The notes under the pieces are model-generated. The model was not told the DNA's origin and ran no database searches. It worked only from the letters and a program-made list of their open reading frames with translations. A program made the position numbers and the translations under genes. Shown here one piece after another: positions 1 through 59,786 of a stretch of DNA of 59,786 nucleotides; positions within the stretch are counted from its first letter, which is position 1, and the number at the start of each line of letters is the position of its first letter. Origin of the DNA: Candidatus Daviesbacteria bacterium GW2011_GWA1_41_61. GTDB taxonomy: Bacteria; Patescibacteriota; Microgenomatia; Daviesbacterales; UBA10151. The stretch spans positions 115,707 through 175,492 of the forward strand of contig LCBT01000001.1 of NCBI GenBank assembly GCA_000997385.1, read 5' to 3'.

Positions 1-669
1 GGGATAAACTAAAGTCCAGTTTAAAAAGTGGCTCATTGACTCACTTACTATTACGTAAATCAACAAAGGAATCACCAAGAGTAAAGGCCCCAAAGCAAGC
101 AAAACTAGCTCCTTTAAATTAATCCTTTTGATAGTTAATATATAAAAAAACACAAAAGAGACTGAATACAGTAAAGCTGTTTGCTTGATCATTATTGCTA
201 ACCCCAAAAATAGTCCTGTTAAAAAAAGGTTTTTTATCTCTTTTTTTTCCAGCCACTGCAGGGCAAAGTAAAATCCTAAAAGTAATGGTAAAACAGTAGC
301 CAAATCAAACCACAACATGTTACCTTCTAAAAATGACTGTAAAAAGATAAAAATTCCCAAAAAGAAAAGGGAGATAAATAAACTGGCAGTGATTCTTTTT
401 AAAATAAAATAGAGGATGATATCAATTCCCAAAATCATTCCCCAGGTGAGGACATTTAATACCTCCACTTGATAATCAAAAAAGTTAAAAACAACTGCCA
501 AAAGCCACACCAACCCCGGAGGATAAGGGAAGATAAAATCCTTATATAAAGAAAAACCTGAGGTGAAAAGATAAGGGTAAGCCAACATCTCCGGCCAGGC
601 AGTAAAAATAAGCCGGCTTAAAAGAAGAAGATGTAAAACTAAAAGAGCTGGTAAAAAAAATTTGGTCAT
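1..669 (-). CDS. Integral membrane protein, N-terminal part only (runs off the left edge). Third copy of the unassigned YKDF-loop putative GT-C-like family.
   Basis: Not in the supplied ORF track. My own minus-strand translation from ATG 669-667 stays open to position 1 (223 codons: MTKFFLPALLVLHLLLLSRLIFTAWPEMLAYPYLFTSGFSLYKDFIFPYPPGLVW...). The ATG overlaps the TGA of the upstream methyltransferase (ATGA, 669-666). The loop SGFSLYKDF..YPP aligns with GLVMYKDFLNFYFPL (28328..29785) and SGLVIYKDFVTQYFPILY (29790..31289). Confidence 0.7.
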   Translation of the reverse strand, partial: MTKFFLPALLVLHLLLLSRLIFTAWPEMLAYPYLFTSGFSLYKDFIFPYPPGLVWLLAVVFNFFDYQVEVLNVLTWGMILGIDIILYFILKRITASLFISLFFLGIFIFLQSFLEGNMLWFDLATVLPLLLGFYFALQWLEKKEIKNLFLTGLFLGLAIMIKQTALLYSVSFVFFYILTIKRINLKELVLLALGPLLLVIPLLIYVIVSESMSHFLNWTLVYP

Positions 670-1493
670 TTTTTGCTAGCGATAACCGTTAAACTTGTTC
701 CCTTACCCAAAAGAGTCACTACAAGAGCTGGAATTAGTGTTAAAAAGTTGGTAAAAAAGCGCTTCTTCAAAGTAAAAAATGATTGCCAAAGTTCCAGCCA
801 GGGATTGCCATAATCCCAAATCCCGGAAGGATAAGAAAGCCTTAAAATTTTAAACCTAAGTTTCGGTAACATCTTTTTCAACGCCTTATCGGTAAAATGC
901 CACAGATGTTCTTGCGGTAGTAAATAGGGCCAGTTACCCCCCCATATTTTAGCTGATAAACTGCCGAAATTAGGAACATCAATCAGCAGCAACCCATCTT
1001 TTTTTAGTAACTTGTTGACTTTTTGTAAAACTTCTATGGGAGAAATTAGATGCTCCAAAGTATGGTTTAAAATTACTAAATCAAAGGATTGGTTTGGTAA
1101 TCTAACTTTCTCAAAATAATCAATAATTGTGACAATTCCCTTTTCCTGGGACTTGCGGGCAGAGGCTAGGGAAACCTCAATACCCAAAACCTCCCACCCC
1201 AATTTCTGAAATAAAGACAACATAACTCCGGTGGAAGAGCCTATTTCTAAAACTTTTCCGGCTTTAGAAGAATATTTACCCACTAAATTTATCCTTCTTT
1301 GAAAGATATTGGCAAATTGTCTTTCAAAGGCTTGGTAGCATTCATCCCGATGATAACTTTCATTTTGCTGGTTGGTACCTACCGTCCTGCCCAGTCCGCA
1401 GTTAGAACAGCGGTAGATAGTATAATTTTTTCCCTTTAAATAAATAGGGGTTTTGCTACGGCATATAAGGCAATAGGGACTATCTTTTTCCAT
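666..1493 (-). CDS. Class I SAM-dependent methyltransferase with an N-terminal zinc ribbon
   Basis: 275-aa ORF with ATG at 1493. It has a CxxC...CxxC ribbon (CLICRSK...CSNCGL), SAM motif I VLEIGSSTG, and later FDLVILNHTLEHL. The C-terminal tail is hydrophobic (LTLIPALVVTLLG). Confidence 0.8.
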   Translation of the reverse strand: MEKDSPYCLICRSKTPIYLKGKNYTIYRCSNCGLGRTVGTNQQNESYHRDECYQAFERQFANIFQRRINLVGKYSSKAGKVLEIGSSTGVMLSLFQKLGWEVLGIEVSLASARKSQEKGIVTIIDYFEKVRLPNQSFDLVILNHTLEHLISPIEVLQKVNKLLKKDGLLLIDVPNFGSLSAKIWGGNWPYLLPQEHLWHFTDKALKKMLPKLRFKILRLSYPSGIWDYGNPWLELWQSFFTLKKRFFTNFLTLIPALVVTLLGKGTSLTVIASKK

Positions 1494-1501
1494 TAAATTA
1501 A

Positions 1502-2128
1502 CTATTTTTTTAACTTTACTAACTTTAACATTCCTAAACTGAAAGTTTTGACTAAACTCACCTTAAAACCTAAACCTTCTGCCATATCTTCCAAAAGAGT
1601 GCCGTTAAAACTTTGCACATGAACATGTTTCCAGACTGGATAGCGGAGATTCCAGATAAACCAAATTACTTTAAACAGTAGATTATCAGTGGGGATTAAA
1701 ATCACTGCGTAACCATTCTTTTTCACCACCCGGTAAATCTGGGCTAAAACTTTCTGGGGGAAATCTACATGTTCAATCATCTCTATACAAAAAGCAGCCT
1801 CAAAGAAGTTATTTTTAAAGGGAAGTTTTTGAGCATCTCCCACTACAAAATAACCATTTTTTATTCTTTTTTTGGCCTTTTCAATAGCTTTTGGGGAAAT
1901 ATCCAAACCATAGATCTTATCAGCCCCAGTCCAATTAACAATTTTTTGAGTCAGTAGTCCGCTATGACAACCGATATCCACTATTTTACCGTTAACAGGG
2001 GTGGTTATTTTTGACAATTCATTAAATCTTCGCCAGTGCCAAAATTTCTGAAAAACATTTTTCTTTATAGCCAGATCATAATGATCAGGGGAAACACCTT
2101 CATGTAATTGAAGTAATGTCTTAGCCAC
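1502..2128 (-). CDS. Class I SAM-dependent methyltransferase (Methyltransf_11-like), translationally coupled to the upstream GT-C gene
   Basis: 208-aa ORF. The GTG start at 2128 overlaps the TAA of 2121..4859 by 8 nt. Motifs: IVDIGCHSG, GDAQKLPF, IEMIEHV, VKKNG. Paralogous to 19292..19936 and 46715..47338. Confidence 0.8.
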   Translation of the reverse strand: MAKTLLQLHEGVSPDHYDLAIKKNVFQKFWHWRRFNELSKITTPVNGKIVDIGCHSGLLTQKIVNWTGADKIYGLDISPKAIEKAKKRIKNGYFVVGDAQKLPFKNNFFEAAFCIEMIEHVDFPQKVLAQIYRVVKKNGYAVILIPTDNLLFKVIWFIWNLRYPVWKHVHVQSFNGTLLEDMAEGLGFKVSLVKTFSLGMLKLVKLKK

Positions 2129-4859
2129 TTTTTCTTTCCCTTTCCCGCCGATTTTTGATCGACGCAGTTACACTAACACCTAAGAAGATGAGCAGAAAGG
2201 ATGTCACGGAAAGTATTATTCCCCAATTAACTTTGCTTTGAGGAGTAAAGATCAAATTTAAATTTGAAGACTGATCTTGAAGATAAAAACCATTCACCAT
2301 AGCATAAAAAGGTAGGTGGATGTTTCCTTCTATACCTTGGAGTTGCCATTGTGGATGATAATGATCGGTAAAAACTAACCAACGCCCTTTATCAGGTAGA
2401 CTTTTTATCTGATAGTGGGTAGGATTTATTTGCTGGTAATCAACTGGTAAAAAAGTTGTCGTTAACTTGTCGGATAACTTCTGCCAATCTTGGTCGTTCT
2501 CTATTTTGATAATAGGAAAACGATTCATCAGCGAATTAACGAGGTCTTGACTTTTAATCAATCTCTCTTCCGAAATTAGCGCTACAGCATTGACCATAGC
2601 GAAACCTACATTATTGACCAGTTCTATTTCGCTTTGGCCTTTTTTCAGTTCTAGAGGACCTATAATCTCCCAGGTAAATTTAGAGGGATGCTGATTAATC
2701 ATCGTTTTCTTCTGACCCTCTATCATTACTTTTATCCCCTGACTTTGACTACCTGTAGTAAACCTGACTCCCAGATAATATTTACCATCATCAGGGATAG
2801 GCAGTTCAAACTGGATCTTCTCACCAGTAATAGTGGAAAAAGCTACTCCTTGACCAAAATCAAATTCATAAGATCGGATATTTTGTTTTAATAAATCATA
2901 TTTCCAAGTCAAATAATCGCTACTACCTCTTAACATCCATTGATTGATTTTAGCCTTAGAGGGAGCAACCATTAAATCCTGATTCAAAGACATTATTAAA
3001 TCTCCCTCTCCTTTATTAACAAACACAATAGTTACTGCCTGAGGAGGGATATCTTTAAAGACACTGAGGTCAATACCTCCCTGCTCTAAGAAGACAAATC
3101 CTTGCCCTGCCAGGGAAAAATTACTGCTTTTAATTAAATGGCGGTAAATCTCCTCCCCTCCCACTACTAAATACATTTTTTCTTGGGCAAATATATGAGG
3201 TAGAGGATTATCAACCTGATAGGCACTAAAAGATAAGGGCCAAGAAAGCTTCTGCCAGAAAGGTAAAGTGGAGATAAGTTGTAAAAAGTTTTTCCTTTCA
3301 GCTTTATCTTCTTCGGTCCAGGTTTTTTTCCTTTCATTGTCGGGGAAAAAGACATATTTGACCCCCAATAATTTTAACCACTCCTTAAGCTGAGGTGACC
3401 TCAGATATTGAAAAAGGTCATATCTGCCGTCAATCATTGAGGCAAAAGGACGCTCTTGGTAAAGCAAGTTTGCCGAGAGTGCTGGCTTCTCCCAACTGGA
3501 AAAAGCTAGCGGCGGGCGTTCCTCAAACCATAAAGTCTGGTAAAAGGAAGTATCCTTAGATAAATTATGGTAAATTGTTTGAAAACTGCTTATCTCCCCG
3601 GGTTTACCTAAAGCGCCACTTAAACCTCCTCCCAGCGCAGGATAAATAAGCAAGATCAGATAAATATACAACCCAAGAAATATTAATACTTGCCACTTAA
3701 AGCGGATAATTTTCTCATTAATCTTCTCCCAACTTAACCCTAAAAGAACGCTGAAAACTAAAATTAAAGGAATATAAAATTTTGAAGAATCCCGAAAAGC
3801 CACACCTAAAGGTAAATAATTTACTGCCAGATTGTAAATCTCTCCTCCCGGAGGATTGCCCCCTTTGGCTAAAAATGCCAGTAGCAGCAAGAGTAAAACC
3901 AAACCAAGTTTAAATTTTCTCTGAAAGATTTTTTCACTTCTTAAAAAAAACAATCCGCTTAAAGTGATAAGTGGTAACAACCAAAAATAGACAGGAGCAG
4001 TTGATAATTTACCAAACTCATTGTTGGGGAAATGAGGCTGAAAAAGTAATAAACTATCAACAAAGGTAGGAAGATTTGCCCCACCTTCCAAAACAGTTCC
4101 TGCACCAAGGGCTGAATAGTTAGTTAAAAATGGGATAATCCAAAAAGCATTAAGCGCCGCTGCTGATAAGAAAAGTCCACACAAAAAGATTATCTTTTTT
4201 CTCTCCAGCAAACTTTCCCGGAAAGAAAAAAACCCGATCAGTTGCCAAAGTCCAACAAATAAAATCAAAATTAGAAAGATTCTTAGATCAGTATTAGAAA
4301 TTAAAAAAAATGTTACCAGAGCAAAAAGATAATTTCTTAAATTAGGTTTATTCCAACATTGTAAAAAGGCAAAAGCACTTAAAGGGAAAAATCCGTAAGC
4401 TAAAGCTACCCCAATTTGTCCTCCATCCAATAACATTAAAAAATAAGTATTAAAAGCATAAAGGAAACTGCCTATAAACCTCCCCCACCTGTTAACTGTT
4501 ACCTGTCCCAGAAAAACCCAGGCTCCAACAATGGATAAAATGGTGGCGGGAAAATAAAAAACCAACCTGATCAAAACTTCACTGCTCAGGTTAAATAAAT
4601 AAGCTAAGACTCCATAACTAAAGGTTGGTAAAAACAACCACAACAAGGAGGATTGAGGTTGGCCAAAGTTATCGTTTCTAAAGTTCCACAGTAGAGGCTT
4701 AGAAAAAAGCTCTTTTAGATTCTCAGTATAAAAATATGGTGCATCACCCCAAGACAATGGGCTACCAGTAAAAAAGGCTTGGTATATCAAAAGGTAAGGG
4801 ATCAAAAATCCTAAAAAAACAGTCACTATTTTAACTGTATTAATGAAAGGAGGTTTCAT
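2121..4859 (-). CDS. Large GT-C-type membrane glycosyltransferase, AftD/DUF3367-like
   Basis: 912-aa ORF. The N-terminal ~430 aa contain many hydrophobic segments, followed by a large soluble region and a terminal TM anchor (ILSVTSFLLIFLGVSV). The loop SWGDAPYFY...LLWNFRNDNFGQPQ resembles the AftD-type N-terminus. The C-terminal HYHPQWQLQG...VNGFYL resembles that of 21826..24918. Family call is by eye. Confidence 0.6.
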   Translation of the reverse strand: MKPPFINTVKIVTVFLGFLIPYLLIYQAFFTGSPLSWGDAPYFYTENLKELFSKPLLWNFRNDNFGQPQSSLLWLFLPTFSYGVLAYLFNLSSEVLIRLVFYFPATILSIVGAWVFLGQVTVNRWGRFIGSFLYAFNTYFLMLLDGGQIGVALAYGFFPLSAFAFLQCWNKPNLRNYLFALVTFFLISNTDLRIFLILILFVGLWQLIGFFSFRESLLERKKIIFLCGLFLSAAALNAFWIIPFLTNYSALGAGTVLEGGANLPTFVDSLLLFQPHFPNNEFGKLSTAPVYFWLLPLITLSGLFFLRSEKIFQRKFKLGLVLLLLLLAFLAKGGNPPGGEIYNLAVNYLPLGVAFRDSSKFYIPLILVFSVLLGLSWEKINEKIIRFKWQVLIFLGLYIYLILLIYPALGGGLSGALGKPGEISSFQTIYHNLSKDTSFYQTLWFEERPPLAFSSWEKPALSANLLYQERPFASMIDGRYDLFQYLRSPQLKEWLKLLGVKYVFFPDNERKKTWTEEDKAERKNFLQLISTLPFWQKLSWPLSFSAYQVDNPLPHIFAQEKMYLVVGGEEIYRHLIKSSNFSLAGQGFVFLEQGGIDLSVFKDIPPQAVTIVFVNKGEGDLIMSLNQDLMVAPSKAKINQWMLRGSSDYLTWKYDLLKQNIRSYEFDFGQGVAFSTITGEKIQFELPIPDDGKYYLGVRFTTGSQSQGIKVMIEGQKKTMINQHPSKFTWEIIGPLELKKGQSEIELVNNVGFAMVNAVALISEERLIKSQDLVNSLMNRFPIIKIENDQDWQKLSDKLTTTFLPVDYQQINPTHYQIKSLPDKGRWLVFTDHYHPQWQLQGIEGNIHLPFYAMVNGFYLQDQSSNLNLIFTPQSKVNWGIILSVTSFLLIFLGVSVTASIKNRRERERKSG

Positions 4860-4862
4860 AAG

Positions 4863-6392
4863 TTAGATAGGATACCTTTTTTGGACAATAAAGTCACCAA
4901 TTTTTTCTTGGTGGGAAACTTTAGTAAAATAACTTTCCTCCCGTAAGATGTTTTCAATCAAAGAATCCCTGATTCCCCGGGTAGGTTCGATTATTAAAAA
5001 TCGGTTAGAAGGAAGTGTTGATTTGGCTGTTACTACCTGTAAATTTCCTGGGTATCCAGAGGCTGCCTCCCCTCCCCAGATAGGTAAATAGCCATACTTA
5101 CCTTTCCCATACCACTGGAAGAGGTAACTCCAGGTAGTGTTGATGGAAAAAGGCATGGTCACAGCATAAACGGTAAATTGTTGCCCCGAAGATGCTTGGT
5201 AAATATAGTCGAGTACTTTCTTTTCATCGGATAAAAGCATCCCGCTTTGAACATTGATGGTTGACATAGATCCTTTGCTGTTGATAGAAGTTATCAGCAT
5301 CAGATTGGATATGAGGGGAATAATTATTAACAAAATAGCCGCTGCATTGACCCTTTCCCAAACCTGGGTTAGCAGAAAACTTACTCCAATAAGTAAACTG
5401 ATTGAGGCTCCCACACTATAATAATAAAGCGGGGTGGGAGTAGTATTATTATAATAAGGTATAGTGCCGCTTAGAAACCAAACCACTAAAAATAAGGTTT
5501 TCAGACGGGAAGACTTCTTTATCAGCAGAACCAAAGATATAGCTATTAACAAAACCAGTGAAACTCCAGTTAAAGAATTCTCCGATAGTAAATTATCTCC
5601 TACTAAACGGTGGCTGATCAAATAGATATTGTCTAAAATTTGTTTCAAAGACACTTCCAAGGTACCTGACTGAGACAATAAATTAGAAAAAACAGCCACA
5701 GAGCGGAAGTGAAACTTTATCTCCGCTGCAATAAAGGTGGCGGTGGTTAAGGCAAAGGCTAAGATAGATAGCAGCCATACCTCTTTGTTTATTTTAGGTA
5801 AAGTTTTTCTAAAAATTAACAGTAGTAAGGCCAGTGGTATCAGCAAGGAGGTTAAAACAAACTCAAATTGGATAGATAATCCTAGCCCTGCTAAAGCTAA
5901 TATTAAACCCCTTGGCTCTTTCTTAAAAAAAAGCAACGCTAAGCCAAGGTAAAAAATAGTGACTGTCACCACTGCCAACGAAGGATGGTTGAAATATAAA
6001 GCATACTGAGTTTGCTCAAAGGAGAAGGCAAAAAACAGGGCTGAAAGTAGTCCCACCCGTTTATTAAAAATAACTGTTCCTACCCCAAATACTAAAAATA
6101 TAGTTCCGGCATTAATGATTCTTAAAAATGCTGCCACGAACTTCGGATCTCCACCTCCTAGATAATAAAGCGGAGCATAAAGATAGTAATAAAGAGGCCC
6201 GTGAAACCACCCATCAACACTAGTCGGCGGACCAACCACTCTGAACTCACCGAAAACAATCTCTAAAGAGGCAAAAGCATCCCGAGCCTGATCGAAACCA
6301 AAATAAATGTTGTTAGGAAAGTATAAAAAACGTAAAGTTAAGGCTAATACAAAGATTATGAAAAGTAGTAGGAGTATTTTCTTGTTTTGCAT
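4863..6392 (-). CDS. PMT_2/ArnT-like (GT39/GT83-type) GT-C membrane glycosyltransferase
   Basis: 509-aa ORF with ATG at 6392. Loop-1 motif FGFDQARDAF is followed by GPPTS..HGPLYYYLYAPL and many TM segments. It is a strong paralogue of 8640..10127 over its whole length, for example NTTWSYLFQWYGKGKYGY and FLIIEPTRGIR. Confidence 0.75.
   Translation of the reverse strand: MQNKKILLLLFIIFVLALTLRFLYFPNNIYFGFDQARDAFASLEIVFGEFRVVGPPTSVDGWFHGPLYYYLYAPLYYLGGGDPKFVAAFLRIINAGTIFLVFGVGTVIFNKRVGLLSALFFAFSFEQTQYALYFNHPSLAVVTVTIFYLGLALLFFKKEPRGLILALAGLGLSIQFEFVLTSLLIPLALLLLIFRKTLPKINKEVWLLSILAFALTTATFIAAEIKFHFRSVAVFSNLLSQSGTLEVSLKQILDNIYLISHRLVGDNLLSENSLTGVSLVLLIAISLVLLIKKSSRLKTLFLVVWFLSGTIPYYNNTTPTPLYYYSVGASISLLIGVSFLLTQVWERVNAAAILLIIIPLISNLMLITSINSKGSMSTINVQSGMLLSDEKKVLDYIYQASSGQQFTVYAVTMPFSINTTWSYLFQWYGKGKYGYLPIWGGEAASGYPGNLQVVTAKSTLPSNRFLIIEPTRGIRDSLIENILREESYFTKVSHQEKIGDFIVQKRYPI
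5090..5141. repeat. Left arm of a 52-nt inverted repeat, 48/52 identical to 9849..9900
   Basis: The reverse complement of 5090..5141 is aacactacctggagttacctcttccagtggtatgggaaaggtaagtatggct. Positions 9849..9900 read aacactacctggagttaccttttccagtggtatggaaaagggcagtatggct. I counted 4 mismatches by hand. Confidence 0.85.
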
Positions 6393-6400
6393 AACCTACT

Positions 6401-7252
6401 CTAATAACCGACTTTTTGCCAAGGCCAATATTTCCTCTTTAATTTTTTTAATTGTGTTTCAATGATAGCTCTGATGAAATAACGGGAGGGCATTTTCTCC
6501 CAGGGTGAAGCAACCGCAGATGGAGTTTGTTGAGAAAAAACTTCTGGATATTGGAAATCTTTAGGAAAAGTTAAACCAATTTCATATTTAAACTTGTGGC
6601 TTCTTTTGGGAACTTTTAAATCACTCTGACGGGATGATGATCTTAGTATATTGGTAAAATGCATATAGGGAGCATCGATGAATTTACGGTTTCGTTTAGG
6701 CCTTTGTTGGATTAAAGTTCCATCTTTATCATAAAGGCCCTGCTGACCATGAGGCTTGGCAAAATGTAAACCAGGAATTCCTCTTTTCATGGCCCGGATA
6801 TTGACATGACCATGATGTTCATCAATCTGATACCTGCCTGCCGATTCCTCTTGATAATGGTAAACATCGCCGATAACGTTAAAATAAGGAGAAACGATAC
6901 TTTCTAGAACGTCTCCTTCCCTTTGGATAGTATTTACCACTTCTTTAATTGATTTTTCCCACCACACCTCATCTCCATCGAGGATCATAAACCAATCACT
7001 TTTGGTTTGCTGGAGCATCTGCTGGCGAACTTTAGTAAACTCCTCGGGATCAACTTCTCCCACCTCTTTAAACTCCACTTTATCTCCCTTGATATTTTGA
7101 ATCTGTTTAATAATTTCTACTGTCTTATCGCTGCTACCGGTATCCCAAAGTAAAACCTTATCCACAAAATCCGCCACCGACATAACGGCATACCAAAGAT
7201 ACTTCTCTTCATTTTTAACTAAGGTATGTACCCAAATATTTTTCTTGCTCAC
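6401..7252 (-). CDS. GT2-family glycosyltransferase
   Basis: 283-aa ORF. The GTG start at 7252 is preceded by AAGGAG with a 6-nt spacer (reverse complement of 7253-7270: tcaagaaaggagataaaaGTG). N-terminal VHTLVKNEEKYL...LLWDTGSSDKT, and the DxD-like ILDGDEVW. Confidence 0.75.
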   Translation of the reverse strand: MSKKNIWVHTLVKNEEKYLWYAVMSVADFVDKVLLWDTGSSDKTVEIIKQIQNIKGDKVEFKEVGEVDPEEFTKVRQQMLQQTKSDWFMILDGDEVWWEKSIKEVVNTIQREGDVLESIVSPYFNVIGDVYHYQEESAGRYQIDEHHGHVNIRAMKRGIPGLHFAKPHGQQGLYDKDGTLIQQRPKRNRKFIDAPYMHFTNILRSSSRQSDLKVPKRSHKFKYEIGLTFPKDFQYPEVFSQQTPSAVASPWEKMPSRYFIRAIIETQLKKLKRKYWPWQKVGY

Positions 7253-8522
7253 TTTTATCTCCTTTCTTGAATTGATAGATTACCCAAACAGCAGGAACCA
7301 CAAAATTAAAAATATTACTAAAAAGGATCGTTAAGGAGGCACCTAGAATTCCCCATTTTGATATTAAGACCCATCCTAAAACTGCAGTGATTACCAGTTG
7401 CCCCAAAGCAGTCCAGGTAAAAAGCCGTGGTTTGGAAAAATAATAAAAGATTGCCTGATGGACAGGCAAAGATAAAAGAAAGACTAACTGGGCAATAAAT
7501 AAAATAATAAACGGAGTGACACTAGCTCTATAATCCTGACCATAAATTAAAGGGATAAAGTAAATCATCAAGGGGAGAAGTATAACTCCTCCTGTAGACA
7601 ATCCCAGTACTAAAAGTTGTAATTTTTTTAGATAGGTTATGGCTTTTTGTTGGCTGTCTAAACTACTCAGCTTAGGAGCAACAACCGTAGCTAAAGCAAA
7701 GACGAGTTGAGGCACTACTATAGTAAGCTGGACAGCCGCTGCATAAATTCCCACCTCAGTAGTGGTCAAAAGCCTGGCAGAGATAAAAGTATCCAGTCTG
7801 GAACCTATGGCTGTTAAAATTCCCACCAAAGCTACCCACTTACTATAATGGAGTAATTCCCTGCTTACTGACCGCTCCTGTTTAACAAACAAAAAGTTTG
7901 GGAGCAGGAATAGAGTAATAAAAAAGCCCAAAAAAGGAACAGTGATATAAGTAATTAGTGTTGTTTGAAGGTTGAAGATACCAAAGGCAGTTAAAGCTAA
8001 TATCGCTGTAAGTCTTAAACTGTTCATACTAATATTTACCAAACTCCAAGCCCAAAATTTTTGATAAGCCTGGATAGCATGAGTAGTTAAAGAAAAGAGC
8101 AGAGCTCCTCCAACTCCGATTAAGGCTAGGCGGAAGGGCTCAATAAATTCAGGCTTTAAAAAGATTGAATGGACAATTAGCGGGGCTAAAACCCAGCCCA
8201 GAGTAAGGATTGTAAACCAAACAGCTAACTTCACCTCTAAGCCAAGTTTGATAAACCTTAAAGCGGTATCTGATTTTGCAGGCTTACCCACAAAACGGAT
8301 GACGGCAGTATCAATTCCCAAATCAGCAATATCAGCAATAGTAGTAATGGCGGCGATGGCTACAGCCAAAGTTCCATAAACACTGGGGCCCAAGCTTCTG
8401 GCTACTATAATATAAAAAAATAGGCCTAATAAACCGTTAATTGCTGTCCCCCCCGAAGTTATTAAAAAATGATTAATTGTTTTGGAGGTAACAACTGACT
8501 TTAAATCCCTAATAAAAAACAT
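7215..8522 (-). CDS. Wzx-like oligosaccharide/polysaccharide flippase (MOP superfamily)
   Basis: 435-aa ORF with about 12 hydrophobic segments. The N-terminal GTAINGLLGLFFYIIVARSLGPSVYGTLAVAIA...DLGIDTAVIRF is typical of Polysacc_synt proteins. Its 3' end overlaps the downstream GT2 by 38 nt. Confidence 0.75.
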   Translation of the reverse strand: MFFIRDLKSVVTSKTINHFLITSGGTAINGLLGLFFYIIVARSLGPSVYGTLAVAIAAITTIADIADLGIDTAVIRFVGKPAKSDTALRFIKLGLEVKLAVWFTILTLGWVLAPLIVHSIFLKPEFIEPFRLALIGVGGALLFSLTTHAIQAYQKFWAWSLVNISMNSLRLTAILALTAFGIFNLQTTLITYITVPFLGFFITLFLLPNFLFVKQERSVSRELLHYSKWVALVGILTAIGSRLDTFISARLLTTTEVGIYAAAVQLTIVVPQLVFALATVVAPKLSSLDSQQKAITYLKKLQLLVLGLSTGGVILLPLMIYFIPLIYGQDYRASVTPFIILFIAQLVFLLSLPVHQAIFYYFSKPRLFTWTALGQLVITAVLGWVLISKWGILGASLTILFSNIFNFVVPAVWVIYQFKKGDKSEQEKYLGTYLS

Positions 8523-8537
8523 ATTTGTCTTGAGTTG

Positions 8538-8546
8538 AGAATAACA
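8538..8546 (-). promoter_or_regulatory. Candidate extended -10 (TGtTATTCT) for the flippase operon
   Basis: The minus strand reads TGTTATTCT, 15 nt upstream of ATG 8522. No SD is visible. Confidence 0.25.
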
Positions 8547-8564
8547 TTTTTTAAACCCCGATGC

Positions 8565-8574
8565 TACTGCAGTA
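8565..8574. repeat. Perfect 10-bp palindrome TACTGCAGTA in the divergent intergenic region
   Basis: Read directly. It lies centrally between the two candidate divergent promoters of the 8523..8639 gap. Confidence 0.6.
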
Positions 8575-8621
8575 AATCAACTGTCCACCTTGATCTATTC
8601 ATATATTTATCAAATCAACTT

Positions 8622-8630
8622 TGTTAAAAT
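8622..8630 (+). promoter_or_regulatory. Candidate extended -10 (TGtTAAAAT), 9 nt before ATG 8640
   Basis: Sequence is ttTGtTAAAATtcattaaagATG. The spacing implies a leaderless or near-leaderless transcript. Confidence 0.35.
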
Positions 8631-8639
8631 TCATTAAAG

Positions 8640-10127
8640 ATGAAGTTTTTGATAGCAATTTTTTTATTAGGGATAGCCTTAAGGTTTTTATATTTTCCTG
8701 ATAATGTTTATTTTGCCTATGATCAAGCCCGTGATTCCTATACTGCTTTAGAAATTTTAAAGGGAGATTTAAAATTAATTGGTCCACCCTCTTTTGCCAG
8801 TGATAAGCTCTTCCCTGGTCCCTTAATTTTTTATATTTATGCCCCTATTTATTGGCTGTTTGATAAAAATCCAGAAGCTATTTCAGCTTTTTTGCGTTTT
8901 TTTAACTCTTTGGGGATACTTTTAACCTTTGCCCTGGGAACGATTATATTTAACAAAAGAGTTGGTATACTGGCAGCTTTGCTTTTTGCCTTCTCATATG
9001 AACAAAGCCAATATGCCCTTTTTATCTCCCACCAACCACAAGCTGTGATTACTGTCTTACTTTTTTATCTGGGCTTAAGTTGGTTTATTTTTAAAAGTAA
9101 TCCCAAAGGATTGATATTGGCAGCCTTGGGCTGGGGGTTATCCATTCAGTTTCATTATGGTTATATCCTTTTAGGGATTCCTCTTCTCTCAACTATTTTA
9201 ATTTTTAGAAAAACACTTCCCAAACCTCAACTTAAATTTTTACTTTTAGCTGTAATCTCTTTAATTTTCACTTTATCCACCTTTATCATCACCGAAGCCA
9301 AGTATCATTTCTTTTCCTCCTATATTCAAAATTCCTCTTCCTCTTTTCATCTCTATCCCAAAGAAACCCTCTTTATCATTAACCGCTTTTTGCATGATAT
9401 TTTTATCGCCAATTACCGTCTCACTCCCTTTATAGCTGCAGTGACCATCATTATCTACACCTTAATCATGATCTTTAAAAAAGCTCTCCGCCAAAAGTTA
9501 CTATTTTTAACTATCTGGTTTTTAGGAGGGCTTACTCCCTATTTAATCTCCGGAGTTCCCAGTTACTATTATTCTGCTGCAGCTTCAGTTAGTTTACTAA
9601 TAGCTATTGCTTATCTAATAAGTCAACTCCTTCCCAAATACCAACTACTAAGTCTAGCCTTATTACTGATCATTATTGCTAACAACTTAAACCAAATTAT
9701 GACTATTAATAAAACTGGGGTCAACTCCGATATGGTTATCCAACCGGGGATGCTAATCTCAGATCAAAAAAAGGTCCTTGATTATATTTATTCTCAGGCT
9801 TCAGGACAACCATTTTCCATCAATACTCTAACTATTCCTTTAAATGTTAACACTACCTGGAGTTACCTTTTCCAGTGGTATGGAAAAGGGCAGTATGGCT
9901 ATATCCCAAACTTTGGAGGCGAAGCAGCAGAAGGATACTTGGGGAACTTTCAGGTAATCAAAGCCCGCTCTAATCTTCCAACTTTACAGTTTTTGATTAT
10001 TGAACCCACTTTAGGGATCAGGGAGGCATATCGAGATAACTTTTTTAGGGAAGAAAGTTACTTCACCAAAGTGACAGAAGAAAAAAAGTTCGGCTATTTG
10101 ACTGTCCAAAAACGTCAGAAATATTAA
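8640..10127 (+). CDS. PMT_2/ArnT-like GT-C membrane glycosyltransferase, inverted paralogue of 4863..6392
   Basis: 495-aa ORF. Motifs FAYDQARDSY, GPPSF...PGPLIFYIYAPIYW, FNKRVGILAALLFAFSYEQSQYAL and NTTWSYLFQWYGKGQYGY. Confidence 0.75.
   Translation: MKFLIAIFLLGIALRFLYFPDNVYFAYDQARDSYTALEILKGDLKLIGPPSFASDKLFPGPLIFYIYAPIYWLFDKNPEAISAFLRFFNSLGILLTFALGTIIFNKRVGILAALLFAFSYEQSQYALFISHQPQAVITVLLFYLGLSWFIFKSNPKGLILAALGWGLSIQFHYGYILLGIPLLSTILIFRKTLPKPQLKFLLLAVISLIFTLSTFIITEAKYHFFSSYIQNSSSSFHLYPKETLFIINRFLHDIFIANYRLTPFIAAVTIIIYTLIMIFKKALRQKLLFLTIWFLGGLTPYLISGVPSYYYSAAASVSLLIAIAYLISQLLPKYQLLSLALLLIIIANNLNQIMTINKTGVNSDMVIQPGMLISDQKKVLDYIYSQASGQPFSINTLTIPLNVNTTWSYLFQWYGKGQYGYIPNFGGEAAEGYLGNFQVIKARSNLPTLQFLIIEPTLGIREAYRDNFFREESYFTKVTEEKKFGYLTVQKRQKY
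9849..9900. repeat. Right arm of the 52-nt inverted repeat, 48/52 identical to the reverse complement of 5090..5141
   Basis: See 5090..5141. Identity extends to synonymous codon positions, unlike the neighbouring conserved protein blocks. Confidence 0.85.
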
Positions 10128-10133
10128 AAATCT

Positions 10134-11348
10134 ATGTCTTCTAAAAAAATATTAACTTACCTTATCCTGCTCCTTATATCTTCACGGTTATTTTTTTTCG
10201 TTGCAGCACTCCTCGCCCCCGTTTTTGTTTCCCTGCGCCAAGGTTATCTGGGAGATCAATTAAATCCTCAGGATCCTTACCTTTTTTGGGTTTGGGCTAA
10301 TTTTGATGGTTACCACTATTTAAATATTGCCATCTCTGGTTACCAACAACTGTTAAGTGTTCAAAAATTTGAATTTGCCTTCTTTCCCCTCTATCCAGCC
10401 ACCATCACTATCTTACATAACTTAACCCAAATACCTTATCTGTACCTGGGTATTGTTGTCTCTTCAGTTTCCTTATTTTTAGCCATGGTGATGATTTATA
10501 AAATTATCCGGTTGGATTTCAATCATAAAATCGCCCTGACATCTTTGGCTTTTCTTTCCTTCTTTCCCCTCTCATTTTTTTACCACTCTGTCTATACCGA
10601 TTCCCTTTTTTTACTGCTGACAACTTCAAGCTTTTATTTTGCCCGGAAAGGTAACTGGACGGCCTCGGGCTTATTTGGTGCCTTATCAACTTTTGACCGT
10701 CTTAGCGGCCTGGCACTTATTCCTGCCCTAGTCTTAGAATGGTACATTCAGAATAAAGCAAAGCTTTTTTCCTTCGAAAATAAAGCAGGCTTTTTGCTGC
10801 GCAATAAAAAGCTGTTTAAACAAAAGCAGCAATTGATTATTTCTTTCCTCAAAAAGGGAATGACCGCTTTACTGTTAACTCTTGCCGGTTTTCTAATCTA
10901 TGCCTACTACTTACAAATTCACTTTGGAAACTGGTTACTCTTTCAAAAATCAATGAAGGCCTGGAATCAAGACAGTTTTGTTTTCCCTCTCCAAGTACTC
11001 TTCCGCTATTTAAAAATACTCTTTTCAGTCAGCCCGGCTCTTTTTGAATATTGGATTGCTGTGTTAGAGTTTATCTCTTTTTTGCTTTATATGGCGCTAA
11101 CCTTTTATGTCTTAAAGAAAATCCGTCCTTCATACGGAATTTTTATGTTTGTCCTGCTTTTACTTGTCACCTTTACCGGTACTCTAAGCGGGGGGCCCCG
11201 ATATATTCTTCACCTATTTCCGGCATTTCTTGCTTTAGCCATCTTGGTTTCTAAAAACAGGGCTTTAAAAATAGCCATTATTGTATTATTCTTAATACTT
11301 GGTTTCATACTTTCGACCCTTTTTACCAGAGGGTACTACATTTCTTAA
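10134..11348 (+). CDS. PIG-V-like (GT76-type) mannosyltransferase-family membrane protein
   Basis: 404-aa polytopic ORF. The motif WANFDGYHYLNIAISGYQQ...FAFFPLYP matches the WD..Y..IA..GY...aFFPLYP signature of PIG-V-like proteins. Confidence 0.55.
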   Translation: MSSKKILTYLILLLISSRLFFFVAALLAPVFVSLRQGYLGDQLNPQDPYLFWVWANFDGYHYLNIAISGYQQLLSVQKFEFAFFPLYPATITILHNLTQIPYLYLGIVVSSVSLFLAMVMIYKIIRLDFNHKIALTSLAFLSFFPLSFFYHSVYTDSLFLLLTTSSFYFARKGNWTASGLFGALSTFDRLSGLALIPALVLEWYIQNKAKLFSFENKAGFLLRNKKLFKQKQQLIISFLKKGMTALLLTLAGFLIYAYYLQIHFGNWLLFQKSMKAWNQDSFVFPLQVLFRYLKILFSVSPALFEYWIAVLEFISFLLYMALTFYVLKKIRPSYGIFMFVLLLLVTFTGTLSGGPRYILHLFPAFLALAILVSKNRALKIAIIVLFLILGFILSTLFTRGYYIS

Positions 11349-11353
11349 AAACG

Positions 11354-11953
11354 ATGAACTCATTTATCTCCCAACTCTGGTTAAAGATGTCTTTTACTTT
11401 TAATCCGGTCCAGAGATTGTTTAATGGTAATTTTTGGCAAATTTTCCAGTCAAGATTTCAAAACTTTGGAAAAGTCTCAGTCGTAGATCTGGCTTGTGGA
11501 ACCGGAGAACTTCGCAAATATATTAATCCCCAAAAATATCTGGGAGTAGATATTAATAAGAATCATATAAGCTATGCTAAAGGGCGTTTTCAAAATTATA
11601 GAAATACCCAATTTTTAAATGAAGATATCACCAGACTGAGTATTCCTACCCAATATAAAGCGGCCTTTTTTATTAGCGCTGTTCATCATTTATCTGATCA
11701 ACAACTAAACGATGTATTTGAAGTGGTTAAAAATAGCCATCTTCAACATCTTATAATCATTGATGGTGTCCCTCAGGGAATATTCTCCGGATTGTTAAAA
11801 TGGCTTGATAAAATATTGGCCGGAGGAGAATATTTCCGCGACGAAAATCAATTAGTTAAAATATTAAACAAGTATGTCACCATTGAAGAGTATGGCACTT
11901 TCTCAGCTAAATTTTCTTTATATGCTTACCCCTATGCCATAGTCAAACCTTAG
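11354..11953 (+). CDS. Class I SAM-dependent methyltransferase
   Basis: 199-aa ORF with motif I VVDLACGTGEL and later AAFFISAVHHL. Its 3' end overlaps the convergent 11943..12704 by 11 nt. Confidence 0.7.
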   Translation: MNSFISQLWLKMSFTFNPVQRLFNGNFWQIFQSRFQNFGKVSVVDLACGTGELRKYINPQKYLGVDINKNHISYAKGRFQNYRNTQFLNEDITRLSIPTQYKAAFFISAVHHLSDQQLNDVFEVVKNSHLQHLIIIDGVPQGIFSGLLKWLDKILAGGEYFRDENQLVKILNKYVTIEEYGTFSAKFSLYAYPYAIVKP

Positions 11954-12704
11954 GTTTCTCAGCTACAGCAATCACTGACACCCCAAACGGTAAATTAACA
12001 AAATTAAGTAACATTCTTTCCAATATTAAAACTAAAATTAAAATTCTATTTAACAGCCTTGGTATGTAAAAAATATCAGAGCCTTCGGATAAAGCAGAAG
12101 GAAGGTAGTTTTCTAATTTGCGTTTAAGGAAAACAACCGGCAGCAAAAACATATTACTATAAGTAATTTTTTTTATCTGAAATCCTGTTGCTGTTAATTT
12201 ACTGCTTAACTGTTTTCTATCATATCTTCTTTGGGTTTGTACCAATCGATCATGTTTGCCACCAAGCCAATCAAACGCCGGAACCTTAATAACTAAAATC
12301 CCTCCTGGTTTTAACAATCTGTAAAATTGTTGTAAAGCTTTTAAATCATCTCCTACTTGCTGGTGGTATAGAACATCAATACAAACAATCGCCCCAAAAC
12401 TTTGGTCTTTAAAAGGCATCTTTTCTATTGATGATTGATAGATTTCTTTTAAACCTCTTTTCTTAGATAACTGCACCGCCTGGCTACTAATGTCAACACC
12501 TCTAACTAAACCTAACTTTTTCATTTTAAATAACAACAATCCAGTACCACATCCAGCATCTAATATTGTCATTCTTTGCAAATCAGTTTTGCCATTTTTA
12601 AATAAATAGCCTTTTAAAAGATTTAAAACGAGATCGTGAGTTCCAACATAAAAAAAATGAGACTCTTCTTGATTAAAAATGTTTTGATATTCGGAAATTT
12701 CCAT
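11943..12704 (-). CDS. Class I SAM-dependent methyltransferase with a hydrophobic C-terminal segment
   Basis: 253-aa ORF. Motifs ILDAGCGTGLL, FGAIVCIDVLYH and LKPGGILVIKVP. The C-terminal RILILVLILERMLLNFVNLPFGVSVIAV is hydrophobic. Confidence 0.8.
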   Translation of the reverse strand: MEISEYQNIFNQEESHFFYVGTHDLVLNLLKGYLFKNGKTDLQRMTILDAGCGTGLLLFKMKKLGLVRGVDISSQAVQLSKKRGLKEIYQSSIEKMPFKDQSFGAIVCIDVLYHQQVGDDLKALQQFYRLLKPGGILVIKVPAFDWLGGKHDRLVQTQRRYDRKQLSSKLTATGFQIKKITYSNMFLLPVVFLKRKLENYLPSALSEGSDIFYIPRLLNRILILVLILERMLLNFVNLPFGVSVIAVAEKPKV

Positions 12705-12716
12705 GTAAAAAATAAT

Positions 12717-13454
12717 TTAAAATCTGTTAATTTTTTCTATAATCATTAACCTAATCCATAAGCTGATAAGCTCTCGAAAAGTTGCCAGCAAACGGTTAAA
12801 ATGGAAAAATTGTGATTGTCCCCACTGCCTCTTATAATGATGCACTGAGACTTGACGGAATTTTGCCCCTGATCTTTGGGCCTTTTTGACCAACTCTATA
12901 CAAATCGCCCCGCTGTTATTTTTTAAAGCTATTTTTTGAACAACTGACTTTCTGATCAACCTAAAATCACAATCGACATCATAAACCGGCAGCCAAAACA
13001 TCCAACGGGCAATAAGGCTGTAAATATTACCTAATAGAATTCTATAGTTTGGATCTTGGCGGGACATCTTTATGCCGTTTATGAAATTAACATCATCAGT
13101 TAAAAGGCTCAATAAAATTGGCAATTCTTTGACATCATACTGGCCATCCCCATCAGTATAAAAAATCAACTCTTTAGTTGCAGCCTTAAAACCGCTTCTT
13201 AGAGCGCCTCCGTAACCCTTATTTTTCTTATGAAAAACTAGTTTAAGTTGGAAATATTTTTGGCTATATTTTTTTAAAATCTCCCGGCTGCTATCTTTGG
13301 ACCCGTCATCAATCACAATCACTTCAAAATCAGTAGTTAGTTTTTTTAAAGTTTTGACAGTATTATCCACTACCATACCAATACTTCCCTGATCGTTGTA
13401 ACAGGGGAAAAAGACTGAAATACCTAAATTTTTTGTTTTCTTGTAATTACTCAT
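12717..13454 (-). CDS. GT2 polyprenyl-phosphate glycosyltransferase (Dpm1/GtrB/ArnC-like)
   Basis: Motifs ISVFFPCYNDQ, EVIVIDDGSKDSS, NKGYGGALRSG and FYTDGDGQYD. The track start at 13457 is TTG. The adjacent ATG at 13454 is preferred. Confidence 0.8.
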   Translation of the reverse strand: MSNYKKTKNLGISVFFPCYNDQGSIGMVVDNTVKTLKKLTTDFEVIVIDDGSKDSSREILKKYSQKYFQLKLVFHKKNKGYGGALRSGFKAATKELIFYTDGDGQYDVKELPILLSLLTDDVNFINGIKMSRQDPNYRILLGNIYSLIARWMFWLPVYDVDCDFRLIRKSVVQKIALKNNSGAICIELVKKAQRSGAKFRQVSVHHYKRQWGQSQFFHFNRLLATFRELISLWIRLMIIEKINRF

Positions 13455-13462
13455 CAACTGGA

Positions 13463-13491
13463 TTTATATTATACTCAAAATACCCTAAAAT
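13463..13491 (+). promoter_or_regulatory. Candidate promoter TTTATA-17-TAAAAT, 9 nt before ATG 13501
   Basis: Hexamers lie at 13463-13468 and 13486-13491, counted by hand. The -35 touches the minus-strand TATAAT at 13468-13473. Confidence 0.35.
13468..13473 (-). promoter_or_regulatory. Candidate -10 (perfect TATAAT on the minus strand), 13 nt before ATG 13454
   Basis: The plus strand reads attata at 13468-13473. Confidence 0.3.
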
Positions 13492-13500
13492 TAAATCAAC

Positions 13501-15450
13501 ATGACTAAATCCCAATTTTTGATTGCCCCTTATCTTCTATTGTTAACGATTTTATTTTATCTACCCCTCATTGTAAAACCTAACTTACTTCTTAACAGAG
13601 GTAACGACTTACAACAGTATTTCTGGCCTCTCTTTTACTATACCCAGCAGAATATTTTAATAAATCATAGTTTGCCTTTGTGGAATAATTTATTCCTTTC
13701 CGGAACACCTCTTCTACCTGATCCTCAATCCTTTTTATTCTATCTGCCCAATTTACTTTTCTTACTGACACCTATAGACCCCGGAATTTTACTGTCTTTA
13801 CTACTTCATACTTTTATCGGTGGTTTAGGAATTTATTTGGCTGGGAGGCAGGCATTTAATTTTTCTAAAATTGCCAGTATTTTTATGGCTTCTCTTTATA
13901 TCCTTGCTCCACGGTTGGCTGGTTACCTTGAGGCTGGACATTTTGGCTTAGTCGTCTCCCTAGCTTGGCTGCCTTTTATCTTACTCTCAACTATAAAGAT
14001 TGCTAAAAAACCAACCATTTTCTGGAGTATAGTTTTAGCCCTAACCTTATCCCAAGTCTACTATACCCACACTATTACTTTTATAGTAGCCAGCATCTCC
14101 TCCCTGGGGATTTTTTTATCTACCATATTTTCAAACCACTTTAAAAAATGGCCAGCAGCTCTCACCTTCTTTATTTTAGGAGGGATACTTACTTTTGGCT
14201 TAATGGCTATAACTTTTTTGCCTCAACTAGAATGGACCCCTGGGACTACCCGCTCCTTACTTTTAACCTCCCCTCAAACATATCCGGAATGGTCCTCCCT
14301 AAAAGAAATTTTGCAGATTATATTTTATCCAGCCAGTTTAATAAATGGTGCTTTTGACTCTATTGATACCGAGAAATGGCTCAGTGTTGGGCTGATCCCT
14401 TTGATATTAGCAGCTCTTGGTTTTTTGAAGATCAACAGGAGGTTACAAATTATTCTGGCAATAACAACCTTAGCAGTAACTTTACTGGCCCTTAATAATC
14501 TTTCTCCACTCTATCCCTTATTGCTTTCCCAAGATTGGTATAAAATGGTTAGGGTTTCCACTAGGTTTTGGATAGTAGCTGTTTTCATAGTTATTTTTTT
14601 AACTGGCTTTGCTGTCGATCAACTGTTTAAACAAAAATCATATCACAAACTACTCATCATAGTTATGACTTTAGCATTAATTGAATCTCTAACTTTGTCC
14701 TGGGCATACTTATTTAAACCACTTCCTCCCCAAAAACAATTGGTCACCCCTAAGGTTTTACAATTCCTTAAAGCTGACAGTGAAAAATTTCGAGTTTTTT
14801 GTATCAACCGATGTATTACCCAAAAAGACGCTGCTTTAAATAACCTGGAACTCATTGAAGGGTACAGCACATTGCAACAACTCAATTACTTCAAACAATC
14901 CTGGCAACTCACTGGAGGCTACTGGGATTATTATACTTTAGCCATTCCTCCCATCGGCCTTGAAAGTTTACAAAAACTCCAACCAGATGCTATCTCCCTA
15001 GGAAAATTTAACACCAAGTACATAATCTCTCCCTATCAACTAACAAATAAAAATTTCCTACTACAAAAAAAAATTAATGAATTTTTTATCTACCAAAACC
15101 TCTTGTTTTTACCCCGCGCATACTTTAGAGCATCAAAGGAGGATATCGACATTAAAGCTCCGGTTATTTTCTTTTCACCTAATCATATTAGAATAGACAC
15201 TTCTAAAAATATTTCCAATCAATTAATTTTAGCTGAGGTTTATTCTGTAGGATGGAAGGCCTATCTAAATGGTCAAGAAGAGGTCAAGGTCGAACAAACT
15301 CCCGTTGCTTTAAGACAGGTTACTATCAAACCTGATACTACCTTCGTTGATTTTAAATACCAATCAGAGAGTTTCAAAATTGGCAGCATCATCACTTCCA
15401 TAACAGTCTTATCGATGGGTATGATTCTTTTGAAAAAAGTCAGGTCGTAA
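13501..15450 (+). CDS. YfhO-family GT-C membrane glycosyltransferase
   Basis: 649-aa polytopic ORF. The loop LPLWNNLFLSGTPLLPDPQSFLFYLPN matches the YfhO-type WNP..f.G.P...pQS..fyP motif. C-terminal GWKAYLNGQEEVKV is followed by a terminal TM anchor. Confidence 0.6.
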   Translation: MTKSQFLIAPYLLLLTILFYLPLIVKPNLLLNRGNDLQQYFWPLFYYTQQNILINHSLPLWNNLFLSGTPLLPDPQSFLFYLPNLLFLLTPIDPGILLSLLLHTFIGGLGIYLAGRQAFNFSKIASIFMASLYILAPRLAGYLEAGHFGLVVSLAWLPFILLSTIKIAKKPTIFWSIVLALTLSQVYYTHTITFIVASISSLGIFLSTIFSNHFKKWPAALTFFILGGILTFGLMAITFLPQLEWTPGTTRSLLLTSPQTYPEWSSLKEILQIIFYPASLINGAFDSIDTEKWLSVGLIPLILAALGFLKINRRLQIILAITTLAVTLLALNNLSPLYPLLLSQDWYKMVRVSTRFWIVAVFIVIFLTGFAVDQLFKQKSYHKLLIIVMTLALIESLTLSWAYLFKPLPPQKQLVTPKVLQFLKADSEKFRVFCINRCITQKDAALNNLELIEGYSTLQQLNYFKQSWQLTGGYWDYYTLAIPPIGLESLQKLQPDAISLGKFNTKYIISPYQLTNKNFLLQKKINEFFIYQNLLFLPRAYFRASKEDIDIKAPVIFFSPNHIRIDTSKNISNQLILAEVYSVGWKAYLNGQEEVKVEQTPVALRQVTIKPDTTFVDFKYQSESFKIGSIITSITVLSMGMILLKKVRS

Positions 15451-17898
15451 GGCTATCACTAAAAACAGTAGTAACAATGTTGTCCCGCTAATAAATAAGC
15501 CTATTTGAAAAGACCCAGGATTATAGAATAATTTCACAGTGTGTTTACCAGACGGAACTGCCACTGCTTGAAACACTCCATTAGCTTGATAAACTTTAGT
15601 CTTTTCTCCATCAATGTAAGCTTGCCACCCATCATCATAAGTTTCAGCTATAAATAGTATTTGAGGTTCTGGGGTAAATACCGACCACTCTACAGACCGA
15701 TACCCTCTTTGTAGCAGATTGACACTTCCTTTATTGTCTGGGCTAATACTAACTAAAGGTTTTTCATAAAGAAAAACACTTTTACTAAAATCTGTTGTTG
15801 GATCAAACATTGCCGAGAGTTGTTGTTTCTCATCAGTAATTTGAAAATTATCAACTAAAAATCCATATGGTAAAACACCAGGGTTTTCATAGATAAAAGC
15901 AGAACCGATTTTACCTATAAAATTAAAGTCTGTTTTTGCCAAAGGTGACAGACTTAAAAAAAAGCGAATATTAAGCATACTGGCAAGGTTGGTATTTAGA
16001 TTACTAAATCTAATGGACCGTGGATCAAGAAGATAGGTTTGGGGAATGTTTTTAAAGATAGCCTCCACAAACTGCGCGGAGTTTTGTAAATGGAGAGCAT
16101 CGTAAGAGGTAATAGTATAAAGATGATACGGCAGAAAAGAGTTAGGGATTAAAAGCCATAAATCAAGACTTAAAAAACGGCTTTCAGAGTGTTTAATTAA
16201 AAAATCAGTCAGCTCAGTTTGAGGATATAGCTGTTGGGAAGAAGTAAATAACCTGGTAAAAAATTTGTTTTCTTTTAAAAGATCAGTAGTTTGCAAAGAG
16301 AAAAGGAGCCCAAGTATTAAAAAAGTGGGGAGGATCTTCTTAAAATAAATAACAACTAACGATGAAAATAATAAACATAAAACCATCAAATAAAAAAATG
16401 ATTGTTTGATTATCTGCTGAATGTTTTGGGCAGTAGGAAAGTTAAACAAGGCGCAAAGAGCACTTATTAAAGCTATAATTAATAGGGAAATTAAAGCTAT
16501 TAGCGTTATCTTCCCCACCTTGTGCTTAGCTAGGATAAATTTTTCTATGCCTAAAGCACTTAAGATGGATAGAGGGAACACCACCATTCCTAAACTGCGT
16601 GAGGGGGTCACTGAATTTAGAAGAGGTATGGGTAAATCATAGATAAATTTAGTTAAAGGAGATTCAACTGTAAATATTATAAAAAAGATTAACAAAAACA
16701 GCCAAAATTTAAATTCTTTGTTTTTTAAAACAAAGTAAATTCCAACTAGAGCAAATATAATTCCCAAAACACCTATATAGCTGTGATCCCGTTGTAACAT
16801 CCCTCCCCACCAATTCTCACTATTGGGATGGCCAAAAAAACGAGGCATCAAAAAACGGATTAGTTGCCCAGGTTGGGCTAAAAAGGAAAAAGTATCATAA
16901 AAAAACGCTGCTGATCTTTGGCTTTTATTTATAAACTCTAAGGTAGGAAGTATTTGTACTGAGGATAATCCTAAACTGACAATAAAAGCTAAGACCATGG
17001 TAAAAAATCTCGTCCGGCAACATATTAGACAAAAAATAAAAATTATCACTAAAGCATAGGCAGTAGTTTGAAGATAACCACTAAGGAATATTGACGTTAT
17101 GGAAAAAACTAATAACCAAAAATAGACTAATTTTTTTTCTCGGTTGATTTTTCTCAGAAGCAATATGGACAGGGGCAGCCAGATTAAAACATGACCGATA
17201 ACTTGAATATGCAGGTAATTGGCTAAATATCCATTCCAGGCATAAATCATCCCTCCCCATAGAGCAGAAAATTTAGTTAACTTGTAATCCCGCAAGAGGT
17301 AATAACAAAAAAGTCCGGTTAGCACCACCTGTAAAATTATGTTTATATTCCATGCTGTAACAAAATCAAACATCAAGTAAAAAACATTTAGAGGATCAAG
17401 CAGGGCTGATTGATTATTAGCCAGTAGCGGTGATCCTGCAAATGAGTAAGGATTCCATAAAGGCCACTCCCCTTTTTTCATCATCTCAATGCCAATCAGT
17501 TTCCAGGGGTAATGAGCAGTCATGGGATCAGAACCATAGAACTTCTCCGTACTCCAAGCAATGGCACTATTGTCCTGAGGTAAATCTTTCCCGGGATAAA
17601 ATTCATTGATAAAGGCTGCTCCCGGAAATAAGACATACCCTAAAAATACAGGATAAAAAAAGATTATTGGTAGTAATAGTAATATCAGTTGCGGATAAAA
17701 TTTACTAAGCAGCTGCCCTATAGATCTCCCTATGGTAGAAATAATATTAAACAATAGTACCTTTAGACTTATCGATATCCTAAGGAATTTTTGATATGAT
17801 AAACTCTCTCTCCAATCCAAAGATCGGAGTTTCGAGTTTTTGTCTAACGACAACAAAAAAAATCTGCGATGCGATATTTTAACTTTCTTTTGACCCAT
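15409..17898 (-). CDS. YfhO-family GT-C membrane glycosyltransferase
   Basis: 829-aa polytopic ORF. Motifs WPLWNPYSFAGSPLLANNQSALLDPLN and C-terminal GWQAYIDGEKTKVYQ, plus a terminal TM anchor. The 3' end overlaps 13501..15450 by 42 nt. The 5' end overlaps the divergent 17869..19299 by 30 nt. Confidence 0.6.
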   Translation of the reverse strand: MGQKKVKISHRRFFLLSLDKNSKLRSLDWRESLSYQKFLRISISLKVLLFNIISTIGRSIGQLLSKFYPQLILLLLPIIFFYPVFLGYVLFPGAAFINEFYPGKDLPQDNSAIAWSTEKFYGSDPMTAHYPWKLIGIEMMKKGEWPLWNPYSFAGSPLLANNQSALLDPLNVFYLMFDFVTAWNINIILQVVLTGLFCYYLLRDYKLTKFSALWGGMIYAWNGYLANYLHIQVIGHVLIWLPLSILLLRKINREKKLVYFWLLVFSITSIFLSGYLQTTAYALVIIFIFCLICCRTRFFTMVLAFIVSLGLSSVQILPTLEFINKSQRSAAFFYDTFSFLAQPGQLIRFLMPRFFGHPNSENWWGGMLQRDHSYIGVLGIIFALVGIYFVLKNKEFKFWLFLLIFFIIFTVESPLTKFIYDLPIPLLNSVTPSRSLGMVVFPLSILSALGIEKFILAKHKVGKITLIALISLLIIALISALCALFNFPTAQNIQQIIKQSFFYLMVLCLLFSSLVVIYFKKILPTFLILGLLFSLQTTDLLKENKFFTRLFTSSQQLYPQTELTDFLIKHSESRFLSLDLWLLIPNSFLPYHLYTITSYDALHLQNSAQFVEAIFKNIPQTYLLDPRSIRFSNLNTNLASMLNIRFFLSLSPLAKTDFNFIGKIGSAFIYENPGVLPYGFLVDNFQITDEKQQLSAMFDPTTDFSKSVFLYEKPLVSISPDNKGSVNLLQRGYRSVEWSVFTPEPQILFIAETYDDGWQAYIDGEKTKVYQANGVFQAVAVPSGKHTVKLFYNPGSFQIGLFISGTTLLLLFLVIALRPDFFQKNHTHR

Positions 17899-19299
17899 AT
17901 TAAAGCAAATATCAACCTGTATCTTATTATATCTGCAGCCTTTATTCTACGTCTTCCTTTTGGCTTATCTTACCTTGAAGATTGGGATTCAGTACAACTG
18001 GCTTTAGGAATTCACCACTTCTCAATAGTTGATCATCAACCTCATCCTCCCGGCTATCCTCTATATATTCTGTTAGGAAAAATCTCCTATTTTTTGACTG
18101 GAAATGACACCGATGCCTTAACTCTTCTAAGTATTATCTTAGGCTCTTTGTCAGTAGTGCCTTTCTATTTATTGGTTAAAAAAATGTTTAATCAATCAAT
18201 AGCTTTTTTTGCATCTTTGTTATTTATTATTATCCCCATACATTGGAGGCTTTCGGAAATAGCCTTAACCGATATTCCCGGATTTTTCTTTTTACTTACG
18301 GCCGGATATTTCATTTACCTTTCCAAAAACAGTCTAAAAAAACTAACATTAAGTGCTCTATTTTCCGGATTAGTCCTAGGGTTCCGTTTTAATGAAATAC
18401 CCATACTTCTTGCTTTACTATCACTGGCACTTTTTTATCAGAAAAGAATCAAAAACATCTTGTTAGTTTTAGGGGTGTTTGTATTAGGGACAAGTTTATG
18501 GTTGTTACCTCTTATTTTCATCACCGGCTTTGGACAATTCATCAATTCATATTCATCACTTGCCTCTTATGTAGTCAAACATGACGTTTTACTTAACTCC
18601 TCATTATCCATCAAAGGCCTCTTTAAAACCAAATTAGAACAGCTTCTATATTTACTCAATTTAAGTTATACCTGGCCCATAGTTACCTTAAGTATCCTGT
18701 CATTATTTAAGCTAGTTACCAAGCGATCCTGGTGGAAAGAATATCATTTTCAGTTTTTGTTGGTGTGGACATTAGCCTATCTTACCCCCTTACTTTTTAT
18801 TTATAATCTGGAACACCCTCGTCATCTTTTACCCCTTCTTCCTCCTTTAATTATTATCTCTGTTGCCATGTTCTTTTGGTTAATACCAACCCTAAAAATT
18901 TCTATCCCGATATTTTTATTGATCTTAATGTTAGTTTTTCTGCAAGGTTGGCCACAAATTATCAAGCTGAAGCAAGATATACCGCCCACTATCCAACCGG
19001 TGCTTTTCGTCAAATCCAATTTTCATCCTCAGAATACGACTCTTATCACCTCTTTTACCTACCGCCAGTTTCAATATTACGCACCAGAATTTACCAATTA
19101 CTACAGTGATAAAATTAATAAAATTGCCGTTTCAGACGATCAGATCATCATTGTTGATTACCTAGGGTTAAAAGATAAAATATCCGGCTCCTCAACATTT
19201 AAGATAGTTGGCCAACAAAGTTTTATTGGGGATAGGAATATCTTTACCCGAGTCCCAGAGGTAAAATTATATATATTAAAAAAAGACCGCTATGAATAA
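17869..19299 (+). CDS. DUF2723/TMEM260-like GT-C membrane glycosyltransferase
   Basis: 476-aa polytopic ORF. The loop EDWDSVQLALGIHHFSIVDHQPHPPGYPLYILLGK resembles the GDSGE..LGIaHPPGYPL signature of DUF2723 proteins. Confidence 0.55.
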   Translation: MRYFNFLLTHIKANINLYLIISAAFILRLPFGLSYLEDWDSVQLALGIHHFSIVDHQPHPPGYPLYILLGKISYFLTGNDTDALTLLSIILGSLSVVPFYLLVKKMFNQSIAFFASLLFIIIPIHWRLSEIALTDIPGFFFLLTAGYFIYLSKNSLKKLTLSALFSGLVLGFRFNEIPILLALLSLALFYQKRIKNILLVLGVFVLGTSLWLLPLIFITGFGQFINSYSSLASYVVKHDVLLNSSLSIKGLFKTKLEQLLYLLNLSYTWPIVTLSILSLFKLVTKRSWWKEYHFQFLLVWTLAYLTPLLFIYNLEHPRHLLPLLPPLIIISVAMFFWLIPTLKISIPIFLLILMLVFLQGWPQIIKLKQDIPPTIQPVLFVKSNFHPQNTTLITSFTYRQFQYYAPEFTNYYSDKINKIAVSDDQIIIVDYLGLKDKISGSSTFKIVGQQSFIGDRNIFTRVPEVKLYILKKDRYE

Positions 19300-19936
19300 G
19301 CCAAAGCAAAAAACCTTAAATCAAATCTGGCAACAAGTTCCGCCTAACTATTATCATCAGGGAGTAACTAAAAATCTTTTGCAATGGATTTGGCATACCT
19401 CTAAAATCAAGGCTTTTAAACAAATTGTTCAACAAAAAAAATTTATTAAAATTTTAGATGTCGGATGCTCTGGAGGATTCATGACCAGTAAAGTGGCTGA
19501 AATTTTCCCCAGAAGCCAGGTCTTTGCTATCGATGCTTATCCCGATGCCATAAACTATGCCAAAAGTAGATTTCCTCATATTAACTTTCAAGTGGCTGAT
19601 GCCCATCACTTACCATTCCCGGAAGATAGTTTTGATTTAATCATCTGTTACGAAACTATCGAACATGTCCTCAATCCACAGAAAATTTTGCAGCAGATGC
19701 GGCGGGTAGTTAAAAAAAACGGAACGGTTATTGTGGCAATGGATTCTGGGAACTTAATGTTTAAAACTACCTGGTGGGCCTGGGAAAAAACCTTTGGTAG
19801 AGTTTGGCAGGGAGCCCACTTACACCCTTTTCATCATCAGGATTTAGAAAAAATAATTAGACAGGCAGATTTTAAAATAACTAAAAAACACTTCTCCCAT
19901 TTAGGTATGGAAGTTTCCTTCGTCTTAAAAAAATAG
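19292..19936 (+). CDS. Class I SAM-dependent methyltransferase, translationally coupled to the upstream GT-C gene
   Basis: 214-aa ORF. The ATG at 19292 overlaps the upstream TAA (ATGAATAA). Motifs ILDVGCSGG, ADAHHLPFPEDSFD, YETIEHV and VKKNG. Paralogue of 1502..2128 and 46715..47338. Confidence 0.8.
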   Translation: MNKPKQKTLNQIWQQVPPNYYHQGVTKNLLQWIWHTSKIKAFKQIVQQKKFIKILDVGCSGGFMTSKVAEIFPRSQVFAIDAYPDAINYAKSRFPHINFQVADAHHLPFPEDSFDLIICYETIEHVLNPQKILQQMRRVVKKNGTVIVAMDSGNLMFKTTWWAWEKTFGRVWQGAHLHPFHHQDLEKIIRQADFKITKKHFSHLGMEVSFVLKK

Positions 19937-19938
19937 GT

Positions 19939-21441
19939 CTAGTAAGGAAATTTTGCAGTATAAATTATAACCTTGCCTTTATTAATAGAAGGAGGGAATG
20001 GATGCATCTCCTCAAAATATACTTGGATGGTCGGATCTCCAAATAACAGCTTAAAAGCATCGGAACCAGAGAGTATATAGAATGCCTGTTTAGAAGAGCT
20101 TCCCCACTCTTTGGCGATAAAGGGATAATTGGAATCGTTTTTAATATAAAAGACCGCTCCTTTGTCCACAGAAGGATATTTTTCTTTAACATCTGCTAAT
20201 AAAACATGAGCTGCACTAGCCCTTTTGGCTGCCCAATAAGTTATCTTATTTAAGTTAATAGTTTGATAGGAGATAACTATAAAAGCAATAATAGCCAATA
20301 AACTAAAAACTTTCATTACCTTCTGTTTTTCCAAGGCCCAAGATAATGGTAATGCCAGCAAAATAGAAAACCATACAGAAGCCAGGGTGAGATAATACGA
20401 CGACTTATGTTGAGGAAAAAAGATAAATGGTAATAAGGATATAAAGTAAGACAGCGCTACAAACCAAAATATATTACTTTTTAAAAGTTGATTTTTAAAG
20501 ATAACCAGAAAGTAAGTGATTGCCAGCCCTCCAACAAGAAAAGTCGGTAAAGCTATTCTAAAAAAATTTCCATACCATTTCATTAAGTTAGGATTCACAG
20601 TCAGTTTCGGCCCAATAAAATCAACCACAAACTCTGGCATACCCGCCACCCAAAGGGTATACCAGCTTAAAGTATTGATCATACTTTTAACAGACAACAC
20701 TGGTTGGTAGACCGGCTGATCCGGCAACCTATTAAAAAGCGAAGTACTGGCTAAATAAAATAGTCCTATTACCGCAAAAGGTAACAAACGTTTTACCAAT
20801 CTTTTATCCCAGACTCTCAAATTATTGATTGTTACCTCAAGGCAAAAGATTATCCCTATCATGACGATAGAAATTTCATGGCTTAAAAGCCCTAAGACAA
20901 AAAATGATAATGATAAAAGATATTTTTTTAAACTATCGTCTGAAGATAGATAAAACAAAAGGCTGAGCAATAAAAAAAGTAACGCCAAAAGAGTTTGAAC
21001 CGAAGCTAAATAATAAAGTTCAATACTGTGAATGGAGTTAAATAAGTAAAGTACCACAGCTAATAAAGAAGTCAGAGAGCTTTTAGTAAGTTTTTGGGCA
21101 ACTAAAAAAACCAACCAGCCGCCTATCATGACTAACAGCAAATTAACCAAGTGAAATGGCAACGGATTAAGGCCAAAACTTCTGTACATTAATAAGTTAA
21201 AAGTTTCCCGGGAAAGTGGCCTATAAAAAGCGTATTCTTTTTGTAGTGAAAAAAAGAAGGAAGGTATATCCTGATAATTTTTATCCATGACTACCCGCAA
21301 ATGGAAAAAGTCATCCTGGGAAAAATACGAATGAATAGTATCTGAAAATAACAGCCAGGGTAAAAGAAATAACAGTGCTAATACGACCTTATAACGCTTC
21401 GTTAAAAGAGCGAAACGATGTAATCGCGAACGATTATTCAT
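19939..21441 (-). CDS. TMTC/DUF1736-like GT-C membrane glycosyltransferase, without TPR repeats
   Basis: Motifs FSQDDFFHL, AFYRPLSRETFNLLMYRSFGLNPLPFHLVNLLL and NSIHSIELYY. The track start at 21480 is TTG. ATG 21441 gives the locus-typical 8-nt ATGAATAA overlap with 21434..21829. Confidence 0.6.
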   Translation of the reverse strand: MNNRSRLHRFALLTKRYKVVLALLFLLPWLLFSDTIHSYFSQDDFFHLRVVMDKNYQDIPSFFFSLQKEYAFYRPLSRETFNLLMYRSFGLNPLPFHLVNLLLVMIGGWLVFLVAQKLTKSSLTSLLAVVLYLFNSIHSIELYYLASVQTLLALLFLLLSLLFYLSSDDSLKKYLLSLSFFVLGLLSHEISIVMIGIIFCLEVTINNLRVWDKRLVKRLLPFAVIGLFYLASTSLFNRLPDQPVYQPVLSVKSMINTLSWYTLWVAGMPEFVVDFIGPKLTVNPNLMKWYGNFFRIALPTFLVGGLAITYFLVIFKNQLLKSNIFWFVALSYFISLLPFIFFPQHKSSYYLTLASVWFSILLALPLSWALEKQKVMKVFSLLAIIAFIVISYQTINLNKITYWAAKRASAAHVLLADVKEKYPSVDKGAVFYIKNDSNYPFIAKEWGSSSKQAFYILSGSDAFKLLFGDPTIQVYFEEMHPFPPSINKGKVIIYTAKFPY

Positions 21442-21829
21442 CTTGCTTTCCAGGAGACGAAAAATTAATCTCAATAACAAGCAGGATTATTCCAATTATC
21501 AATGTCTCAAAAGAATAAATTGCCGCTCTTTCAGCCCAAACATCAATATTAAAAATCATAAAGAGAATGGTTAAAACCCAGAAAAATATGGCTGTCGAAA
21601 AGATAAATTTACTGTTTAATTGTAATAAGATAATTGATAAAATAATTGCCATAACCACAATAAGATTAATTGTTAAAGGAATATAAGGAGCAAAATAACC
21701 AGCCGAATAAAGAAGCAACAACAAAACTAGTACTATGGTAAAAATAAAGATCCCCAAAACTTTCTCTTGGGCCCAATTCTGCAACTGATCGTTTAAATTA
21801 AATCTGAGTTTATCTATCGATTGCTTCAT
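21434..21829 (-). CDS. Small 4-TM membrane protein of unknown function
   Basis: 131-aa ORF with four hydrophobic segments after a polar N-terminus. It is wedged between two GT-C genes, with overlaps at both ends (21826-21829 and 21434-21441). Confidence 0.6.
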   Translation of the reverse strand: MKQSIDKLRFNLNDQLQNWAQEKVLGIFIFTIVLVLLLLLYSAGYFAPYIPLTINLIVVMAIILSIILLQLNSKFIFSTAIFFWVLTILFMIFNIDVWAERAAIYSFETLIIGIILLVIEINFSSPGKQDE

Positions 21830-24800
21830 ACTTTATATCTTCTTTGACGGATTGATATTACTAGAGTTAATATCAATAAAAATACAACAGTTACAGCAGC
21901 AATCTTTATACCCAGCAGGAAAAGTTCTTGAGGATAATAAGATATCTTGATCTTATAACTTTGGGGCGTATTTTCCAAATACCAAGCGTTAGCATAAAGA
22001 TTAGCTGAAAAATGAAGCGGGTTAATGGGCAACTTCAAACCTTTCTCATCATACAGAGAAAGTTGCCAAAAAGGAGAATAGTTTTCTGAAAAAACAATCA
22101 GGTGAGGTTTATCGGCGTCTTTGATCTCTGCTTCATACAAAGTTGGTGATATTTTTTTAAATGTGACCTGGGGTGTGGACAAAATAGCGCTATTATTTTT
22201 GTTAACAAACACTAATTTATTAGAAAATACTTTATATGCTTTTATATCATCAAAAAGGACTGTTGTTCCCAGAGGATCTTTGATATAAGGCGCAGTAAGT
22301 TCAATAAAAAGATCTGATTTCGCCCTTACGGGATCATAATAAAAACTAAATACTCTCCAATTTGGATAGTTGGGCATGGTCTCTTTCCCAACCTTAAGCA
22401 ATTTATCTTGATCCCATTGAGTTATCAGTATTTGAGCATGATTACCATAGACCTGCTTATAATTTGCCTCAAAATAATAATCACTCATCGGGTTAAAAGA
22501 AGAGAGTTTAAAGATTGCAGCAATATCTGCTTTGTTGATATTGGTAATGCTTAAAAACTTCTCCATTTCTTCAGAAGAAGACTGCTCTTTGGTCTCCACT
22601 GTTTCATAAAGGCCTTCCCCTTTGCCCTCACCTCCTTTGGTAAAACCTATCTCACCATTAAAACTTCCGTACTCAACAAGATTTTTATTAACTATTTTTA
22701 TCTTTATCTGATATGTACCCTTGGGGAAAAAAACAGGATAAAAATAGACCGAAGAATCGTCTATATCTTGGATAGCCCAAAAATGTTTTTGGTTATTAAT
22801 CTCGATCTCTATTCCTTTAGTAATATCTACACCAAAATCTTCTAGTCTGTACCTTTCAAGTATGGGTTGATACACTTGATCCTCATTAAACTCAACAGTA
22901 AAAATTACTTCTGAAAGATCCCGTGATAACAAGCGGTTAGAAAGATGGGAATCCGTTTTCTTATAATCTAAAAAATTGACTACTTGGCTGTTCTGGGCTA
23001 AAACAACGCTTCCTGAAACCTTATCAATATCCACAATTTCTCTAACAATGTTATCATAAGGATTCAAAACTAAATCAGTGGATTTTAAAGCTGAAAAGAA
23101 AGGTAATTCGCTGTTATAAGGATAAGAAAAGAAGATCTTATCAGTGGTAAATATTTTGGGGGTAAATCCTAAATCGGGAAATTTATAAAATACCCATTTC
23201 CCGGATTGGAAAGAAAGATAATCCTCTGAAAGATAATCTAACTTGTAAGATACGGCTACCTGATCCTTTTTATTAAACACTAAACCAATATTTAATTTTC
23301 CGGCTAAAGACTCGGCAGCCGTTATCTCTCCTTTTTTAAGATTTAAGTAAAATTCTTCTAAAATAGAAGCAACAGGAGAATCAGGCATATTCAAAGGAAG
23401 AAACAAAGTTTCCCTATCAACTAACAGCTGGAGGACGGTCTCAATTCCCCGATAACCCCACTCAAAATTTTCCATCTCCCTGTCAGGATAACTGACTATC
23501 CGTCCCTCAGAAGCGTTTATTAGCCTGTCTTTAGATTGGATAACGTAATCTGGAAACTGGACATAGAAACTATCCGGTCTACCAGGCCTAAAGATTTTTC
23601 CTGAAATCAAAGGATAGGAATAGAAAAAATTCCCAATAATAATAGTAACGGTTAAAAGAGAAACCACCAGAGAAAAAAGTAGAAATATCTTAGAACCTGA
23701 AGTCCTTGCTCTGTTTAAATTGTAAAATAACAGGCTCACCAACCCAGCAATCGCCATAACCGTTAAAGGTGTAAAGATATACCACGGACTTCTAAAAAGA
23801 GTAAAAAATGGCAGGTGATCTAATAAAAAGCGGAAAACAGCTCCTGTAGGCAGATGGGTTCCAGCACCTAAAAAGACACCTATAACTAACATCGCCCCAA
23901 AGGCAACATAAAGATGCCGATTTTTATTTTCATATTTGAGTAAAGACAACAACGCCAATAACGGCAGGAGCAAACTGAATAAAATAAACGGTAACTTATA
24001 AAAATAGTTGGAGGCATAAGGTATGTAATAAGGAGTATTAGTTTGGGTATCGACAGGATACCAATCCCAAGCTCCTTGCAATCTTAAAACGTTTAAAATA
24101 CTGGTATTTTCCGATAAACTATCTATCCAGTTGGTAAAACCTATTTTATCTATACTGCCCGAAGATGAGATCTGATGCGAGATAAAAAAAAATGTCGGTA
24201 AAACCCAGAAAAGGTTAACCAGAAGCAGTGGGATACAAATAACCAAAAGATGTCTCAGCCTGGAGATAATAAATTGTTTGTTAAAATTACTGACAATCTC
24301 AGCTAAAATATAAAATGAAATAATGATAAAAAATGAAATGAAATAGGCAGGATTAATTCCTGCCCCCGAGAGAATAATTCCAACAGATACAGAAAATAAA
24401 ATTGCTAAACTTATAGTTATTGCTTTCTGTCTAAGCAAAACCAACAGCATTAAAGCAAAAGGAATAGCTGCCATCAAAGATAGGTTAGCAACTTTAACAT
24501 TTTCCCAAGAATTAAAAAGATAGATATTAAAAGAATACAGTGATACAAACAGCAACTGGACTAAAGGTTTTTTAGTAAAAACTACTCTGGCAAACAAAAA
24601 GGCACCTAAAACGATTAAAAAAAACCAAAACACTAAACTGATCATCTGAACTTGTTGCAAATTAAATCCTAGTTTATAAGGGATAACTTGGATCAAGTGA
24701 AAAAATAACCCAGCTGTAGAGGAGGAAAAATCTAATCCGCCATTAGCTACACTATTCCAAACATAGAATCTCCTCATAAACCAAACTTCTGGATCCAGGG

Positions 24801-24918
24801 GAAAATTGGTATCTATGCCGTTTATTAAGACATCACCTTTTTTATAAAACCACAGTAACGGGGTTAAGCCAAATAAAATAATTATCAAATAGGGCCAATA
24901 AGTAAAAAGTTTTTTCAT
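21826..24918 (-). CDS. Very large GT-C membrane glycosyltransferase, AftD/DUF3367-like
   Basis: 1030-aa ORF. The N-terminus KKGDVLINGIDTNFPLDPEVWFMRRFYVWNSVANGGLDF resembles the AftD DTKLDL..P..FL.R....WN...fG motif. About 430 aa of TM segments are followed by a ~550-aa soluble region and a terminal TM anchor (IKIAAVTVVFLLILTLVI). Confidence 0.6.
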   Translation of the reverse strand: MKKLFTYWPYLIIILFGLTPLLWFYKKGDVLINGIDTNFPLDPEVWFMRRFYVWNSVANGGLDFSSSTAGLFFHLIQVIPYKLGFNLQQVQMISLVFWFFLIVLGAFLFARVVFTKKPLVQLLFVSLYSFNIYLFNSWENVKVANLSLMAAIPFALMLLVLLRQKAITISLAILFSVSVGIILSGAGINPAYFISFFIIISFYILAEIVSNFNKQFIISRLRHLLVICIPLLLVNLFWVLPTFFFISHQISSSGSIDKIGFTNWIDSLSENTSILNVLRLQGAWDWYPVDTQTNTPYYIPYASNYFYKLPFILFSLLLPLLALLSLLKYENKNRHLYVAFGAMLVIGVFLGAGTHLPTGAVFRFLLDHLPFFTLFRSPWYIFTPLTVMAIAGLVSLLFYNLNRARTSGSKIFLLFSLVVSLLTVTIIIGNFFYSYPLISGKIFRPGRPDSFYVQFPDYVIQSKDRLINASEGRIVSYPDREMENFEWGYRGIETVLQLLVDRETLFLPLNMPDSPVASILEEFYLNLKKGEITAAESLAGKLNIGLVFNKKDQVAVSYKLDYLSEDYLSFQSGKWVFYKFPDLGFTPKIFTTDKIFFSYPYNSELPFFSALKSTDLVLNPYDNIVREIVDIDKVSGSVVLAQNSQVVNFLDYKKTDSHLSNRLLSRDLSEVIFTVEFNEDQVYQPILERYRLEDFGVDITKGIEIEINNQKHFWAIQDIDDSSVYFYPVFFPKGTYQIKIKIVNKNLVEYGSFNGEIGFTKGGEGKGEGLYETVETKEQSSSEEMEKFLSITNINKADIAAIFKLSSFNPMSDYYFEANYKQVYGNHAQILITQWDQDKLLKVGKETMPNYPNWRVFSFYYDPVRAKSDLFIELTAPYIKDPLGTTVLFDDIKAYKVFSNKLVFVNKNNSAILSTPQVTFKKISPTLYEAEIKDADKPHLIVFSENYSPFWQLSLYDEKGLKLPINPLHFSANLYANAWYLENTPQSYKIKISYYPQELFLLGIKIAAVTVVFLLILTLVISIRQRRYKV

Positions 24919-24925
24919 AAAAGAT

Positions 24926-26602
24926 CTACATATTTAGTTCACTTTTTAGTTTGTCTCGGACATTAACGGTAATATCTTGCAAGTTGCCACTGGTACCATT
25001 CCAGGAAAAAGCAAAAACTGAGTTAATACTCATATTATAATCAGTTATTGCTTTTTTCAATGCTGGAAAATCCCGGTAGTAACCAAAACCACGGCCACTA
25101 AACTCCCGATAACCTTCAGAGTCAATGTCCCACAGGAAATCATTTTGAAAAAAATCCCCGGGGAAATTTTCTGTAGGATGATACCAGATCAGTAGCATCT
25201 GCCCTACCCCAGATTGAAATGGCAAAATCTTAGGAATACCGGAGTAAGTAGAATCACTTTCAGTATAAAAAATTACCCTTTGTGGTAAATTAGGATATTG
25301 CTCTTTGATATACCCCAGCAACCTATCTCTTTCACTTCCCAACTCTTTTTGTTGATTAATTAATACTTTCAAAGACACCAGATGTCCAACTAATACTATC
25401 AAAAATATACCAAGCATCAAAGCCGCTACCAAACGCTGTAATCTAATTTTTAGATAAGCAACAGTAGCGCCAATGATTAAACTTAATCCTAAAGTTGCCG
25501 GATACAGGTAGCGGGAATCAAAATACAGCAAATATTTTTTGAGTAACAAAAAAGGGACAACTATTAAAAGTATCAATACCAAACCTAGGTAAAAAGGTTG
25601 TCTGTTTTTTATCTTTTGGTTGATCCACCACATCAAGGCTATAATCAAAAGCCCTAAGGAAAGCGTCAGTAGATCATATCTGAAACCGCTCTCTATGACC
25701 CAGGGACCTTTGGCGAAGTATTGATAGATCCCAAAAGGAGATGAAGTTATATTGGTTATATACACTAGCAAATCGTTGGGGAAAAAAATTTGGGTAAATA
25801 TTTTTACCGGTATGGTAAAAATATTATATCCCAAGATAAGGCCAAAATCTTCGGTATTTTGACTAGCCGATGTACTTAGTCCCCCAACCTTAAAAAGCAG
25901 ATAGGCAAAACGAAGGAAAATATAAAAGGCCACAACTAACCCCAGATTAAAGACACTTGACTTTTTTAATCCCTTCTTTTCTTTAAAAAGTATCAAGCCG
26001 AAAAGAACAATCAAGAAAGTTACAGCAGTTTCTTTAAAAAGCAAGGCTATTAAAATTAAACTAAGGGAAATATAAAAAAATTTCTTTTTACCTTTTTTAA
26101 AATAAAATAAAATAGTAATAAGCGACAGTAAACCAAACAGGGTTGCCAACTGGGTTCCCTCAAAAGTCCCAATCCAGGTTATGGCTTGATGATGACTACT
26201 GTTTAAAGCAAAAAATAAACTGCCCAAAAAAGCAGCCAGTCGTTTTTTGACCAACATTAAGATAAAAAAATAGATGGTAATTGAAACCATAATATGGAGA
26301 ATGATACTTACTACAAAATAAAGTGAAGAGTTTAAAGCAAAAAACTGATAGAGGCTCATTTTAAAAAATAAAGACAGTGGGGTAAAATGAGTCAGTAAAC
26401 CACTACGCAACACATTAGCTATAAACTCCTCTTTGCCCAGAGATAGCAAATAATTATAGTACCCAAAAGTATGCCACTCATCCTGTTGAAAAAAACTTTG
26501 AGGCAACTCCCAATAAGCCATTAAGGTTAACAGAAAAATTACCGTCAAAGCTAAAAGATGAGGTCTTAACAAACTTGTTTGTTGTTTACACAATAATTTC
26601 AT
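24926..26602 (-). CDS. GT-C membrane glycosyltransferase of the FxQD[DE]-loop (TMTC-like) group. Domain-minimal paralogue of 36698..38755.
   Basis: The loop FFQQDEWHTF is followed by HFTPLSLFF...ALNSSLYFVVSIILH. The C-terminal QSGVGQMLLIWYHPTENFPGDFFQNDFLWDI matches 36698..38755. The track start at 26614 is TTG. ATG 26602 forms an ATGA overlap with the upstream methyltransferase stop. Confidence 0.6.
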   Translation of the reverse strand: MKLLCKQQTSLLRPHLLALTVIFLLTLMAYWELPQSFFQQDEWHTFGYYNYLLSLGKEEFIANVLRSGLLTHFTPLSLFFKMSLYQFFALNSSLYFVVSIILHIMVSITIYFFILMLVKKRLAAFLGSLFFALNSSHHQAITWIGTFEGTQLATLFGLLSLITILFYFKKGKKKFFYISLSLILIALLFKETAVTFLIVLFGLILFKEKKGLKKSSVFNLGLVVAFYIFLRFAYLLFKVGGLSTSASQNTEDFGLILGYNIFTIPVKIFTQIFFPNDLLVYITNITSSPFGIYQYFAKGPWVIESGFRYDLLTLSLGLLIIALMWWINQKIKNRQPFYLGLVLILLIVVPFLLLKKYLLYFDSRYLYPATLGLSLIIGATVAYLKIRLQRLVAALMLGIFLIVLVGHLVSLKVLINQQKELGSERDRLLGYIKEQYPNLPQRVIFYTESDSTYSGIPKILPFQSGVGQMLLIWYHPTENFPGDFFQNDFLWDIDSEGYREFSGRGFGYYRDFPALKKAITDYNMSINSVFAFSWNGTSGNLQDITVNVRDKLKSELNM

Positions 26603-27312
26603 CGTTCTCCACAAACCACACAGTAAGAGGCATGGTATTTATCTATATAAGAGAGAAGGTTGCTTAAAGGGCTGGGCAAGGGATAAAAGGCTACTCCCCA
26701 ACTTCCCCTAACATAAAATCCATACCTTTGTAAAAGTTGTTCCAAGGCTTTAATTGTCATAACATTGAGGTGTGGATTGATGGTCACACTACTATTTGAC
26801 TGATGGTAATATTTGCCACACGGCCGGTGCCCAATAGGATAAACAGTGGACAAATATGGACCAGTATAAGGCTGGTTCCCTAAAAGAAGGGCTAAAATAT
26901 TATGATACCCCGCCAGATTTTCTGTGGAAATTATCAATCTTCCCCCTTTTTTTAAAATACGCTTACTCTCGGAAAAAAAGTTATCCAGATCTGATAAATG
27001 TTCGATAACTTCTGTCGCGGTAATACAATCAATACTATTATCAGCAAAGGTCCACTTATTATTTAAATCTACCTTTATAACCTTAATGTTTTTACTTTCC
27101 GCTTCTTTAGCTCTACTACTTACTACTTCCACCCCTAAAATATTATTTGTACCTATCTTTTGAGATCTTTCTAAAGACTTTGCCCCATCATCGCATCCTA
27201 AATCCAGATAAACCAGACTCTCGCCTCTAGGCAGAAAACTCAACACTTTCTTTTCAATTTCAAATTCCGCGCTCCTGCTTAAGAATTGAATATATTGTCC
27301 TAAAATACCCAT
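26599..27312 (-). CDS. Class I SAM-dependent methyltransferase
   Basis: Motifs YLDLGCDDG, IDCITATEVIEHL and LKKGGRLIIS. The track start at 27345 is TTG. ATG 27312 lies 1 nt after the upstream TAA. Confidence 0.75.
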   Translation of the reverse strand: MGILGQYIQFLSRSAEFEIEKKVLSFLPRGESLVYLDLGCDDGAKSLERSQKIGTNNILGVEVVSSRAKEAESKNIKVIKVDLNNKWTFADNSIDCITATEVIEHLSDLDNFFSESKRILKKGGRLIISTENLAGYHNILALLLGNQPYTGPYLSTVYPIGHRPCGKYYHQSNSSVTINPHLNVMTIKALEQLLQRYGFYVRGSWGVAFYPLPSPLSNLLSYIDKYHASYCVVCGER

Positions 27313-27313
27313 T

Positions 27314-28267
27314 TTAAATTTGTATTTTCCGTCTGATAAAAACAATACTGTAAGTAGCTACTGAAAGAAATGACATTACCGGATGCAGCAGCCAAGCTAA
27401 CTGCCCTGTTTTAAAAAAGTTTAACAACCCTTCAATCAACGGCCCCAAAAAAGTGGCGCAATACACAAAAGAATACACAAATTTGACCCTGGAAACACCC
27501 TCCAGCCAAGTTCTTTTCTTTTCTTCTGTCCTGGTTAAAAATTTATTACCAATTTTTAACCTTTTTCCGATAAAATCAGCTAAAGAATTTATGTGGTCAT
27601 GATAAATACCATATCCAGGCACTCTGGCAAACTTGCGATATCCTTTCATAGTACTATAGTAAGAAAAATTGGATTCCTCAAACATCGGTTTATAAAACCC
27701 CACCTCTTTGATGATTCTCTTATTCCACAAAAAACCATTGGCTCCTAAAGGATAAGCTGTCCCGGGAACAATTTGATATTCAATATACTCTTTTTTCTTC
27801 TCTTCCTTTAACTTACCGGCTATACAACGGGAAAATGGATCAGCGATATGAGCTAGCATCGAATAAGTATTAAAGATACTTTCTTTTTCTCTGGGGAAAT
27901 AAAAAGATTCAACACCGAATAAGTTCTTATCTAACAGCAAAGGTTTAACCATTTTTTTGAGCCAGTCATTTTTAATGATTTCATTATCGGAATCTAAAAG
28001 GGCAATGATCCCACCATTAGCTTTTTGAATGCCTAAAGATTTGGCTGTTTCCGGATCCTTCCAAGGATTATTTATAATCTGTGCATGATAACTTTTGGCA
28101 ATTTGTAATGTTTCATCTATTGAGCCACCATCCACTACCAATATTTCCCGTTTATGATGAGGGTAGTCCTGTTTGATAATACTTTTCAGACAGTTACCCA
28201 GGTATTTTTGAGAGTTATAAGTGGGTATAATAAATGAAACAAAAAGGTAGCTATTTTTTTTATTCAT
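27314..28267 (-). CDS. GT2-family glycosyltransferase
   Basis: Motifs VSFIIPTYNSQKYL, ILVVDGGSIDET and ALLDSDNEI. The track start at 28285 is TTG and abuts the candidate -10. ATG 28267 (MNKKNSYLFVSFIIP) is preferred. Confidence 0.8.
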   Translation of the reverse strand: MNKKNSYLFVSFIIPTYNSQKYLGNCLKSIIKQDYPHHKREILVVDGGSIDETLQIAKSYHAQIINNPWKDPETAKSLGIQKANGGIIALLDSDNEIIKNDWLKKMVKPLLLDKNLFGVESFYFPREKESIFNTYSMLAHIADPFSRCIAGKLKEEKKKEYIEYQIVPGTAYPLGANGFLWNKRIIKEVGFYKPMFEESNFSYYSTMKGYRKFARVPGYGIYHDHINSLADFIGKRLKIGNKFLTRTEEKKRTWLEGVSRVKFVYSFVYCATFLGPLIEGLLNFFKTGQLAWLLHPVMSFLSVATYSIVFIRRKIQI

Positions 28268-28285
28268 GCTTTTAATCTGCCACAA

Positions 28286-28294
28286 ATCATACCA
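28286..28294 (-). promoter_or_regulatory. Candidate extended -10 (TGgTATGAT) for the GT2-MTase-GT-C operon
   Basis: Read on the minus strand, 18 nt before ATG 28267. Confidence 0.3.
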
Positions 28295-28309
28295 AAAATC
28301 ATCGTTCCA

Positions 28310-28318
28310 TGGTATAAC
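28310..28318 (+). promoter_or_regulatory. Candidate extended -10 (TGgTATAAC), 9 nt before ATG 28328
   Basis: Sequence is caTGgTATAACaggtttagaATG. Confidence 0.35.
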
Positions 28319-28327
28319 AGGTTTAGA

Positions 28328-29785
28328 ATGAAAAATTTTATCTTTACTGGCTCTACCCTCTTTTTTTTAGTTGTCTTTGTTAAGTTGCCTCACTTACTTT
28401 GGCCAACAGGGGTAATATTGGCTTGGTTTTCTGAAAAAGGACTGGTGATGTATAAGGATTTCTTAAACTTCTATTTTCCCCTCTCTACCTATTTTATTGT
28501 TCCTTTCATGAAGCTCTCTAATTGGAACTTAAGAGTGGAGCCTTTCATTAGTTTATTTATTGCTTTGGCTTCAACGGGAGTTATCTGGCAAATTGCTAAA
28601 AAATACTTTACTGTATGGGGCACTTTTATCAGTTTATCTTTTTTCACATTACTGTTTTATTTTTTTACTACTGCCATTCAATATACAGTTGAGGCAACTA
28701 TCGGACTAGTTGTGGCTTTCCTTATTTATCAAATTTTCACCTACTTTACAAAACAAGCTGCTTTAAATAAATCCTCTTTATTTTTAAATGGTCTGTTAAT
28801 TTCAGTAGGGGAATTATTTGATCAAGTAGCCACACCGCTTTTAGGAGTTATCTACTTAGGTTTTATTTATCTAATCGTTAAAGGTAAATTTACTAAAAAG
28901 GAGAAGACATCTGGGGTACTCCTTTTAACACTCGGTCTACTTCTTCCTTTTATCTTGACCGGTCTTTATTTTTGGCATCTTCAGGCTTTACCTGATTTTT
29001 TAGACAATAATATCTTCTACTATTTAAACTATGCAACGCTGGCTAACAGCCAAACTCACTCAGCTAAATTACCCTGGGAGGAAATCTTTATTTTTTATAC
29101 TCCCCTGCTTATCAGCTTACCTTTAGTTTTAAAGATAAAAAAAGAAAAAGAGACTTTGTACTTTCTAATTTTCGGTGCTATCTCTACAATACCTACAATT
29201 ATTTTTAGTGTCTTTCACCCTCACCACTTCCTTTATGCTTTACCACTTTTGGCTATTTTAGGGGGACTAACTATTGACTATACTTTCAAATTAAAAAACA
29301 GATCTCTTAAAATTTTCCTAATTATTGTCTGGCTAATTTTTGCCCAACAGATGATCTTTCAAGTTTTACCCTGGTACTGGCAAAAATTTCAGAGCTCCAA
29401 AGGGATGGTACTAGTCAATGACTTAACTACCCAAGACAGCATGTATCCACCAGTGGTTTGGGTCAAAGATAACACCTCACAAGATGCTACTTTGCTGGTA
29501 ACAGGCGATACCCTTTTTTATCTTAAGGCAGACAGACTTCCGGCTAATAAATACTTTACGGTTTTACCTTGGCACTACAAACCCTTAGATAAAACCATCT
29601 CTACCATACAAAGTAACAGGCCTGATTATTGGGTGATAGCCCCATCATACTTGAAACGTTTAAGCCAGAGTGAGGAGTGGAACAGTCCGGAGATTACTCA
29701 GTTGATCCAAGATGAACTGCAAAGATGTTACAGCAAAAAGATAGAGTTCCCCGATTGGCAAATCTGGCAAAAAATATGCCTTTAA
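28328..29785 (+). CDS. Polytopic membrane protein of the unassigned YKDF-loop family (putative GT-C-like, reminiscent of DUF2029/GT87)
   Basis: 485-aa ORF. The loop GLVMYKDFLNFYFPL follows TM1. The C-terminal soluble part contains DRLPANKYFTVLPWHYKPL...RPDYWVI. Paralogue of 29790..31289. Confidence 0.5.
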   Translation: MKNFIFTGSTLFFLVVFVKLPHLLWPTGVILAWFSEKGLVMYKDFLNFYFPLSTYFIVPFMKLSNWNLRVEPFISLFIALASTGVIWQIAKKYFTVWGTFISLSFFTLLFYFFTTAIQYTVEATIGLVVAFLIYQIFTYFTKQAALNKSSLFLNGLLISVGELFDQVATPLLGVIYLGFIYLIVKGKFTKKEKTSGVLLLTLGLLLPFILTGLYFWHLQALPDFLDNNIFYYLNYATLANSQTHSAKLPWEEIFIFYTPLLISLPLVLKIKKEKETLYFLIFGAISTIPTIIFSVFHPHHFLYALPLLAILGGLTIDYTFKLKNRSLKIFLIIVWLIFAQQMIFQVLPWYWQKFQSSKGMVLVNDLTTQDSMYPPVVWVKDNTSQDATLLVTGDTLFYLKADRLPANKYFTVLPWHYKPLDKTISTIQSNRPDYWVIAPSYLKRLSQSEEWNSPEITQLIQDELQRCYSKKIEFPDWQIWQKICL

Positions 29786-29789
29786 CCAT

Positions 29790-31289
29790 TTAAAGACAAA
29801 GTTGTTGGCTAAAGATGTGTTTTTTGATGGTTATATAATCAGATTGAAAAACTACTGGTTCACACTTGAGAATTCTTTTTAAAACTGTAGTTTCAGCTTG
29901 GTAACCAAAATCAGCAAATCTTTTCCACTGTCTTTCATCAATGACCCAAAAATCTGGGGGATTTTGTTTTAATTCTTCCACCAGTCTTTCCAGTGGGCGG
30001 TAAAAAACCGGCAGGTTAGTTGAAGCCCTGGGATTGGCTGGAAGCCTATTAGTTTCCAGATAAATTAAACTATCAACTGTGGCAAACAGTTTATCTTCTT
30101 TGGTAGTATTTTGTTTAATCCAGGAAATAATATCAAATAACGGATCTTCCGGATAAATTCTGGTTAAATTTAGATAAGGACGGGGATAAGAAAAATTACG
30201 TTGGTACTTGGGTAAAACGATATAAAAACTGAAAGCAAAAAGCATTATTAGACAAATGATCAAAACTTTAGTTAGCTGATTCTTTTTAATTTTAAAAAGC
30301 ATCTGCAGTGCTAAACCGGCAGTTAAAGCATAAATCCCTTCCGGGGTTAGAAAACGGTTGGGGTGAAAGATGGCAAACCAGAAAGGAAGAGGGAAAGATA
30401 ACAAGATCAGCCACCAAAAGATTGATTGAGTCAAGGAAAGTGTCAGGCCTTTTTTTTGCAAAGCAAAGAAGCTCTGCTTCACTTTTTTAACTTTAAACCA
30501 AATTATTGCCCCAACTAAAAGCAAAGGAGAAAAAATGGTTAAAAAGATCACAACGTTTTCTACTCCCCTACCCATAGCAAAAGGATAACCGCTATCTGAC
30601 AAATAGTACTTAATTGTCCAGTTGTAAAAGTCCCCTAAAACATTATGGGTTAAAAGATAGACAAAGACAAAAGCCACAGGAATTAAAAAACCCAAACCAA
30701 AATAGATAATAGATTTTATCTTCTTAATCTGCCAACTTCTAAATATCATGGAAAGAAAAACAACTGTTGAATTAATCAAAACTATATGACCGCTCATCGA
30801 AGCAATACCCAACAAAAGGCCTATTAGAAAAGCTGGAATCATCTTTGGCCTCTGATACCAAACCCACCATAGAGCAAAAGCAGACAGGAGGAGAATATTT
30901 TGAAAACTGGTAGTGCCAAAATGGTTTTCAGATAAAACCGGATCCCAAAAAAGGAAAAATAACAAAGGTATTAACCTAAACCATCCTTTAAGAAGTTTAT
31001 AGCTAATAAAGGATAGTAGTAAAAAAGCAGTGATTGAGCTTACAAGAGCTAAGGCAATGGTTGGTTTTAAGGTAAAGCCAAAAATATCATGAAAGGGTAA
31101 CATGGAAAGATAAAGGATTGGGAAATACTGAGTCACAAAATCTTTGTAAATTACCAAACCAGAGGACATAAAATAGGCTTCAATTAAGCCATCAATCCAA
31201 GCCTGTCTGGGAGAGATATAAAAGATAAACAGCAACCAACTTACTCCACCTAAAATTAAGCCTACAAACACTTTGCCAGATAATGTCAT
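29790..31289 (-). CDS. Polytopic membrane protein of the unassigned YKDF-loop family (putative GT-C-like)
   Basis: 499-aa ORF. Motifs SGLVIYKDFVTQYFPILY and C-terminal NRLPANPRASTNLPVFYRPL...PPDFWVIDE. ATG 31289 overlaps the TGA of the upstream secreted-protein gene (ATGA). Confidence 0.5.
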   Translation of the reverse strand: MTLSGKVFVGLILGGVSWLLFIFYISPRQAWIDGLIEAYFMSSGLVIYKDFVTQYFPILYLSMLPFHDIFGFTLKPTIALALVSSITAFLLLSFISYKLLKGWFRLIPLLFFLFWDPVLSENHFGTTSFQNILLLSAFALWWVWYQRPKMIPAFLIGLLLGIASMSGHIVLINSTVVFLSMIFRSWQIKKIKSIIYFGLGFLIPVAFVFVYLLTHNVLGDFYNWTIKYYLSDSGYPFAMGRGVENVVIFLTIFSPLLLVGAIIWFKVKKVKQSFFALQKKGLTLSLTQSIFWWLILLSFPLPFWFAIFHPNRFLTPEGIYALTAGLALQMLFKIKKNQLTKVLIICLIMLFAFSFYIVLPKYQRNFSYPRPYLNLTRIYPEDPLFDIISWIKQNTTKEDKLFATVDSLIYLETNRLPANPRASTNLPVFYRPLERLVEELKQNPPDFWVIDERQWKRFADFGYQAETTVLKRILKCEPVVFQSDYITIKKHIFSQQLCL

Positions 31290-31780
31290 TTGGAGTTTTG
31301 AATTTTATCAGAGTAAATTTGGACAGTATTAATATCATGCTGCAGAAGCAGCCAGAAACCGGAATTAGCCGGAAAATTATCACGCATTTTTGCTAAAATT
31401 TTGGGGTGAGTTTTAAACATTTCTAAGACTTGTTCTTTTTTAACATTATTATTGCTGGAAAGAAGAGACTCTGATAATCTACCTACATAAGCGGCATAGC
31501 GTGAAGAAACCTCTTCAATAAAATCCCCTTGCCCGGTTCTAATGACATAATCTAACTCTCCCAACCTTTGTTCTACCAGTTGTTGTTGATAATCCAATTT
31601 TTCATCACTGTTAAATTTAAAAAACAGGGTTATTTTTTCTTTAAATCTGTCAATGATATTAGACATTTTCTCTACCTTAACTTTGACGGAAGGGGTACTT
31701 TCTGAATTAACATCAGCCAAGGTAAGTTGGGGGATAAAAAGGAAAATGGATAGCAAAAAGGTTAGAATAGTTTTTCTCAT
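31286..31780 (-). CDS. Secreted or membrane-anchored helical protein (DUF5667-like)
   Basis: Starting at ATG 31780 gives MRKTILTFLLSIFLFIPQLTLADV, a canonical signal peptide. A TTGCAT-17-TATTAT box lies 8 nt upstream. The track start at 31810 falls inside that promoter spacer. The remainder is helical and charged (LDYQQQLVEQRLGELDYVI). Confidence 0.55.
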   Translation of the reverse strand: MRKTILTFLLSIFLFIPQLTLADVNSESTPSVKVKVEKMSNIIDRFKEKITLFFKFNSDEKLDYQQQLVEQRLGELDYVIRTGQGDFIEEVSSRYAAYVGRLSESLLSSNNNVKKEQVLEMFKTHPKILAKMRDNFPANSGFWLLLQHDINTVQIYSDKIQNSK

Positions 31781-31788
31781 CGACCTAT

Positions 31789-31817
31789 ATAATAATTTGA
31801 GTCCCTTCATAATGCAA
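31789..31817 (-). promoter_or_regulatory. Candidate promoter TTGCAT-17-TATTAT, 8 nt before ATG 31780
   Basis: The minus-strand hexamers correspond to plus-strand atgcaa 31812-31817 and ataata 31789-31794. Spacer counted by hand. Confidence 0.35.
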
Positions 31818-31836
31818 GAGGTCTAACACTTAGTCT

Positions 31837-31860
31837 GTTAACTTATTACCGGAAGTTAAC
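31837..31860. repeat. Perfect 8-bp inverted repeat with an 8-nt loop (GTTAACTT attaccgg AAGTTAAC)
   Basis: Read directly. It lies about 20 bp upstream of the candidate -35 at 31812-31817 and 55 bp downstream of the stop of 31915..33492. Confidence 0.6.
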
Positions 31861-31914
31861 CTTACTAAATATTTAAAGCTTCACGCGTCGAATAATCCTT
31901 GAAAACTCTCTAAG

Positions 31915-33492
31915 TCAATCATTTGTCTCCAAAAGAGTATACACAACAATCTTGGTATTGGGAAGATTTGGTGAGAAAACTTTTTGTAGCCCAGGATGGT
32001 TTATTTTATCATTTAATAAAAAGACTAACTTTTCATCAGAGGCAAGCTCCTCATCCCAGGCCACCAAATAATCAACCTGATATTTTTTAGCATAGTCTAA
32101 AAGTTGTTCAAAGGAGATTTGTGGCAGATAAACCGTTTCACCTTCAGCATAAAACTCCACCCCTTCATGTCTTAACATCACTTTAGGGTTAGAACCAAAA
32201 AAATTACTCTTAATCCACTCCCCGACAATTTTCAATTCCTTTTTATTATGAGTTTGACTAAAGTTAGCTGCCACTTTTTGAGGATTAGTTAGATTGTCTA
32301 ATGATGTCCCCGGAAAAAGGAGTACTGCCAAAAGCGTCACCGCTGCAGTAATCAAGGTTTTCTTCTCCATCCAATACAGAAAAAGGAAAACTAACTTCTC
32401 TACACCTAGATAAAAAAAATATAAAAAAAGCGGAATTGTCCAAGCCAAATAACGAATATCCTGCACCGGGGTAGAAAAAATAGTGATGGGAATAGCCGTG
32501 ACCATGATAAAGATCATATACAGCAAAGACCATCGGTATGTTTTCTTCAAGATGGTAACTGCACCAATCAACATTAAAGGTACAGCCCAAAGAGGAAAGA
32601 TCAATAAGAAAACTTGCTGCCATTTTTCTTGTTTGGGAGAGTACTGGCGAAAAAAATAATACAAACGGTTAATAGCAAAATCAGAACCATTTTTAAAGTA
32701 TGGAGACTGGTAATCAGGGTTTTTAGCGGAAGTCACCTCTTGAGCCCAAGTAGTACCCCGGGGATTTAAGGCAAAAGCATGGCCTTGTTGGATCTGGGCC
32801 GAAAATTTTGGGGAGAGGGACCATTCTCCAATTTGCATTCTGGTAGATATCATATAAGGACTGACTGTTAAAAAAAAGACCGCTACAAAAGAAAATACTG
32901 TTATGATCAGTAGTTTAATCTGGCGTTTGATAAGAAAATAAAAAGTTAAATAAATAAAGGTTAAAAAGACAAACATCATCCCTTCAGCTCTGGTTAAATA
33001 AACCAGCCCAAAAAGAACGGATCCCAAAAGTAATAATTTATTATTAGGAAAATTCGGTGAATGAAGAAAAGCCAAAAAGACCGTTACCATTCCACCAATA
33101 ATTAACAAAACAGCTAAAGAATCAGATAAAGCCATAAAAGATATTGTCAACAAAGGAGTAAATAAAGACAAAGCCAAAGTAAAAGAGATAGCCCCCGCCA
33201 AAGAGATAGTTTTTCTTAAAAGAAAAAACATCGGGGCTATAATCGCTGTCCCAGCCAGTAACGCCACCAGACGGGAAGCAGTTTCCCAATTTAGGGGAAA
33301 GAGAGAGAAAATAGCCGACAATGCCGGATAAAGTGGAGGCCAGGTAGGGTGGAAGGACCCTTTTAAGTTCCATTCAGTCCAAGACTTGGCTAAGGTAGCA
33401 TAGATGGCATCATCAGAGTAGAAGGTGTAAGAAGAGTTCAAGACTATCCATAAACGGGGAAGCAGTAAAAGCAAAAATATTCCAACCACCAT
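31915..33492 (-). CDS. PMT_2/ArnT-like GT-C membrane glycosyltransferase
   Basis: 525-aa polytopic ORF. The loop YTFYSDDAIYATLAKSW...HPTWPPLYPALSAIF is followed by ASRLVALLAG. The C-terminal soluble domain is about 130 aa. Confidence 0.7.
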   Translation of the reverse strand: MVVGIFLLLLLPRLWIVLNSSYTFYSDDAIYATLAKSWTEWNLKGSFHPTWPPLYPALSAIFSLFPLNWETASRLVALLAGTAIIAPMFFLLRKTISLAGAISFTLALSLFTPLLTISFMALSDSLAVLLIIGGMVTVFLAFLHSPNFPNNKLLLLGSVLFGLVYLTRAEGMMFVFLTFIYLTFYFLIKRQIKLLIITVFSFVAVFFLTVSPYMISTRMQIGEWSLSPKFSAQIQQGHAFALNPRGTTWAQEVTSAKNPDYQSPYFKNGSDFAINRLYYFFRQYSPKQEKWQQVFLLIFPLWAVPLMLIGAVTILKKTYRWSLLYMIFIMVTAIPITIFSTPVQDIRYLAWTIPLFLYFFYLGVEKLVFLFLYWMEKKTLITAAVTLLAVLLFPGTSLDNLTNPQKVAANFSQTHNKKELKIVGEWIKSNFFGSNPKVMLRHEGVEFYAEGETVYLPQISFEQLLDYAKKYQVDYLVAWDEELASDEKLVFLLNDKINHPGLQKVFSPNLPNTKIVVYTLLETND

Positions 33493-33500
33493 GATAAGAA

Positions 33501-33528
33501 ATTATATCATTTCAGTTTAGCTTGACAA
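33501..33528 (-). promoter_or_regulatory. Candidate promoter TTGTCA-16-TATAAT, 8 nt before ATG 33492
   Basis: Minus-strand TATAAT corresponds to plus-strand attata 33501-33506. TTGTCA corresponds to plus-strand tgacaa 33523-33528. Its -35 overlaps the plus-strand -35 TTGACA at 33522-33527. Confidence 0.45.
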
Positions 33529-33550
33529 TAAAAGGCAAAACCAATACCAT
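33522..33550 (+). promoter_or_regulatory. Candidate promoter TTGACA-17-TACCAT, 7 nt before ATG 33558
   Basis: Hexamers at 33522-33527 and 33545-33550, counted by hand. Confidence 0.35.
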
Positions 33551-33557
33551 CTGATCA

Positions 33558-34235
33558 ATGAAAAAGAAAAAAATTTTTGCTGTAATTGCAGCCTATAATG
33601 AAGAAAAGACAATTTCTGAAGTTTTAGAGGAGTTAAAAGAGTATGTTGATCAAATAGTCGTAGTTGATGATGGTTCATCAGATGAAACCTTCAAAAAAGC
33701 TACTGGACCAAAAGTAATACTGCTGCGGCACCTGGCTAATTTAGGACAAGGTGCAGCTCTGCAAACCGGTTTTGAATACGCCAAAAGGAACAAAGCTGAT
33801 ATTGTTATAACTTACGATGCCGACGGACAGTTTTTAGCTTGCGATATCCCTCGACTGATAAAGCCAATTCTTCAAAATAAAGCTGATATTGTCTTAGGAT
33901 CCAGATTTTTAGGGCAAGCTATTAATATCCCCCCCACCAGATTGTTAACTTTAAAGCTTGGCATCATCTTTACCTTTCTCTTTTCCGGCTTAAAATTAAC
34001 CGATGTTTATAATGGTCTACGGGCGCTTAACAGCAAATCTTTACATAAAATCAATATCACTCAAAACCGTTTAGCCCATGCCTCAGAAATTCTGGACAAA
34101 ATCAAGATCAATCAATTAAGATTTACCGAAATACCGGTGACTGTGAAATATACCGACTATTCAAAACAGAAAGGTGAAAAAAATCTAAACGCCTTGAAAG
34201 TTTTTGTAGATCTAGTAACTAAAAAACTTTACTAA
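33558..34235 (+). CDS. GT2 polyprenyl-phosphate glycosyltransferase (Dpm1/GtrB-like)
   Basis: 225-aa ORF. Motifs FAVIAAYNEEKTI, IVVVDDGSSDET, NLGQGAALQTG and ITYDADGQF. Confidence 0.8.
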   Translation: MKKKKIFAVIAAYNEEKTISEVLEELKEYVDQIVVVDDGSSDETFKKATGPKVILLRHLANLGQGAALQTGFEYAKRNKADIVITYDADGQFLACDIPRLIKPILQNKADIVLGSRFLGQAINIPPTRLLTLKLGIIFTFLFSGLKLTDVYNGLRALNSKSLHKINITQNRLAHASEILDKIKINQLRFTEIPVTVKYTDYSKQKGEKNLNALKVFVDLVTKKLY

Positions 34236-34239
34236 CCAT

Positions 34240-34605
34240 ATGTCAATATCTCAACTTCTTTTGTCCACCATTATCATTTTTATAATTTATAAAACAGCCC
34301 TAAGTTTCAAAAAAGGGAATCTCTCTAAAAACTTTACCTTTACCTGGCTTCTGCTTTGGGCAGGGGTATTATTTTTTATTTTTGAGCAAAACACTTTGAT
34401 TAAAGCTGCTCATTCAGTGGGAATCAGCCGGGGGGTAGATTTAGTGATTTATCTATCCATCATCCTGCTTTTTTATTTAGTTTACCGAATTTTTTATAAT
34501 CTCAACGAAATTAATCAAAAAATTACCAAAATCATCCGCGAAGAAGCCCTCCGCCATCCTCTACAAAATTCCAAGGTTATCAAACACAAACATCCAAAGA
34601 GATGA
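34240..34605 (+). CDS. DUF2304-like small membrane protein, the usual partner of this GT2 type
   Basis: 121-aa ORF starting 4 nt after the GT2 stop. Hydrophobic segments are followed by an amphipathic C-terminal helix (LNEINQKITKIIREEAL), which is the layout of DUF2304 proteins. Confidence 0.5.
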   Translation: MSISQLLLSTIIIFIIYKTALSFKKGNLSKNFTFTWLLLWAGVLFFIFEQNTLIKAAHSVGISRGVDLVIYLSIILLFYLVYRIFYNLNEINQKITKIIREEALRHPLQNSKVIKHKHPKR

Positions 34606-34623
34606 AAACTTCCTAGGATACTT

Positions 34624-36756
34624 CTAATTATCCAGAAGGTAGTCTAACTGGGTGGTGCCAATTTCTACTGAAGTGTCAGTAGGAAAATTAAAAGATACCT
34701 TCTGTAAATACTCTCCTCCAGCGGGGATGATAAATTTATATTCATGCCACAGGTTATCAGTTAAAAGTTTAACTTTGACAAACTTATCTTCAGTTATTAA
34801 CCCGGAGGTATTATATTCCCAGGACATTTCCATCTCTTTTTCTTTACTTTGGCTCGAAAACTTCAGGGGGATCTTTACCTCTAAAGGTAACAGAGTCCAG
34901 ATCGAAGATGTGGGTGTAAACTGGAAAACTTTTAAATCATTACTAGAGAGCTCCTCTTTCCAACTATCAATAGCAACAGAAATTGGTTGATTTGGACCAG
35001 CTAATAACTGCCTAGTAATAGAACTTGTATCCCTCAACCCATCTTTATCATAAATAAATGTATAAACATCTTGGTAAGACAAGTTAGGATTTTTCTTCAA
35101 TAATCCTGGTATTTCTCCTGCAGTCTGTGGCAGGATGATATTTTCTTTCTGAGTTTGATAGTGTACCGCATATGCTACTTCTGAGCCAAAATATCCTACC
35201 CTAGCTGCATCTCCCACAGTAAATTGCAGCTGCTTAGTTACCCCTTCTAAATAAATTATTGTTGGCTGATTAATCCTGGGTATAAAGGAATGTAAATTTT
35301 GATACATCCTTTTAGCATGTTGACTATAGTCTTGTCTAAATTCCCTTTGAGTTGTGTAAGCAAATATCAAACGTGGTAAAACTAAAATTCCTACTACTGC
35401 TAATAATAAAATTTGAGCCAGTCTTCTTTTCCTTAACTCCTTTTGGTAAAACTCCTTGGTGATAAAAATGATTGGCAGCAAGGCTACAGTAAACGATGGC
35501 AGTAGTAAGTAACGATTATAGCTTACCAAGACTCTCTCCGGGATAGTTATAAAAAAAATAGCTAATATACCAAAAATCGCCAATAAGCTAAACAGTGATA
35601 GTAACTTAGATTTAGGTATTCCCAAAACAATCCAGACTATTAGAAAAATTAACCACATTCCACCGTTAAAAATAGCCACTAGATCACCTTTATCAATAGT
35701 GATTTGGTGTATGGCCATAGCCCAGAGGAGAGAAAAAAGTACCACCGCGGTAATTATTTTCCCCAATGTTATAGCGGAATATATCGCCGGGCGGAGAAAT
35801 TTCAGGTAAATAAACAAAGTCACCGCTAAAAAAATTGTTGGTAAACCAGTCAGCCAAAATTTAATCAGAGTCAAACTCTGTCCTGATGTTCCTAAGCTGG
35901 CATTAAATTGTTCTTGTAAGGGAGTAGGAATAATCATATTCCAAAAAGTTCCTAAAAAGTTGAGGATATATAAAGGAGAAAGATTTACCAGTAATCCCCA
36001 AAATTGAGTTGGTGGGTTAACTTTATATCCCAGTAACAATACCGAAGGGTGTAAGAAATATTGTATTAAAAATACTAATAAAAAAAGAACATTTCTAATG
36101 ATCAACTCCTGGCTCTTTCTCTTCCAAGAGATAATCCAATCTAAGGCTAAAAAGATTAGGAGTGAGCTACCAGTTCTTTGGGGGGTAATTTCTAAGGTCA
36201 AGGCAAAAGCTATTAAAGAACTAACCAACCAGACTTTTTTACCATTTTGAAGATAGATTAAAAAAGTTACCAAACCAGCCAGTAAAATATCTAAGGCCAG
36301 AATTGTCCCTAAGCCATCTCCCATGGTCATTTTCATGGCATCCTGTCCTACAAAACCGGCAGCAAAAACCAGAGTGCTAAAGAAAGCTATTAGTAAGTTA
36401 CTAACTAATCGCTTCAGAAAATAAAATAGCAGCCAAGAAGCAATAACATATAAAATAATTACTGTCAGGAAATAGTAGCTGGCATTAAGTCCAAAAAACT
36501 GCCTAGCATATCTTTCTAGTAGTAAGGCAAGGTGGTAAGGATAGGCAAACCCCGGATGAGTTGAGAGATTAGCCAGTTGACCTAAATAAAGACCAGTATA
36601 ATCATCACGCCAGAAATACATCCCCAGCAGCTGGTGATAAGAAAAAAGTACCACCACCGCCAGTAAAATATAATAAATAAAGTTAAATTTTTTTACTTTA
36701 GTAAAAAATTCTTTCATTTTCATCTTTCTTGATAGCCCTGTAGACCTTAATTTCAT
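34624..36756 (-). CDS. GT-C membrane glycosyltransferase of the FxxDD-loop (TMTC-like) group, with a C-terminal soluble beta-rich domain
   Basis: 710-aa ORF. The loop YFWRDDYTGLY is followed by FGLNASYYFLTVIILY. The start is uncertain: ATGs at 36756, 36723 and 36717 give overlaps of 59, 26 or 20 nt with the upstream gene. Confidence 0.55.
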   Translation of the reverse strand: MKLRSTGLSRKMKMKEFFTKVKKFNFIYYILLAVVVLFSYHQLLGMYFWRDDYTGLYLGQLANLSTHPGFAYPYHLALLLERYARQFFGLNASYYFLTVIILYVIASWLLFYFLKRLVSNLLIAFFSTLVFAAGFVGQDAMKMTMGDGLGTILALDILLAGLVTFLIYLQNGKKVWLVSSLIAFALTLEITPQRTGSSLLIFLALDWIISWKRKSQELIIRNVLFLLVFLIQYFLHPSVLLLGYKVNPPTQFWGLLVNLSPLYILNFLGTFWNMIIPTPLQEQFNASLGTSGQSLTLIKFWLTGLPTIFLAVTLFIYLKFLRPAIYSAITLGKIITAVVLFSLLWAMAIHQITIDKGDLVAIFNGGMWLIFLIVWIVLGIPKSKLLSLFSLLAIFGILAIFFITIPERVLVSYNRYLLLPSFTVALLPIIFITKEFYQKELRKRRLAQILLLAVVGILVLPRLIFAYTTQREFRQDYSQHAKRMYQNLHSFIPRINQPTIIYLEGVTKQLQFTVGDAARVGYFGSEVAYAVHYQTQKENIILPQTAGEIPGLLKKNPNLSYQDVYTFIYDKDGLRDTSSITRQLLAGPNQPISVAIDSWKEELSSNDLKVFQFTPTSSIWTLLPLEVKIPLKFSSQSKEKEMEMSWEYNTSGLITEDKFVKVKLLTDNLWHEYKFIIPAGGEYLQKVSFNFPTDTSVEIGTTQLDYLLDN

Positions 36757-38755
36757 TTATTACCCAGGTAGCATATTGATGATCCCCAATTTGCCGGATG
36801 TTTAAAAATTGAGCTTTCTGGGGAACAAAATAGATATTCACCACACTATCCTTTGGAGGATAAAGCTTATCATAAAAAACTTCCTGCCAATCTTGTTTAT
36901 CTTCTGATAACAAAATTTGATAACCATTACGGTTTTGATCTTTGCTCGATTGGGAAGTAATTTGGAGAGAGGAAAGTATCTGAGTATTTTTTAAGTCTAT
37001 AATGATGTCTTGGGGAGAGGCAATGGGTAATTTTGAATCCCAAAAAGTAGTCTGTTTACCATCAAAGGCTAATTTTATATCTGCTTTATTACTGGACGCT
37101 GAAGCACTCCATATAGAGTGGTCTATCTCTTCTTTGTCTACCAGAAACCCTTCTAATCTTTGACGGATCTGCTTACTAGTATTAGTTAAATTATTACTTT
37201 GATGATCATATTCGAAAGCCAAAACAGACTCTAAGGGTAGTTTCTGTTCTTTGATGGTTTGAGCCAAAAAATCAAAGTCATAAAAATACCCAAATCCTCT
37301 ATCTCTAATCTGCTTATAACCTTGATCAGTTATTTCCCATAAAAACCTGTTTTGAAAAAAATCTTGGGGAAAGTTTTCTGTTGAATGATACCAAACCAGC
37401 AATGTTTGTCCTAACCCTGATTGGAAAGGTGATGTCCTAATATCTTCCGGTAAGCCATAAAAAGATTTATTGCTGGTAAGGTAAAAGATTGTCCTGGGAG
37501 GAAGTTGGGGATAATCATTTTTAATAGTTTGTAAGATATTTTTTCTGATAATTCCTTCTTGATATAAACTCTCCTGTTTCTGCCAATTACCTCCTACACC
37601 AATCAAAAGGTAGAGAGAAACTACTATTATCATCAAGCCTCTAAAAAGGCGATACTGACTATGTTTACTAATCCCCCAAAGAGATCCTAAAAACAAAGCA
37701 GCGCCAGCTAAACCAAAATAAAAATACCTTTCCGGATACAGCAAAAACTGATCTGCCGATCCAGGTATAAAAAGATATGGAATAGCGCTACTGAGAATCA
37801 AGGCCACAGATAATACTAAAGGATTAAATACAACTTTCGTTTTTTTAGCCAAAATTAATCCTCCCAAAATAATTAATCCTCCCAAGACCATATTTACTGT
37901 AAAAAGTTTATCTTCAGCTAGTAAAAATGGACGTATATCAGTAAACAGACGTAGTAGATTGATCATTGGTTCACTAATGAATAGCTGTCCAACATAAGCC
38001 AATGAGGTACTAAGGATTTTAGTCAAGAGATAGCTCATATTAGCCGATGCGACACCGGAATTTGGTAACCGCAAAAATAAATACCCCAGGCCAAACAAAA
38101 TCAATGGACCCAAAAAGATCACCACTTTTTTAAAATTTAGTTTTGAGCTGTTAACCAAAAAGACCACCGGTAAAAATATCCATAACCCTGCTGAGTACTC
38201 AATAATCAACACCGCCAAAGTTATTAACAGCGCTACCAAAAATGCAGTTACTAGTGGGCGCTTTAAAGACCGCTCATCAATTAGCAAATACCAGCCCAAC
38301 AACCCTAAAGTTAAAGATAAGGTATTTAAACTGACTAAGGGCCACATGACTAATTCCCCGGCTGAAGAGAAAGTTAAAAAGAGAATAGAGGATAAAAAAG
38401 CAGTTAAGACATTGCGAAAGATTTTCTTACCCAACAAAAAAAGTAAAAAACCGTTTAGTAAATGGATGCTTAACCCAATTAAGTTGTATCCTACAAAGTT
38501 AAGTTTAAAAAGATAAAAAGTTATTAAACTGATCAAATTGCCTAAAGGTACAAAATGGTTGATATCTCCTTCGGTAAACCTGTAAAAAATCAAATCCCAT
38601 CCCAACAGTATTTTGGTACCAAAGCTGTACCATTCATCTTGTTGAAAAAATATCAAAGGGACCTTCGGATAAGTTAGAATAACAACAGACAGTAACACTA
38701 AAAAAACTGGCAGGGTTGGCCTTTTTTGCATATTGTTTACAATAGTCTTTATCAT
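36698..38755 (-). CDS. GT-C membrane glycosyltransferase (FxQDE loop) fused to a C-terminal F5/8 type C (discoidin) domain
   Basis: 685-aa ORF. Loop FFQQDEWYSF. The C-terminus DIKLAFDGKQTTFWDSK...IIIDLKNTQILSSLQI...YQILLSEDKQDWQEVF...AQFLNIRQIG...VINEIKVY follows the discoidin pattern. ATG 38755 overlaps the upstream TGA (ATGA). Confidence 0.65.
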   Translation of the reverse strand: MIKTIVNNMQKRPTLPVFLVLLSVVILTYPKVPLIFFQQDEWYSFGTKILLGWDLIFYRFTEGDINHFVPLGNLISLITFYLFKLNFVGYNLIGLSIHLLNGFLLFLLGKKIFRNVLTAFLSSILFLTFSSAGELVMWPLVSLNTLSLTLGLLGWYLLIDERSLKRPLVTAFLVALLITLAVLIIEYSAGLWIFLPVVFLVNSSKLNFKKVVIFLGPLILFGLGYLFLRLPNSGVASANMSYLLTKILSTSLAYVGQLFISEPMINLLRLFTDIRPFLLAEDKLFTVNMVLGGLIILGGLILAKKTKVVFNPLVLSVALILSSAIPYLFIPGSADQFLLYPERYFYFGLAGAALFLGSLWGISKHSQYRLFRGLMIIVVSLYLLIGVGGNWQKQESLYQEGIIRKNILQTIKNDYPQLPPRTIFYLTSNKSFYGLPEDIRTSPFQSGLGQTLLVWYHSTENFPQDFFQNRFLWEITDQGYKQIRDRGFGYFYDFDFLAQTIKEQKLPLESVLAFEYDHQSNNLTNTSKQIRQRLEGFLVDKEEIDHSIWSASASSNKADIKLAFDGKQTTFWDSKLPIASPQDIIIDLKNTQILSSLQITSQSSKDQNRNGYQILLSEDKQDWQEVFYDKLYPPKDSVVNIYFVPQKAQFLNIRQIGDHQYATWVINEIKVYRAIKKDENERIFY

Positions 38756-40872
38756 TTTCCAAGTACCGTAATGGCCACCCGATAATTATTAAAAACACAT
38801 GATTTACTGTTATCGAAAGCTAATTTAATATGTTTGGCAGATCTTCCCGCAAAGTAGTAACTAATCTTATCTTTTTCCAGATTAATTTTTCTATTAATTT
38901 GATATTGAGGAATAATATCCTTCTCCACCTGCCAATCCTTCTTATTTAAAGAAGTTTCAACATAGGCTGTTTTTAGAGGGGAACAGCTCTCTTCTTCATC
39001 AAAGCTGACTTCAAGTTGGGACAATAAAACCTCCTGATTTAGGGTTATATAAAGAAAGTTATTTTCTGCAATAGTTTTTAGTAAACCATTATAAGGTTGT
39101 AGGGCTAACTGATATTCCTTTTTAGTATGATCCCAGTCGTTTTTCCAAATTTTAGCAATCGCTACTCCATCAACTTTTATTTCATAAACCGGTATTAAAA
39201 ACTTATTAACATATTCCCAAACGTAATAAAAATCTTTACCACTATCACTGAAAGTCAGTTCCATTAAATACTCCCCCTCTCTTTTAATACCGCTAAAATA
39301 AGTTTCTTTCGGTTCCAAAGAGGTTTTTGGTTCATCCAAATTATCGGTAGTGGGAAGATAGCGGATGTCAGACCGGAAAAATATCAGCGGAGCATTGGCT
39401 AAAGTTCCCTGCAAAAGCGCCACCTTAGCCCTCTGTTCTGTGTGAGAGTTAAGCCACTTTATTCCCTCAAGGTAAGCATTGCCAAAGCTGTTGCCAAAGG
39501 CTGGAAAATTACGATCTGCCGCTCCCGATAGCCCTCCAATAAAGGAGTTAAAATAGACATTCTCATAAGGATGCATTTTAAAAAGAACCAGAATTGGCCA
39601 CAAAAATAATCCAATTAAAAAAAGCTGCAAAACTAAAACCATATTTTTATCTAATTTTGCACCTTTTAACCACTCAATAACTTGCCAAGCCCCAACTCCA
39701 GCCATCAAAACCATGGCTGGTAAAAACTCCATGATTTGGCGAACCCCTCCATAAATGGTAGAATGAGGCAGGCTGACTCTTAAAATAGGCACTAAAAACC
39801 ATAAAAGCCACAACCAGACAATCAGTTTTTTACTTCCTCTCTGGATCCAGACAGAAATTAAACCAAGTAAAAATAAAATTAGGACTAAGGGTGGAGTAGT
39901 AAAGAAAATCCACTGCCAAGGATAAGTGTTGAAACCACCAATAAAAAAACTGTCTGGTTGATAACGTACACCGCTACCAATCTGTTGATAGTACCTTAAG
40001 ACACTTAAAAAGTTGGGAACTATATTTGACCAAAGATAAGGCCAGCTGCCAATAAAAATTCCGAGGGTAATTATAGGCCCTAAAACAAGTCCTAGTAAAT
40101 ATCTTTGGGGTATTTTTTTAAAAGTAAACTTCTTTTTTAAAAAAATATGGTGATACCTTAACAAAAGATAGGGTATTAAAATTAACGGTAAAAAAAGAAT
40201 ATTAAATTTTGTACTTAGTGCTAGCCCCAAAAAAATCCAAAACCATATCAGCCAAAACAAACTGCCTTTATTTAAAGAATTTATAAAAGCCCAAATAGCC
40301 GCAGCAAAAAAGGCTGTCTGTGGCGGATCTTTGATATTAAAGTGTGATTCAGCCCAAAACAGCGGATATGTTACCAAGGATAAAAAGGAGACCAACCCGG
40401 CAAATAGGCCAAAATATTGTATAGCAAAATAAACCACTACCAAGACCAATAAAGCTGCTGCCAGAATATTAAAAAGATGATGGGCCGAGATATCATCTAA
40501 TACTCCCAGTTTCTGAAAAAATATAAAATTACTCAAGGCTGCCAATTCTCCGTTTAATGGCGGGTGTCCACTGTCTTTTTCTAAAAAAAAATTTCCGTTA
40601 TGATAGTCATTTTGATACAAACTCCGACGGGGAGGAGGAATCCTTCTAGGGTCTCCCTGGGTCCCTTGTAAATTAACACTGGGAAGTTGGTGATAATCCA
40701 AATCTCCAGTTAAAAAATAGTGCAGGTAGGCTTGACCGCGGCGGAAATGAATTGTCTCATCCCAGGAGATGTTATAGTCTAAAAGTGTTAAAAAAGCTAC
40801 TGTAAAAAAAATAGCCGCCAACATAAAAGAGACCAATTTTATTTCCAAAGGAAAGAACTTGTTCATTTTCAT
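38752..40872 (-). CDS. PMT_2/ArnT-like GT-C membrane glycosyltransferase with a weaker discoidin-like C-terminus
   Basis: 706-aa ORF. Motifs SWDETIHFRRGQAYLHY, GHPPLNGELAALS and HFNIKDPP. The C-terminus VETSLNKKDWQVEKD...AKHIKLAFDNS...VAITVLG is discoidin-like by eye. The start overlaps the upstream stop by 1 nt (TAATG). Confidence 0.65.
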   Translation of the reverse strand: MKMNKFFPLEIKLVSFMLAAIFFTVAFLTLLDYNISWDETIHFRRGQAYLHYFLTGDLDYHQLPSVNLQGTQGDPRRIPPPRRSLYQNDYHNGNFFLEKDSGHPPLNGELAALSNFIFFQKLGVLDDISAHHLFNILAAALLVLVVVYFAIQYFGLFAGLVSFLSLVTYPLFWAESHFNIKDPPQTAFFAAAIWAFINSLNKGSLFWLIWFWIFLGLALSTKFNILFLPLILIPYLLLRYHHIFLKKKFTFKKIPQRYLLGLVLGPIITLGIFIGSWPYLWSNIVPNFLSVLRYYQQIGSGVRYQPDSFFIGGFNTYPWQWIFFTTPPLVLILFLLGLISVWIQRGSKKLIVWLWLLWFLVPILRVSLPHSTIYGGVRQIMEFLPAMVLMAGVGAWQVIEWLKGAKLDKNMVLVLQLFLIGLFLWPILVLFKMHPYENVYFNSFIGGLSGAADRNFPAFGNSFGNAYLEGIKWLNSHTEQRAKVALLQGTLANAPLIFFRSDIRYLPTTDNLDEPKTSLEPKETYFSGIKREGEYLMELTFSDSGKDFYYVWEYVNKFLIPVYEIKVDGVAIAKIWKNDWDHTKKEYQLALQPYNGLLKTIAENNFLYITLNQEVLLSQLEVSFDEEESCSPLKTAYVETSLNKKDWQVEKDIIPQYQINRKINLEKDKISYYFAGRSAKHIKLAFDNSKSCVFNNYRVAITVLGK

Positions 40873-43583
40873 TAATTCTCCACAAATTTTTTAATCAGTC
40901 CCCACTTTTTTATCTCTTCCAAATTTAAGTTTTCCAGTTTAACCGATTGCACCTCTAATTTAACTGGCGCATTGACCGCACTAATTGTCAGATCCTTCAT
41001 CACTATCCCCCCTGGGTTTAATACCAGTTGATAGGTATTCACATTATCAAAACTACCCACTAAAACTGTCCTTTCCCCTCCGCCTTTATTTGTACTCCAG
41101 CTTACCTTAAGCTCAAGCAAAGGAGCTATCTTAGAAAGCAATAAATTCAGTTCATCCCGGGTGCTAATAAAATCAAAAGGGCTTTTGATAAAAGATAGAG
41201 CTTTTTGCGGGTCAATATTATCGTAATCTGAAGCTACAACCTCAACTTCACTTAAACTTGGGGCATCATTGGAAAGTGTGGCCGTAATATCCATCCTGAC
41301 ATATCGTCCAACTACCTCATCAAAATCCTCCACCACCACCTCTCCATCCTGTCTCTCGAGACCGTTAACCACCCTTTTGACCTCTATCCAACTTTCCTTA
41401 TCGGAAGAAACATCAATAGCATAAGAGATGGGGGTGAGAGTATGATTCCAATTAGTCCAGACAACTTTACTAATTTTCTTCACTGCTCCTAGATCAATGA
41501 TTACTTGCTCATGTCTTTTTTCATGCCAGTAAATTCTATGACCACGCCAACTAGTCACTGGATCGTCATCGACGATATTGTATATTTCTTGATACTTCCA
41601 CTGCGACAAACTGGTTGCCTTGACCGCTTTATAATACTCCTGTCGGGAAAGTAAATAATCAACCACCTGTTGCTTTTGGGCAGAAAGATATAAACTGCTT
41701 TTTTGCCCACTTTGAGAATAGGGAAAAACAATCTGATCAGTCCGAGGAATTACTTTCGTCTGTAAAATTAACAACATAGGTGTTAAAGGATGGGTTTTAA
41801 TTTCACCAACTAAAGGAATACCGGAGGCAGCCCCAGGTTGAAGCGATAAAATCTCTGCCTTTGAACCATCTTTGACTAAATTCCTCATCGCCTCAGTGGT
41901 ATTAATTAACCCCTGCTCCCCATAATAAAAACTGTAAAGGCTATCCACTTTTATTTCCTTATCTGCCAGTTTAGATAAAAGTTCATCAAAGTTATCAATT
42001 AGGGACAAGTCGTAGCGGTCAACACCGTAGTAAATAGCTAGGGCAGTTGATTCAGGCATAGAACCAACGGAAAAAAAGTTCCTAAACTGAAATTTATAAA
42101 AATTATCATCTTTAATATCAAAATAAAAAACTGCTCCCTTTTCAATACGGGGAACAAATTTCTTCAAATCCTGATAAAATTTCCGGGTCGGTTGACTGAT
42201 ATCCGCAACAACCTGTCTTTGACGATTTACCTCTAGATAAAGATTATTTCCTAATAATAAAATTAGCGGTAAGGCAGCCCAAAGGTGAGCATATTTACTC
42301 CCGAGGAAGAGTGAGCCCTTTTTTCTTCCCAGGAAAGGAGATTTTAAAATTTTTTCAAATAAAACAAAGCTTATACCTCCAGCAATGATACTGTAACCGA
42401 CAAAGCTGTAAGTTAAATAACGGTGAGTTGTACTGAAGATTGACTCCTGATACTGGATGAAATAGCCAAAAACTTGTGAAGCGAGCATCGCCAAACCAAA
42501 AAGCAAAGCCAAGGCTAAATCTTTGTGAGTTTTCCACAACGTTATAGCTAAAGCAATTATTAATATTGGCAAGTACAACCCCAAAGCTCCGGAGATAAAA
42601 TCACTTTCTGATCTATACCAAAATAAATTTTTACTGATAAATAATTTATTTAAAAAATATAACCCACTAAAAAAAACTACCGAAGCCATCTTGATTTTGA
42701 ATCCTGCTGAAAAAAATCTTAACAATAACCAAGACAAAACTATAAATATCAGCAGCAGTAAAAGCTGTTCTTTGGGAAGGTGGGCCAAAACATATTTTAA
42801 CTGCCAGACATTTGGTATCAAAGCATTACCTAAAGTGGCAAAAAAACTGGCCAAAACTTCGACTTTACCTTGAAGTAGATTGTTTATTACCAAGCCCAAA
42901 CCAGAGCTCCCTACCGTCTCACTTAAATAACGGTTATAAAAAAGAAACCAAAAAGGAATTTGCCGTAAAATTAACCAGGGTATTTGTCTAAACTGCCAAA
43001 ATTTAACAGTCAGAAGCAAATCTAGTACTAAGATGGGAATAATCAGACTGTGGGAGCGGATAAAGACAAACTCTACTGCCCCATAAAAAAGCAGTAAGCT
43101 TAGAAAATAATACCAAAACTTGGGAGGACTTCTTAAAAATTTCACTAAGGCCCAAAACGAGAGTAAGGCAAAAATTAGGCCAAAGTTGGTTTGCCAAGAG
43201 TTACTGATACGAAGCATAGTGTCTGAACCGATATAGCCAGCAGCATAAACCAAGGTTGATACAAAACCGGCTTTTTTACTTTGGAAAAGCTGAGTGGCAA
43301 AAAGATAAAAAGAGGCGGCAGAAAGGTAATAAGCAATCAGTCCAACTAAAAAATAACCAGTTGGGTTTAAACCAAAGATGGGAAAAAATGGGACAAAGGG
43401 GGTAACCAAATATTTATATGGGCCCTGACCGATAATTCCCTCTCCATAACTTCCAGCTGGACCTTGCGGATTTTGCAGCTTAAAGATTAAAGCTGAATCA
43501 TCCTGCCAAAAATACATCCCCAAAGTTTGGCCGTAAGCAATAAAAATAATGAAGATAACTACTAAAATAGCCCAAAGTTTCAT
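40872..43583 (-). CDS. GT-C membrane glycosyltransferase (FxQDD loop) with an internal F5/8 type C (discoidin) domain and an extra C-terminal domain
   Basis: 903-aa ORF. Loop YFWQDDSALIF. The discoidin pattern DDDPVTSWRGH...QVIIDLGAVKKISKVVW...YAIDVSSDKESWIEV...GRYVRMDIT...SLSEVEVV is encoded at about 41235..41600. Confidence 0.65.
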   Translation of the reverse strand: MKLWAILVVIFIIFIAYGQTLGMYFWQDDSALIFKLQNPQGPAGSYGEGIIGQGPYKYLVTPFVPFFPIFGLNPTGYFLVGLIAYYLSAASFYLFATQLFQSKKAGFVSTLVYAAGYIGSDTMLRISNSWQTNFGLIFALLSFWALVKFLRSPPKFWYYFLSLLLFYGAVEFVFIRSHSLIIPILVLDLLLTVKFWQFRQIPWLILRQIPFWFLFYNRYLSETVGSSGLGLVINNLLQGKVEVLASFFATLGNALIPNVWQLKYVLAHLPKEQLLLLLIFIVLSWLLLRFFSAGFKIKMASVVFFSGLYFLNKLFISKNLFWYRSESDFISGALGLYLPILIIALAITLWKTHKDLALALLFGLAMLASQVFGYFIQYQESIFSTTHRYLTYSFVGYSIIAGGISFVLFEKILKSPFLGRKKGSLFLGSKYAHLWAALPLILLLGNNLYLEVNRQRQVVADISQPTRKFYQDLKKFVPRIEKGAVFYFDIKDDNFYKFQFRNFFSVGSMPESTALAIYYGVDRYDLSLIDNFDELLSKLADKEIKVDSLYSFYYGEQGLINTTEAMRNLVKDGSKAEILSLQPGAASGIPLVGEIKTHPLTPMLLILQTKVIPRTDQIVFPYSQSGQKSSLYLSAQKQQVVDYLLSRQEYYKAVKATSLSQWKYQEIYNIVDDDPVTSWRGHRIYWHEKRHEQVIIDLGAVKKISKVVWTNWNHTLTPISYAIDVSSDKESWIEVKRVVNGLERQDGEVVVEDFDEVVGRYVRMDITATLSNDAPSLSEVEVVASDYDNIDPQKALSFIKSPFDFISTRDELNLLLSKIAPLLELKVSWSTNKGGGERTVLVGSFDNVNTYQLVLNPGGIVMKDLTISAVNAPVKLEVQSVKLENLNLEEIKKWGLIKKFVEN

Positions 43584-43586
43584 GTT

Positions 43587-44354
43587 TTACGAGGCCATCT
43601 TGACAGCAAAAATTTTAAAGCGGTAAAGACTCCAACCGGATAAAAGGTATTTTACTAGAGCTGACAGCGTTCCCAGGCCATATTGCACTGAACGGCGGAA
43701 ATTGATTGACGAAGCTTCGGGAAAATACCTCACTGGGACAGGGATTTCTCCAATGCGGTAGCCAGATTTAATGACTGAAACTAAAATTTCCTGATCAAAG
43801 ACAAAATCATCAGAGAATTTATGAAAAGGGACATTTTGTAAAACTCTTTTATGAAAGGCTCTAAATCCCGTGTGATATTCTGATAAATTCTGGCCTAAAA
43901 TAATATTTTCCACAATGGTTAAAAATCGGTTGGAAATATATTTATAAAGGGGCATACCCCCAGATAAAGCTTCCTGGCGGGTTCTGATTCTAGAACCCAG
44001 CATAACATCGAAACGGCTATCGATAATCGGTTTGACCATCTCTCCAGTTAAAGTACTATCATATTGATAATCGGGATGAATCATTACCACAATATCAGCA
44101 CCATTGCTTAAAGCTGTGGTATAACAGGTTTTTTGGTTACCGCCATAACCTCTATTTTGGGGATGGACAAAAGTGGTCAGTCCCAACTTTTTAGCCACAG
44201 AGATAGTTTTATCATGGCTGCCATCATCAACTAAAATCACTTCTTGGGCCACACCTTTAGGGATATCATCGTAGGTTTTTTTTAAGGTTTTCTCAGCGTT
44301 ATATGCCGGCATAACAACTATAACTTTTGCCTTCTTATTAGTAGAGTTTCTCAT
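43587..44354 (-). CDS. GT2 polyprenyl-phosphate glycosyltransferase (Dpm1/ArnC-like), first gene of a five-gene GT-C operon
   Basis: Motifs VIVVMPAYNAEKTL, VILVDDGSHDKT, NRGYGGNQKT and IHPDYQYD. ATG 44354 is preceded by GGGAG with a 10-nt spacer. The track start at 44357 is TTG. Confidence 0.8.
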   Translation of the reverse strand: MRNSTNKKAKVIVVMPAYNAEKTLKKTYDDIPKGVAQEVILVDDGSHDKTISVAKKLGLTTFVHPQNRGYGGNQKTCYTTALSNGADIVVMIHPDYQYDSTLTGEMVKPIIDSRFDVMLGSRIRTRQEALSGGMPLYKYISNRFLTIVENIILGQNLSEYHTGFRAFHKRVLQNVPFHKFSDDFVFDQEILVSVIKSGYRIGEIPVPVRYFPEASSINFRRSVQYGLGTLSALVKYLLSGWSLYRFKIFAVKMAS

Positions 44355-44391
44355 CAAATTATCACTCCCTAAAACCCTTCAAAGCACCACC

Positions 44392-44420
44392 ATAATATCA
44401 CCAACCTAAAACAGTGTAAA
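44392..44420 (-). promoter_or_regulatory. Candidate promoter TTTACA-17-(TGa)TATTAT with an SD-containing leader
   Basis: The minus-strand hexamers correspond to plus-strand tgtaaa 44415-44420 and ataata 44392-44397. The leader is about 30 nt and carries GGGAG before ATG 44354. Confidence 0.4.
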
Positions 44421-44435
44421 TATTGTCATAATCAT

Positions 44436-46718
44436 TTAATATCCTGAGCCTAAGTTGGGGACAAAGACGTCGGGGTCAACTTTTAACTTTTGGCTGTCTT
44501 GGGGATTAGTTGTTAGAGTAACTTCAGTTTTACTTTGGTAAATCACCAGATCATCTAACCAAAAATCACTTGTGGAAAAATTAGATACCTGAAAACTAAC
44601 TGTAGCCAACTGAGCATTGGCCGGAGCTCTCCCTACAACCTCCAGTTTCTGCCACTCCTTAGGCCCAAAATAACGGGGAGATAAATTGGTGCTTAAACTC
44701 TCAGTACCCTCATCCCAAACTGTAGGCTTATTTTGATAAAAATCCAACCTTAAAAACCCATCCCGCCTTTTTTGTTCTAAACTAGTTATCCCTTTGACCC
44801 AACCCTCTGCCTTATAAACCTCACCAGCTTTGACAGTAAAAACAGGTGAGACCCACATGACTACCGGAAAGGTGGGAATAATAGCTTTAATCTCCACTGA
44901 CCCATTTTTTTCCCTTCCCTCTTTCTCATCCCAGACTAAATTATCTCCCTGACCCCCAAAACCATCAACTTTTTTAAAGCTGCCCATTCTCTTATCAAAT
45001 CCTTCCTGACTAATCTCTTCCCACTCCAGATTAACTTTGGAAGGCACAGTAGCAAAAAAATAGTTGTTCTCCACCGCCTGCCAGGGCTTCACTTGAGAAC
45101 AAACAGCAGAAGCAAACAACTCTTTAGCTGCTAAACTAACAAAGACGTTGTTAGAAATTTCTTTTGGTTTCTGCCAAAAACCAGCTTTAGTCATCCACCA
45201 GACTGAATTTTGATCACCTACCACATCTAATCCTACTAATACATAGTCAGCTTTCTCCTCTTGTAATTCAGCCAGGCTATAACTTGACTCAATATTAATA
45301 GGAATAAAGTTTAATTTCTTATTAACATCTATAGAAGGCAAGGCAAATAAAATATATTTATCGGTCGGATGAGCTGCCACAGTTTTACCTTCTAAAATAT
45401 TCTGGCTTAAACACTGACGCATCGAAGTGATATTCCAAGGTTTCATATAAGATAAAGTATGAATAACCGAGTTTTTAGTTGACTGGAAAAGTATGCTCAC
45501 AACAACCAGTACAAAAAATAGCATTGCCAGGTAGGAATTTTTAAGATATTTTTTTAAAAAATACCATCCACTCGCCAATCCTACTCCACCCATCAAAGCA
45601 AAAAAGGGAATAATACTGACAAAGTTACGCGGGTAAAACCAACCGCGGGTTAAATATAAAAAGTAGTACAAATAAACAATGATCATACTTAAGACCAAAA
45701 AGGTGGAGAACCGATACTTTAACAACCCCACTACTATTCCCAATAAAACTATCCCCGCCACAGCAGGGGTTAAAACTATTTGGTAAAAAAAAGATAGACC
45801 GGTCAAACTAAATTTATTAAAACCAAAGCCGTAAAGATGGGACACCCGGGTGATAGTTTCCGTAAACTTCTGCCAATGGGTCAGCGGCCCGATATTGACC
45901 AATACCACTGTCAAAACTAAAGACAAAACACAAAAAATAACTTTCTGGGATAGAAAAGTAGTAATTTTTCCCCGCCAACCTCTTGCCCTGACAGTATGAT
46001 ACAAATGGATCAAGGCCAAAGGTAAGAGACTAAAAAATTGTAATTTGGACGATATGGCCAGCCCAACACCCAAACCGCTTAGTATATATAACTTTAAAGT
46101 GGGACGATCCTTCAGTATAGAAACAATAAAGAAAGCCAACAACAAAAAGAAACTGCTATAAGCATCTGGTAAATCAACTTGGCTGCTACTCACCGCCCGC
46201 AGATTAACAGCCAGGATAGATACAGATAAAAGGGCAACTAAACGGGAGTTAAATAGCTTTTTACCAATCAGATAAGTTAAAACCATGGTCAAAATACCTA
46301 TCACAGACGTCAGGTAGCGGCTGAAATACATGATTGTCACATCACTTCGGTTTAAAATATAGTTTTCAAAAACTTGAGGTAATTTATCTAAGTTGGACAA
46401 CACCACATCGGGGTTAGACAACAATAACTTAATCCACAATAGGGGAACAAATATTAAAATTAGAAAAATCAACTCTACTGTCGGAATTAAGGCTGGATAG
46501 TGGTAATGAGGCAGATCCAATGTACGGTTTATAAACATATACCAAGCTGAGGAATAACCAGCTTTACCTTCATCAGGATGATAAGGACTATACCCGGGGT
46601 AAACACCTAATACCCGAAGCAGTATGCCAGTGGTCAAAACAGCTAAAAGTAACAATTGCAGGCGGTCTTTTTTGAGGCTGCGGATATTTTTTTTAACTCT
46701 TTTAAGAAGATACTTCAT
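44436..46718 (-). CDS. PMT_2/ArnT-like GT-C membrane glycosyltransferase with a C-terminal CBM4_9-like carbohydrate-binding module
   Basis: 760-aa ORF. Motifs PGYSPYHPDEGKAGY and FSRYLTSVIGILTMVLTYLIGKKLF. The C-terminus GSVEIKAI...VKAGEVYKAEGWVKG...APANAQLATVSFQV...FWLDDLVIYQ is CBM-like. ATG 46718 overlaps the upstream methyltransferase TGA (ATGA). Tandem paralogue of 47380..49620. Confidence 0.65.
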   Translation of the reverse strand: MKYLLKRVKKNIRSLKKDRLQLLLLAVLTTGILLRVLGVYPGYSPYHPDEGKAGYSSAWYMFINRTLDLPHYHYPALIPTVELIFLILIFVPLLWIKLLLSNPDVVLSNLDKLPQVFENYILNRSDVTIMYFSRYLTSVIGILTMVLTYLIGKKLFNSRLVALLSVSILAVNLRAVSSSQVDLPDAYSSFFLLLAFFIVSILKDRPTLKLYILSGLGVGLAISSKLQFFSLLPLALIHLYHTVRARGWRGKITTFLSQKVIFCVLSLVLTVVLVNIGPLTHWQKFTETITRVSHLYGFGFNKFSLTGLSFFYQIVLTPAVAGIVLLGIVVGLLKYRFSTFLVLSMIIVYLYYFLYLTRGWFYPRNFVSIIPFFALMGGVGLASGWYFLKKYLKNSYLAMLFFVLVVVSILFQSTKNSVIHTLSYMKPWNITSMRQCLSQNILEGKTVAAHPTDKYILFALPSIDVNKKLNFIPINIESSYSLAELQEEKADYVLVGLDVVGDQNSVWWMTKAGFWQKPKEISNNVFVSLAAKELFASAVCSQVKPWQAVENNYFFATVPSKVNLEWEEISQEGFDKRMGSFKKVDGFGGQGDNLVWDEKEGREKNGSVEIKAIIPTFPVVMWVSPVFTVKAGEVYKAEGWVKGITSLEQKRRDGFLRLDFYQNKPTVWDEGTESLSTNLSPRYFGPKEWQKLEVVGRAPANAQLATVSFQVSNFSTSDFWLDDLVIYQSKTEVTLTTNPQDSQKLKVDPDVFVPNLGSGY

Positions 46719-47338
46719 CGCTTTTTAAAAATACCCAATATCTCACTCCCAAAACCGATAAACTGTAGCTTCACAGCAGTGGTTTGGAGAAAAAGCTTAG
46801 TTAATTTCTGTTTGCTGAAGGGAATATCCAGATGTTCATCAACATTATGACGTCCGGTTAAAAGTTTCCTCACCCAGGAGAATCGCACAACAGGATGCAA
46901 TTCATTGGGCACTGTAGCTAAAACTAGTCCCCGCTTTTTGGCTACCCTAATTGATTCTTGAGCTACAATCTCAGGATCACTGACATGTTCCAAGATATCA
47001 GATAACAGCACAATATCAAAAGAGTTGCTTTTAAAAGGCAGCTTTTTAGCATCCCCCACTTGCACACAACCTTGAGGCAACTTCCTCTGGCGGAGGTTTT
47101 CCTTGGCTTTATCAATATCGGTTTTGGAGATATCAATCCCTACCACATCCACCCCGCGCTCCTTTAAAGGAATCAGGATAATCCCGCTGTTACAACCTAT
47201 ATCCAACACCCGTTTACCGGAATAATCCACAACCTCAAGCCAAAAGTTCAATCTCCGGTTATGAAAGATCCGCTCAAAGATATTTCCATGAAGCCGGGCT
47301 TCATTTAAATCATAGTTAAATCCATCTGAACCGCTCAT
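46715..47338 (-). CDS. Class I SAM-dependent methyltransferase, translationally coupled to the downstream GT-C gene
   Basis: 207-aa ORF. Motifs VLDIGCNSG, GDAKKLPFKSNSFD, SDILEHV and AKKRG. Paralogue of 1502..2128 and 19292..19936. Confidence 0.8.
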   Translation of the reverse strand: MSGSDGFNYDLNEARLHGNIFERIFHNRRLNFWLEVVDYSGKRVLDIGCNSGIILIPLKERGVDVVGIDISKTDIDKAKENLRQRKLPQGCVQVGDAKKLPFKSNSFDIVLLSDILEHVSDPEIVAQESIRVAKKRGLVLATVPNELHPVVRFSWVRKLLTGRHNVDEHLDIPFSKQKLTKLFLQTTAVKLQFIGFGSEILGIFKKR

Positions 47339-47379
47339 TTTAATTTATATGCTACATATTATATCTAATACCAAATTAT

Positions 47380-49620
47380 CTACATTCCTCCATTACTGTT
47401 TAAAAAAAGATGCTCTTTAGGATTAAATTTTGATTTGATATAAGGAGAAGCCGTTTTCTTGTCCTGTGGGGATGTATTGTCCGATTGCCAGACTTTGATA
47501 TCATCCAACCAAAAGATGGAAGTAAAAGCTCCGGTTTGAAAATAAAGCTGTAAGTATTTTGCTCCTTCCGGCGCCTGAGTGACAACTTCCCTATTCAGCC
47601 AATCCTCTGATTCCCCTATCCTGGCTGATAAAGAGGTCTTAATAATTTCCTCTTTTTCCGATAGAAAGTCAGCACCTAAGAAGGCATCTCTATCAGCAAA
47701 ATTTAGCTTAGTAGATGAACGCATTAAAGCATTAATTTTATAGAAATACCCTTCGACTACTGCAATCTTGGGGGAGATAAAACGTTGGCTGTATATAGGC
47801 CCACTACTTTGAGAGATTTTTAAAGAACCATTTTTACTATAGCCTAAATCCTTATCCCATGAGAAATTGTCCACCGCTCCAAAACCATCACTCGTGACCT
47901 TCCATTTATCTTCAGAGGAAAAATCTTCTTCATAAACTAATTTACCCCCCACAAATTTATGCTTAGGAGGAATTTTAATCACTAAATAATTGTTATCCGG
48001 AGCTGAGGCTGGATTTAAAGCCTCAAAAACCACATAACTTTTCAGTTCCCAAATCATCTTTGATAGAGGAGTATTAAAAAATAATCTATCTGGCTTCCAG
48101 CCAAGTTTCCTAGAAGTTGTCCAGTCTTGACTCATCCACCATAAAAAATGGATGTTCAACCACTCCGTGTTTAAAACCACCCATTCTATTCCCTTATCCT
48201 GCATTTCTTTTAAGAGATAATCTTTTACCGACTCAGCTTTGATAATATTAATCTTCTTCTGAGGCAAAACCATCGTCGGGTCAGTGAAAACAATAGAGTT
48301 TACCGACAAAAGAGTACCTAACTTTGATTGGATAATTTTGTAATTCCAGTCCTGAGAATATTCCCAGGCTACTACCACAGACTGATTCAATGATTGATAG
48401 ACAATCAGTGCCAGAAGGGAAAAAGTTGTCAAAATCATTAAAGGATTAAATTTCTTCTTTAAGTACTTCATCAGCCACCAAAAACCAAAAGCTGAAGTAA
48501 TTAACAGCAGCGGGATAATAGTCACAAAGTTGCGGGTATAAAAACCTCCTCCGGTATAATAAACGAACATCCAAAGAAAGGGGACTATAACCGATAACAA
48601 AAGTAGCATCTGCTTAAACCGAAAAATTAGTCCTAAAACAATTCCTGCCATTACCATAAAAGATAGTGCCGGCCCGATACCAATATGGTAAAGGTATAAT
48701 AGGGCATAAAAATCAAGCGACGATTTACCATAACGGTATTTCAAAGCTGAGTACCCTACTTGCTCTAAAGTTTGCTGCCAATGAAATATATGAAATATAT
48801 TTAAAATTAAGGCGGTAGAAACCAAAATCCCCAACATTAGAAAAATTTTCTTATTGATAAAAAATAATGTCCGCTTTTTCCAACCCCTTTTTTCTAATGC
48901 CAGGTAAATTAGCACCACTGCTAAAGGAGGCAAAGCAAAAAACTGAAACTTGGTAGAAAAAAAGACCGCTGAAGTAAAACCTGCCAAGATAAGTTTTGGC
49001 CAAGTCTGTTTTTCCCAGAGCCAAACAACAAAATATAGGGCTAGCAGCAAAAAAAAAGCGTTGTAAATATCCGGTAATCCGAAATGACTATTTAAAACTT
49101 GGCGGTAATTGATGGCGGTAAAAAAAGCTGCCAACAGGCCCAAACCTTTCGAAATAAACAACTTTTTACCTAAAAAGTAAACTAAAAAAACTACTCCTAT
49201 TCCAAAAAATGCTGTCACTATCCTCCCCCAAAAAACCACATTAATTTTATTTGGACCCAATATATTGTGTTCAAAGATGCCTCCTGCCTGACCAGAAGAA
49301 ACAACCGATAAAAGACTTCCTATCTCTCCAATATGTAATAATAAATAACCTAAGACATAAAGGGGTATAAAAATAAACAGATAAAAGAAAGCGTTAATTA
49401 AGGGCACCATGATAGGATAGTTGTAAGGCACTCCATAGCCATATTTAGGATCCAAAGTTTTTTCCAAAATCATGGCAATTCCTTGAGAATGACTAATTCC
49501 TTCATCAGTATGGATCGGCGGGTAACCAGGGATAGTGCCAATAAAACGCAGCAAAGAGGCCAGAATAATTATTAACACCAGAAGATAATTTTTCCTCAAG
49601 GCATTACCCAAAGATTTCAT
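47380..49620 (-). CDS. PMT_2/ArnT-like GT-C membrane glycosyltransferase with a C-terminal CBM4_9-like module
   Basis: Motifs PGYPPIHTDEGISH and WGRIVTAFFGIGVVFLVYFLGKKLF. C-terminus GSLKISQSSGPIY...VVEGYFYKINALMRS...APEGAKYLQLYFQ...IFWLDDIKVWQ. The track start at 49632 is TTG and lies inside the candidate -10. ATG 49620 (MKSLGNAL) is preferred. Confidence 0.65.
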   Translation of the reverse strand: MKSLGNALRKNYLLVLIIILASLLRFIGTIPGYPPIHTDEGISHSQGIAMILEKTLDPKYGYGVPYNYPIMVPLINAFFYLFIFIPLYVLGYLLLHIGEIGSLLSVVSSGQAGGIFEHNILGPNKINVVFWGRIVTAFFGIGVVFLVYFLGKKLFISKGLGLLAAFFTAINYRQVLNSHFGLPDIYNAFFLLLALYFVVWLWEKQTWPKLILAGFTSAVFFSTKFQFFALPPLAVVLIYLALEKRGWKKRTLFFINKKIFLMLGILVSTALILNIFHIFHWQQTLEQVGYSALKYRYGKSSLDFYALLYLYHIGIGPALSFMVMAGIVLGLIFRFKQMLLLLSVIVPFLWMFVYYTGGGFYTRNFVTIIPLLLITSAFGFWWLMKYLKKKFNPLMILTTFSLLALIVYQSLNQSVVVAWEYSQDWNYKIIQSKLGTLLSVNSIVFTDPTMVLPQKKINIIKAESVKDYLLKEMQDKGIEWVVLNTEWLNIHFLWWMSQDWTTSRKLGWKPDRLFFNTPLSKMIWELKSYVVFEALNPASAPDNNYLVIKIPPKHKFVGGKLVYEEDFSSEDKWKVTSDGFGAVDNFSWDKDLGYSKNGSLKISQSSGPIYSQRFISPKIAVVEGYFYKINALMRSSTKLNFADRDAFLGADFLSEKEEIIKTSLSARIGESEDWLNREVVTQAPEGAKYLQLYFQTGAFTSIFWLDDIKVWQSDNTSPQDKKTASPYIKSKFNPKEHLFLNSNGGM

Positions 49621-49631
49621 TTCAGTTATCA

Positions 49632-49640
49632 ATCATAACA
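49632..49640 (-). promoter_or_regulatory. Candidate extended -10 (TGtTATGAT), 11 nt before ATG 49620
   Basis: Read on the minus strand in the 39-bp gap after the IscU-like gene. Confidence 0.3.
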
Positions 49641-49671
49641 GGAAAGTAAGGAAACTAAAACGAGGGTTAGA

Positions 49672-50085
49672 TTATTTTTGGGAAGGTTGTTTTGAGTAAT
49701 AGTTTTTAACGGCTTTTCTGATACCTTCATCAGCTAAGACAGAACAGTGCATCTTAACCGCTGGTAATCCATCTAAAGCTTCAGCTATGACTTGTTTAGT
49801 AACATTCTCTGCTTCAATTAAAGGCTTTCCTTTGACTAAGGTTGTTACCATACTGGAGGTAGCAATAGCTGCTCCACAACCCAAAGTTTGAAACTTAACC
49901 TCTTTAAAATACTCTCCCCCTTGCTTGTTTTTACCAACTTTAATATAAAATTTCATCAGATCTCCACAGCGGGGGTTGCCTACCGTCGCCACACCATCCG
50001 GATTTCTTATTACCCCCATATTTTTAGGGTTGCGGAAATGTTCCATCACCTTTTTAGAATAGAGATTGTTAAATAACTCGTCCAT
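49672..50085 (-). CDS. iscU: IscU/NifU-N-type iron-sulfur cluster scaffold protein
   Basis: 137-aa ORF. Motifs HFRNPKNMG, GNPRCGDLM, FQTLGCGAAIATSS and MHCSVLA supply the three conserved Cys of the scaffold family. Confidence 0.9.
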   Translation of the reverse strand: MDELFNNLYSKKVMEHFRNPKNMGVIRNPDGVATVGNPRCGDLMKFYIKVGKNKQGGEYFKEVKFQTLGCGAAIATSSMVTTLVKGKPLIEAENVTKQVIAEALDGLPAVKMHCSVLADEGIRKAVKNYYSKQPSQK

Positions 50086-50088
50086 CGT

Positions 50089-51291
50089 TTAAATTTGCGG
50101 GGCCATCTCCCTCAGTCTTGAAATAATTTTAGGTAAAATTTGGCTGACATAATCAATTTCCTCAATCGTAGTATTTTTTCCCAGAGAAAAACGCACTGAA
50201 CCGTGGGAGACCTCTGCTGCCACCCCCATCGCTGTTAAAACATGAGATGGTTGCAATACCTGGCTGGTACAAGCTGAACCTGAGGAGGCAATAACTTTTT
50301 TATCTGAAAGCAGTAAAATTAGGGACTCCCCTTCAGCCCCTTTGATAACAAAGGAAGCAATGTGGGGTACCCTCTTTTGAGGATGACCAGTTAGATAAAC
50401 TTCCGGTATTTTTAAGATATTGGTAATCAATCTTTCACGAAGCTCAGTTAGTTTTTGATGTTGGCCATCTTTGACCTCGGAGATTAACTCAATGGCTTCA
50501 CCTAAGCCTACAATATAGGGAACATTTTCTGTCCCCGACCGGAGTTTCATCTCCTGCCCTCCTCCATCTTGTTGTTTTCTTATTGGAGTACCTTTTTTAA
50601 TATATAAAGCTCCTATTCCTTTGGGAGCATAGAACTTATGCCCGGTCAAAGAGAGCATATCCACTCCTAATTTTTCTACCTGACAATCTAAATATTGAAT
50701 AGCTTGGGTAGCATCGGTATGAAAATAAGTTCGTGGTTGGTGGTTTTTTGTTTTTTGTTCATTAACTTTTTTCAAAAGCTGGCCGATCTCCGCTATAGGT
50801 TGGATAGTACCCACTTCATTATTAACATACATAATAGAGACTAAAATGGTATTAGGTTGTATGGCTTTCTCTAGATCTGTCACTTTAACCAGACCATATT
50901 GATCTACCGGCAAATAGGTCACCTTAGCTAAACCTGAATTTTCTAAATGCTGACAAGTTTCCAGCACTGCTTTATGTTCTATAGCAGAAGTAATAATGTG
51001 TGGTGTAAAAGATTTTGGCGCAAAGTGTCTTAAAGCCTCAATTAAACCTTTATGAGAAAAATTGATTGATTCGCTGGCACAACTGGTAAAAACAATCTCT
51101 TCTGCCTTGGCTCCTAAAAAACTGGCTATCTTCCTTCTTGACTCCTCAACTGCTTTTCGGGCCTCTTGTCCCAAAAGATGAAATTCCGAGGGGTTACCAT
51201 ATTTTAAAGAAAAATAAGGCTTCATGGCAGCAAAAACCCGGCTTTCTACCGGAGTAGTAGCAGCATTATCTAAGTAGATTAATTTTTTCAT
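50089..51291 (-). CDS. iscS: Class V PLP-dependent cysteine desulfurase (IscS/NifS type)
   Basis: Motifs IYLDNAATTP, SLTGHKFYAPKGIGALY (PLP lysine) and SSGSACTS (catalytic Cys loop). ATG 51291 forms an ATGA overlap with the regulator stop. The track start at 51306 adds only 5 residues. Confidence 0.9.
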   Translation of the reverse strand: MKKLIYLDNAATTPVESRVFAAMKPYFSLKYGNPSEFHLLGQEARKAVEESRRKIASFLGAKAEEIVFTSCASESINFSHKGLIEALRHFAPKSFTPHIITSAIEHKAVLETCQHLENSGLAKVTYLPVDQYGLVKVTDLEKAIQPNTILVSIMYVNNEVGTIQPIAEIGQLLKKVNEQKTKNHQPRTYFHTDATQAIQYLDCQVEKLGVDMLSLTGHKFYAPKGIGALYIKKGTPIRKQQDGGGQEMKLRSGTENVPYIVGLGEAIELISEVKDGQHQKLTELRERLITNILKIPEVYLTGHPQKRVPHIASFVIKGAEGESLILLLSDKKVIASSGSACTSQVLQPSHVLTAMGVAAEVSHGSVRFSLGKNTTIEEIDYVSQILPKIISRLREMAPQI

Positions 51292-51551
51292 GAAAAAATG
51301 TGACAAATATTCTCGTTACACTTAGGATGAAGAAAGTAATAAACATGACGTCCCTCTTTTTTAGAACTTAAAATATGAACATTTTTTAAATATTTAAGAT
51401 GGTGGGTAATCGTTGGTTGGGTAACATGAAAAGATTTGGTAATTTCCAAAACACTTATCTTCCCTTTTTCTTGTAGAAGATTTATTATCTCCATTCTGGT
51501 TCCACAGGAAAAGGCGGCAAAGCAACCAAGACAAGAAGATTTTAATTTCAT
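51288..51551 (-). CDS. Small ArsR/SmtB-family winged-helix regulator with five cysteines
   Basis: 87-aa ORF. The HTH is SVLEITKSFHVTQPTITHHLKYLKNVHIL. Cys clusters are the N-terminal CLGCFAAFSC and the C-terminal CNENIC. Confidence 0.75.
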   Translation of the reverse strand: MKLKSSCLGCFAAFSCGTRMEIINLLQEKGKISVLEITKSFHVTQPTITHHLKYLKNVHILSSKKEGRHVYYFLHPKCNENICHIFS

Positions 51552-51557
51552 TATATA

Positions 51558-51586
51558 TTGACATTAATCTATATGTTCTCTATTGT
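51558..51586 (+). promoter_or_regulatory. Candidate promoter TTGACA-17-TATTGT for the radical SAM/ferredoxin unit
   Basis: Hexamers at 51558-51563 and 51581-51586, with a 17-nt spacer counted by hand. It is interdigitated with the minus-strand promoter. Confidence 0.4.
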
Positions 51587-51589
51587 CAA
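51561..51589 (-). promoter_or_regulatory. Candidate promoter TTGACA-17-TAATGT, 9 nt before ATG 51551 (arsR-iscS-iscU)
   Basis: Minus-strand TTGACA corresponds to plus-strand tgtcaa 51584-51589. TAATGT corresponds to plus-strand acatta 51561-51566. The spacer is 17 nt. Confidence 0.4.
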
Positions 51590-51621
51590 GTATACATGCT
51601 TGGGTTATTATTGGCAAAAGC

Positions 51622-52983
51622 ATGAAGATAGTATTGGTTAGACCTAATTACGAAAGCCATATTATTACTCCCCCTTTAGGTATCGGCTACTTAGCATCTT
51701 CCCTGAAAAAAAATGGCATTAAAGTGAAAATTATCGATGGTGTAAAAGATAATCTTAGTTTGGATCAGCTGTTAAAAACTATTAATCAAGCCAAACCTGA
51801 TGCTGTAGGGATTACCTGTTTAACTTCCTTTTATGAGGAAGTGGTCAATTTATCACAGGCCTTAAAGCAACAAAATCTAAAAGTAATTATCGGTGGGGTT
51901 CACCCGACTTTTTTACCATATGAAACATTAGTCGATTCTAAAGCCGATTATGTAGTTTGCGGGGAAGGAGAAATTGCTTTAGTCAAACTGGCCAAAAATA
52001 AATTTGTCAATAGAAACATTCCCGGAGTTTATTCCTTAAAAAACCTTAAACCGGGTGGCGTTACTGGGAAAGCCGAAATAATTACTAATTTAGATAATCT
52101 ACCTTTCCCGGATTGGAGGCAGCTTGATCCCCGAACTTATCCTAAAGCCCCCCACGGAGCAGTAGTTAAAAACTATCCAATCGGAGTTATTATGACTACC
52201 CGGGGTTGTCCCTATCAATGCACATTTTGTGCTTCCCGCCGCTTTTATGATATCCGCACCAGGTTCCGGTCACCAGAGAATGTTATTAAAGAGATAAAAT
52301 ACCTGGTAAAAAATTTTGGTGTTAGAGAAATCCATTTTGAAGATGATAATTTAACCTTAAAAAGAGAGCATATTGAAAAAATCTGTCAGTTGATTATTAA
52401 AAATAACCTGAAGGTCAATTGGTCTTGTCCCAACGGTATCAGAGCTGACCGGGTAGATGAACCACTAATAAGGTTAATGAAACAAAGCGGTTGTTATTTT
52501 TTTGCTTTTGGCATTGAATCAGCCAATCCTAAGATATTAAAGAACATCAAAAAAATGGAGTCAATTGAGGTCATTAAAAAATCCATAGAGATGGCAACTA
52601 AAGTAGGTATAGAGTGTCAGGGATTTTTTATCTTTGGACTACCTGGAGAAACCAAAAAGACCATTAAGGAAAGTATCCAATTTGCCAAAAACTCTAAATT
52701 AACCAGAGCTCACTTTATGATTTTAGATGTTCTGCCTGGATCTCAACTTTGGGATCAGCTAAAAGGTCAATTCAAGCCCAATTGGAGAAAAAACAGTTAC
52801 AAGGAACCAGAATGGTTACCTAAAGGTTTAACCAAAAAACAGTTAATGGAGGCTCAAACCCAGGCCATCAGGGAATTTTATCTAAGACCAGTCTACTTAT
52901 TTAGACTAGTCAAATCCATCAAATTACAACAAATCCCCTTTTTAATTAAAAGATTAATCAGTTACAGACTAATTAAATTTTAA
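51622..52983 (+). CDS. B12-binding (class B) radical SAM enzyme
   Basis: The N-terminal MKIVLVRPNYESHIITPPLGIGYLASSLKKNG is a cobalamin-binding Rossmann-like domain. TTRGCPYQCTFCAS is the CX3CX2C cluster. The track start at 51583 is TTG and lies within the candidate -10, so ATG 51622 is preferred. Confidence 0.85.
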   Translation: MKIVLVRPNYESHIITPPLGIGYLASSLKKNGIKVKIIDGVKDNLSLDQLLKTINQAKPDAVGITCLTSFYEEVVNLSQALKQQNLKVIIGGVHPTFLPYETLVDSKADYVVCGEGEIALVKLAKNKFVNRNIPGVYSLKNLKPGGVTGKAEIITNLDNLPFPDWRQLDPRTYPKAPHGAVVKNYPIGVIMTTRGCPYQCTFCASRRFYDIRTRFRSPENVIKEIKYLVKNFGVREIHFEDDNLTLKREHIEKICQLIIKNNLKVNWSCPNGIRADRVDEPLIRLMKQSGCYFFAFGIESANPKILKNIKKMESIEVIKKSIEMATKVGIECQGFFIFGLPGETKKTIKESIQFAKNSKLTRAHFMILDVLPGSQLWDQLKGQFKPNWRKNSYKEPEWLPKGLTKKQLMEAQTQAIREFYLRPVYLFRLVKSIKLQQIPFLIKRLISYRLIKF

Positions 52984-53013
52984 TTTTACATATGTTATCA
53001 TTACAACAAAACC

Positions 53014-53262
53014 ATGACCAAGATAAAAAAATTTGAATCTTTGGAGGTAAACATTAAAATTGATCAAGATGCTTGTATCTCTTGCGGCACCTGTGAAGTT
53101 TTTGCCCCCAAAACTTTTGAGTTTGATAAAAACTTAAAGACTCAAGTCAAAGAGGAACCTCATGACAACAAAGACAAAATTATCTCTGCAGCCGAAAGTT
53201 GTGCTGTAGAAGCTATAACCGTTATTGATAATAAAACCAGCAAAAAACTTTATCCTAAGTAA
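53014..53262 (+). CDS. Small single-cluster [4Fe-4S] ferredoxin
   Basis: 82-aa ORF with CISCGTC...(35 aa)...C. It is acidic and starts 30 nt after the radical SAM gene. Confidence 0.8.
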   Translation: MTKIKKFESLEVNIKIDQDACISCGTCEVFAPKTFEFDKNLKTQVKEEPHDNKDKIISAAESCAVEAITVIDNKTSKKLYPK

Positions 53263-54331
53263 GAACAGTTAACCCGAATTGGCCTTCATTAAATTGCCCA
53301 AACTTTTTAACTTTTTGACAAACTGTTTCCACTTCTTTTAAAGAAAGCCCCGGGTAAAGAGGCAGGGTCACTACCCTGTTGCCAACATACTCCGTTACCG
53401 GCAAGGAGGGTGTTTTATACTCTACAAAAGCTGGGGATTTATGTAACGGTAAGAAATGGAAAGAACAAGAGATCCCTTGGGCTTTAATATATGCCATAAA
53501 TTTATCCCGCTGTTCCACTAAAATAGGGTACAAGTGAGTCCCTTGATTTTTTAAACCCAATAATTGATTATAACGGGAAATAATCTGTTTTCTTTTTTCC
53601 TCCATTCCCTCTAATTTTTGCAGTTGTACCCGCCCCATGGCTGCCAAAAGATCAATGGTATTAAATTTATAACCGCAAAATTCCACTTCATAGCGCCAAT
53701 TACCACCAGGAGCATAACGTTTCCAAGCATCATGTGATAAACCATGCAGCCTGGCTTTAACCAGCCATTTAGCCATCTCCTCATCATCAGTAGTAATCAT
53801 TCCTCCTTCAGCGGTAGTTAGATTTTTGGTAGCATAAAAAGAATAACAAACTAAATTTTCTGATCTGTGTTTTGGGGCAATCCGGTGAGCGCTATCTTCT
53901 AGAACTTTAGTCTGAAAATCAGTTTGGGCTAAGTTACCGGCATAGTGAATAGGAATCACCGCTTTAGTTTTTTTGCTTAATTTTTTCTCTACCGACTTTA
54001 GATCAATAGTAAAATCATCGGCTTTAATATCCACAAAGATAGGGGTGGCTCCATTATGGACTATGACATTGGCAGTAGCAGCAAAAGTAAAAGAAGGAAC
54101 TATCACTTCATCACCTCGTCCTACACCTAAAGCCTTTAAAGATAGAAATAAGGCACTGGTACAACTGTTGACTGCCACAGCCCATTTTGCTCCCACATAC
54201 TCGGCAAACTCTTTTTCAAAAGCTATTGTCTCTTCCCCCATGGTCAGCCATCCGCTTCGCAGTATTTTGGTAACTGCGGTAATTTCCTTTTTGTCTATAA
54301 AAGGTTTGGCAAAAGCGATTGTTCTTTTCAT
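53255..54331 (-). CDS. DegT/DnrJ/EryC1/StrS-family PLP-dependent sugar aminotransferase
   Basis: 358-aa ORF. Motifs KPFIDKKEI, VNSCTSAL, VIVPSFTFAATAN, EDSAH, SFYATKNLTTAEGG (PLP lysine) and HGLSHDAWKRY...YKFN. The 3' end overlaps the ferredoxin gene by 8 nt. Confidence 0.9.
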   Translation of the reverse strand: MKRTIAFAKPFIDKKEITAVTKILRSGWLTMGEETIAFEKEFAEYVGAKWAVAVNSCTSALFLSLKALGVGRGDEVIVPSFTFAATANVIVHNGATPIFVDIKADDFTIDLKSVEKKLSKKTKAVIPIHYAGNLAQTDFQTKVLEDSAHRIAPKHRSENLVCYSFYATKNLTTAEGGMITTDDEEMAKWLVKARLHGLSHDAWKRYAPGGNWRYEVEFCGYKFNTIDLLAAMGRVQLQKLEGMEEKRKQIISRYNQLLGLKNQGTHLYPILVEQRDKFMAYIKAQGISCSFHFLPLHKSPAFVEYKTPSLPVTEYVGNRVVTLPLYPGLSLKEVETVCQKVKKFGQFNEGQFGLTVLT

Positions 54332-55897
54332 CTAAATTTGTTGGAAAACGTCTGGGTCTGGTATTTTAGTTAGAAGCGGTTTACCCGGGTCATTTCTTAA
54401 GTGACTGGCGGGAATTTTACCATAAGTTGGTAAGATCTTAGTTAACTCTTGAATAATACCGCAGCGGTCTTGGGTCTGTGATAAAACAATAAGACGTCCT
54501 AAAGTAGCCAGCAAAGCCTTATCATCAATCTTTAAAACATTTTTAGTAACAAAGATCAAGTTGTTAGATGTCTTTTTGATCTCCTCTTCTTTGGCTAAAA
54601 CCTCCTCGAAAATTTTCTCTCCCGGACGTGTACCAATAATCTTGATGGGAATTTCTTTTTCCGGCTCAAACCCAGCCAGTCTAATCATCGTTTTAGCCAG
54701 ATCCATGATTTTCACCGGCTCTCCCATATCTAAAACAAAGATCTCTCCCCCCTTCCCCATCTTAGCAGCCTGAAGAATCAACTGTACAGCCTCAGGAATG
54801 CTCATGAAAAAACGCACCATTTCCGGGTGAGTGACTGTCACCGGTCCGCCGCGGGCAATCTGTTTTTGAAAAAGAGGTACTACACTGCCATTACTCCCCA
54901 TGACATTGCCAAAACGGACACTACTGTATTTAGTTGAATAAACTTTATTAAAATAACGAATCAAAAGTTCAGCAAAAGCTTTTGTAGCTCCCATAACAGA
55001 GGTGGGATTAACAGCCTTATCAGTAGAGATAAAAATAAATTTCTCTGCCTTTTTTTCACCAGCAATTTCTGCCAAAATTTTAGTCCCATAAATATTATCT
55101 TTGACAGCTTCCTCCGGATGCTCTTCCATCAAAGGAACATGTTTGAAAGCAGCTGCATGAAAGATAACCTGAGGAGTAAATTTGTCAAAAACCCACTCTA
55201 CCTTAGCTCTATCTTGAATGTTTCCCACTACCATCTTTTGCTTAACCCGGTTTTGATGGTCTGAAAGTTCCTGAGACAGCTCAAACAACCCATTTTCCCA
55301 CCAGTCAAACATCACCAAGATCTCTGGCTCAAATTGGGCTAACTGTCGAGATAATTCCGAACCGATAGAGCCTGCAGCACCGGTGACTAAAATTCTTTTA
55401 CCTTTAAAAATCTTTTTTAGCTCTGTTTGCTCGGACTTTAAAATAGCTCTACCTAAAACATCTTCTATGGAAACTGAACGGACTGATTCAAGATGCACTT
55501 TTCCCCTGACAATTTCTAAAGTCCGCGGCACAATACGGAAAGTCACTTTAGCCTTTTGGCAGCTGTTAACAATAGAGCGGATTAAACTACCTTGGGCAGA
55601 GGGGATGGCGATAAAAACGTTTCCTACTTCATGTTGAGAGATTAAGTTCTCCAGTTGACTGGTTTTTCCAATTACCGGAATCCCTTTAATCTTCTTTCCC
55701 TGTTTAGTTTCATTGTCATCAATAAAACCGGTAATTTTATAACCTAAGGAGTGATATCCTTTTAACTGATCAACTAACTCTTTGCCAGCCACGCCGGCAC
55801 CAACAATAATTGACCTTTTGTTGCGAACTTGCCTGTCAACCATAAAGTTTACTCTATCACTATATCGGAGTGATGTCCAGAGATTTCGTCTGCCCAT
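54332..55897 (-). CDS. CapD/PglF/WbpM-type NDP-sugar 4,6-dehydratase (polysaccharide biosynthesis protein), soluble form
   Basis: Motifs IIVGAGVAGKEL, ILVTGAAGSIGSEL, FHAAAFKHVP and STDKAVNPTSVMGATK. There is no N-terminal TM block. An alternative ATG at 55843 (MVDRQV) would remove the 38-nt overlap with the GT4 gene. Confidence 0.85.
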   Translation of the reverse strand: MGRRNLWTSLRYSDRVNFMVDRQVRNKRSIIVGAGVAGKELVDQLKGYHSLGYKITGFIDDNETKQGKKIKGIPVIGKTSQLENLISQHEVGNVFIAIPSAQGSLIRSIVNSCQKAKVTFRIVPRTLEIVRGKVHLESVRSVSIEDVLGRAILKSEQTELKKIFKGKRILVTGAAGSIGSELSRQLAQFEPEILVMFDWWENGLFELSQELSDHQNRVKQKMVVGNIQDRAKVEWVFDKFTPQVIFHAAAFKHVPLMEEHPEEAVKDNIYGTKILAEIAGEKKAEKFIFISTDKAVNPTSVMGATKAFAELLIRYFNKVYSTKYSSVRFGNVMGSNGSVVPLFQKQIARGGPVTVTHPEMVRFFMSIPEAVQLILQAAKMGKGGEIFVLDMGEPVKIMDLAKTMIRLAGFEPEKEIPIKIIGTRPGEKIFEEVLAKEEEIKKTSNNLIFVTKNVLKIDDKALLATLGRLIVLSQTQDRCGIIQELTKILPTYGKIPASHLRNDPGKPLLTKIPDPDVFQQI

Positions 55898-57041
55898 TTT
55901 GTATCATTGTCAGTAAACTCTCCGCCGAAACATTAACATCAAAAATCTCCGCCGCCTTCTTAGTTTTTTGTTGGTAAGGTCTAATTAATACTCTTCCTTT
56001 TTTGATAACATCTTTTAATATTACCGCCAATTTTCGACTATCTTCCCGGGGGAAAGAAAAGCCTACTCCATACTTTTTTACCAGCTCGACCATATCTCCC
56101 ACTTCCGCTACAATTACCGGCAAATTAGCTTTCATGCTCTCCGAAAAAACCAAAGGGATACTATCGCTTCGGGAAGGGATGACCAACCAATCACTTAATA
56201 AAAGACGGTTGTAGATTAATTTGGGGTCATTAACATTTCCATAAAAAACCACTTTTTTCTGCAAACCTAAGTCTGAAATTTTTTCCTTTAAACTGGGTAG
56301 AAGTGAACCATCACCTAAACAATGCAGTTCAAAATCTAAATCCTTAACTTTAGAGATAGCCTCAATTAAAACATCCAATCCTTTGACCGGCTCCATTCTT
56401 CCCAAAAACATCAATTTTAAAGGTCCTTCTTTTTTAACCGTTAATTTTGATTGGTGAGGCATTTGACTGGCCGAAGGAAGAAACTGGCAGTGGCGTTTAG
56501 CAAGTTTGCCAGTTTGTCTGGCCAGATCGATCCCATCAGCTATAATAAACTTAGCTTTCTTTAGGGCTATTTCAATCAGTGTTCCTAAGATTGGATAACG
56601 GGCATAAATATAGATATCAGAACCTAAAGCCCAAATAGTGTAAGGCACCATTTTAACAATATTGGCCCAAAGGGCAAAAACTCCTGCCGGGAAAGCCCAC
56701 ATGGCAATACAAAAATCAATCTTATAATCCTTACAAAAACGACTTGTCGCCCTAAATCCTAAAACAAGCAGACTGAAAAATAACACCCAGTCTAAAGGAT
56801 TAAAAAATTGAATCTGTCCCAGTTTTTTCTTGCCGCCGATTGGGGAAAACCAAGTCACCGGCACGACATCCTTCTCACTTTTTCCTCCGGCATCCAAACA
56901 TAAGACAAAAACTTGATGGCCTAATTTTTGAATAGCATGAGCTATATCATAAACAAAAATACCGGCATTTTGGCGGTCATCTTTACTGGCAGGATAGTTA
57001 TGAGTGATCAGGCCAATCCTCATTGATAAATATTCTAGCAT
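55860..57041 (-). CDS. GT4-family (group 1) glycosyltransferase
   Basis: Motifs MRIGLITHNYP, FLGRMEPVKGLDVL and IPSRSDSIPLVFSESMKANLPVI (E-x7-E region). An alternative start lies at 57023. Confidence 0.8.
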   Translation of the reverse strand: MLEYLSMRIGLITHNYPASKDDRQNAGIFVYDIAHAIQKLGHQVFVLCLDAGGKSEKDVVPVTWFSPIGGKKKLGQIQFFNPLDWVLFFSLLVLGFRATSRFCKDYKIDFCIAMWAFPAGVFALWANIVKMVPYTIWALGSDIYIYARYPILGTLIEIALKKAKFIIADGIDLARQTGKLAKRHCQFLPSASQMPHQSKLTVKKEGPLKLMFLGRMEPVKGLDVLIEAISKVKDLDFELHCLGDGSLLPSLKEKISDLGLQKKVVFYGNVNDPKLIYNRLLLSDWLVIPSRSDSIPLVFSESMKANLPVIVAEVGDMVELVKKYGVGFSFPREDSRKLAVILKDVIKKGRVLIRPYQQKTKKAAEIFDVNVSAESLLTMIQNGQTKSLDITPI

Positions 57042-57754
57042 TTCTTCCCAACTAAGATAATGTGGGAAAATGGTTTCCCCCGATGGGCTTCAATTACTTG
57101 GACATCAAACCCTATTTTTTCTAAAAACACCCGCCACTGCTCTCCTGTCCGGTAATAAATTTTTGGCGAAACAATTTTACCTTCAAATAGGATGGGAAAG
57201 ATCAAAATATCGACAATCCAGGTAAGAAGATATTTTAAAAATGGTTTTCTGTCAATTTCCACGATAACCAACTCTCCTCCCTTCTTTATCTTATTTTGAC
57301 ACTCTCTGAGAACAGTTTCCTGATCCTTAAAGGAAGGTAAGTGATGGAGAAGATGAACCATTAAAATCACATCTGAGGGAGGCAGCAGCTGTTTCAAGAC
57401 ATCTCCTTCAACAAACTTGGTATTGTCGAGTCCCTTATCAGCTAGTTCTATCCGGGATAAATTTTTGTCAATGCCGATAATCTGCCGGGTGGAAGCTTTT
57501 AAAGCTAAATAATTAGTTACCAAACCGTCTCCGCATCCCAAATCCGCTATCAAACCATTCTTGGGAACCATTTTTTCCAGTAACTCTAAAGGAGTATCCC
57601 AAATGCGGATCTTAGCAAAAAGCTCACCAAAACCTCCTTTCGCATAAAGTTTACTTACCTGAACAAAATTGGAAGAGCTTTTCTCTTTTTTTTCCAGGCG
57701 AAAGAGTAGGCCAAAAAAAATACTTAGAAGGAACTGTAATATTTTTTTAATCAT
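57035..57754 (-). CDS. Class I SAM-dependent methyltransferase with an N-terminal membrane anchor
   Basis: 239-aa ORF. The N-terminus ILQFLLSIFFGLLFRL is hydrophobic. Motifs IADLGCGDG, VILMVHLLHHL and KKGGELVIVE. It overlaps the upstream GT2 stop by 8 nt (ATGATTAA). Confidence 0.8.
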   Translation of the reverse strand: MIKKILQFLLSIFFGLLFRLEKKEKSSSNFVQVSKLYAKGGFGELFAKIRIWDTPLELLEKMVPKNGLIADLGCGDGLVTNYLALKASTRQIIGIDKNLSRIELADKGLDNTKFVEGDVLKQLLPPSDVILMVHLLHHLPSFKDQETVLRECQNKIKKGGELVIVEIDRKPFLKYLLTWIVDILIFPILFEGKIVSPKIYYRTGEQWRVFLEKIGFDVQVIEAHRGKPFSHIILVGKKC

Positions 57755-58475
57755 ATTTACCCTGCCAATTATTGATCTTAATCTTCATCAGCTCACCTAA
57801 AGTCTTAACCACCGCATCGGTCAGTTTTACCTTAGAACCAGCATAGTGGCTCCAGCGGACCGGTATTTCTTTAATAGAGAACCCTAATTTAGAAGCTATA
57901 AACAACACTTCGGCATCATAACCCCAACGGTTGATAAGCTGCCTCCCAAAAATTGGTTTAATGACTTTTTGGGAAAATAGTTTAAATCCGCAATTAGTAT
58001 CCTTAACTGATGGTAACAAAATTAACCGCAACATTTCATAGTAAATATCTCCTAAAAGGGTCCGATAGCGAGCCGGCATCCGGCCTAATATTTTTTCTTT
58101 TAATCTACGCGACCCGATAACAATGTCATACTGACCAATATGCTGGGTTAAAAGATCGAGCTCTTCAATGGGAGTAGACAAGTCACAATCGGTCATCAAT
58201 ACTAATTTACCCAAAGCTTGTAGCATGCCACTTTTAACAGCCGCTCCTTTACCCCGGTTTTTAAGATGGCGGCATAAGCGGATATAGCTGTTTTTATGTT
58301 TATAACTTTCCAAAATGGCCCAGGTTTTATCTTTTGACCCATCATCAACTAAAATAATCTCCCAGTTTAATTTCTTTTTTTTAAAATAGTCGATAATTTT
58401 ATCCAGGTTAGCTGGTAAACGCTTCTCTTCGTTATAAACAGGTATAACCACTGACAAATCAATTTGACTTTTCAT
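57747..58475 (-). CDS. GT2 polyprenyl-phosphate glycosyltransferase (dolichyl-P-glucose synthase/ALG5- and ArnC-like)
   Basis: Motifs LSVVIPVYNEEKRL, IILVDDGSKDKT, NRGKGAAVKSG and MTDCDLSTP. Confidence 0.8.
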   Translation of the reverse strand: MKSQIDLSVVIPVYNEEKRLPANLDKIIDYFKKKKLNWEIILVDDGSKDKTWAILESYKHKNSYIRLCRHLKNRGKGAAVKSGMLQALGKLVLMTDCDLSTPIEELDLLTQHIGQYDIVIGSRRLKEKILGRMPARYRTLLGDIYYEMLRLILLPSVKDTNCGFKLFSQKVIKPIFGRQLINRWGYDAEVLFIASKLGFSIKEIPVRWSHYAGSKVKLTDAVVKTLGELMKIKINNWQGKYD

Positions 58476-59499
58476 TTCTTTTTAAATCTCCTTCTACCCT
58501 TTTAAAATCACCAAAATGTTTCCTCCAATCAACCCCATGCATCGCCCAAGCAAAAAGCTCATCATCACCCACTACTCTCATCTTCTGAACTAGACTTCTT
58601 TTGGACAAAATTTTCGGTAAGTTAAAGACATTCCACAAAATGGCCCGAAATACCATGAAAAAATTGTTTAGGTTTCTCCTTAAAAGAAAAACTACCGCAA
58701 TACCAACGGAGATAAAAAGATGGGAGGTAAACACTGTCAATAAATTTTTAGTTTCTAAATTTTGAATCAGAGAGCAGATTCTATTTTTATAGTAGTGATA
58801 GTTGATATCAAAGACATCTAATCTCTTGATGGTAAATCCTACTTTATGATAAATTTTTACTTGAGGATAAAAAAGCACTTTATATCCTGCTAACCAGACT
58901 CTCCAGCAAAAATCACTCTCTTCAAAATAAGATACAAAGTCCTCATCAAATAGCCCCACTTTATCTATCACCTCTTTCCTAATCAACATACAAGCTCCTT
59001 TGGCTGAAAAAATTTCTCTTTCTTTACTAAAGGCAACTCCATCTTTTTCTAAAAATCCCCAATGATCCCAAAAACCGATTTTTGTCAAAAACGACCCCGC
59101 ATTATCCAGATAATCCGGCTTGTCCATTAAACAAATCTTGGGTTGAAGTACCCCCAGAGATGGATCGGCCTCCATTTTGGTGACCATTTTAGACAAAAAA
59201 TTTGGCTCTACCATAGTATCGTTATTGAGAAGTAATAAATATTTTCCCTGGGCTTTTTTTGCACCCTGGTTATTTGCCAAAGCAAATCCTAAATTGAGAT
59301 TATTTTGAATAAGCTGGTTTCTTTTATAAGGTAATTTAACTTGAGTAACTAGAAGCTGACTGTCATCAGAAGAACCATTATCCACTACTATCAGTTCCCA
59401 GTTTTGATAGTCAATCTTGGAAAGTGACTGAAGGCAATTTTTAAAGACCTCTCCCCCGTTCCAATTAATAATAATAACTGAAACTAAAGACTTACTCAT
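58459..59499 (-). CDS. GT2-family glycosyltransferase (rhamnosyltransferase-like architecture)
   Basis: Motifs VSVIIINWNGGE, LIVVDNGSSDDS, NLGFALANNQG and LLLNNDT. A hydrophobic segment lies near the C-terminus. Confidence 0.8.
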   Translation of the reverse strand: MSKSLVSVIIINWNGGEVFKNCLQSLSKIDYQNWELIVVDNGSSDDSQLLVTQVKLPYKRNQLIQNNLNLGFALANNQGAKKAQGKYLLLLNNDTMVEPNFLSKMVTKMEADPSLGVLQPKICLMDKPDYLDNAGSFLTKIGFWDHWGFLEKDGVAFSKEREIFSAKGACMLIRKEVIDKVGLFDEDFVSYFEESDFCWRVWLAGYKVLFYPQVKIYHKVGFTIKRLDVFDINYHYYKNRICSLIQNLETKNLLTVFTSHLFISVGIAVVFLLRRNLNNFFMVFRAILWNVFNLPKILSKRSLVQKMRVVGDDELFAWAMHGVDWRKHFGDFKRVEGDLKRNEKSN

Positions 59500-59786
59500 C
59501 TTTCAATCTCCCGATTAAATACCCTAACCCTCCACCGATAGTTTCCGCAAGCAACATTACCATCATGCCAAAAGATATCACCGGGTGAAAAATAATCTTT
59601 TTCCATTGACGGTAAAAAGCCGGCCTTAAAAAATAAACTGTTTTTTGGTTAAGGGGAAAAATCTGTTGTTTTTTAAGATATTTATGGGCTGACAAACCAT
59701 AATAATATTTTCTTTTAGCCAGCTTTATTAATGTCGGGCAATCTTCATTATGTAAGATAAAACTTTTTATCCTGCCTGGTGGATAT
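59492..59786 (-). CDS. C-terminal fragment of a further probable GT2 glycosyltransferase (start lies beyond the right edge)
   Basis: The track lists only a 67-aa TTG-started piece. My translation shows the frame stays open to the window edge (YPPGRIKSFILHNEDCPTLIKLAKRKYYYGLSAHKYLKK...). The H-N-E...RKYYYG tail resembles the C-terminal region of 27314..28267. The stop overlaps ATG 59499 (ATGAGTAA). Confidence 0.55.
   Translation of the reverse strand, partial: YPPGRIKSFILHNEDCPTLIKLAKRKYYYGLSAHKYLKKQQIFPLNQKTVYFLRPAFYRQWKKIIFHPVISFGMMVMLLAETIGGGLGYLIGRLKDE

Follow-up and report, generated by a model that had tools for sequence, protein, structure and literature searches.

Multi-component transmembrane glycosylation systems have been described with components that include GacI/GacJ/GacK/GacL, and by analogy with GacI/GacJ, DUF2304 proteins are the partner type of PpgS/GacI synthases (PMC8035078). 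For GT-C glycosyltransferases, loop 1 is the site where the DxD/DD/DE motif is defined (PMC6801728), and one such enzyme, AftD, binds its acceptor glycan through CBMs (10.1101/2019.12.22.885152). The stretch of DNA analysed here (59,786 nt, hereafter the window) holds PpgS-, ArnC-, AglJ- and PgfS-like GT2s, a DUF2304 protein and a Wzx flippase that correspond to components listed in PMC8035078, and 63.4% of it is GT-C coding (12,625 codons in 19 complete ORFs and a left-edge fragment), close to the ~ 12,600 codons and ~ 60% of the first-pass annotation. In our view the window very probably forms the central part of a cell-envelope glycosylation island that is native to its genome, spans at least 79 kb and represents a highly multiplied system of this multi-component type. 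As a commitment to sugars on the cell exterior, the GT-C island is unusual in its density and has not been described so far; a full-text literature search returned no published description of such a locus, which is absence of evidence only.

Extent and integrity of the island

The ORF listing and a Kyte-Doolittle scan gave 20 polytopic ORFs with a length of 400 aa or more (404-1030 aa, 7-13 hydrophobic segments). The first-pass annotation had claimed a concentration of about 20 GT-C genes, which is borne out by 19 of these ORFs (12,402 codons, 62.2% of the window) together with the left-edge fragment, which adds 223 codons. The twentieth, 7215-8522, was rejected as a GT-C given its Polysacc_synt/Wzx match and its low profile-comparison scores. 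Two ORF starts differ slightly from the earlier coordinates because of upstream TTG codons, and the gene at 15409-17898 probably starts near 17754 since public assemblies call a protein of 781 aa.

Both window edges interrupt glycosylation genes, as had been proposed for an island larger than the window. The left one cuts a PMT_2 GT-C that is whole in L009 (10825-12213, 462 aa) and the right one a 273-aa GT2 that is whole in L005 (9187-10008, Glycos_transf_2 match). The island extends at least 10 kb beyond each edge and, with these flanks, counts 23 GT-Cs in ~ 79 kb.

The locus is very probably native to its genome: G+C is even along the window (0.34-0.40), tRNA genes, RNA families and tandem repeats were searched for in the window with none found, and syntenic GT-C blocks are present in relatives at 31-45% identity. 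Furthermore, comparison of the window with independent assemblies gave 100% identity for most of those checked and at least 99.99% for all except the gapped scaffold L003, so an assembly artefact can be dismissed. Names of Daviesbacteria or Microgenomates are attached to the closest homologues, and one cluster member, located on LCAB01000008.1, bears the name Candidatus Daviesbacteria bacterium, in agreement with the CPR/Patescibacteria-type genome suggested earlier. The source of the window is a tiny bacterium from Rifle groundwater, a Candidatus Daviesbacteria (Microgenomates, CPR).

Table 1. Features of the window in coordinate order, with the evidence for each assignment
Position	Strand	Feature	Evidence
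1..669	-	PMT_2-type GT-C, N-terminal 223 codons, cut by window edge	PMT_2 36 bits (cut-off 26.1), PMT 25.1 bits
666..1493	-	Class I SAM methyltransferase, C-terminal hydrophobic segment	Methyltransf_23 E 8e-27
1502..2128	-	Class I SAM methyltransferase	Methyltransf_11 E 1.4e-22
2121..4859	-	GT-C, AftD/PTPS_related-like, 912 aa	Homologue annotation, hhalign
4863..6392	-	GT-C, PMT_2 type, 509 aa, FGFDQARD	PMT_2 32.7 bits (cut-off 26.1)
6401..7252	-	GT2, 283 aa	Glycos_transf_2 E 1.2e-13
7215..8522	-	Wzx-type flippase, polytopic	Polysacc_synt E 4e-18
8640..10127	+	GT-C, PMT_2 type, 495 aa, FAYDQARD	PMT_2 34.9 bits
10134..11348	+	GT-C, PIG-V/Mannosyl_trans2-like, 404 aa	Mannosyl_trans2 24.4 bits (cut-off 22.4), PMT_2 23.9 bits
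11354..11953	+	Class I SAM methyltransferase	Methyltransf_25 E 1e-11
11943..12704	-	Class I SAM methyltransferase, two C-terminal hydrophobic segments	Methyltransf_11 E 3.6e-20
12717..13457	-	GT2, polyprenyl-phosphate-sugar synthase type (ArnC/DPM1-like), 246 aa	NCBIfam ArnC E 3e-24, positions 8-223 of 316
13501..15450	+	GT-C, divergent YfhO/AftD-like, 649 aa	BLAST, hhalign
15409..17898	-	GT-C, YfhO family	YfhO E 1.8e-31, 109.8 bits
17869..19299	+	GT-C, PMT_2/TMEM260-like, 476 aa, EDWDS ... HPPGYPLY	Pfam PMT_2 44.7, TMEM260-like 28.2, PMT 25.2 bits, all above cut-off
19292..19936	+	Class I SAM methyltransferase	Methyltransf_11 E 2.6e-24
19939..21441	-	GT-C, family C, no TPR, 500 aa, FSQDDFF	hhalign
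21434..21829	-	131-aa protein, 3-4 hydrophobic segments, no family	ORF
21826..24918	-	GT-C, AftD-like, 1030 aa, DTNFPLDP (D36 invariant)	AftD profile match, AF2/Foldseek
24926..26602	-	GT-C, family C, 558 aa, FFQQDEW	hhalign 99.5% to TPR-type profile
26599..27345	-	Class I SAM methyltransferase	Methyltransf_23 E 7.6e-19
27314..28285	-	GT2, 323 aa, C-terminal hydrophobic segment at ~ residue 299	Glycos_transf_2 E 6.5e-26
28328..29785	+	GT-C, borderline PMT_2, 485 aa, YKDF	PMT_2 25.8 bits (cut-off 26.1)
29790..31289	-	GT-C, 499 aa, paralogue of 28328	BLAST to 28328 E 3.6e-38
31286..31810	-	DUF5667 protein, N-terminal hydrophobic segment, 174 aa	DUF5667 E 2.5e-9
31915..33492	-	GT-C, divergent PMT_2/GT39, 525 aa, FYSDDAIY	Homologues, family HMM
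33558..34235	+	GT2, PpgS-like polyprenyl-phosphate-sugar synthase, 225 aa	NCBIfam PpgS E 4e-54
34240..34605	+	DUF2304 small membrane protein	DUF2304 E 2.3e-17
34624..36756	-	GT-C, family C, ~ 699-710 aa, YFWRDDY	hhalign 97.5% to TPR-type profile
36698..38755	-	GT-C, family C, C-terminal F5/8 type C (discoidin) domain, 685 aa, FFQQDEW	hhalign 98.3%; F5_F8_type_C E 4e-12, residues 551-665
38752..40872	-	GT-C, PMT_2/PMT, 706 aa, WDET	PMT_2 47.4, PMT 37.2 bits
40872..43583	-	GT-C, family C, F5/8 type C domain, 903 aa, YFWQDDS	hhalign 97.6%; F5_F8_type_C E 3e-13, residues 656-776
43587..44357	-	GT2, polyprenyl-phosphate-sugar synthase type (AglJ/PpgS/dolichyl-P-hexose-like), 256 aa	NCBIfam AglJ E 1.7e-20, PpgS 3e-19, DolP-hexose transferase 4e-16
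44436..46718	-	GT-C, PMT family, 760 aa, HPDEG	PMT 39.7, PMT_2 29.9 bits
46715..47338	-	Class I SAM methyltransferase	Methyltransf_11 E 3e-23
47380..49632	-	GT-C, PMT family, 750 aa, HTDEG	PMT 40.4, PMT_2 30.3 bits
53255..54331	-	DegT/DnrJ/EryC1 sugar aminotransferase	E 6e-94
54332..55897	-	PglF/PseB-like UDP-GlcNAc 4,6-dehydratase	Polysacc_synt_2 E 2e-114; PseB model E 2e-55, under cut-off
55860..57041	-	GT4 glycosyltransferase	Glycos_transf_1 E 8.6e-27
57035..57754	-	Class I SAM methyltransferase	Methyltransf_11 E 6e-13
57747..58475	-	GT2, PgfS/ArnC-like, 242 aa	PgfS E 3.5e-22, ArnC E 4e-20, under cut-offs
58459..59499	-	GT2, 346 aa, one hydrophobic segment	Glycos_transf_2 E 4e-26
59492..59786	-	GT2, C-terminal part of 273 aa, cut by window edge	Whole gene in L005

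GT-C families and the loop-1 motif

Pfam GT-C models match 10 of the 19 complete genes, eight of them above threshold, as well as the edge fragment. The nine others are assigned to GT-C on the basis of homologue annotation, profile-profile comparison, an AftD match in the PDB and two AlphaFold models. Each of the 19 ORFs has at least one GT-C profile to which its hhalign probability is 82% or more; the Wzx flippase, used as negative control, stays at or below 8%, and this pattern is therefore not due to chance. A lack of GT-C family or fold matches for most of these ORFs would have refuted the first-pass annotation, and this is not the case. With both AF2 models (21826 and 24926) GT-C structures lead the Foldseek results. 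The sequence families number at least seven, with an estimate of 7 to 9 where at least six had been claimed. Among the families named beforehand, PMT_2, YfhO, DUF2723/TMEM260-like and PIG-V/Mannosyl_trans2 were found directly by Pfam but DUF1736 had no match. PMT_2-type members gave no sequence-level match to solved structures.

The AftD-like protein 21826-24918 comprises, from N to C terminus, a helical membrane domain (helices to ~ residue 440), a mixed alpha/beta domain, beta-sandwich (CBM-like) domains and one TM helix. It has 2627 relatives at E<=1e-3, and its family profile matches AftD (6W98/6WBX) in the PDB at E 3e-19 over three collinear stretches. Its model (pLDDT 92.3, pTM 0.90) retrieves AftD with Foldseek (E 5e-17, TMq 0.51), then PglB, DPY19 and EmbA, and CBM-type matches as well. 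The AftD likeness proposed earlier is thus upheld by profile and fold, but not by the Pfam DUF3367 model, which had no match. The small protein 21434-21829, for which Pfam and NCBIfam gave no match, always follows the AftD-like gene, a pairing repeated in L014. The family of 2121-4859 (A3) aligns with the AftD-like family (A1) at an hhalign probability of 100% (E 1e-46, 844 columns), and PF10131 PTPS_related is matched by 12 of its 39 members. Pfam had no match to the membrane domain of 2121-4859, whose C-terminal part is a large beta-rich extracytoplasmic domain, with a sub-threshold Golvesin_C match (residues 676-751), and a last TM helix. Similarly, 13501-15450 has no Pfam match and is related to YfhO 15409 (BLAST E 1.8e-10; hhalign 97.4%, E 9e-12), with hhalign values of 95% to A1 and 94% to A3.

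Sequence comparison relates family C (the 'F.QDD' group) to TPR-bearing, TMTC-like proteins, specifically to their membrane domain. The family C member 19939-21441 scores 99.8% against a family C profile built without it and 99.6% against a TPR-type-only profile. The model of 24926-26602 (pTM 0.81), a protein with a weak PMT_2 match (E 0.0097), has as its best 29 Foldseek matches in the PDB only GT-C fold proteins, including DPY19, PglB, STT3, Pmt4, ArnT, Pmt1/2, AftB and a GPI-transamidase subunit. By BLAST, 34624-36756 matches 40872 (E 1.7e-19) and 24926 (E 4e-10).

Within the PMT and PMT_2 group, 4863 and 8640 are 48% identical, 44436 and 47380 are 32% identical, and the right flank holds a 46%-identical paralogue of 38752. 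Against the family profiles A4 and A5, hhalign gives 95-96% for the edge fragment and 87-90% for 29790, which the above-threshold PMT_2 edge gene also finds by BLAST (E 6e-9); against A5 it gives 93% for 28328 and 82% for 10134. A Pfam search with 31915-33492 itself had no match, while PF13231 is present in the majority of its 55 homologues, one of which NCBI names GT39, and the family HMM of 31915-33492 matches 17869 at 4e-12.

Every acidic motif quoted in the first-pass annotation is present, lying no more than ~ 15-20 residues after the first hydrophobic segment: FSQDDFF, FFQQDEW (twice), YFWRDDY, YFWQDDS, FYSDDAIY, F[GA][FY]DQARD (twice), EDWDS...HPPGYPLY and DTNFPLDP. Each family alignment shows an invariant or near-invariant acidic residue in loop 1 (D36 in A1, D39 in A3, D41 in A4, D27 in A5), D39 being near-invariant within 'WGDAP' of 2121-4859. 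Summed over the 19 proteins, the pre-TM1 tails hold 37 K/R against 4 D/E in 154 residues and the first 20 residues past TM1 hold 18 K/R against 44 D/E in 380 residues. This charge bias fits an N-in, loop-1-out topology and, together with the homology to solved GT-Cs, an acidic loop that faces outward.

Putative donor and precursor genes, and the methyltransferases

The other genes of the window fit an extracytoplasmic glycosylation. Every GT2 match to a named NCBIfam equivalog lies under its cut-off, including the full-length PpgS match of 33558-34235 (183 bits against 370), a gene adjoined by that of the DUF2304 protein, and the dolichyl-P-hexose transferase and PpgS matches of 12717-13457. 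A GtrA-type flippase, a Wzy polymerase, a ligase and an initiating phosphoglycosyltransferase were not identified in the window. The DUF5667-like protein noticed at first reading does match that family.

Six of the eight class I SAM methyltransferase genes adjoin a GT-C gene. The stop of 666-1493 overlaps the start of the PMT_2 edge gene, an arrangement repeated in L013; 1502-2128 overlaps by its start the end of GT-C 2121; 11354-11953 lies directly downstream of 10134; 19292-19936 overlaps the end of 17869; 26599-27345 overlaps the start of 24926; and 46715-47338 sits between two PMT genes and overlaps the start of 44436. These enzymes would probably methylate the glycans.

Putative glycosylation route and its acceptors

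On the cytoplasmic face, small DPM1/ArnC/PpgS-type GT2s would use nucleotide sugars to charge polyprenyl phosphate with sugars, with the DUF2304 helper as partner of one of these enzymes, while a second branch (PglF-like dehydratase, DegT aminotransferase, GT4 and other GT2s) would probably build a lipid-linked primer oligosaccharide. Transport of the lipid-linked sugars across the membrane to its outer face would fall to the Wzx flippase, perhaps together with further small membrane proteins. There, each of the 19-23 GT-Cs, from at least seven families, would draw on a polyprenyl-phosphate donor to add a sugar to an acceptor, the putative catalytic residue being the conserved Asp/Glu in external loop 1; we infer both the donor type and the direction of transfer.

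Part of the GT-C set may act on proteins, given that the PMT, PMT_2 and TMTC relatives characterised so far mostly modify proteins or lipid A, not polysaccharides. Several GT-Cs of the island carry ectodomains of carbohydrate-binding type (F5/8 discoidin, AftD-like beta-sandwiches), and most of the acceptors are therefore probably glycans. With glycans as main acceptors, the GT-C set would constitute an assembly line for complex, probably methylated, surface polysaccharide(s) or lipoglycan(s), for which the GT-C set of mycobacterial arabinogalactan/LAM offers an analogy.

Gene content and GT-C assignments

The G+C content stays at 34-40% across the entire 59,786-bp window, which holds 41 tightly packed ORFs of at least 150 aa, most of them on the minus strand. 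Twenty ORFs, of 404-1030 aa, are polytopic and display 7-13 hydrophobic segments each in a Kyte-Doolittle scan. All 20 had been read as GT-C-type glycosyltransferases in the first-pass annotation; this holds for 19 of them, named here by their start coordinates, while the remaining one, 7215-8522, is a Wzx-type flippase according to Pfam and serves as negative control below. The 19 complete GT-C ORFs amount to 12,402 codons, i.e. 62.2% of the window, or 63.4% with the left-edge fragment, in agreement with the share of about 60% put forward initially, and the glycan-related share of the window reaches ~92% once accessory genes are counted. Eight groups of GT-C proteins can be distinguished, where at least six families had been announced. 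Identities between paralogues range from 18 to 48%, hence the divergences are old and the duplications not recent. The longest-ORF start of 15409 overlaps the neighbouring 17869 by 30 nt and that of 34624 overlaps 36698 by 59 nt; given public gene calls of 781 aa and 699 aa, the true starts of 15409 and 34624 are probably located further downstream.

Matches above the Pfam cut-off were obtained for eight complete GT-C genes and for the edge fragment, the N-terminal part of a 462-aa PMT_2-type protein, and one further gene gave a borderline match and another a weak one. The other nine of the 19 ORFs showed no GT-C match in the Pfam scan, and NCBIfam gave only weak hints; these were tied in by hhalign at 82-100% probability. 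Indeed, in a 20 x 4 hhalign matrix each GT-C candidate reaches at least 82% with one or more GT-C profiles, compared to at most 8% for Wzx. In the case of 31915, PF13231 is found in most of its 55 homologues, one of which is called GT39 by NCBI, and its family HMM matches 17869 at 4e-12. Furthermore, 29790 is a paralogue of 28328 (E 3.6e-38) and is also related to the edge gene, whose PMT_2 match lies above threshold. ORF 13501 aligns to the YfhO protein 15409 (hhalign 97.4%, E 9e-12); having no Pfam match and being linked through 15409 alone, it is best described as YfhO-like rather than as a demonstrated YfhO member. PDB sequence searches returned nothing useful for the PMT_2-type profile, nor for 44436 or 15409 used alone, and the GT-C fold is supported through Foldseek by the predicted AF2 models of two representatives, 21826 and 24926, in both of which a helical bundle is visible. 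Several GT-C lineages that the standard Pfam and NCBIfam models miss are added in this way.

GT-C enzymes are defined by a DxD/DD/DE motif located in the first external loop, a short distance past TM1 (PMC6801728). An acidic residue is kept at this loop-1 position in all 19 GT-Cs, and each of the acidic motifs quoted at the first reading was recovered ~15-20 residues past the first hydrophobic segment. In the families examined it is the most conserved residue, being invariant or nearly so: D36 in the AftD-like family profile of 21826 (A1), D39 in the 2121 family (A3), D41 in another GT-C family profile (A4) and D27 in the PMT_2-type profile (A5). Around TM1, 37 K/R and 4 D/E are counted before the segment and 18 K/R and 44 D/E after it, a charge bias that supports a predicted N-in, loop-out topology; the whole-protein positive-inside count derived from Kyte-Doolittle segments is ambiguous on topology.

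Genes of the island and its flanks, by window coordinates or start positions unless a contig is named (L005, right flank; L009, left flank; L013 and L014, relatives)
ORF or coordinates	Class	Match or remark
1-669 (-)	GT-C group 4, left-edge gene (fragment)	PMT_2 above Pfam cut-off
2121-4859	GT-C group 7, AftD/PTPS_related-like	
4863	GT-C group 1, PMT_2 pair	PMT_2 above Pfam cut-off
8640	GT-C group 1, PMT_2 pair	PMT_2 above Pfam cut-off
10134	GT-C group 8, PIG-V-like	Mannosyl_trans2 (PIG-V) above Pfam cut-off
13501	GT-C group 6, YfhO-like	
15409-17898	GT-C group 6, YfhO-like	YfhO PF09586, E 1.8e-31, 109.8 bits (cut-off 28.5)
17869-19299	GT-C group 3, PMT_2/TMEM260-like	PMT_2 above Pfam cut-off; also TMEM260-like and PMT
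19939	GT-C group 5, TMTC-like family C	
21826	GT-C group 7, AftD/PTPS_related-like	
24926	GT-C group 5, TMTC-like family C	weak PMT_2 match in Pfam
28328	GT-C group 4, pair with 29790	PMT_2 borderline, 25.8 bits (cut-off 26.1)
29790	GT-C group 4, pair with 28328	
31915	GT-C group 3, PMT_2/TMEM260-like	
34624-36756	GT-C group 5, TMTC-like family C	
36698-38755	GT-C group 5, TMTC-like family C	
38752	GT-C group 2, PMT-type	PMT_2 above Pfam cut-off; also PMT
40872-43583	GT-C group 5, TMTC-like family C	
44436	GT-C group 2, PMT-type pair	PMT above Pfam cut-off
47380	GT-C group 2, PMT-type pair	PMT above Pfam cut-off
12717	GT2	ArnC-like, under equivalog cut-off
33558	GT2	PpgS-like over full length, E 4e-54, under equivalog cut-off
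43587	GT2	AglJ/PpgS/dolichyl-P-hexose-like, under equivalog cut-off
57747	GT2	PgfS/ArnC-like, under equivalog cut-off
666-2128	two abutting methyltransferases	
11354-11953	abutting methyltransferase	
19292-19936	abutting methyltransferase	
26599-27345	abutting methyltransferase	
46715-47338	abutting methyltransferase	
L005 5392-8189	methyltransferase and PMT_2 pair	
L013 14709-16783	methyltransferase and PMT_2 pair	
21434-21829	131-aa protein	3-4 hydrophobic segments
L014 572-970	counterpart of 21434-21829	
L005 4470-5390	LPG_synthase_TM protein	306 aa, MprF-flippase-domain-like
L009 15471-16994	507-aa protein	7 hydrophobic segments; FVDEEDN directly past TM1

AftD-like and TMTC-like proteins

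A library of 1.84 billion proteins contains 2,627 relatives of ORF 21826 at E<=1e-3, and the 62-sequence profile of this family matches three collinear stretches of M. abscessus AftD (6W98, 6WBX), with E 3e-19. The AlphaFold model of 21826 (pLDDT 92.3, pTM 0.90) retrieves AftD as the top Foldseek match (E 5e-17, TMq 0.51), followed by PglB, DPY19 and EmbA. In the model a mixed alpha/beta domain is followed by beta-sandwiches matching CBM4, CBM16 and a hyaluronan-binding module in Foldseek, and a single helix, residues 995-1025, lies past the beta domains. [quoted passage not shown] The printed HMM alignment begins at AftD residue 47 and, by offset, D36 of 21826 would fall within one residue of D41. 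Unlike AftD (about 1400 aa), 21826 counts 1030 aa, ~400 aa less, and its model is devoid of the longer C-terminal TM region (TM14/TM15 and the ACP-binding four-helix bundle); moreover, the Pfam DUF3367 model gives no match at E<=0.01, and identity to AftD in the Foldseek alignment is ~10%. As modelled, 21826 would represent a new architecture, a short AftD-like enzyme without the ACP-binding C-terminal region. A 131-aa protein with no family match always comes after the AftD-like GT-C, in the window as in L014, and could act as a flippase or as a partner subunit of the enzyme.

In the related 2121 family, 12 of 39 members match PF10131 (PTPS_related), and 844 columns of the family profile can be aligned with the AftD-like one (hhalign 100%, E 1e-46). 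A PDB sequence search with 2121 alone gave nothing useful, and with its family profile only weak CBM/S-layer-like matches in the ectodomain. Residues 288-433 of 2121 show a weak NCBIfam match to the trehalose-lipid delivery protein MmpA (E 2e-7, far under cut-off).

The five family C proteins share the motif F.[QR]D[DE]. Their remote relatives bear TPR repeats, one being named protein O-mannosyl-transferase by JGI and one carrying PMT_2, and all five match a profile made of these TPR-bearing relatives only at 97.5-99.6% (hhalign), compared to 0.5% for Wzx. When the family C profile is aligned with that of 31915/PMT_2 (97%, E 1e-10), the DD motifs are likewise in register. For the 24926 model (pTM 0.81), the top 29 Foldseek matches in the PDB are all of GT-C fold, namely DPY19, PglB, STT3, Pmt4, ArnT, Pmt1/2, AftB and a GPI-transamidase subunit. 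The PDB search using the family C profile is dominated by TPR matches owing to the remote TPR-bearing members, and TPR itself was matched in none of the five window proteins; neither was DUF1736 (PF08409) in family C at E<=0.01. Where the remote relatives have TPR repeats, 36698 and 40872 have a C-terminal F5/8 type C (discoidin) domain. By its domain matches, family C appears as a new architecture, with a TMTC-like membrane domain and the discoidin domain in place of TPR repeats.

Like PMT (GT39), TMTC (GT105) and ArnT-type PMT_2 enzymes, the island proteins show a membrane domain with DD/DE just past TM1 as well as Pfam PMT/PMT_2 matches. Unlike PMT and TMTC, they are without MIR and TPR domains, family C proteins having either no extra domain or the discoidin one, and no solved structure was matched at the sequence level by the PMT_2-type profile or by 44436. 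Given that the defining features are missing (TPR and DUF1736 on the one hand, the ACP-binding C-terminal TM region and the Pfam model on the other), family C and the short AftD-like proteins are best set apart from TMTC and AftD.

Accessory genes and proposed glycosylation system

Four small GT2s (33558, 12717, 43587 and 57747) resemble polyprenyl-phosphate-sugar synthases, and the PpgS-like one, 33558, is immediately followed by a small DUF2304 membrane protein (33558-34605). We take streptococcal GacJ to belong to DUF2304 as well, and mycobacterial PpgS (Rv3631) presumably has a DUF2304 neighbour, Rv3632, forming with it the same type of pair as 33558-34605 and GacI/GacJ. In streptococci, GacI pairs with the small membrane helper GacJ, and the Wzx flippase GacK and the GT-C GacL belong to the same system (PMC8035078). 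Further glycan genes of the window code for a PglF/PseB-like dehydratase, a DegT aminotransferase, a GT4 and three other GT2s. The GtrA family found no match among the ORFs scanned (at least 60 aa, those of 60-120 aa being considered outside longer genes); the Wzx flippase and small membrane proteins without family are present in its place. Eight SAM methyltransferases were counted, for which no substrate can be named since they match generic class I models only. Six of the eight genes abut GT-C genes, with stop/start overlaps in most cases, and the arrangement of a methyltransferase then a PMT_2 gene with a 4-nt overlap recurs in the right flank and, at 31% identity, in the relative L013.

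On this basis we propose that the island is probably a multiplied multi-component transmembrane glycosylation system: polyprenyl phosphate would receive the sugars on the cytoplasmic side, the lipid-linked sugars would be flipped to the other face, and the GT-Cs would then transfer them outside. That the GT-Cs use polyprenyl-phosphate-linked donors we infer from context, namely the PpgS-, ArnC- and AglJ-like GT2s and the DUF2304 protein. By likeness to AftD, several GT-Cs would use glycans as acceptors, given their discoidin and CBM-like ectodomains. The donors and acceptors, like the part that the methyltransferases play in the island, are putative.

The component parts are of known kinds. 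As in the Gram-positive CsbB/GtcA/YfhO and GacI/GacJ/GacK/GacL systems and in the Gtr systems of O-antigen modification, a GT-A/GT2 polyprenyl-phosphate-sugar synthase, at times with a small membrane helper (GacJ-type there, DUF2304 here), is combined with a Wzx or GtrA flippase (Wzx here) and with GT-C transfer outside the membrane, and a YfhO-family member is shared with CsbB/GtcA/YfhO. However, in known transmembrane glycosylation systems each module contains a single GT-C and a genome has one to a few such modules, B. subtilis having three GT-A/GT-C pairs (PMC8035078), whereas the island has 19-23 GT-Cs side by side and fewer synthases than GT-Cs. It also differs from Gtr-type systems by the unmatched GtrA family and by methyltransferase genes interleaved with the GT-C genes. 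The mycobacterial arabinogalactan/LAM set (AftD, EmbA/B/C, AftA-C, PimE, Pmt) likewise comprises many different GT-Cs, which there jointly build polymers outside the membrane; common to both is an AftD-like enzyme whose beta-sandwich domains are of CBM type, and a PpgS-like synthase adjoins a DUF2304 protein as in the PpgS-Rv3632-Rv3630 module. In contrast to the clustered island, mycobacterial GT-C genes are scattered over a 4.4-Mb genome, and the lineages differ, Microgenomates versus Actinobacteria. In the literature searched, no description of a GT-C expansion of such scale and arrangement in CPR was found, and it is the scale and arrangement that are new relative to it. For comparison, 20 glycosyltransferases of all classes were reported in one whole CPR genome (PMC5220378), versus 20 GT-Cs alone within 60 kb here.

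Extent, conservation and competing readings

The island had been predicted to be larger than the window, and glycosylation genes do continue past both edges. On the left the edge PMT_2 gene runs on and is accompanied by a further PMT_2 (471 aa), by GT4s and GT2s and by a hexapeptide transferase, and on the right are found two GT2s, a PMT_2 (672 aa), a methyltransferase, the LPG_synthase_TM protein, a PMT_2-type gene (654 aa) and radical SAM genes. Four flank GT-Cs were confirmed by hhalign, leading to 23 GT-Cs in ~79 kb. The LPG_synthase_TM protein stands alone, adjoins the methyltransferase and PMT_2 pair, and is a candidate lipid-linked-sugar flippase. The 507-aa protein of the left flank is linked by hhalign to none of the four GT-C profiles and was left out of the count; it may be a still more divergent GT-C.

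Contigs from Rifle groundwater, as well as GCA_000994545.1 and GCA_000994095.1, carry identical genes, the locus being 100% identical in most independent assemblies covering it. Gene lengths differ in contigs L007, L008 and L010, and the split GT-C genes of L003, considered as pseudogenes or phase variation, were traced to a scaffold gap of Ns at positions 4113-4122. The nearest homologues belong to Daviesbacteria or Microgenomates, and a cluster member encoded on LCAB01000008.1 bears the name Candidatus Daviesbacteria bacterium; among contigs with these genes the longest measures 630,552 nt. Related blocks in other species comprise the AftD-like gene with the ~131-aa gene, PMT_2/TMEM260, the YfhO pair, a 2121-like gene, Wzx, GT2, methyltransferase and PMT_2, in an order that is kept at 31-45% identity. 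Given these blocks, and as no tRNA genes, RNA families or tandem repeats were found in the window, nor mobile-element genes, the locus is a stable lineage trait and not a mobile or hypervariable island. The same island type is present on CAYWKL010000003.1, whose title, 'uncultured Gammaproteobacteria bacterium', is probably wrong: family C is represented there by two genes, and the contig also carries Wzx, a 2121-like gene and an AftD-like gene with 44% identity.

This stability bears directly on one competing reading, a variable 'serotype' locus with many alternative Gtr-like decoration modules, few of them used at once, serving antigenic or phage-receptor variation. The modular GT2, methyltransferase and GT-C layout on both strands, in ~11 short transcription blocks, would suit it, and Gtr-type and Gram-positive decoration systems are modular (PMC8035078). 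However, with identity across most assemblies, a uniform G+C content, neither repeats nor tRNA or mobile-element genes, apparent gene splits reduced to an assembly gap and a block order retained across species, we regard it as distinctly unlikely. It is highly improbable that many paralogues are catalytically dead or non-transferases such as scaffolds or transporters, with a much smaller true enzymatic investment: nine lack a Pfam GT-C match and none has a close characterised relative, but the loop-1 acidic residue is retained in 19 of 19 and top-conserved in the families examined, the ORFs are intact and tightly packed, and homologues number hundreds to thousands per family.

Most GT-Cs could also be PMT/TMTC-like protein O-glycosyltransferases decorating secreted or surface proteins (S-layer proteins, pilins, DUF5667-type proteins) and not polysaccharide builders, a reading that is possible though doubtful. 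The PMT/PMT_2/TMTC-like supergroup accounts for 15 of the 20 GT-Cs, and those of its members that have been characterised in eukaryotes transfer mannose to proteins by O-linkage (PMC6801728). The island also contains the gene of a DUF5667 protein that starts with a hydrophobic segment near its N-terminus, and the TPR-bearing relatives of family C, with their JGI-named O-mannosyl-transferase, point the same way. On the other hand, the MIR and TPR domains of characterised protein O-mannosyltransferases are missing from the window proteins, two of which have discoidin domains, and a resemblance to glycopolymer-acting enzymes is seen in the AftD-like and YfhO-like members. Moreover, PMT_2 includes ArnT-type modifiers of lipids and glycans.

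The metabolism of CPR/Patescibacteria is minimal, these bacteria are believed to grow in attachment to other cells, and to our knowledge their envelope chemistry is essentially uncharacterised. In its boldest form, the transmembrane glycosylation system would account for the main envelope polymer of Daviesbacteria, and perhaps of many Microgenomates: about two dozen GT-Cs would assemble it on the outer side of the membrane as a partly methylated glycan, a reading that we advance tentatively and consider rather unlikely. If true, at least 6% of a genome of roughly 1 Mb would be given over to a mycobacterium-style assembly line, the tightly coupled methyltransferase-GT-C pairs would imply that lipid-linked sugars receive their methyl groups prior to export, and every GT-C would add a residue of its own, partly methylated. 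The product would be a previously unknown class of CPR surface glycan and would possibly form the interface with host cells. With ~38 kb of one 60-kb stretch devoted to GT-Cs in a ~1-Mb genome, surface glycans would be a major, selectable trait of the lineage. The locus offers concrete targets for heterologous assays, glycan analysis and cryo-ET labelling, namely the synthase with its DUF2304 protein, the AftD-like enzyme and the discoidin-bearing TMTC-like enzymes.

Inside the island, 49672-53262 holds Fe-S housekeeping genes (an ArsR-type regulator, an IscS-like cysteine desulfurase and NifU) and a B12-binding radical SAM enzyme with a small ferredoxin, and two or three more radical SAM genes are located just beyond the right edge (L005, L007).

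Follow-up and report, generated by a model that had tools for sequence, protein, structure and literature searches.

In a 59,786-nucleotide stretch of DNA from Candidatus Daviesbacteria bacterium GW2011_GWA1_41_61 (hereafter the window), three similar methyltransferase genes each overlap a gene for a GT-C-type membrane glycosyltransferase. The original prediction was that methyltransferase and GT-C enzyme form a reusable two-gene module. Do these genes belong together, and if so, what might the methyltransferase do?

Three related methyltransferases

The open reading frame coordinates of the three core methyltransferase genes were confirmed:

1502..2128, minus strand: soluble subfamily methyltransferase, 208 aa, GTG start; Pfam Methyltransf_11, 1.4e-22; no transmembrane segment
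19292..19936, plus strand: subfamily methyltransferase, 214 aa; Pfam match
46715..47338, minus strand: subfamily methyltransferase, 207 aa; Pfam match

These are paralogous class I enzymes of 207-214 aa (Pfam Methyltransf_11/25/31, E 1e-19 to 1e-24), with pairwise identities of 36% (1502 versus 19292), 32%, and 29%, near full length in two of the three comparisons. Alignment bore out the mutual similarity and common motif order noted originally: all three share D56, G58, C59, and G62 of motif I, and further D81, D103-A104, L107-P108-F109, E124-H125-V126, and K141-K142-x-G144. The class I fold and SAM-binding motifs are intact, and the AF2 model of the 19292 enzyme has this fold (pLDDT 90.2). 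Orthologues of the 1502 enzyme occur in 65 genomes at 40-60% identity and those of the 46715 enzyme have 55-82% identity; the 19292 enzyme has 332 homologues, most of 205-225 aa, from Microgenomates/Daviesbacteria. With no transmembrane segment or signal peptide predicted in any of the three, they are on sequence grounds cytoplasmic proteins, in line with the proposed cytoplasmic-face placement. A conserved Trp-rich amphipathic helix (residues 155-172) suggests interfacial binding.

None of the eight methyltransferases in the window reached the curated NCBIfam cut-offs for UbiE, tRNA, or rRNA methyltransferases, best scores being far lower (e.g., 54 versus 216 bits for UbiE); they are thus not housekeeping quinone, tRNA, or rRNA enzymes. 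For the 46715 enzyme, the second-best NCBIfam match was the mycofactocin oligosaccharide methyltransferase MftM (58 bits, cut-off 200); the phospholipid N-methyltransferase PmtA scored 47 bits (cut-off 390). Foldseek and PDB matches were generic class I methyltransferases: RebM/AtmM, among the best Foldseek matches at TMq 0.62-0.67, stood beside Coq5, phosphatidylethanolamine N-methyltransferase (8YS9, TMq 0.64), and others. Because sugar O-methyltransferases thus stand among non-sugar enzymes, the fold does not single out a substrate. The likeness to RebM/AtmM and MftM lies in the class I fold; scores far under family cut-offs, equally good matches to non-sugar methyltransferases, and a different genomic context set the window enzymes apart.

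GT-C partners and gene junctions

The GT-C genes flanking the core methyltransferases are:

2121..4859, minus strand: GT-C-fold partner of AftD-like architecture, 912 aa; transmembrane domain, beta-sandwich domains, final transmembrane helix
17869..19299, plus strand: PMT_2 plus TMEM260-like (PF11028, former DUF2723) GT-C, 476 aa; Pfam match
44436..46718, minus strand: PMT-type GT-C downstream of the 46715 methyltransferase, 760 aa; Pfam PMT/PMT_2, PMT 5e-10
47380..49632, minus strand: paralogous PMT-type GT-C upstream of the 46715 methyltransferase, 750 aa; Pfam match

The reported stop/start overlap was present at all three junctions: the stop of 2121..4859 overlaps GTG 2128 (GTGGCTAA), that of 17869..19299 overlaps ATG 19292 (ATGAATAA), and that of 46715..47338 overlaps the ATG of 44436..46718 (ATGA). 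Overlaps are 4-8 nt in all three pairs; the GT-C gene comes first in two and the methyltransferase gene in one.

The partners had been assigned to three GT-C families. Pfam supported PMT_2/TMEM260 for one and PMT/PMT_2 for another. The protein encoded by 2121..4859 had no significant Pfam or PDB sequence match, although PF10131 is present in some homologues; the best Foldseek match of its AF2 model (pLDDT 90) was mycobacterial AftD (6W98, E 2e-13, TMq 0.50), followed by STT3/PglB/DPY19, so that the AftD-like label holds at the level of fold. The putative carbohydrate-binding module (CBM) of 44436..46718 had no support from Pfam, which gave no match for the C-terminal 261 aa. This protein resembles that of 47380..49632 (32% identity, BLASTP 5.8e-103). 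BLASTP found no mutual similarity among the three partner GT-Cs, so the pairs did not arise by duplication of a whole pair.

Other genes of the window

Five further methyltransferases align with the core three over the core fold only. They and other relevant genes are:

666..1493, minus strand: Methyltransf_23 methyltransferase (Pfam) directly downstream of 1502; N-terminal CxxC..CxxC; C-terminal hydrophobic segment, one transmembrane segment
11354..11953, plus strand: other class I methyltransferase, 5 nt after the PIG-V/PMT_2-like GT-C 10134..11348
11943..12704, minus strand: other class I methyltransferase with a C-terminal hydrophobic segment, 12 nt after GT2 12717..13457
12717..13457, minus strand: short GT2 of polyprenyl-phosphate glycosyltransferase type, upstream of methyltransferase 11943, 246 aa; Pfam
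26599..27345, minus strand: other class I methyltransferase, lying between and overlapping both GT2 27314..28285 and GT-C 24926..26614
57035..57754, minus strand: other class I methyltransferase with an N-terminal hydrophobic segment, overlapping GT2 57747..58475 and GT4 55860..57041
57747..58475, minus strand: GtrB/DPMS/ArnC-like polyprenyl-phosphate glycosyltransferase, 242 aa; PDB sequence matches GtrB 5EKP 3e-17, DPMS 5MLZ 4e-17, ArnC 1e-13
58459..59499, minus strand: generic GT2, 346 aa; Pfam, PDB matches to generic GT2 enzymes
7215..8522, minus strand: Wzx-type flippase (Pfam Polysacc_synt 4e-18), first in the operon ending with methyltransferases 1502 and 666
34240..34605, plus strand: DUF2304 small membrane protein (Pfam 2e-17), after GT2 33558..34235

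All five methyltransferases adjoin GT2 or GT-C genes as described originally, and the expected terminal hydrophobic segments, in at least three of them, were found in those at 666, 11943, and 57035. Parts of this layout recur elsewhere: L088 and L091 carry a matching gene set (a protein of ~900 aa, Wzx, GT2, and two methyltransferases), the 666/1502 pair is adjacent in L091, the GT2-DUF2304 pair occurs in L091 and L093, and relatives of GT2 58459..59499 are the conserved downstream neighbour of 1502-type methyltransferases (46 of 63 loci).

Adjacency within the window and in other genomes

One explanation of the pairs would be coincidence in a crowded island, i.e., ordinary glycan-tailoring methyltransferases packed end to end with GT-C genes, as is usual in CPR genomes, and not specifically coupled to them. 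GT-C-like genes make up 19 of the 44 genes in the window, 16 of 31 same-strand neighbour pairs overlap, 27 of the 31 lie ≤20 nt apart, and shuffling the gene order placed all three methyltransferases next to a GT-C gene in 32% of trials. In such a GT-C-rich, overlap-rich setting three adjacencies prove little, and adjacency within the window is no more than chance. Overlap of stop and start, formerly taken as a mark of the methyltransferase/GT-C pair, is the norm of compact operon structure here; it may serve co-expression.

Other genomes tell against coincidence. The neighbourhood set for the 1502 clade covered 65 species-level CPR genomes (64 loci upstream, 63 downstream), with GT-C-like genes recognized by a crude proxy (≥380 aa and ≥7 hydrophobic segments). 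A same-strand GT-C-like gene lay immediately upstream in 50 of 64 loci (78%) and a GT2 gene immediately downstream in 47 of 63 (75%), against local gene densities of 27% and 24%, respectively (binomial p ~1e-17 each). Of the 50 upstream genes, 43 are homologous to the window's AftD-like protein or to YfhO or PMT_2 proteins verified by Pfam; the other seven rest on the size and hydrophobicity proxy. In 45 loci a same-strand GT-C-like neighbour was ≤20 nt away. Background genes of the same loci had a GT-C neighbour in only 40% of cases. In a count over 28 loci, a GT-C-like gene adjoined the methyltransferase in 19, versus 42 of 164 for the other genes there (p = 3e-5); for generic methyltransferases the figure was 5 of 40. 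All these p-values overstate independence, because the genomes compared are related.

Genomes that diverged deeply thus retain the methyltransferase gene directly next to GT-C and GT2 genes, extending the predicted adjacency beyond its source. The fixed two-gene module fared less well. In the 1502 clade the conserved unit is GT-C, methyltransferase, GT2, in that order, with the GT-C family interchangeable (YfhO-like, PMT_2-like, or AftD-like, depending on the locus) and the GT2 a generic cytoplasmic enzyme, not of GtrB/DPMS type. The 19292 clade is accompanied by a TMEM260-like GT-C and by a YfhO-related protein of 650 aa, with the gene order varying; one locus (L338) has a GT2-TMEM260/PMT_2 fusion followed by the methyltransferase. 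The 46715 clade is often beside FAD oxidase and B12-radical-SAM genes, with a PMT gene at a distance of one or two genes. For all three methyltransferases, synteny with the GT-C partner found in the window was seen elsewhere: the 2121..4859 pair is kept in L183, L093/L094 have an overlap like that of 17869..19299 and 19292, and L087 keeps the order PMT_2-MT-PMT-F5/8 around a 46715-type gene. Adjacency is loosened in Blackburnbacteria and broken in Curtissbacteria, where the methyltransferase has no GT-C nearby and its neighbours are GDSL lipase, Crp regulator, and transketolase genes. These breaks and the changing GT-C family speak for coincidence; the position-specific enrichment in 65 genomes, together with the gene fusions described next, makes it very improbable.

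Fusions

The hoped-for GT-C/methyltransferase fusions were found in a profile search over 1.84 billion representative proteins, in which the subfamily, mainly from CPR, formed ~407 clusters (50% identity) at E ≤1e-30. Three YfhO-type GT-Cs (P0215, P0304, P0316) carry the methyltransferase domain at their cytoplasmic C-terminus; the P0304 gene is an unbroken reading frame in its contig, within a type IV pilus operon. Two proteins are GT2-MT fusions (P0233, P0243) and a third, P0287, has by eye an N-terminal GT2 remnant without Pfam match. These GT2 domains match window GT2s 12717 and 57747 by BLASTP, and the one in P0243 also matches the dolichyl-phosphate mannose synthase of Pyrococcus (5e-33). 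Other partners are PAP2_3, a lipid-phosphate phosphatase-like domain (P0219), LPG_synthase_TM, a flippase-like domain (P0355), and second methyltransferase domains in P0208 (the 666/1502 pair, Pfam-checked) and P0207 (seen by BLASTP and as two profile stretches only). Most fusions look independent, because the best BLASTP match of each fused domain was a stand-alone methyltransferase, except for P0208 and P0248, which are mutually closest. Judging from these sequences, the domain has apparently been fused several times independently to lipid-phosphate or lipid-sugar membrane enzymes and to neighbouring methyltransferase types.

The fusions also bear on the substrate. One alternative places the methyltransferase before the lipid stage: it would methylate a soluble nucleotide sugar that the neighbouring GT2 then uses, and the GT-C would be a distant downstream user. 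The most constant neighbour in the 1502 clade is indeed a soluble generic GT2, the enzymes lack transmembrane segments, and their closest structural relatives include RebM/AtmM, which act on soluble glycosides. The identifiable non-MT fusion partners, however, are all membrane lipid-phosphate or lipid-sugar enzymes (YfhO, DPMS-like GT2, PAP2_3, LPG_synthase_TM), a tether at the GT-C C-terminus is hard to explain for an enzyme of nucleotide sugars, and the Trp-rich segment may bind interfaces; we consider this alternative unlikely.

Equally doubtful is a methyl acceptor other than a sugar: a protein (the GT-C or its own acceptor, e.g., pilin), the polyprenyl phosphate carrier, or the head group of a membrane lipid. 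The PAP2_3 and LPG_synthase_TM fusions, the fusion inside a pilus operon, and the likenesses to PmtA and 8YS9 fit this alternative. But those likenesses are far under cut-offs and no better than those to sugar methyltransferases, MftM included, and glycosyltransferases are the dominant partners. Pilin N-methylation is normally the job of prepilin peptidase, and the pilus operon of P0304 has one.

Discussion

The best reading is that the methyltransferase belongs to a flexible GT-C/methyltransferase/GT2 cassette and not to a strict two-gene module. Because in CPR bacteria it lies beside the membrane enzymes for synthesis and use of lipid-linked sugars, and in other organisms is sometimes fused to them, it probably methylates such sugars before they reach the surface; fusion to a polyprenyl/dolichyl-phosphate-mannose-synthase-like GT2 fits this. 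We therefore lean, with modest confidence, towards an accessory enzyme that works in the cytoplasm close to the membrane and serves GT-C-mediated surface glycosylation dependent on polyprenyl phosphate. On the inner side of the membrane, the GT2 would load a sugar onto polyprenyl phosphate or lengthen a glycan already linked to lipid. The methyltransferase, held there by its partner and perhaps also by the Trp-rich helix, would O-methylate this sugar with SAM; a flippase would then export it, and the GT-C would pass it to a surface acceptor. Given the generic downstream GT2 of the 1502 clade, a growing lipid-linked oligosaccharide fits at least as well as a monosaccharide donor. As one fusion lies within a type IV pilus operon, the acceptor could be a pilin or another surface protein.

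The cassette resembles three-component systems (GtrA/GtrB/GtrC-type; CsbB/GtcA/YfhO) in its polyprenyl-phosphate GT2 (57747), small membrane proteins by GT2 genes, and YfhO/PMT_2 GT-Cs. Three-component systems can include enzymes that modify the polyprenyl-phosphate-sugar donor (ORF13 homologues, DprE1/E2), extra enzymes tied to modified pentofuranose donors (Xylf, Araf; PMC11127046). The literature found describes no methyltransferase component: the word is absent from PMC8035078 and PMC7389260, and PMC11127046 uses it once, for an unrelated WbdD-like terminator. The cassettes described here differ in having a methyltransferase as the recurrent extra part, sometimes fused to GT2 or GT-C.

WbdD-type chain-terminating or capping methyltransferases and large MT-GT2 proteins likewise combine Methyltransf_11-type and GT2 domains in glycan synthesis, and the profile search also recovered many MT-MT-GT2 proteins of 800-2800 aa. 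Their match covers the methyltransferase core only and leaves out the N- and C-terminal regions specific to the subfamily. Unlike WbdD, the window enzymes are single-domain proteins of 207-214 aa without kinase or coiled-coil ruler, and their distinctive partners are GT-Cs.

Also close by description are the SAM-dependent methyltransferases of archaeal N-glycosylation, AglP of Haloferax volcanii and its Halobacterium homologue VNG1065C. AglP helps assemble a dolichol phosphate-linked glycan that the GT-C enzyme AglB transfers outside the cell (PMC4335974, PMC3871713). It, too, is a small soluble SAM methyltransferase in a glycosylation cluster, acting with a lipid-linked glycan and GT-C transfer. 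The residue that AglP methylates is a hexuronic acid in an oligosaccharide bound for N-glycosylation by an STT3-type enzyme, whereas the partners here are bacterial YfhO, PMT/TMEM260, and AftD-like GT-Cs, immediately adjacent or fused to the methyltransferase. The cassette would be a variant of a logic known from the donor-modifying enzymes of three-component systems and from Haloferax, where methylation of a lipid-linked glycan has been described.

Gene content of the window

Pfam, NCBIfam and hydrophobicity analysis show that the window (59.8 kb, G+C 35-40%) is a glycosylation super-island, with genes densely packed on both strands and close homologues in Candidatus Daviesbacteria and other Microgenomates (CPR). 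It encodes eight class I SAM methyltransferases (MTases), seven GT2 enzymes, a GT4, a flippase of Wzx type and a small DUF2304 membrane protein, besides 19 GT-C-like proteins that are large and multi-TM (PMT_2, PMT, TMEM260-like, YfhO, PIG-V-like and, in several cases, of no family). All of the predicted ORFs were present. No tRNA or Rfam elements were found in the 59.8-kb window, and its two largest GT-C-like proteins had no NCBIfam family. The genes most relevant here are:

1502..2128 (-), MTase 1502
2121..4859, GT-C partner of MTase 1502, AftD/STT3-like by fold
17869..19299, GT-C partner of MTase 19292
19292..19936 (+), MTase 19292
44436..46718 (-), PMT-type GT-C partner of MTase 46715
46715..47338 (-), MTase 46715
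47380..49632 (-), second PMT flanking MTase 46715
666..1493, 11354..11953, 11943..12704, 26599..27345 and 57035..57754, five further MTases
57747..58475 (-), GtrB/DPMS/ArnC-type GT2, matching GtrB (5EKP, 3e-17), DPMS (5MLZ, 4e-17) and ArnC
12717, 33558 and 43587, further short GT2 genes
34240..34605 (+), DUF2304 small membrane protein, candidate for the GtrA role
21434..21829, family-less ORF of 131 aa with 4 TM, candidate for the GtrA role
Right end, PglF-like dehydratase, DegT aminotransferase, NifS/NifU and B12-binding radical SAM enzyme

A GtrA-type small flippase was not among the Pfam matches in the window. The DUF2304 gene lies directly 3' of a short GT2 gene, and the pair is kept at two loci in other genomes (L091, L093); its product is a candidate flippase or accessory subunit replacing GtrA. 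The genes at 53255..57041 (-) encode a PglF/CapD-like 4,6-dehydratase, an aminotransferase of DegT type and a GT4, an enzyme set that points to a biosynthetic route for a bacillosamine-like 4-amino-4,6-dideoxy-hexose. Among the window's genes, none was recognised as an initiating phosphoglycosyl transferase. The NifU and NifS (cysteine desulfurase) genes (49672..51306, -) are directly upstream of the PMT-MTase-PMT operon and divergent from the B12-binding radical SAM gene (51583..52983, +).

Two GT-C-like multi-TM proteins, 36698..38755 and 40872..43583 (-), have F5/8 type C domains (discoidin, galactose-binding-like) at the C-terminus, an architecture that also adjoins PMT genes in L085, L087 and L335. 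Two GT-C pairs are paralogous: 4863..6392 (-) and 8640..10127 (+), which are divergent and 48% identical, and the two PMT proteins on either side of MTase 46715 (32% identity). The ORFs 13501..15450, 15409..17898 and 17869..19299 overlap on opposite strands (42 nt convergent, 30 nt divergent), and their starts, taken from longest ORFs, may be over-extended. The same caution may apply to the TTG or GTG starts of several ORFs, for example 26599..27345, which the original prediction had ended at 27312.

Three related methyltransferases with GT-C partners of different families

MTases 1502, 19292 and 46715 share 36%, 32% and 29% pairwise identity (E 3e-42 to 3e-20), with near-full-length alignment in two of the three comparisons and with the common motifs originally attributed to them; the other five MTases align with them over the core fold only. 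All three contain a Methyltransf_11/25-type Pfam domain (80-86 bits, gathering cut-off 21.2). Among 66 sequences, residues of SAM-binding motif I and the strand-2 acidic residue are invariant or nearly so (D56, nearly invariant; G58, G62 and D81). The AF2 model of MTase 19292 (pLDDT 90.2) has a seven-stranded Rossmann-like fold, and a PDB fold search gave 1406 matches at E≤0.001, with the class I MTase fold in all of the best 50 listed. The three proteins are predicted class I SAM-dependent methyltransferases of the Methyltransf_11/25 type.

The modelled fold does not discriminate between substrates, because it matches generic class I MTases in the PDB that act on sugars and on non-sugars: the sugar O-MTases RebM and AtmM stand beside Coq5, phosphoethanolamine and phosphatidylethanolamine N-methyltransferases, and others. 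A non-sugar methyl acceptor, which some of these neighbours would fit, ranks below a sugar, the partners of the subfamily being predominantly glycosyltransferases. Subfamily-specific conservation is seen in an N-terminal helix (N28, H35), in the pair E124-H125 and at H176. A Trp/Phe-rich segment (F157, W161, W162, W164, W172), where AF2 confidence is somewhat lower, is also conserved and by inference might be a membrane-interface element. The MTases have no export signal.

A housekeeping role in quinone or RNA methylation, which had originally been named as a refuting condition, was rejected. None of the eight window MTases reached a curated NCBIfam threshold or was assigned a family; the best scores were far under the cut-offs for UbiE (54 vs 216 bits), UbiG (70.5 vs 103), RlmA (62 vs 303) and CmoB (28 vs 209), and likewise for BioC.

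The overlapping junctions were as claimed (GTGGCTAA for MTase 1502, ATGAATAA for 19292 and ATGA for 46715), with the GT-C gene first in two cases and the MTase gene first in one. Pfam identified 17869..19299 as PMT_2 plus TMEM260-like (PF11028, formerly DUF2723), which agrees with its description as DUF2723-like. For 44436..46718, described as PMT_2 plus a CBM, the PMT/PMT_2 assignment held; the C-terminal domain has no Pfam match, and no CBM was matched by Pfam in this domain of either PMT paralogue. The protein 2121..4859 had no significant sequence-level match in Pfam or the PDB (nor did 21826..24918 in PDB searches). Its AF2 model (pLDDT 90.3) best matched mycobacterial AftD (E 2e-13, TMq 0.50), then STT3, PglB, AglB and DPY19, so that 'AftD-like' is correct for architecture.

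The three partner GT-Cs have no BLASTP similarity to one another, and orthologues of each MTase elsewhere (40-82% identity) are much closer than its paralogues in the window. Recent duplication of a single MTase/GT-C unit within the genome was therefore rejected as the origin of the pairs. The five further MTases also adjoin GT2 or GT-C genes, as predicted, and three have terminal hydrophobic segments; 666..1493 is followed by a GT-C-like ORF that extends past the window start.

Conservation of gene context

Within the window, MTase/GT-C adjacency is not beyond chance. GT-C-like genes make up 19 of its 44 genes, and of the 31 same-strand gene pairs 16 overlap and 27 lie ≤20 nt apart; in shuffled gene orders all three subfamily MTases adjoined a GT-C in 32% of trials. 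Chance adjacency is ranked lower on the strength of other genomes, where the predicted pairing is conserved. The first sample covered 28 loci outside this genome; 19 of the 28 MTases had a GT-C-like neighbour (≥380 aa and ≥7 hydrophobic segments), compared with 42 of 164 other genes in these loci (Fisher p=3e-5); for generic Methyltransf_11 genes the count was 5 of 40.

The second sample, obtained by scanning with a 1502-type protein alignment, comprised 65 usable loci in distinct species-level genomes, including Woese-, Davies-, Shapiro-, Blackburn- and Peribacteria. A GT-C-like gene lies immediately upstream on the same strand in 50 of 64 loci, and a GT2 gene immediately downstream in 47 of 63. 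Local densities are 27% for GT-C-like and 24% for GT2 genes, so that the two positions depart strongly from random (binomial p ~1e-17 each, genome relatedness ignored). The 50 upstream genes are of mixed families (YfhO-like ~24, PMT_2-like ~18, 2121..4859-like one, unassigned seven), and where a GT-C is missing a GT4 usually takes its place. In 45 loci a same-strand GT-C-like neighbour is ≤20 nt from the MTase. The conserved unit in the 1502 clade is therefore GT-C, MTase, GT2 in that order, with an interchangeable GT-C. Many MAGs with loci typical of CPR/Microgenomates (L001, L002, L005, L007 and many of L177-L239) are labelled 'uncultured Gammaproteobacteria' (one 'Clostridia'), labels that look unreliable.

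In the 19292 clade the companions are a TMEM260-like GT-C and a YfhO-related protein of 650 aa, arranged in variable order (L088, L091, L093/94, L338); in Curtissbacteria the context is unrelated (GDSL lipase, Crp regulator, transketolase). At L338 (2932-4998) a single 688-aa protein joins a GT2 to a TMEM260_N/PMT_2 GT-C domain, a donor synthase fused to a transferase, and the 19292-type MTase follows 2 nt later.

A single-protein scan of genome contigs with MTase 46715 gave 229 pattern matches and no relative. In a metagenome contig scan with the one usable motif of an alignment (A2), a generic one, 78 of the 80 loci carried generic MTases, and the two that belonged to the subfamily measured <2 kb. 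A genome contig scan with a 46715-clade alignment gave at least three relevant loci (L255-L257) among the matches listed. In the 46715 clade the order PMT_2-MTase-PMT-discoidin is kept in L087, around a 66%-identical relative, and the MTase-to-multi-TM overlap in MAGs labelled Anaerolineae. The NifS and NifU genes likewise precede PMT_2 in L087. In Blackburnbacteria and others the MTase adjoins FAD amine-oxidase-like and B12-radical-SAM genes, and PMT lies at a distance of one or two genes. The ~420-aa FAD amine-oxidase/NAD_binding_8 protein recurs beside orthologues in L081-L085, L335 and L336, and those in L081-L085 also have B12-binding radical SAM genes around them; of the two, only the B12-radical SAM gene is present in the window. 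This context may mark another type of tailoring, of sugars or of lipids.

Natural fusions

A search of 1.84 billion representative proteins with a subfamily profile gave 407 clusters at E≤1e-30. Several full-length matches were multidomain proteins, most of them checked with Pfam. MTase/GT-C fusions, a proposed check on the pairing, were found together with other fusions:

P0215, P0304 and P0316, YfhO-type GT-C with the MTase after the last TM helix
P0233 and P0243, GT2-MTase; P0287, fragment whose GT2 remnant has no Pfam match
P0219, PAP2_3-MTase
P0355, LPG_synthase_TM-MTase
P0208, MTase-MTase; P0207, the same by BLASTP and profile stretches only; both mirror the adjacent 1502/666 window pair

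The GT2 domain of P0243 resembles Pyrococcus dolichyl-phosphate mannose synthase (5e-33). Each fused MTase domain is closest to a stand-alone MTase and not to another fusion, except that P0208 and P0248 are mutual best matches, which argues for repeated and, in most cases, independent fusion. Read-through artefacts were rejected: an in-frame Met occurs at the junction in P0215 only, with none in P0304, P0316, P0233 or P0243, and in its contig the P0304 gene runs uninterrupted as one ORF, whose translation is exactly the fusion protein. The gene for this 963-aa YfhO-MTase (L095, 6001-8892) lies amid those of a type IV pilus operon (PilB/PilT-type ATPases, PilC, pilins, prepilin peptidase) and is followed by a TMEM260/PMT_2 gene, a setting that suggests pilins as one of the glycosylation targets.

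Discussion

A functional association between these MTases and GT-C enzymes is well supported. In the most economical model, which includes the originally suggested methylation of a lipid-linked sugar, a GT2 would charge or extend a polyprenyl-phosphate-linked sugar at the inner membrane face, the MTase would methylate it, a flippase would export it, and the GT-C would move the methylated sugar onto a surface acceptor. This model is preferred because the identifiable fusion partners other than MTases are membrane enzymes with lipid phosphates or lipid-linked sugars as ligands, the MTases have no export signal, and SAM is cytoplasmic. Methylation of nucleotide sugars is ranked lower in view of these fusion partners. 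Within the lipid-linked model, DPMS-like fusions and the GtrB-like GT2-MTase pairs of the window favour a monosaccharide donor as methyl acceptor, and generic GT2/GT4 neighbours and the Wzx gene favour a growing oligosaccharide.

Methylation at the lipid-linked stage is established in archaeal N-glycosylation (AglP; PMC4335974, PMC3871713), and the window MTases are similarly encoded in a lipid-linked glycosylation cluster with a GT-C transferase. Putative AglP-like methylation of a sugar on a polyprenyl or dolichyl phosphate carrier has indirect support from the DPMS-like GT2 and YfhO fusions. In bacterial three-component systems, ORF13 homologues and DprE1/E2 are candidate accessory enzymes for modified pentofuranose donors (PMC11127046). 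The window resembles such systems in having a polyprenyl-phosphate GT2 (57747..58475) and GT-C transferases. WbdD-type enzymes differ in having a kinase and a coiled-coil molecular ruler, whereas the window MTases are single-domain proteins of 207-214 aa, all MTase fold. Terminators of the O-antigen type commonly combine MTase with GT2 domains. In the searchable literature we found no MTase described as a recurrent or fused partner of YfhO, PMT, TMEM260 or AftD-like GT-Cs, and no description of these CPR glycosylation islands.

Tentatively, and as a reading we hold more doubtful than probable, the MTases might be an undescribed fourth component of bacterial three-component glycosylation: lipid-linked-monosaccharide O-MTases docked on or fused to the polyprenyl-phosphate-sugar synthase or the GT-C. 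The flipped donor would then be polyprenyl-P-(O-methyl)hexose, and CPR pili or surface proteins would carry methylated O-glycans.

CPR/Patescibacteria are episymbionts that contact their hosts via their surface and pili, and to our knowledge their envelope chemistry is barely described. In Microgenomates, GT-C enzymes occupy very large islands; the present one has 19 GT-C-like genes in 60 kb. The natural DPMS-MTase and YfhO-MTase fusions are ready constructs for biochemistry without cultivation. If the model is correct, lipid-linked donors, and hence surface glycans, would be methylated, making them more hydrophobic and more resistant to glycosidases, and the three-component paradigm would gain a new kind of donor-tailoring step.
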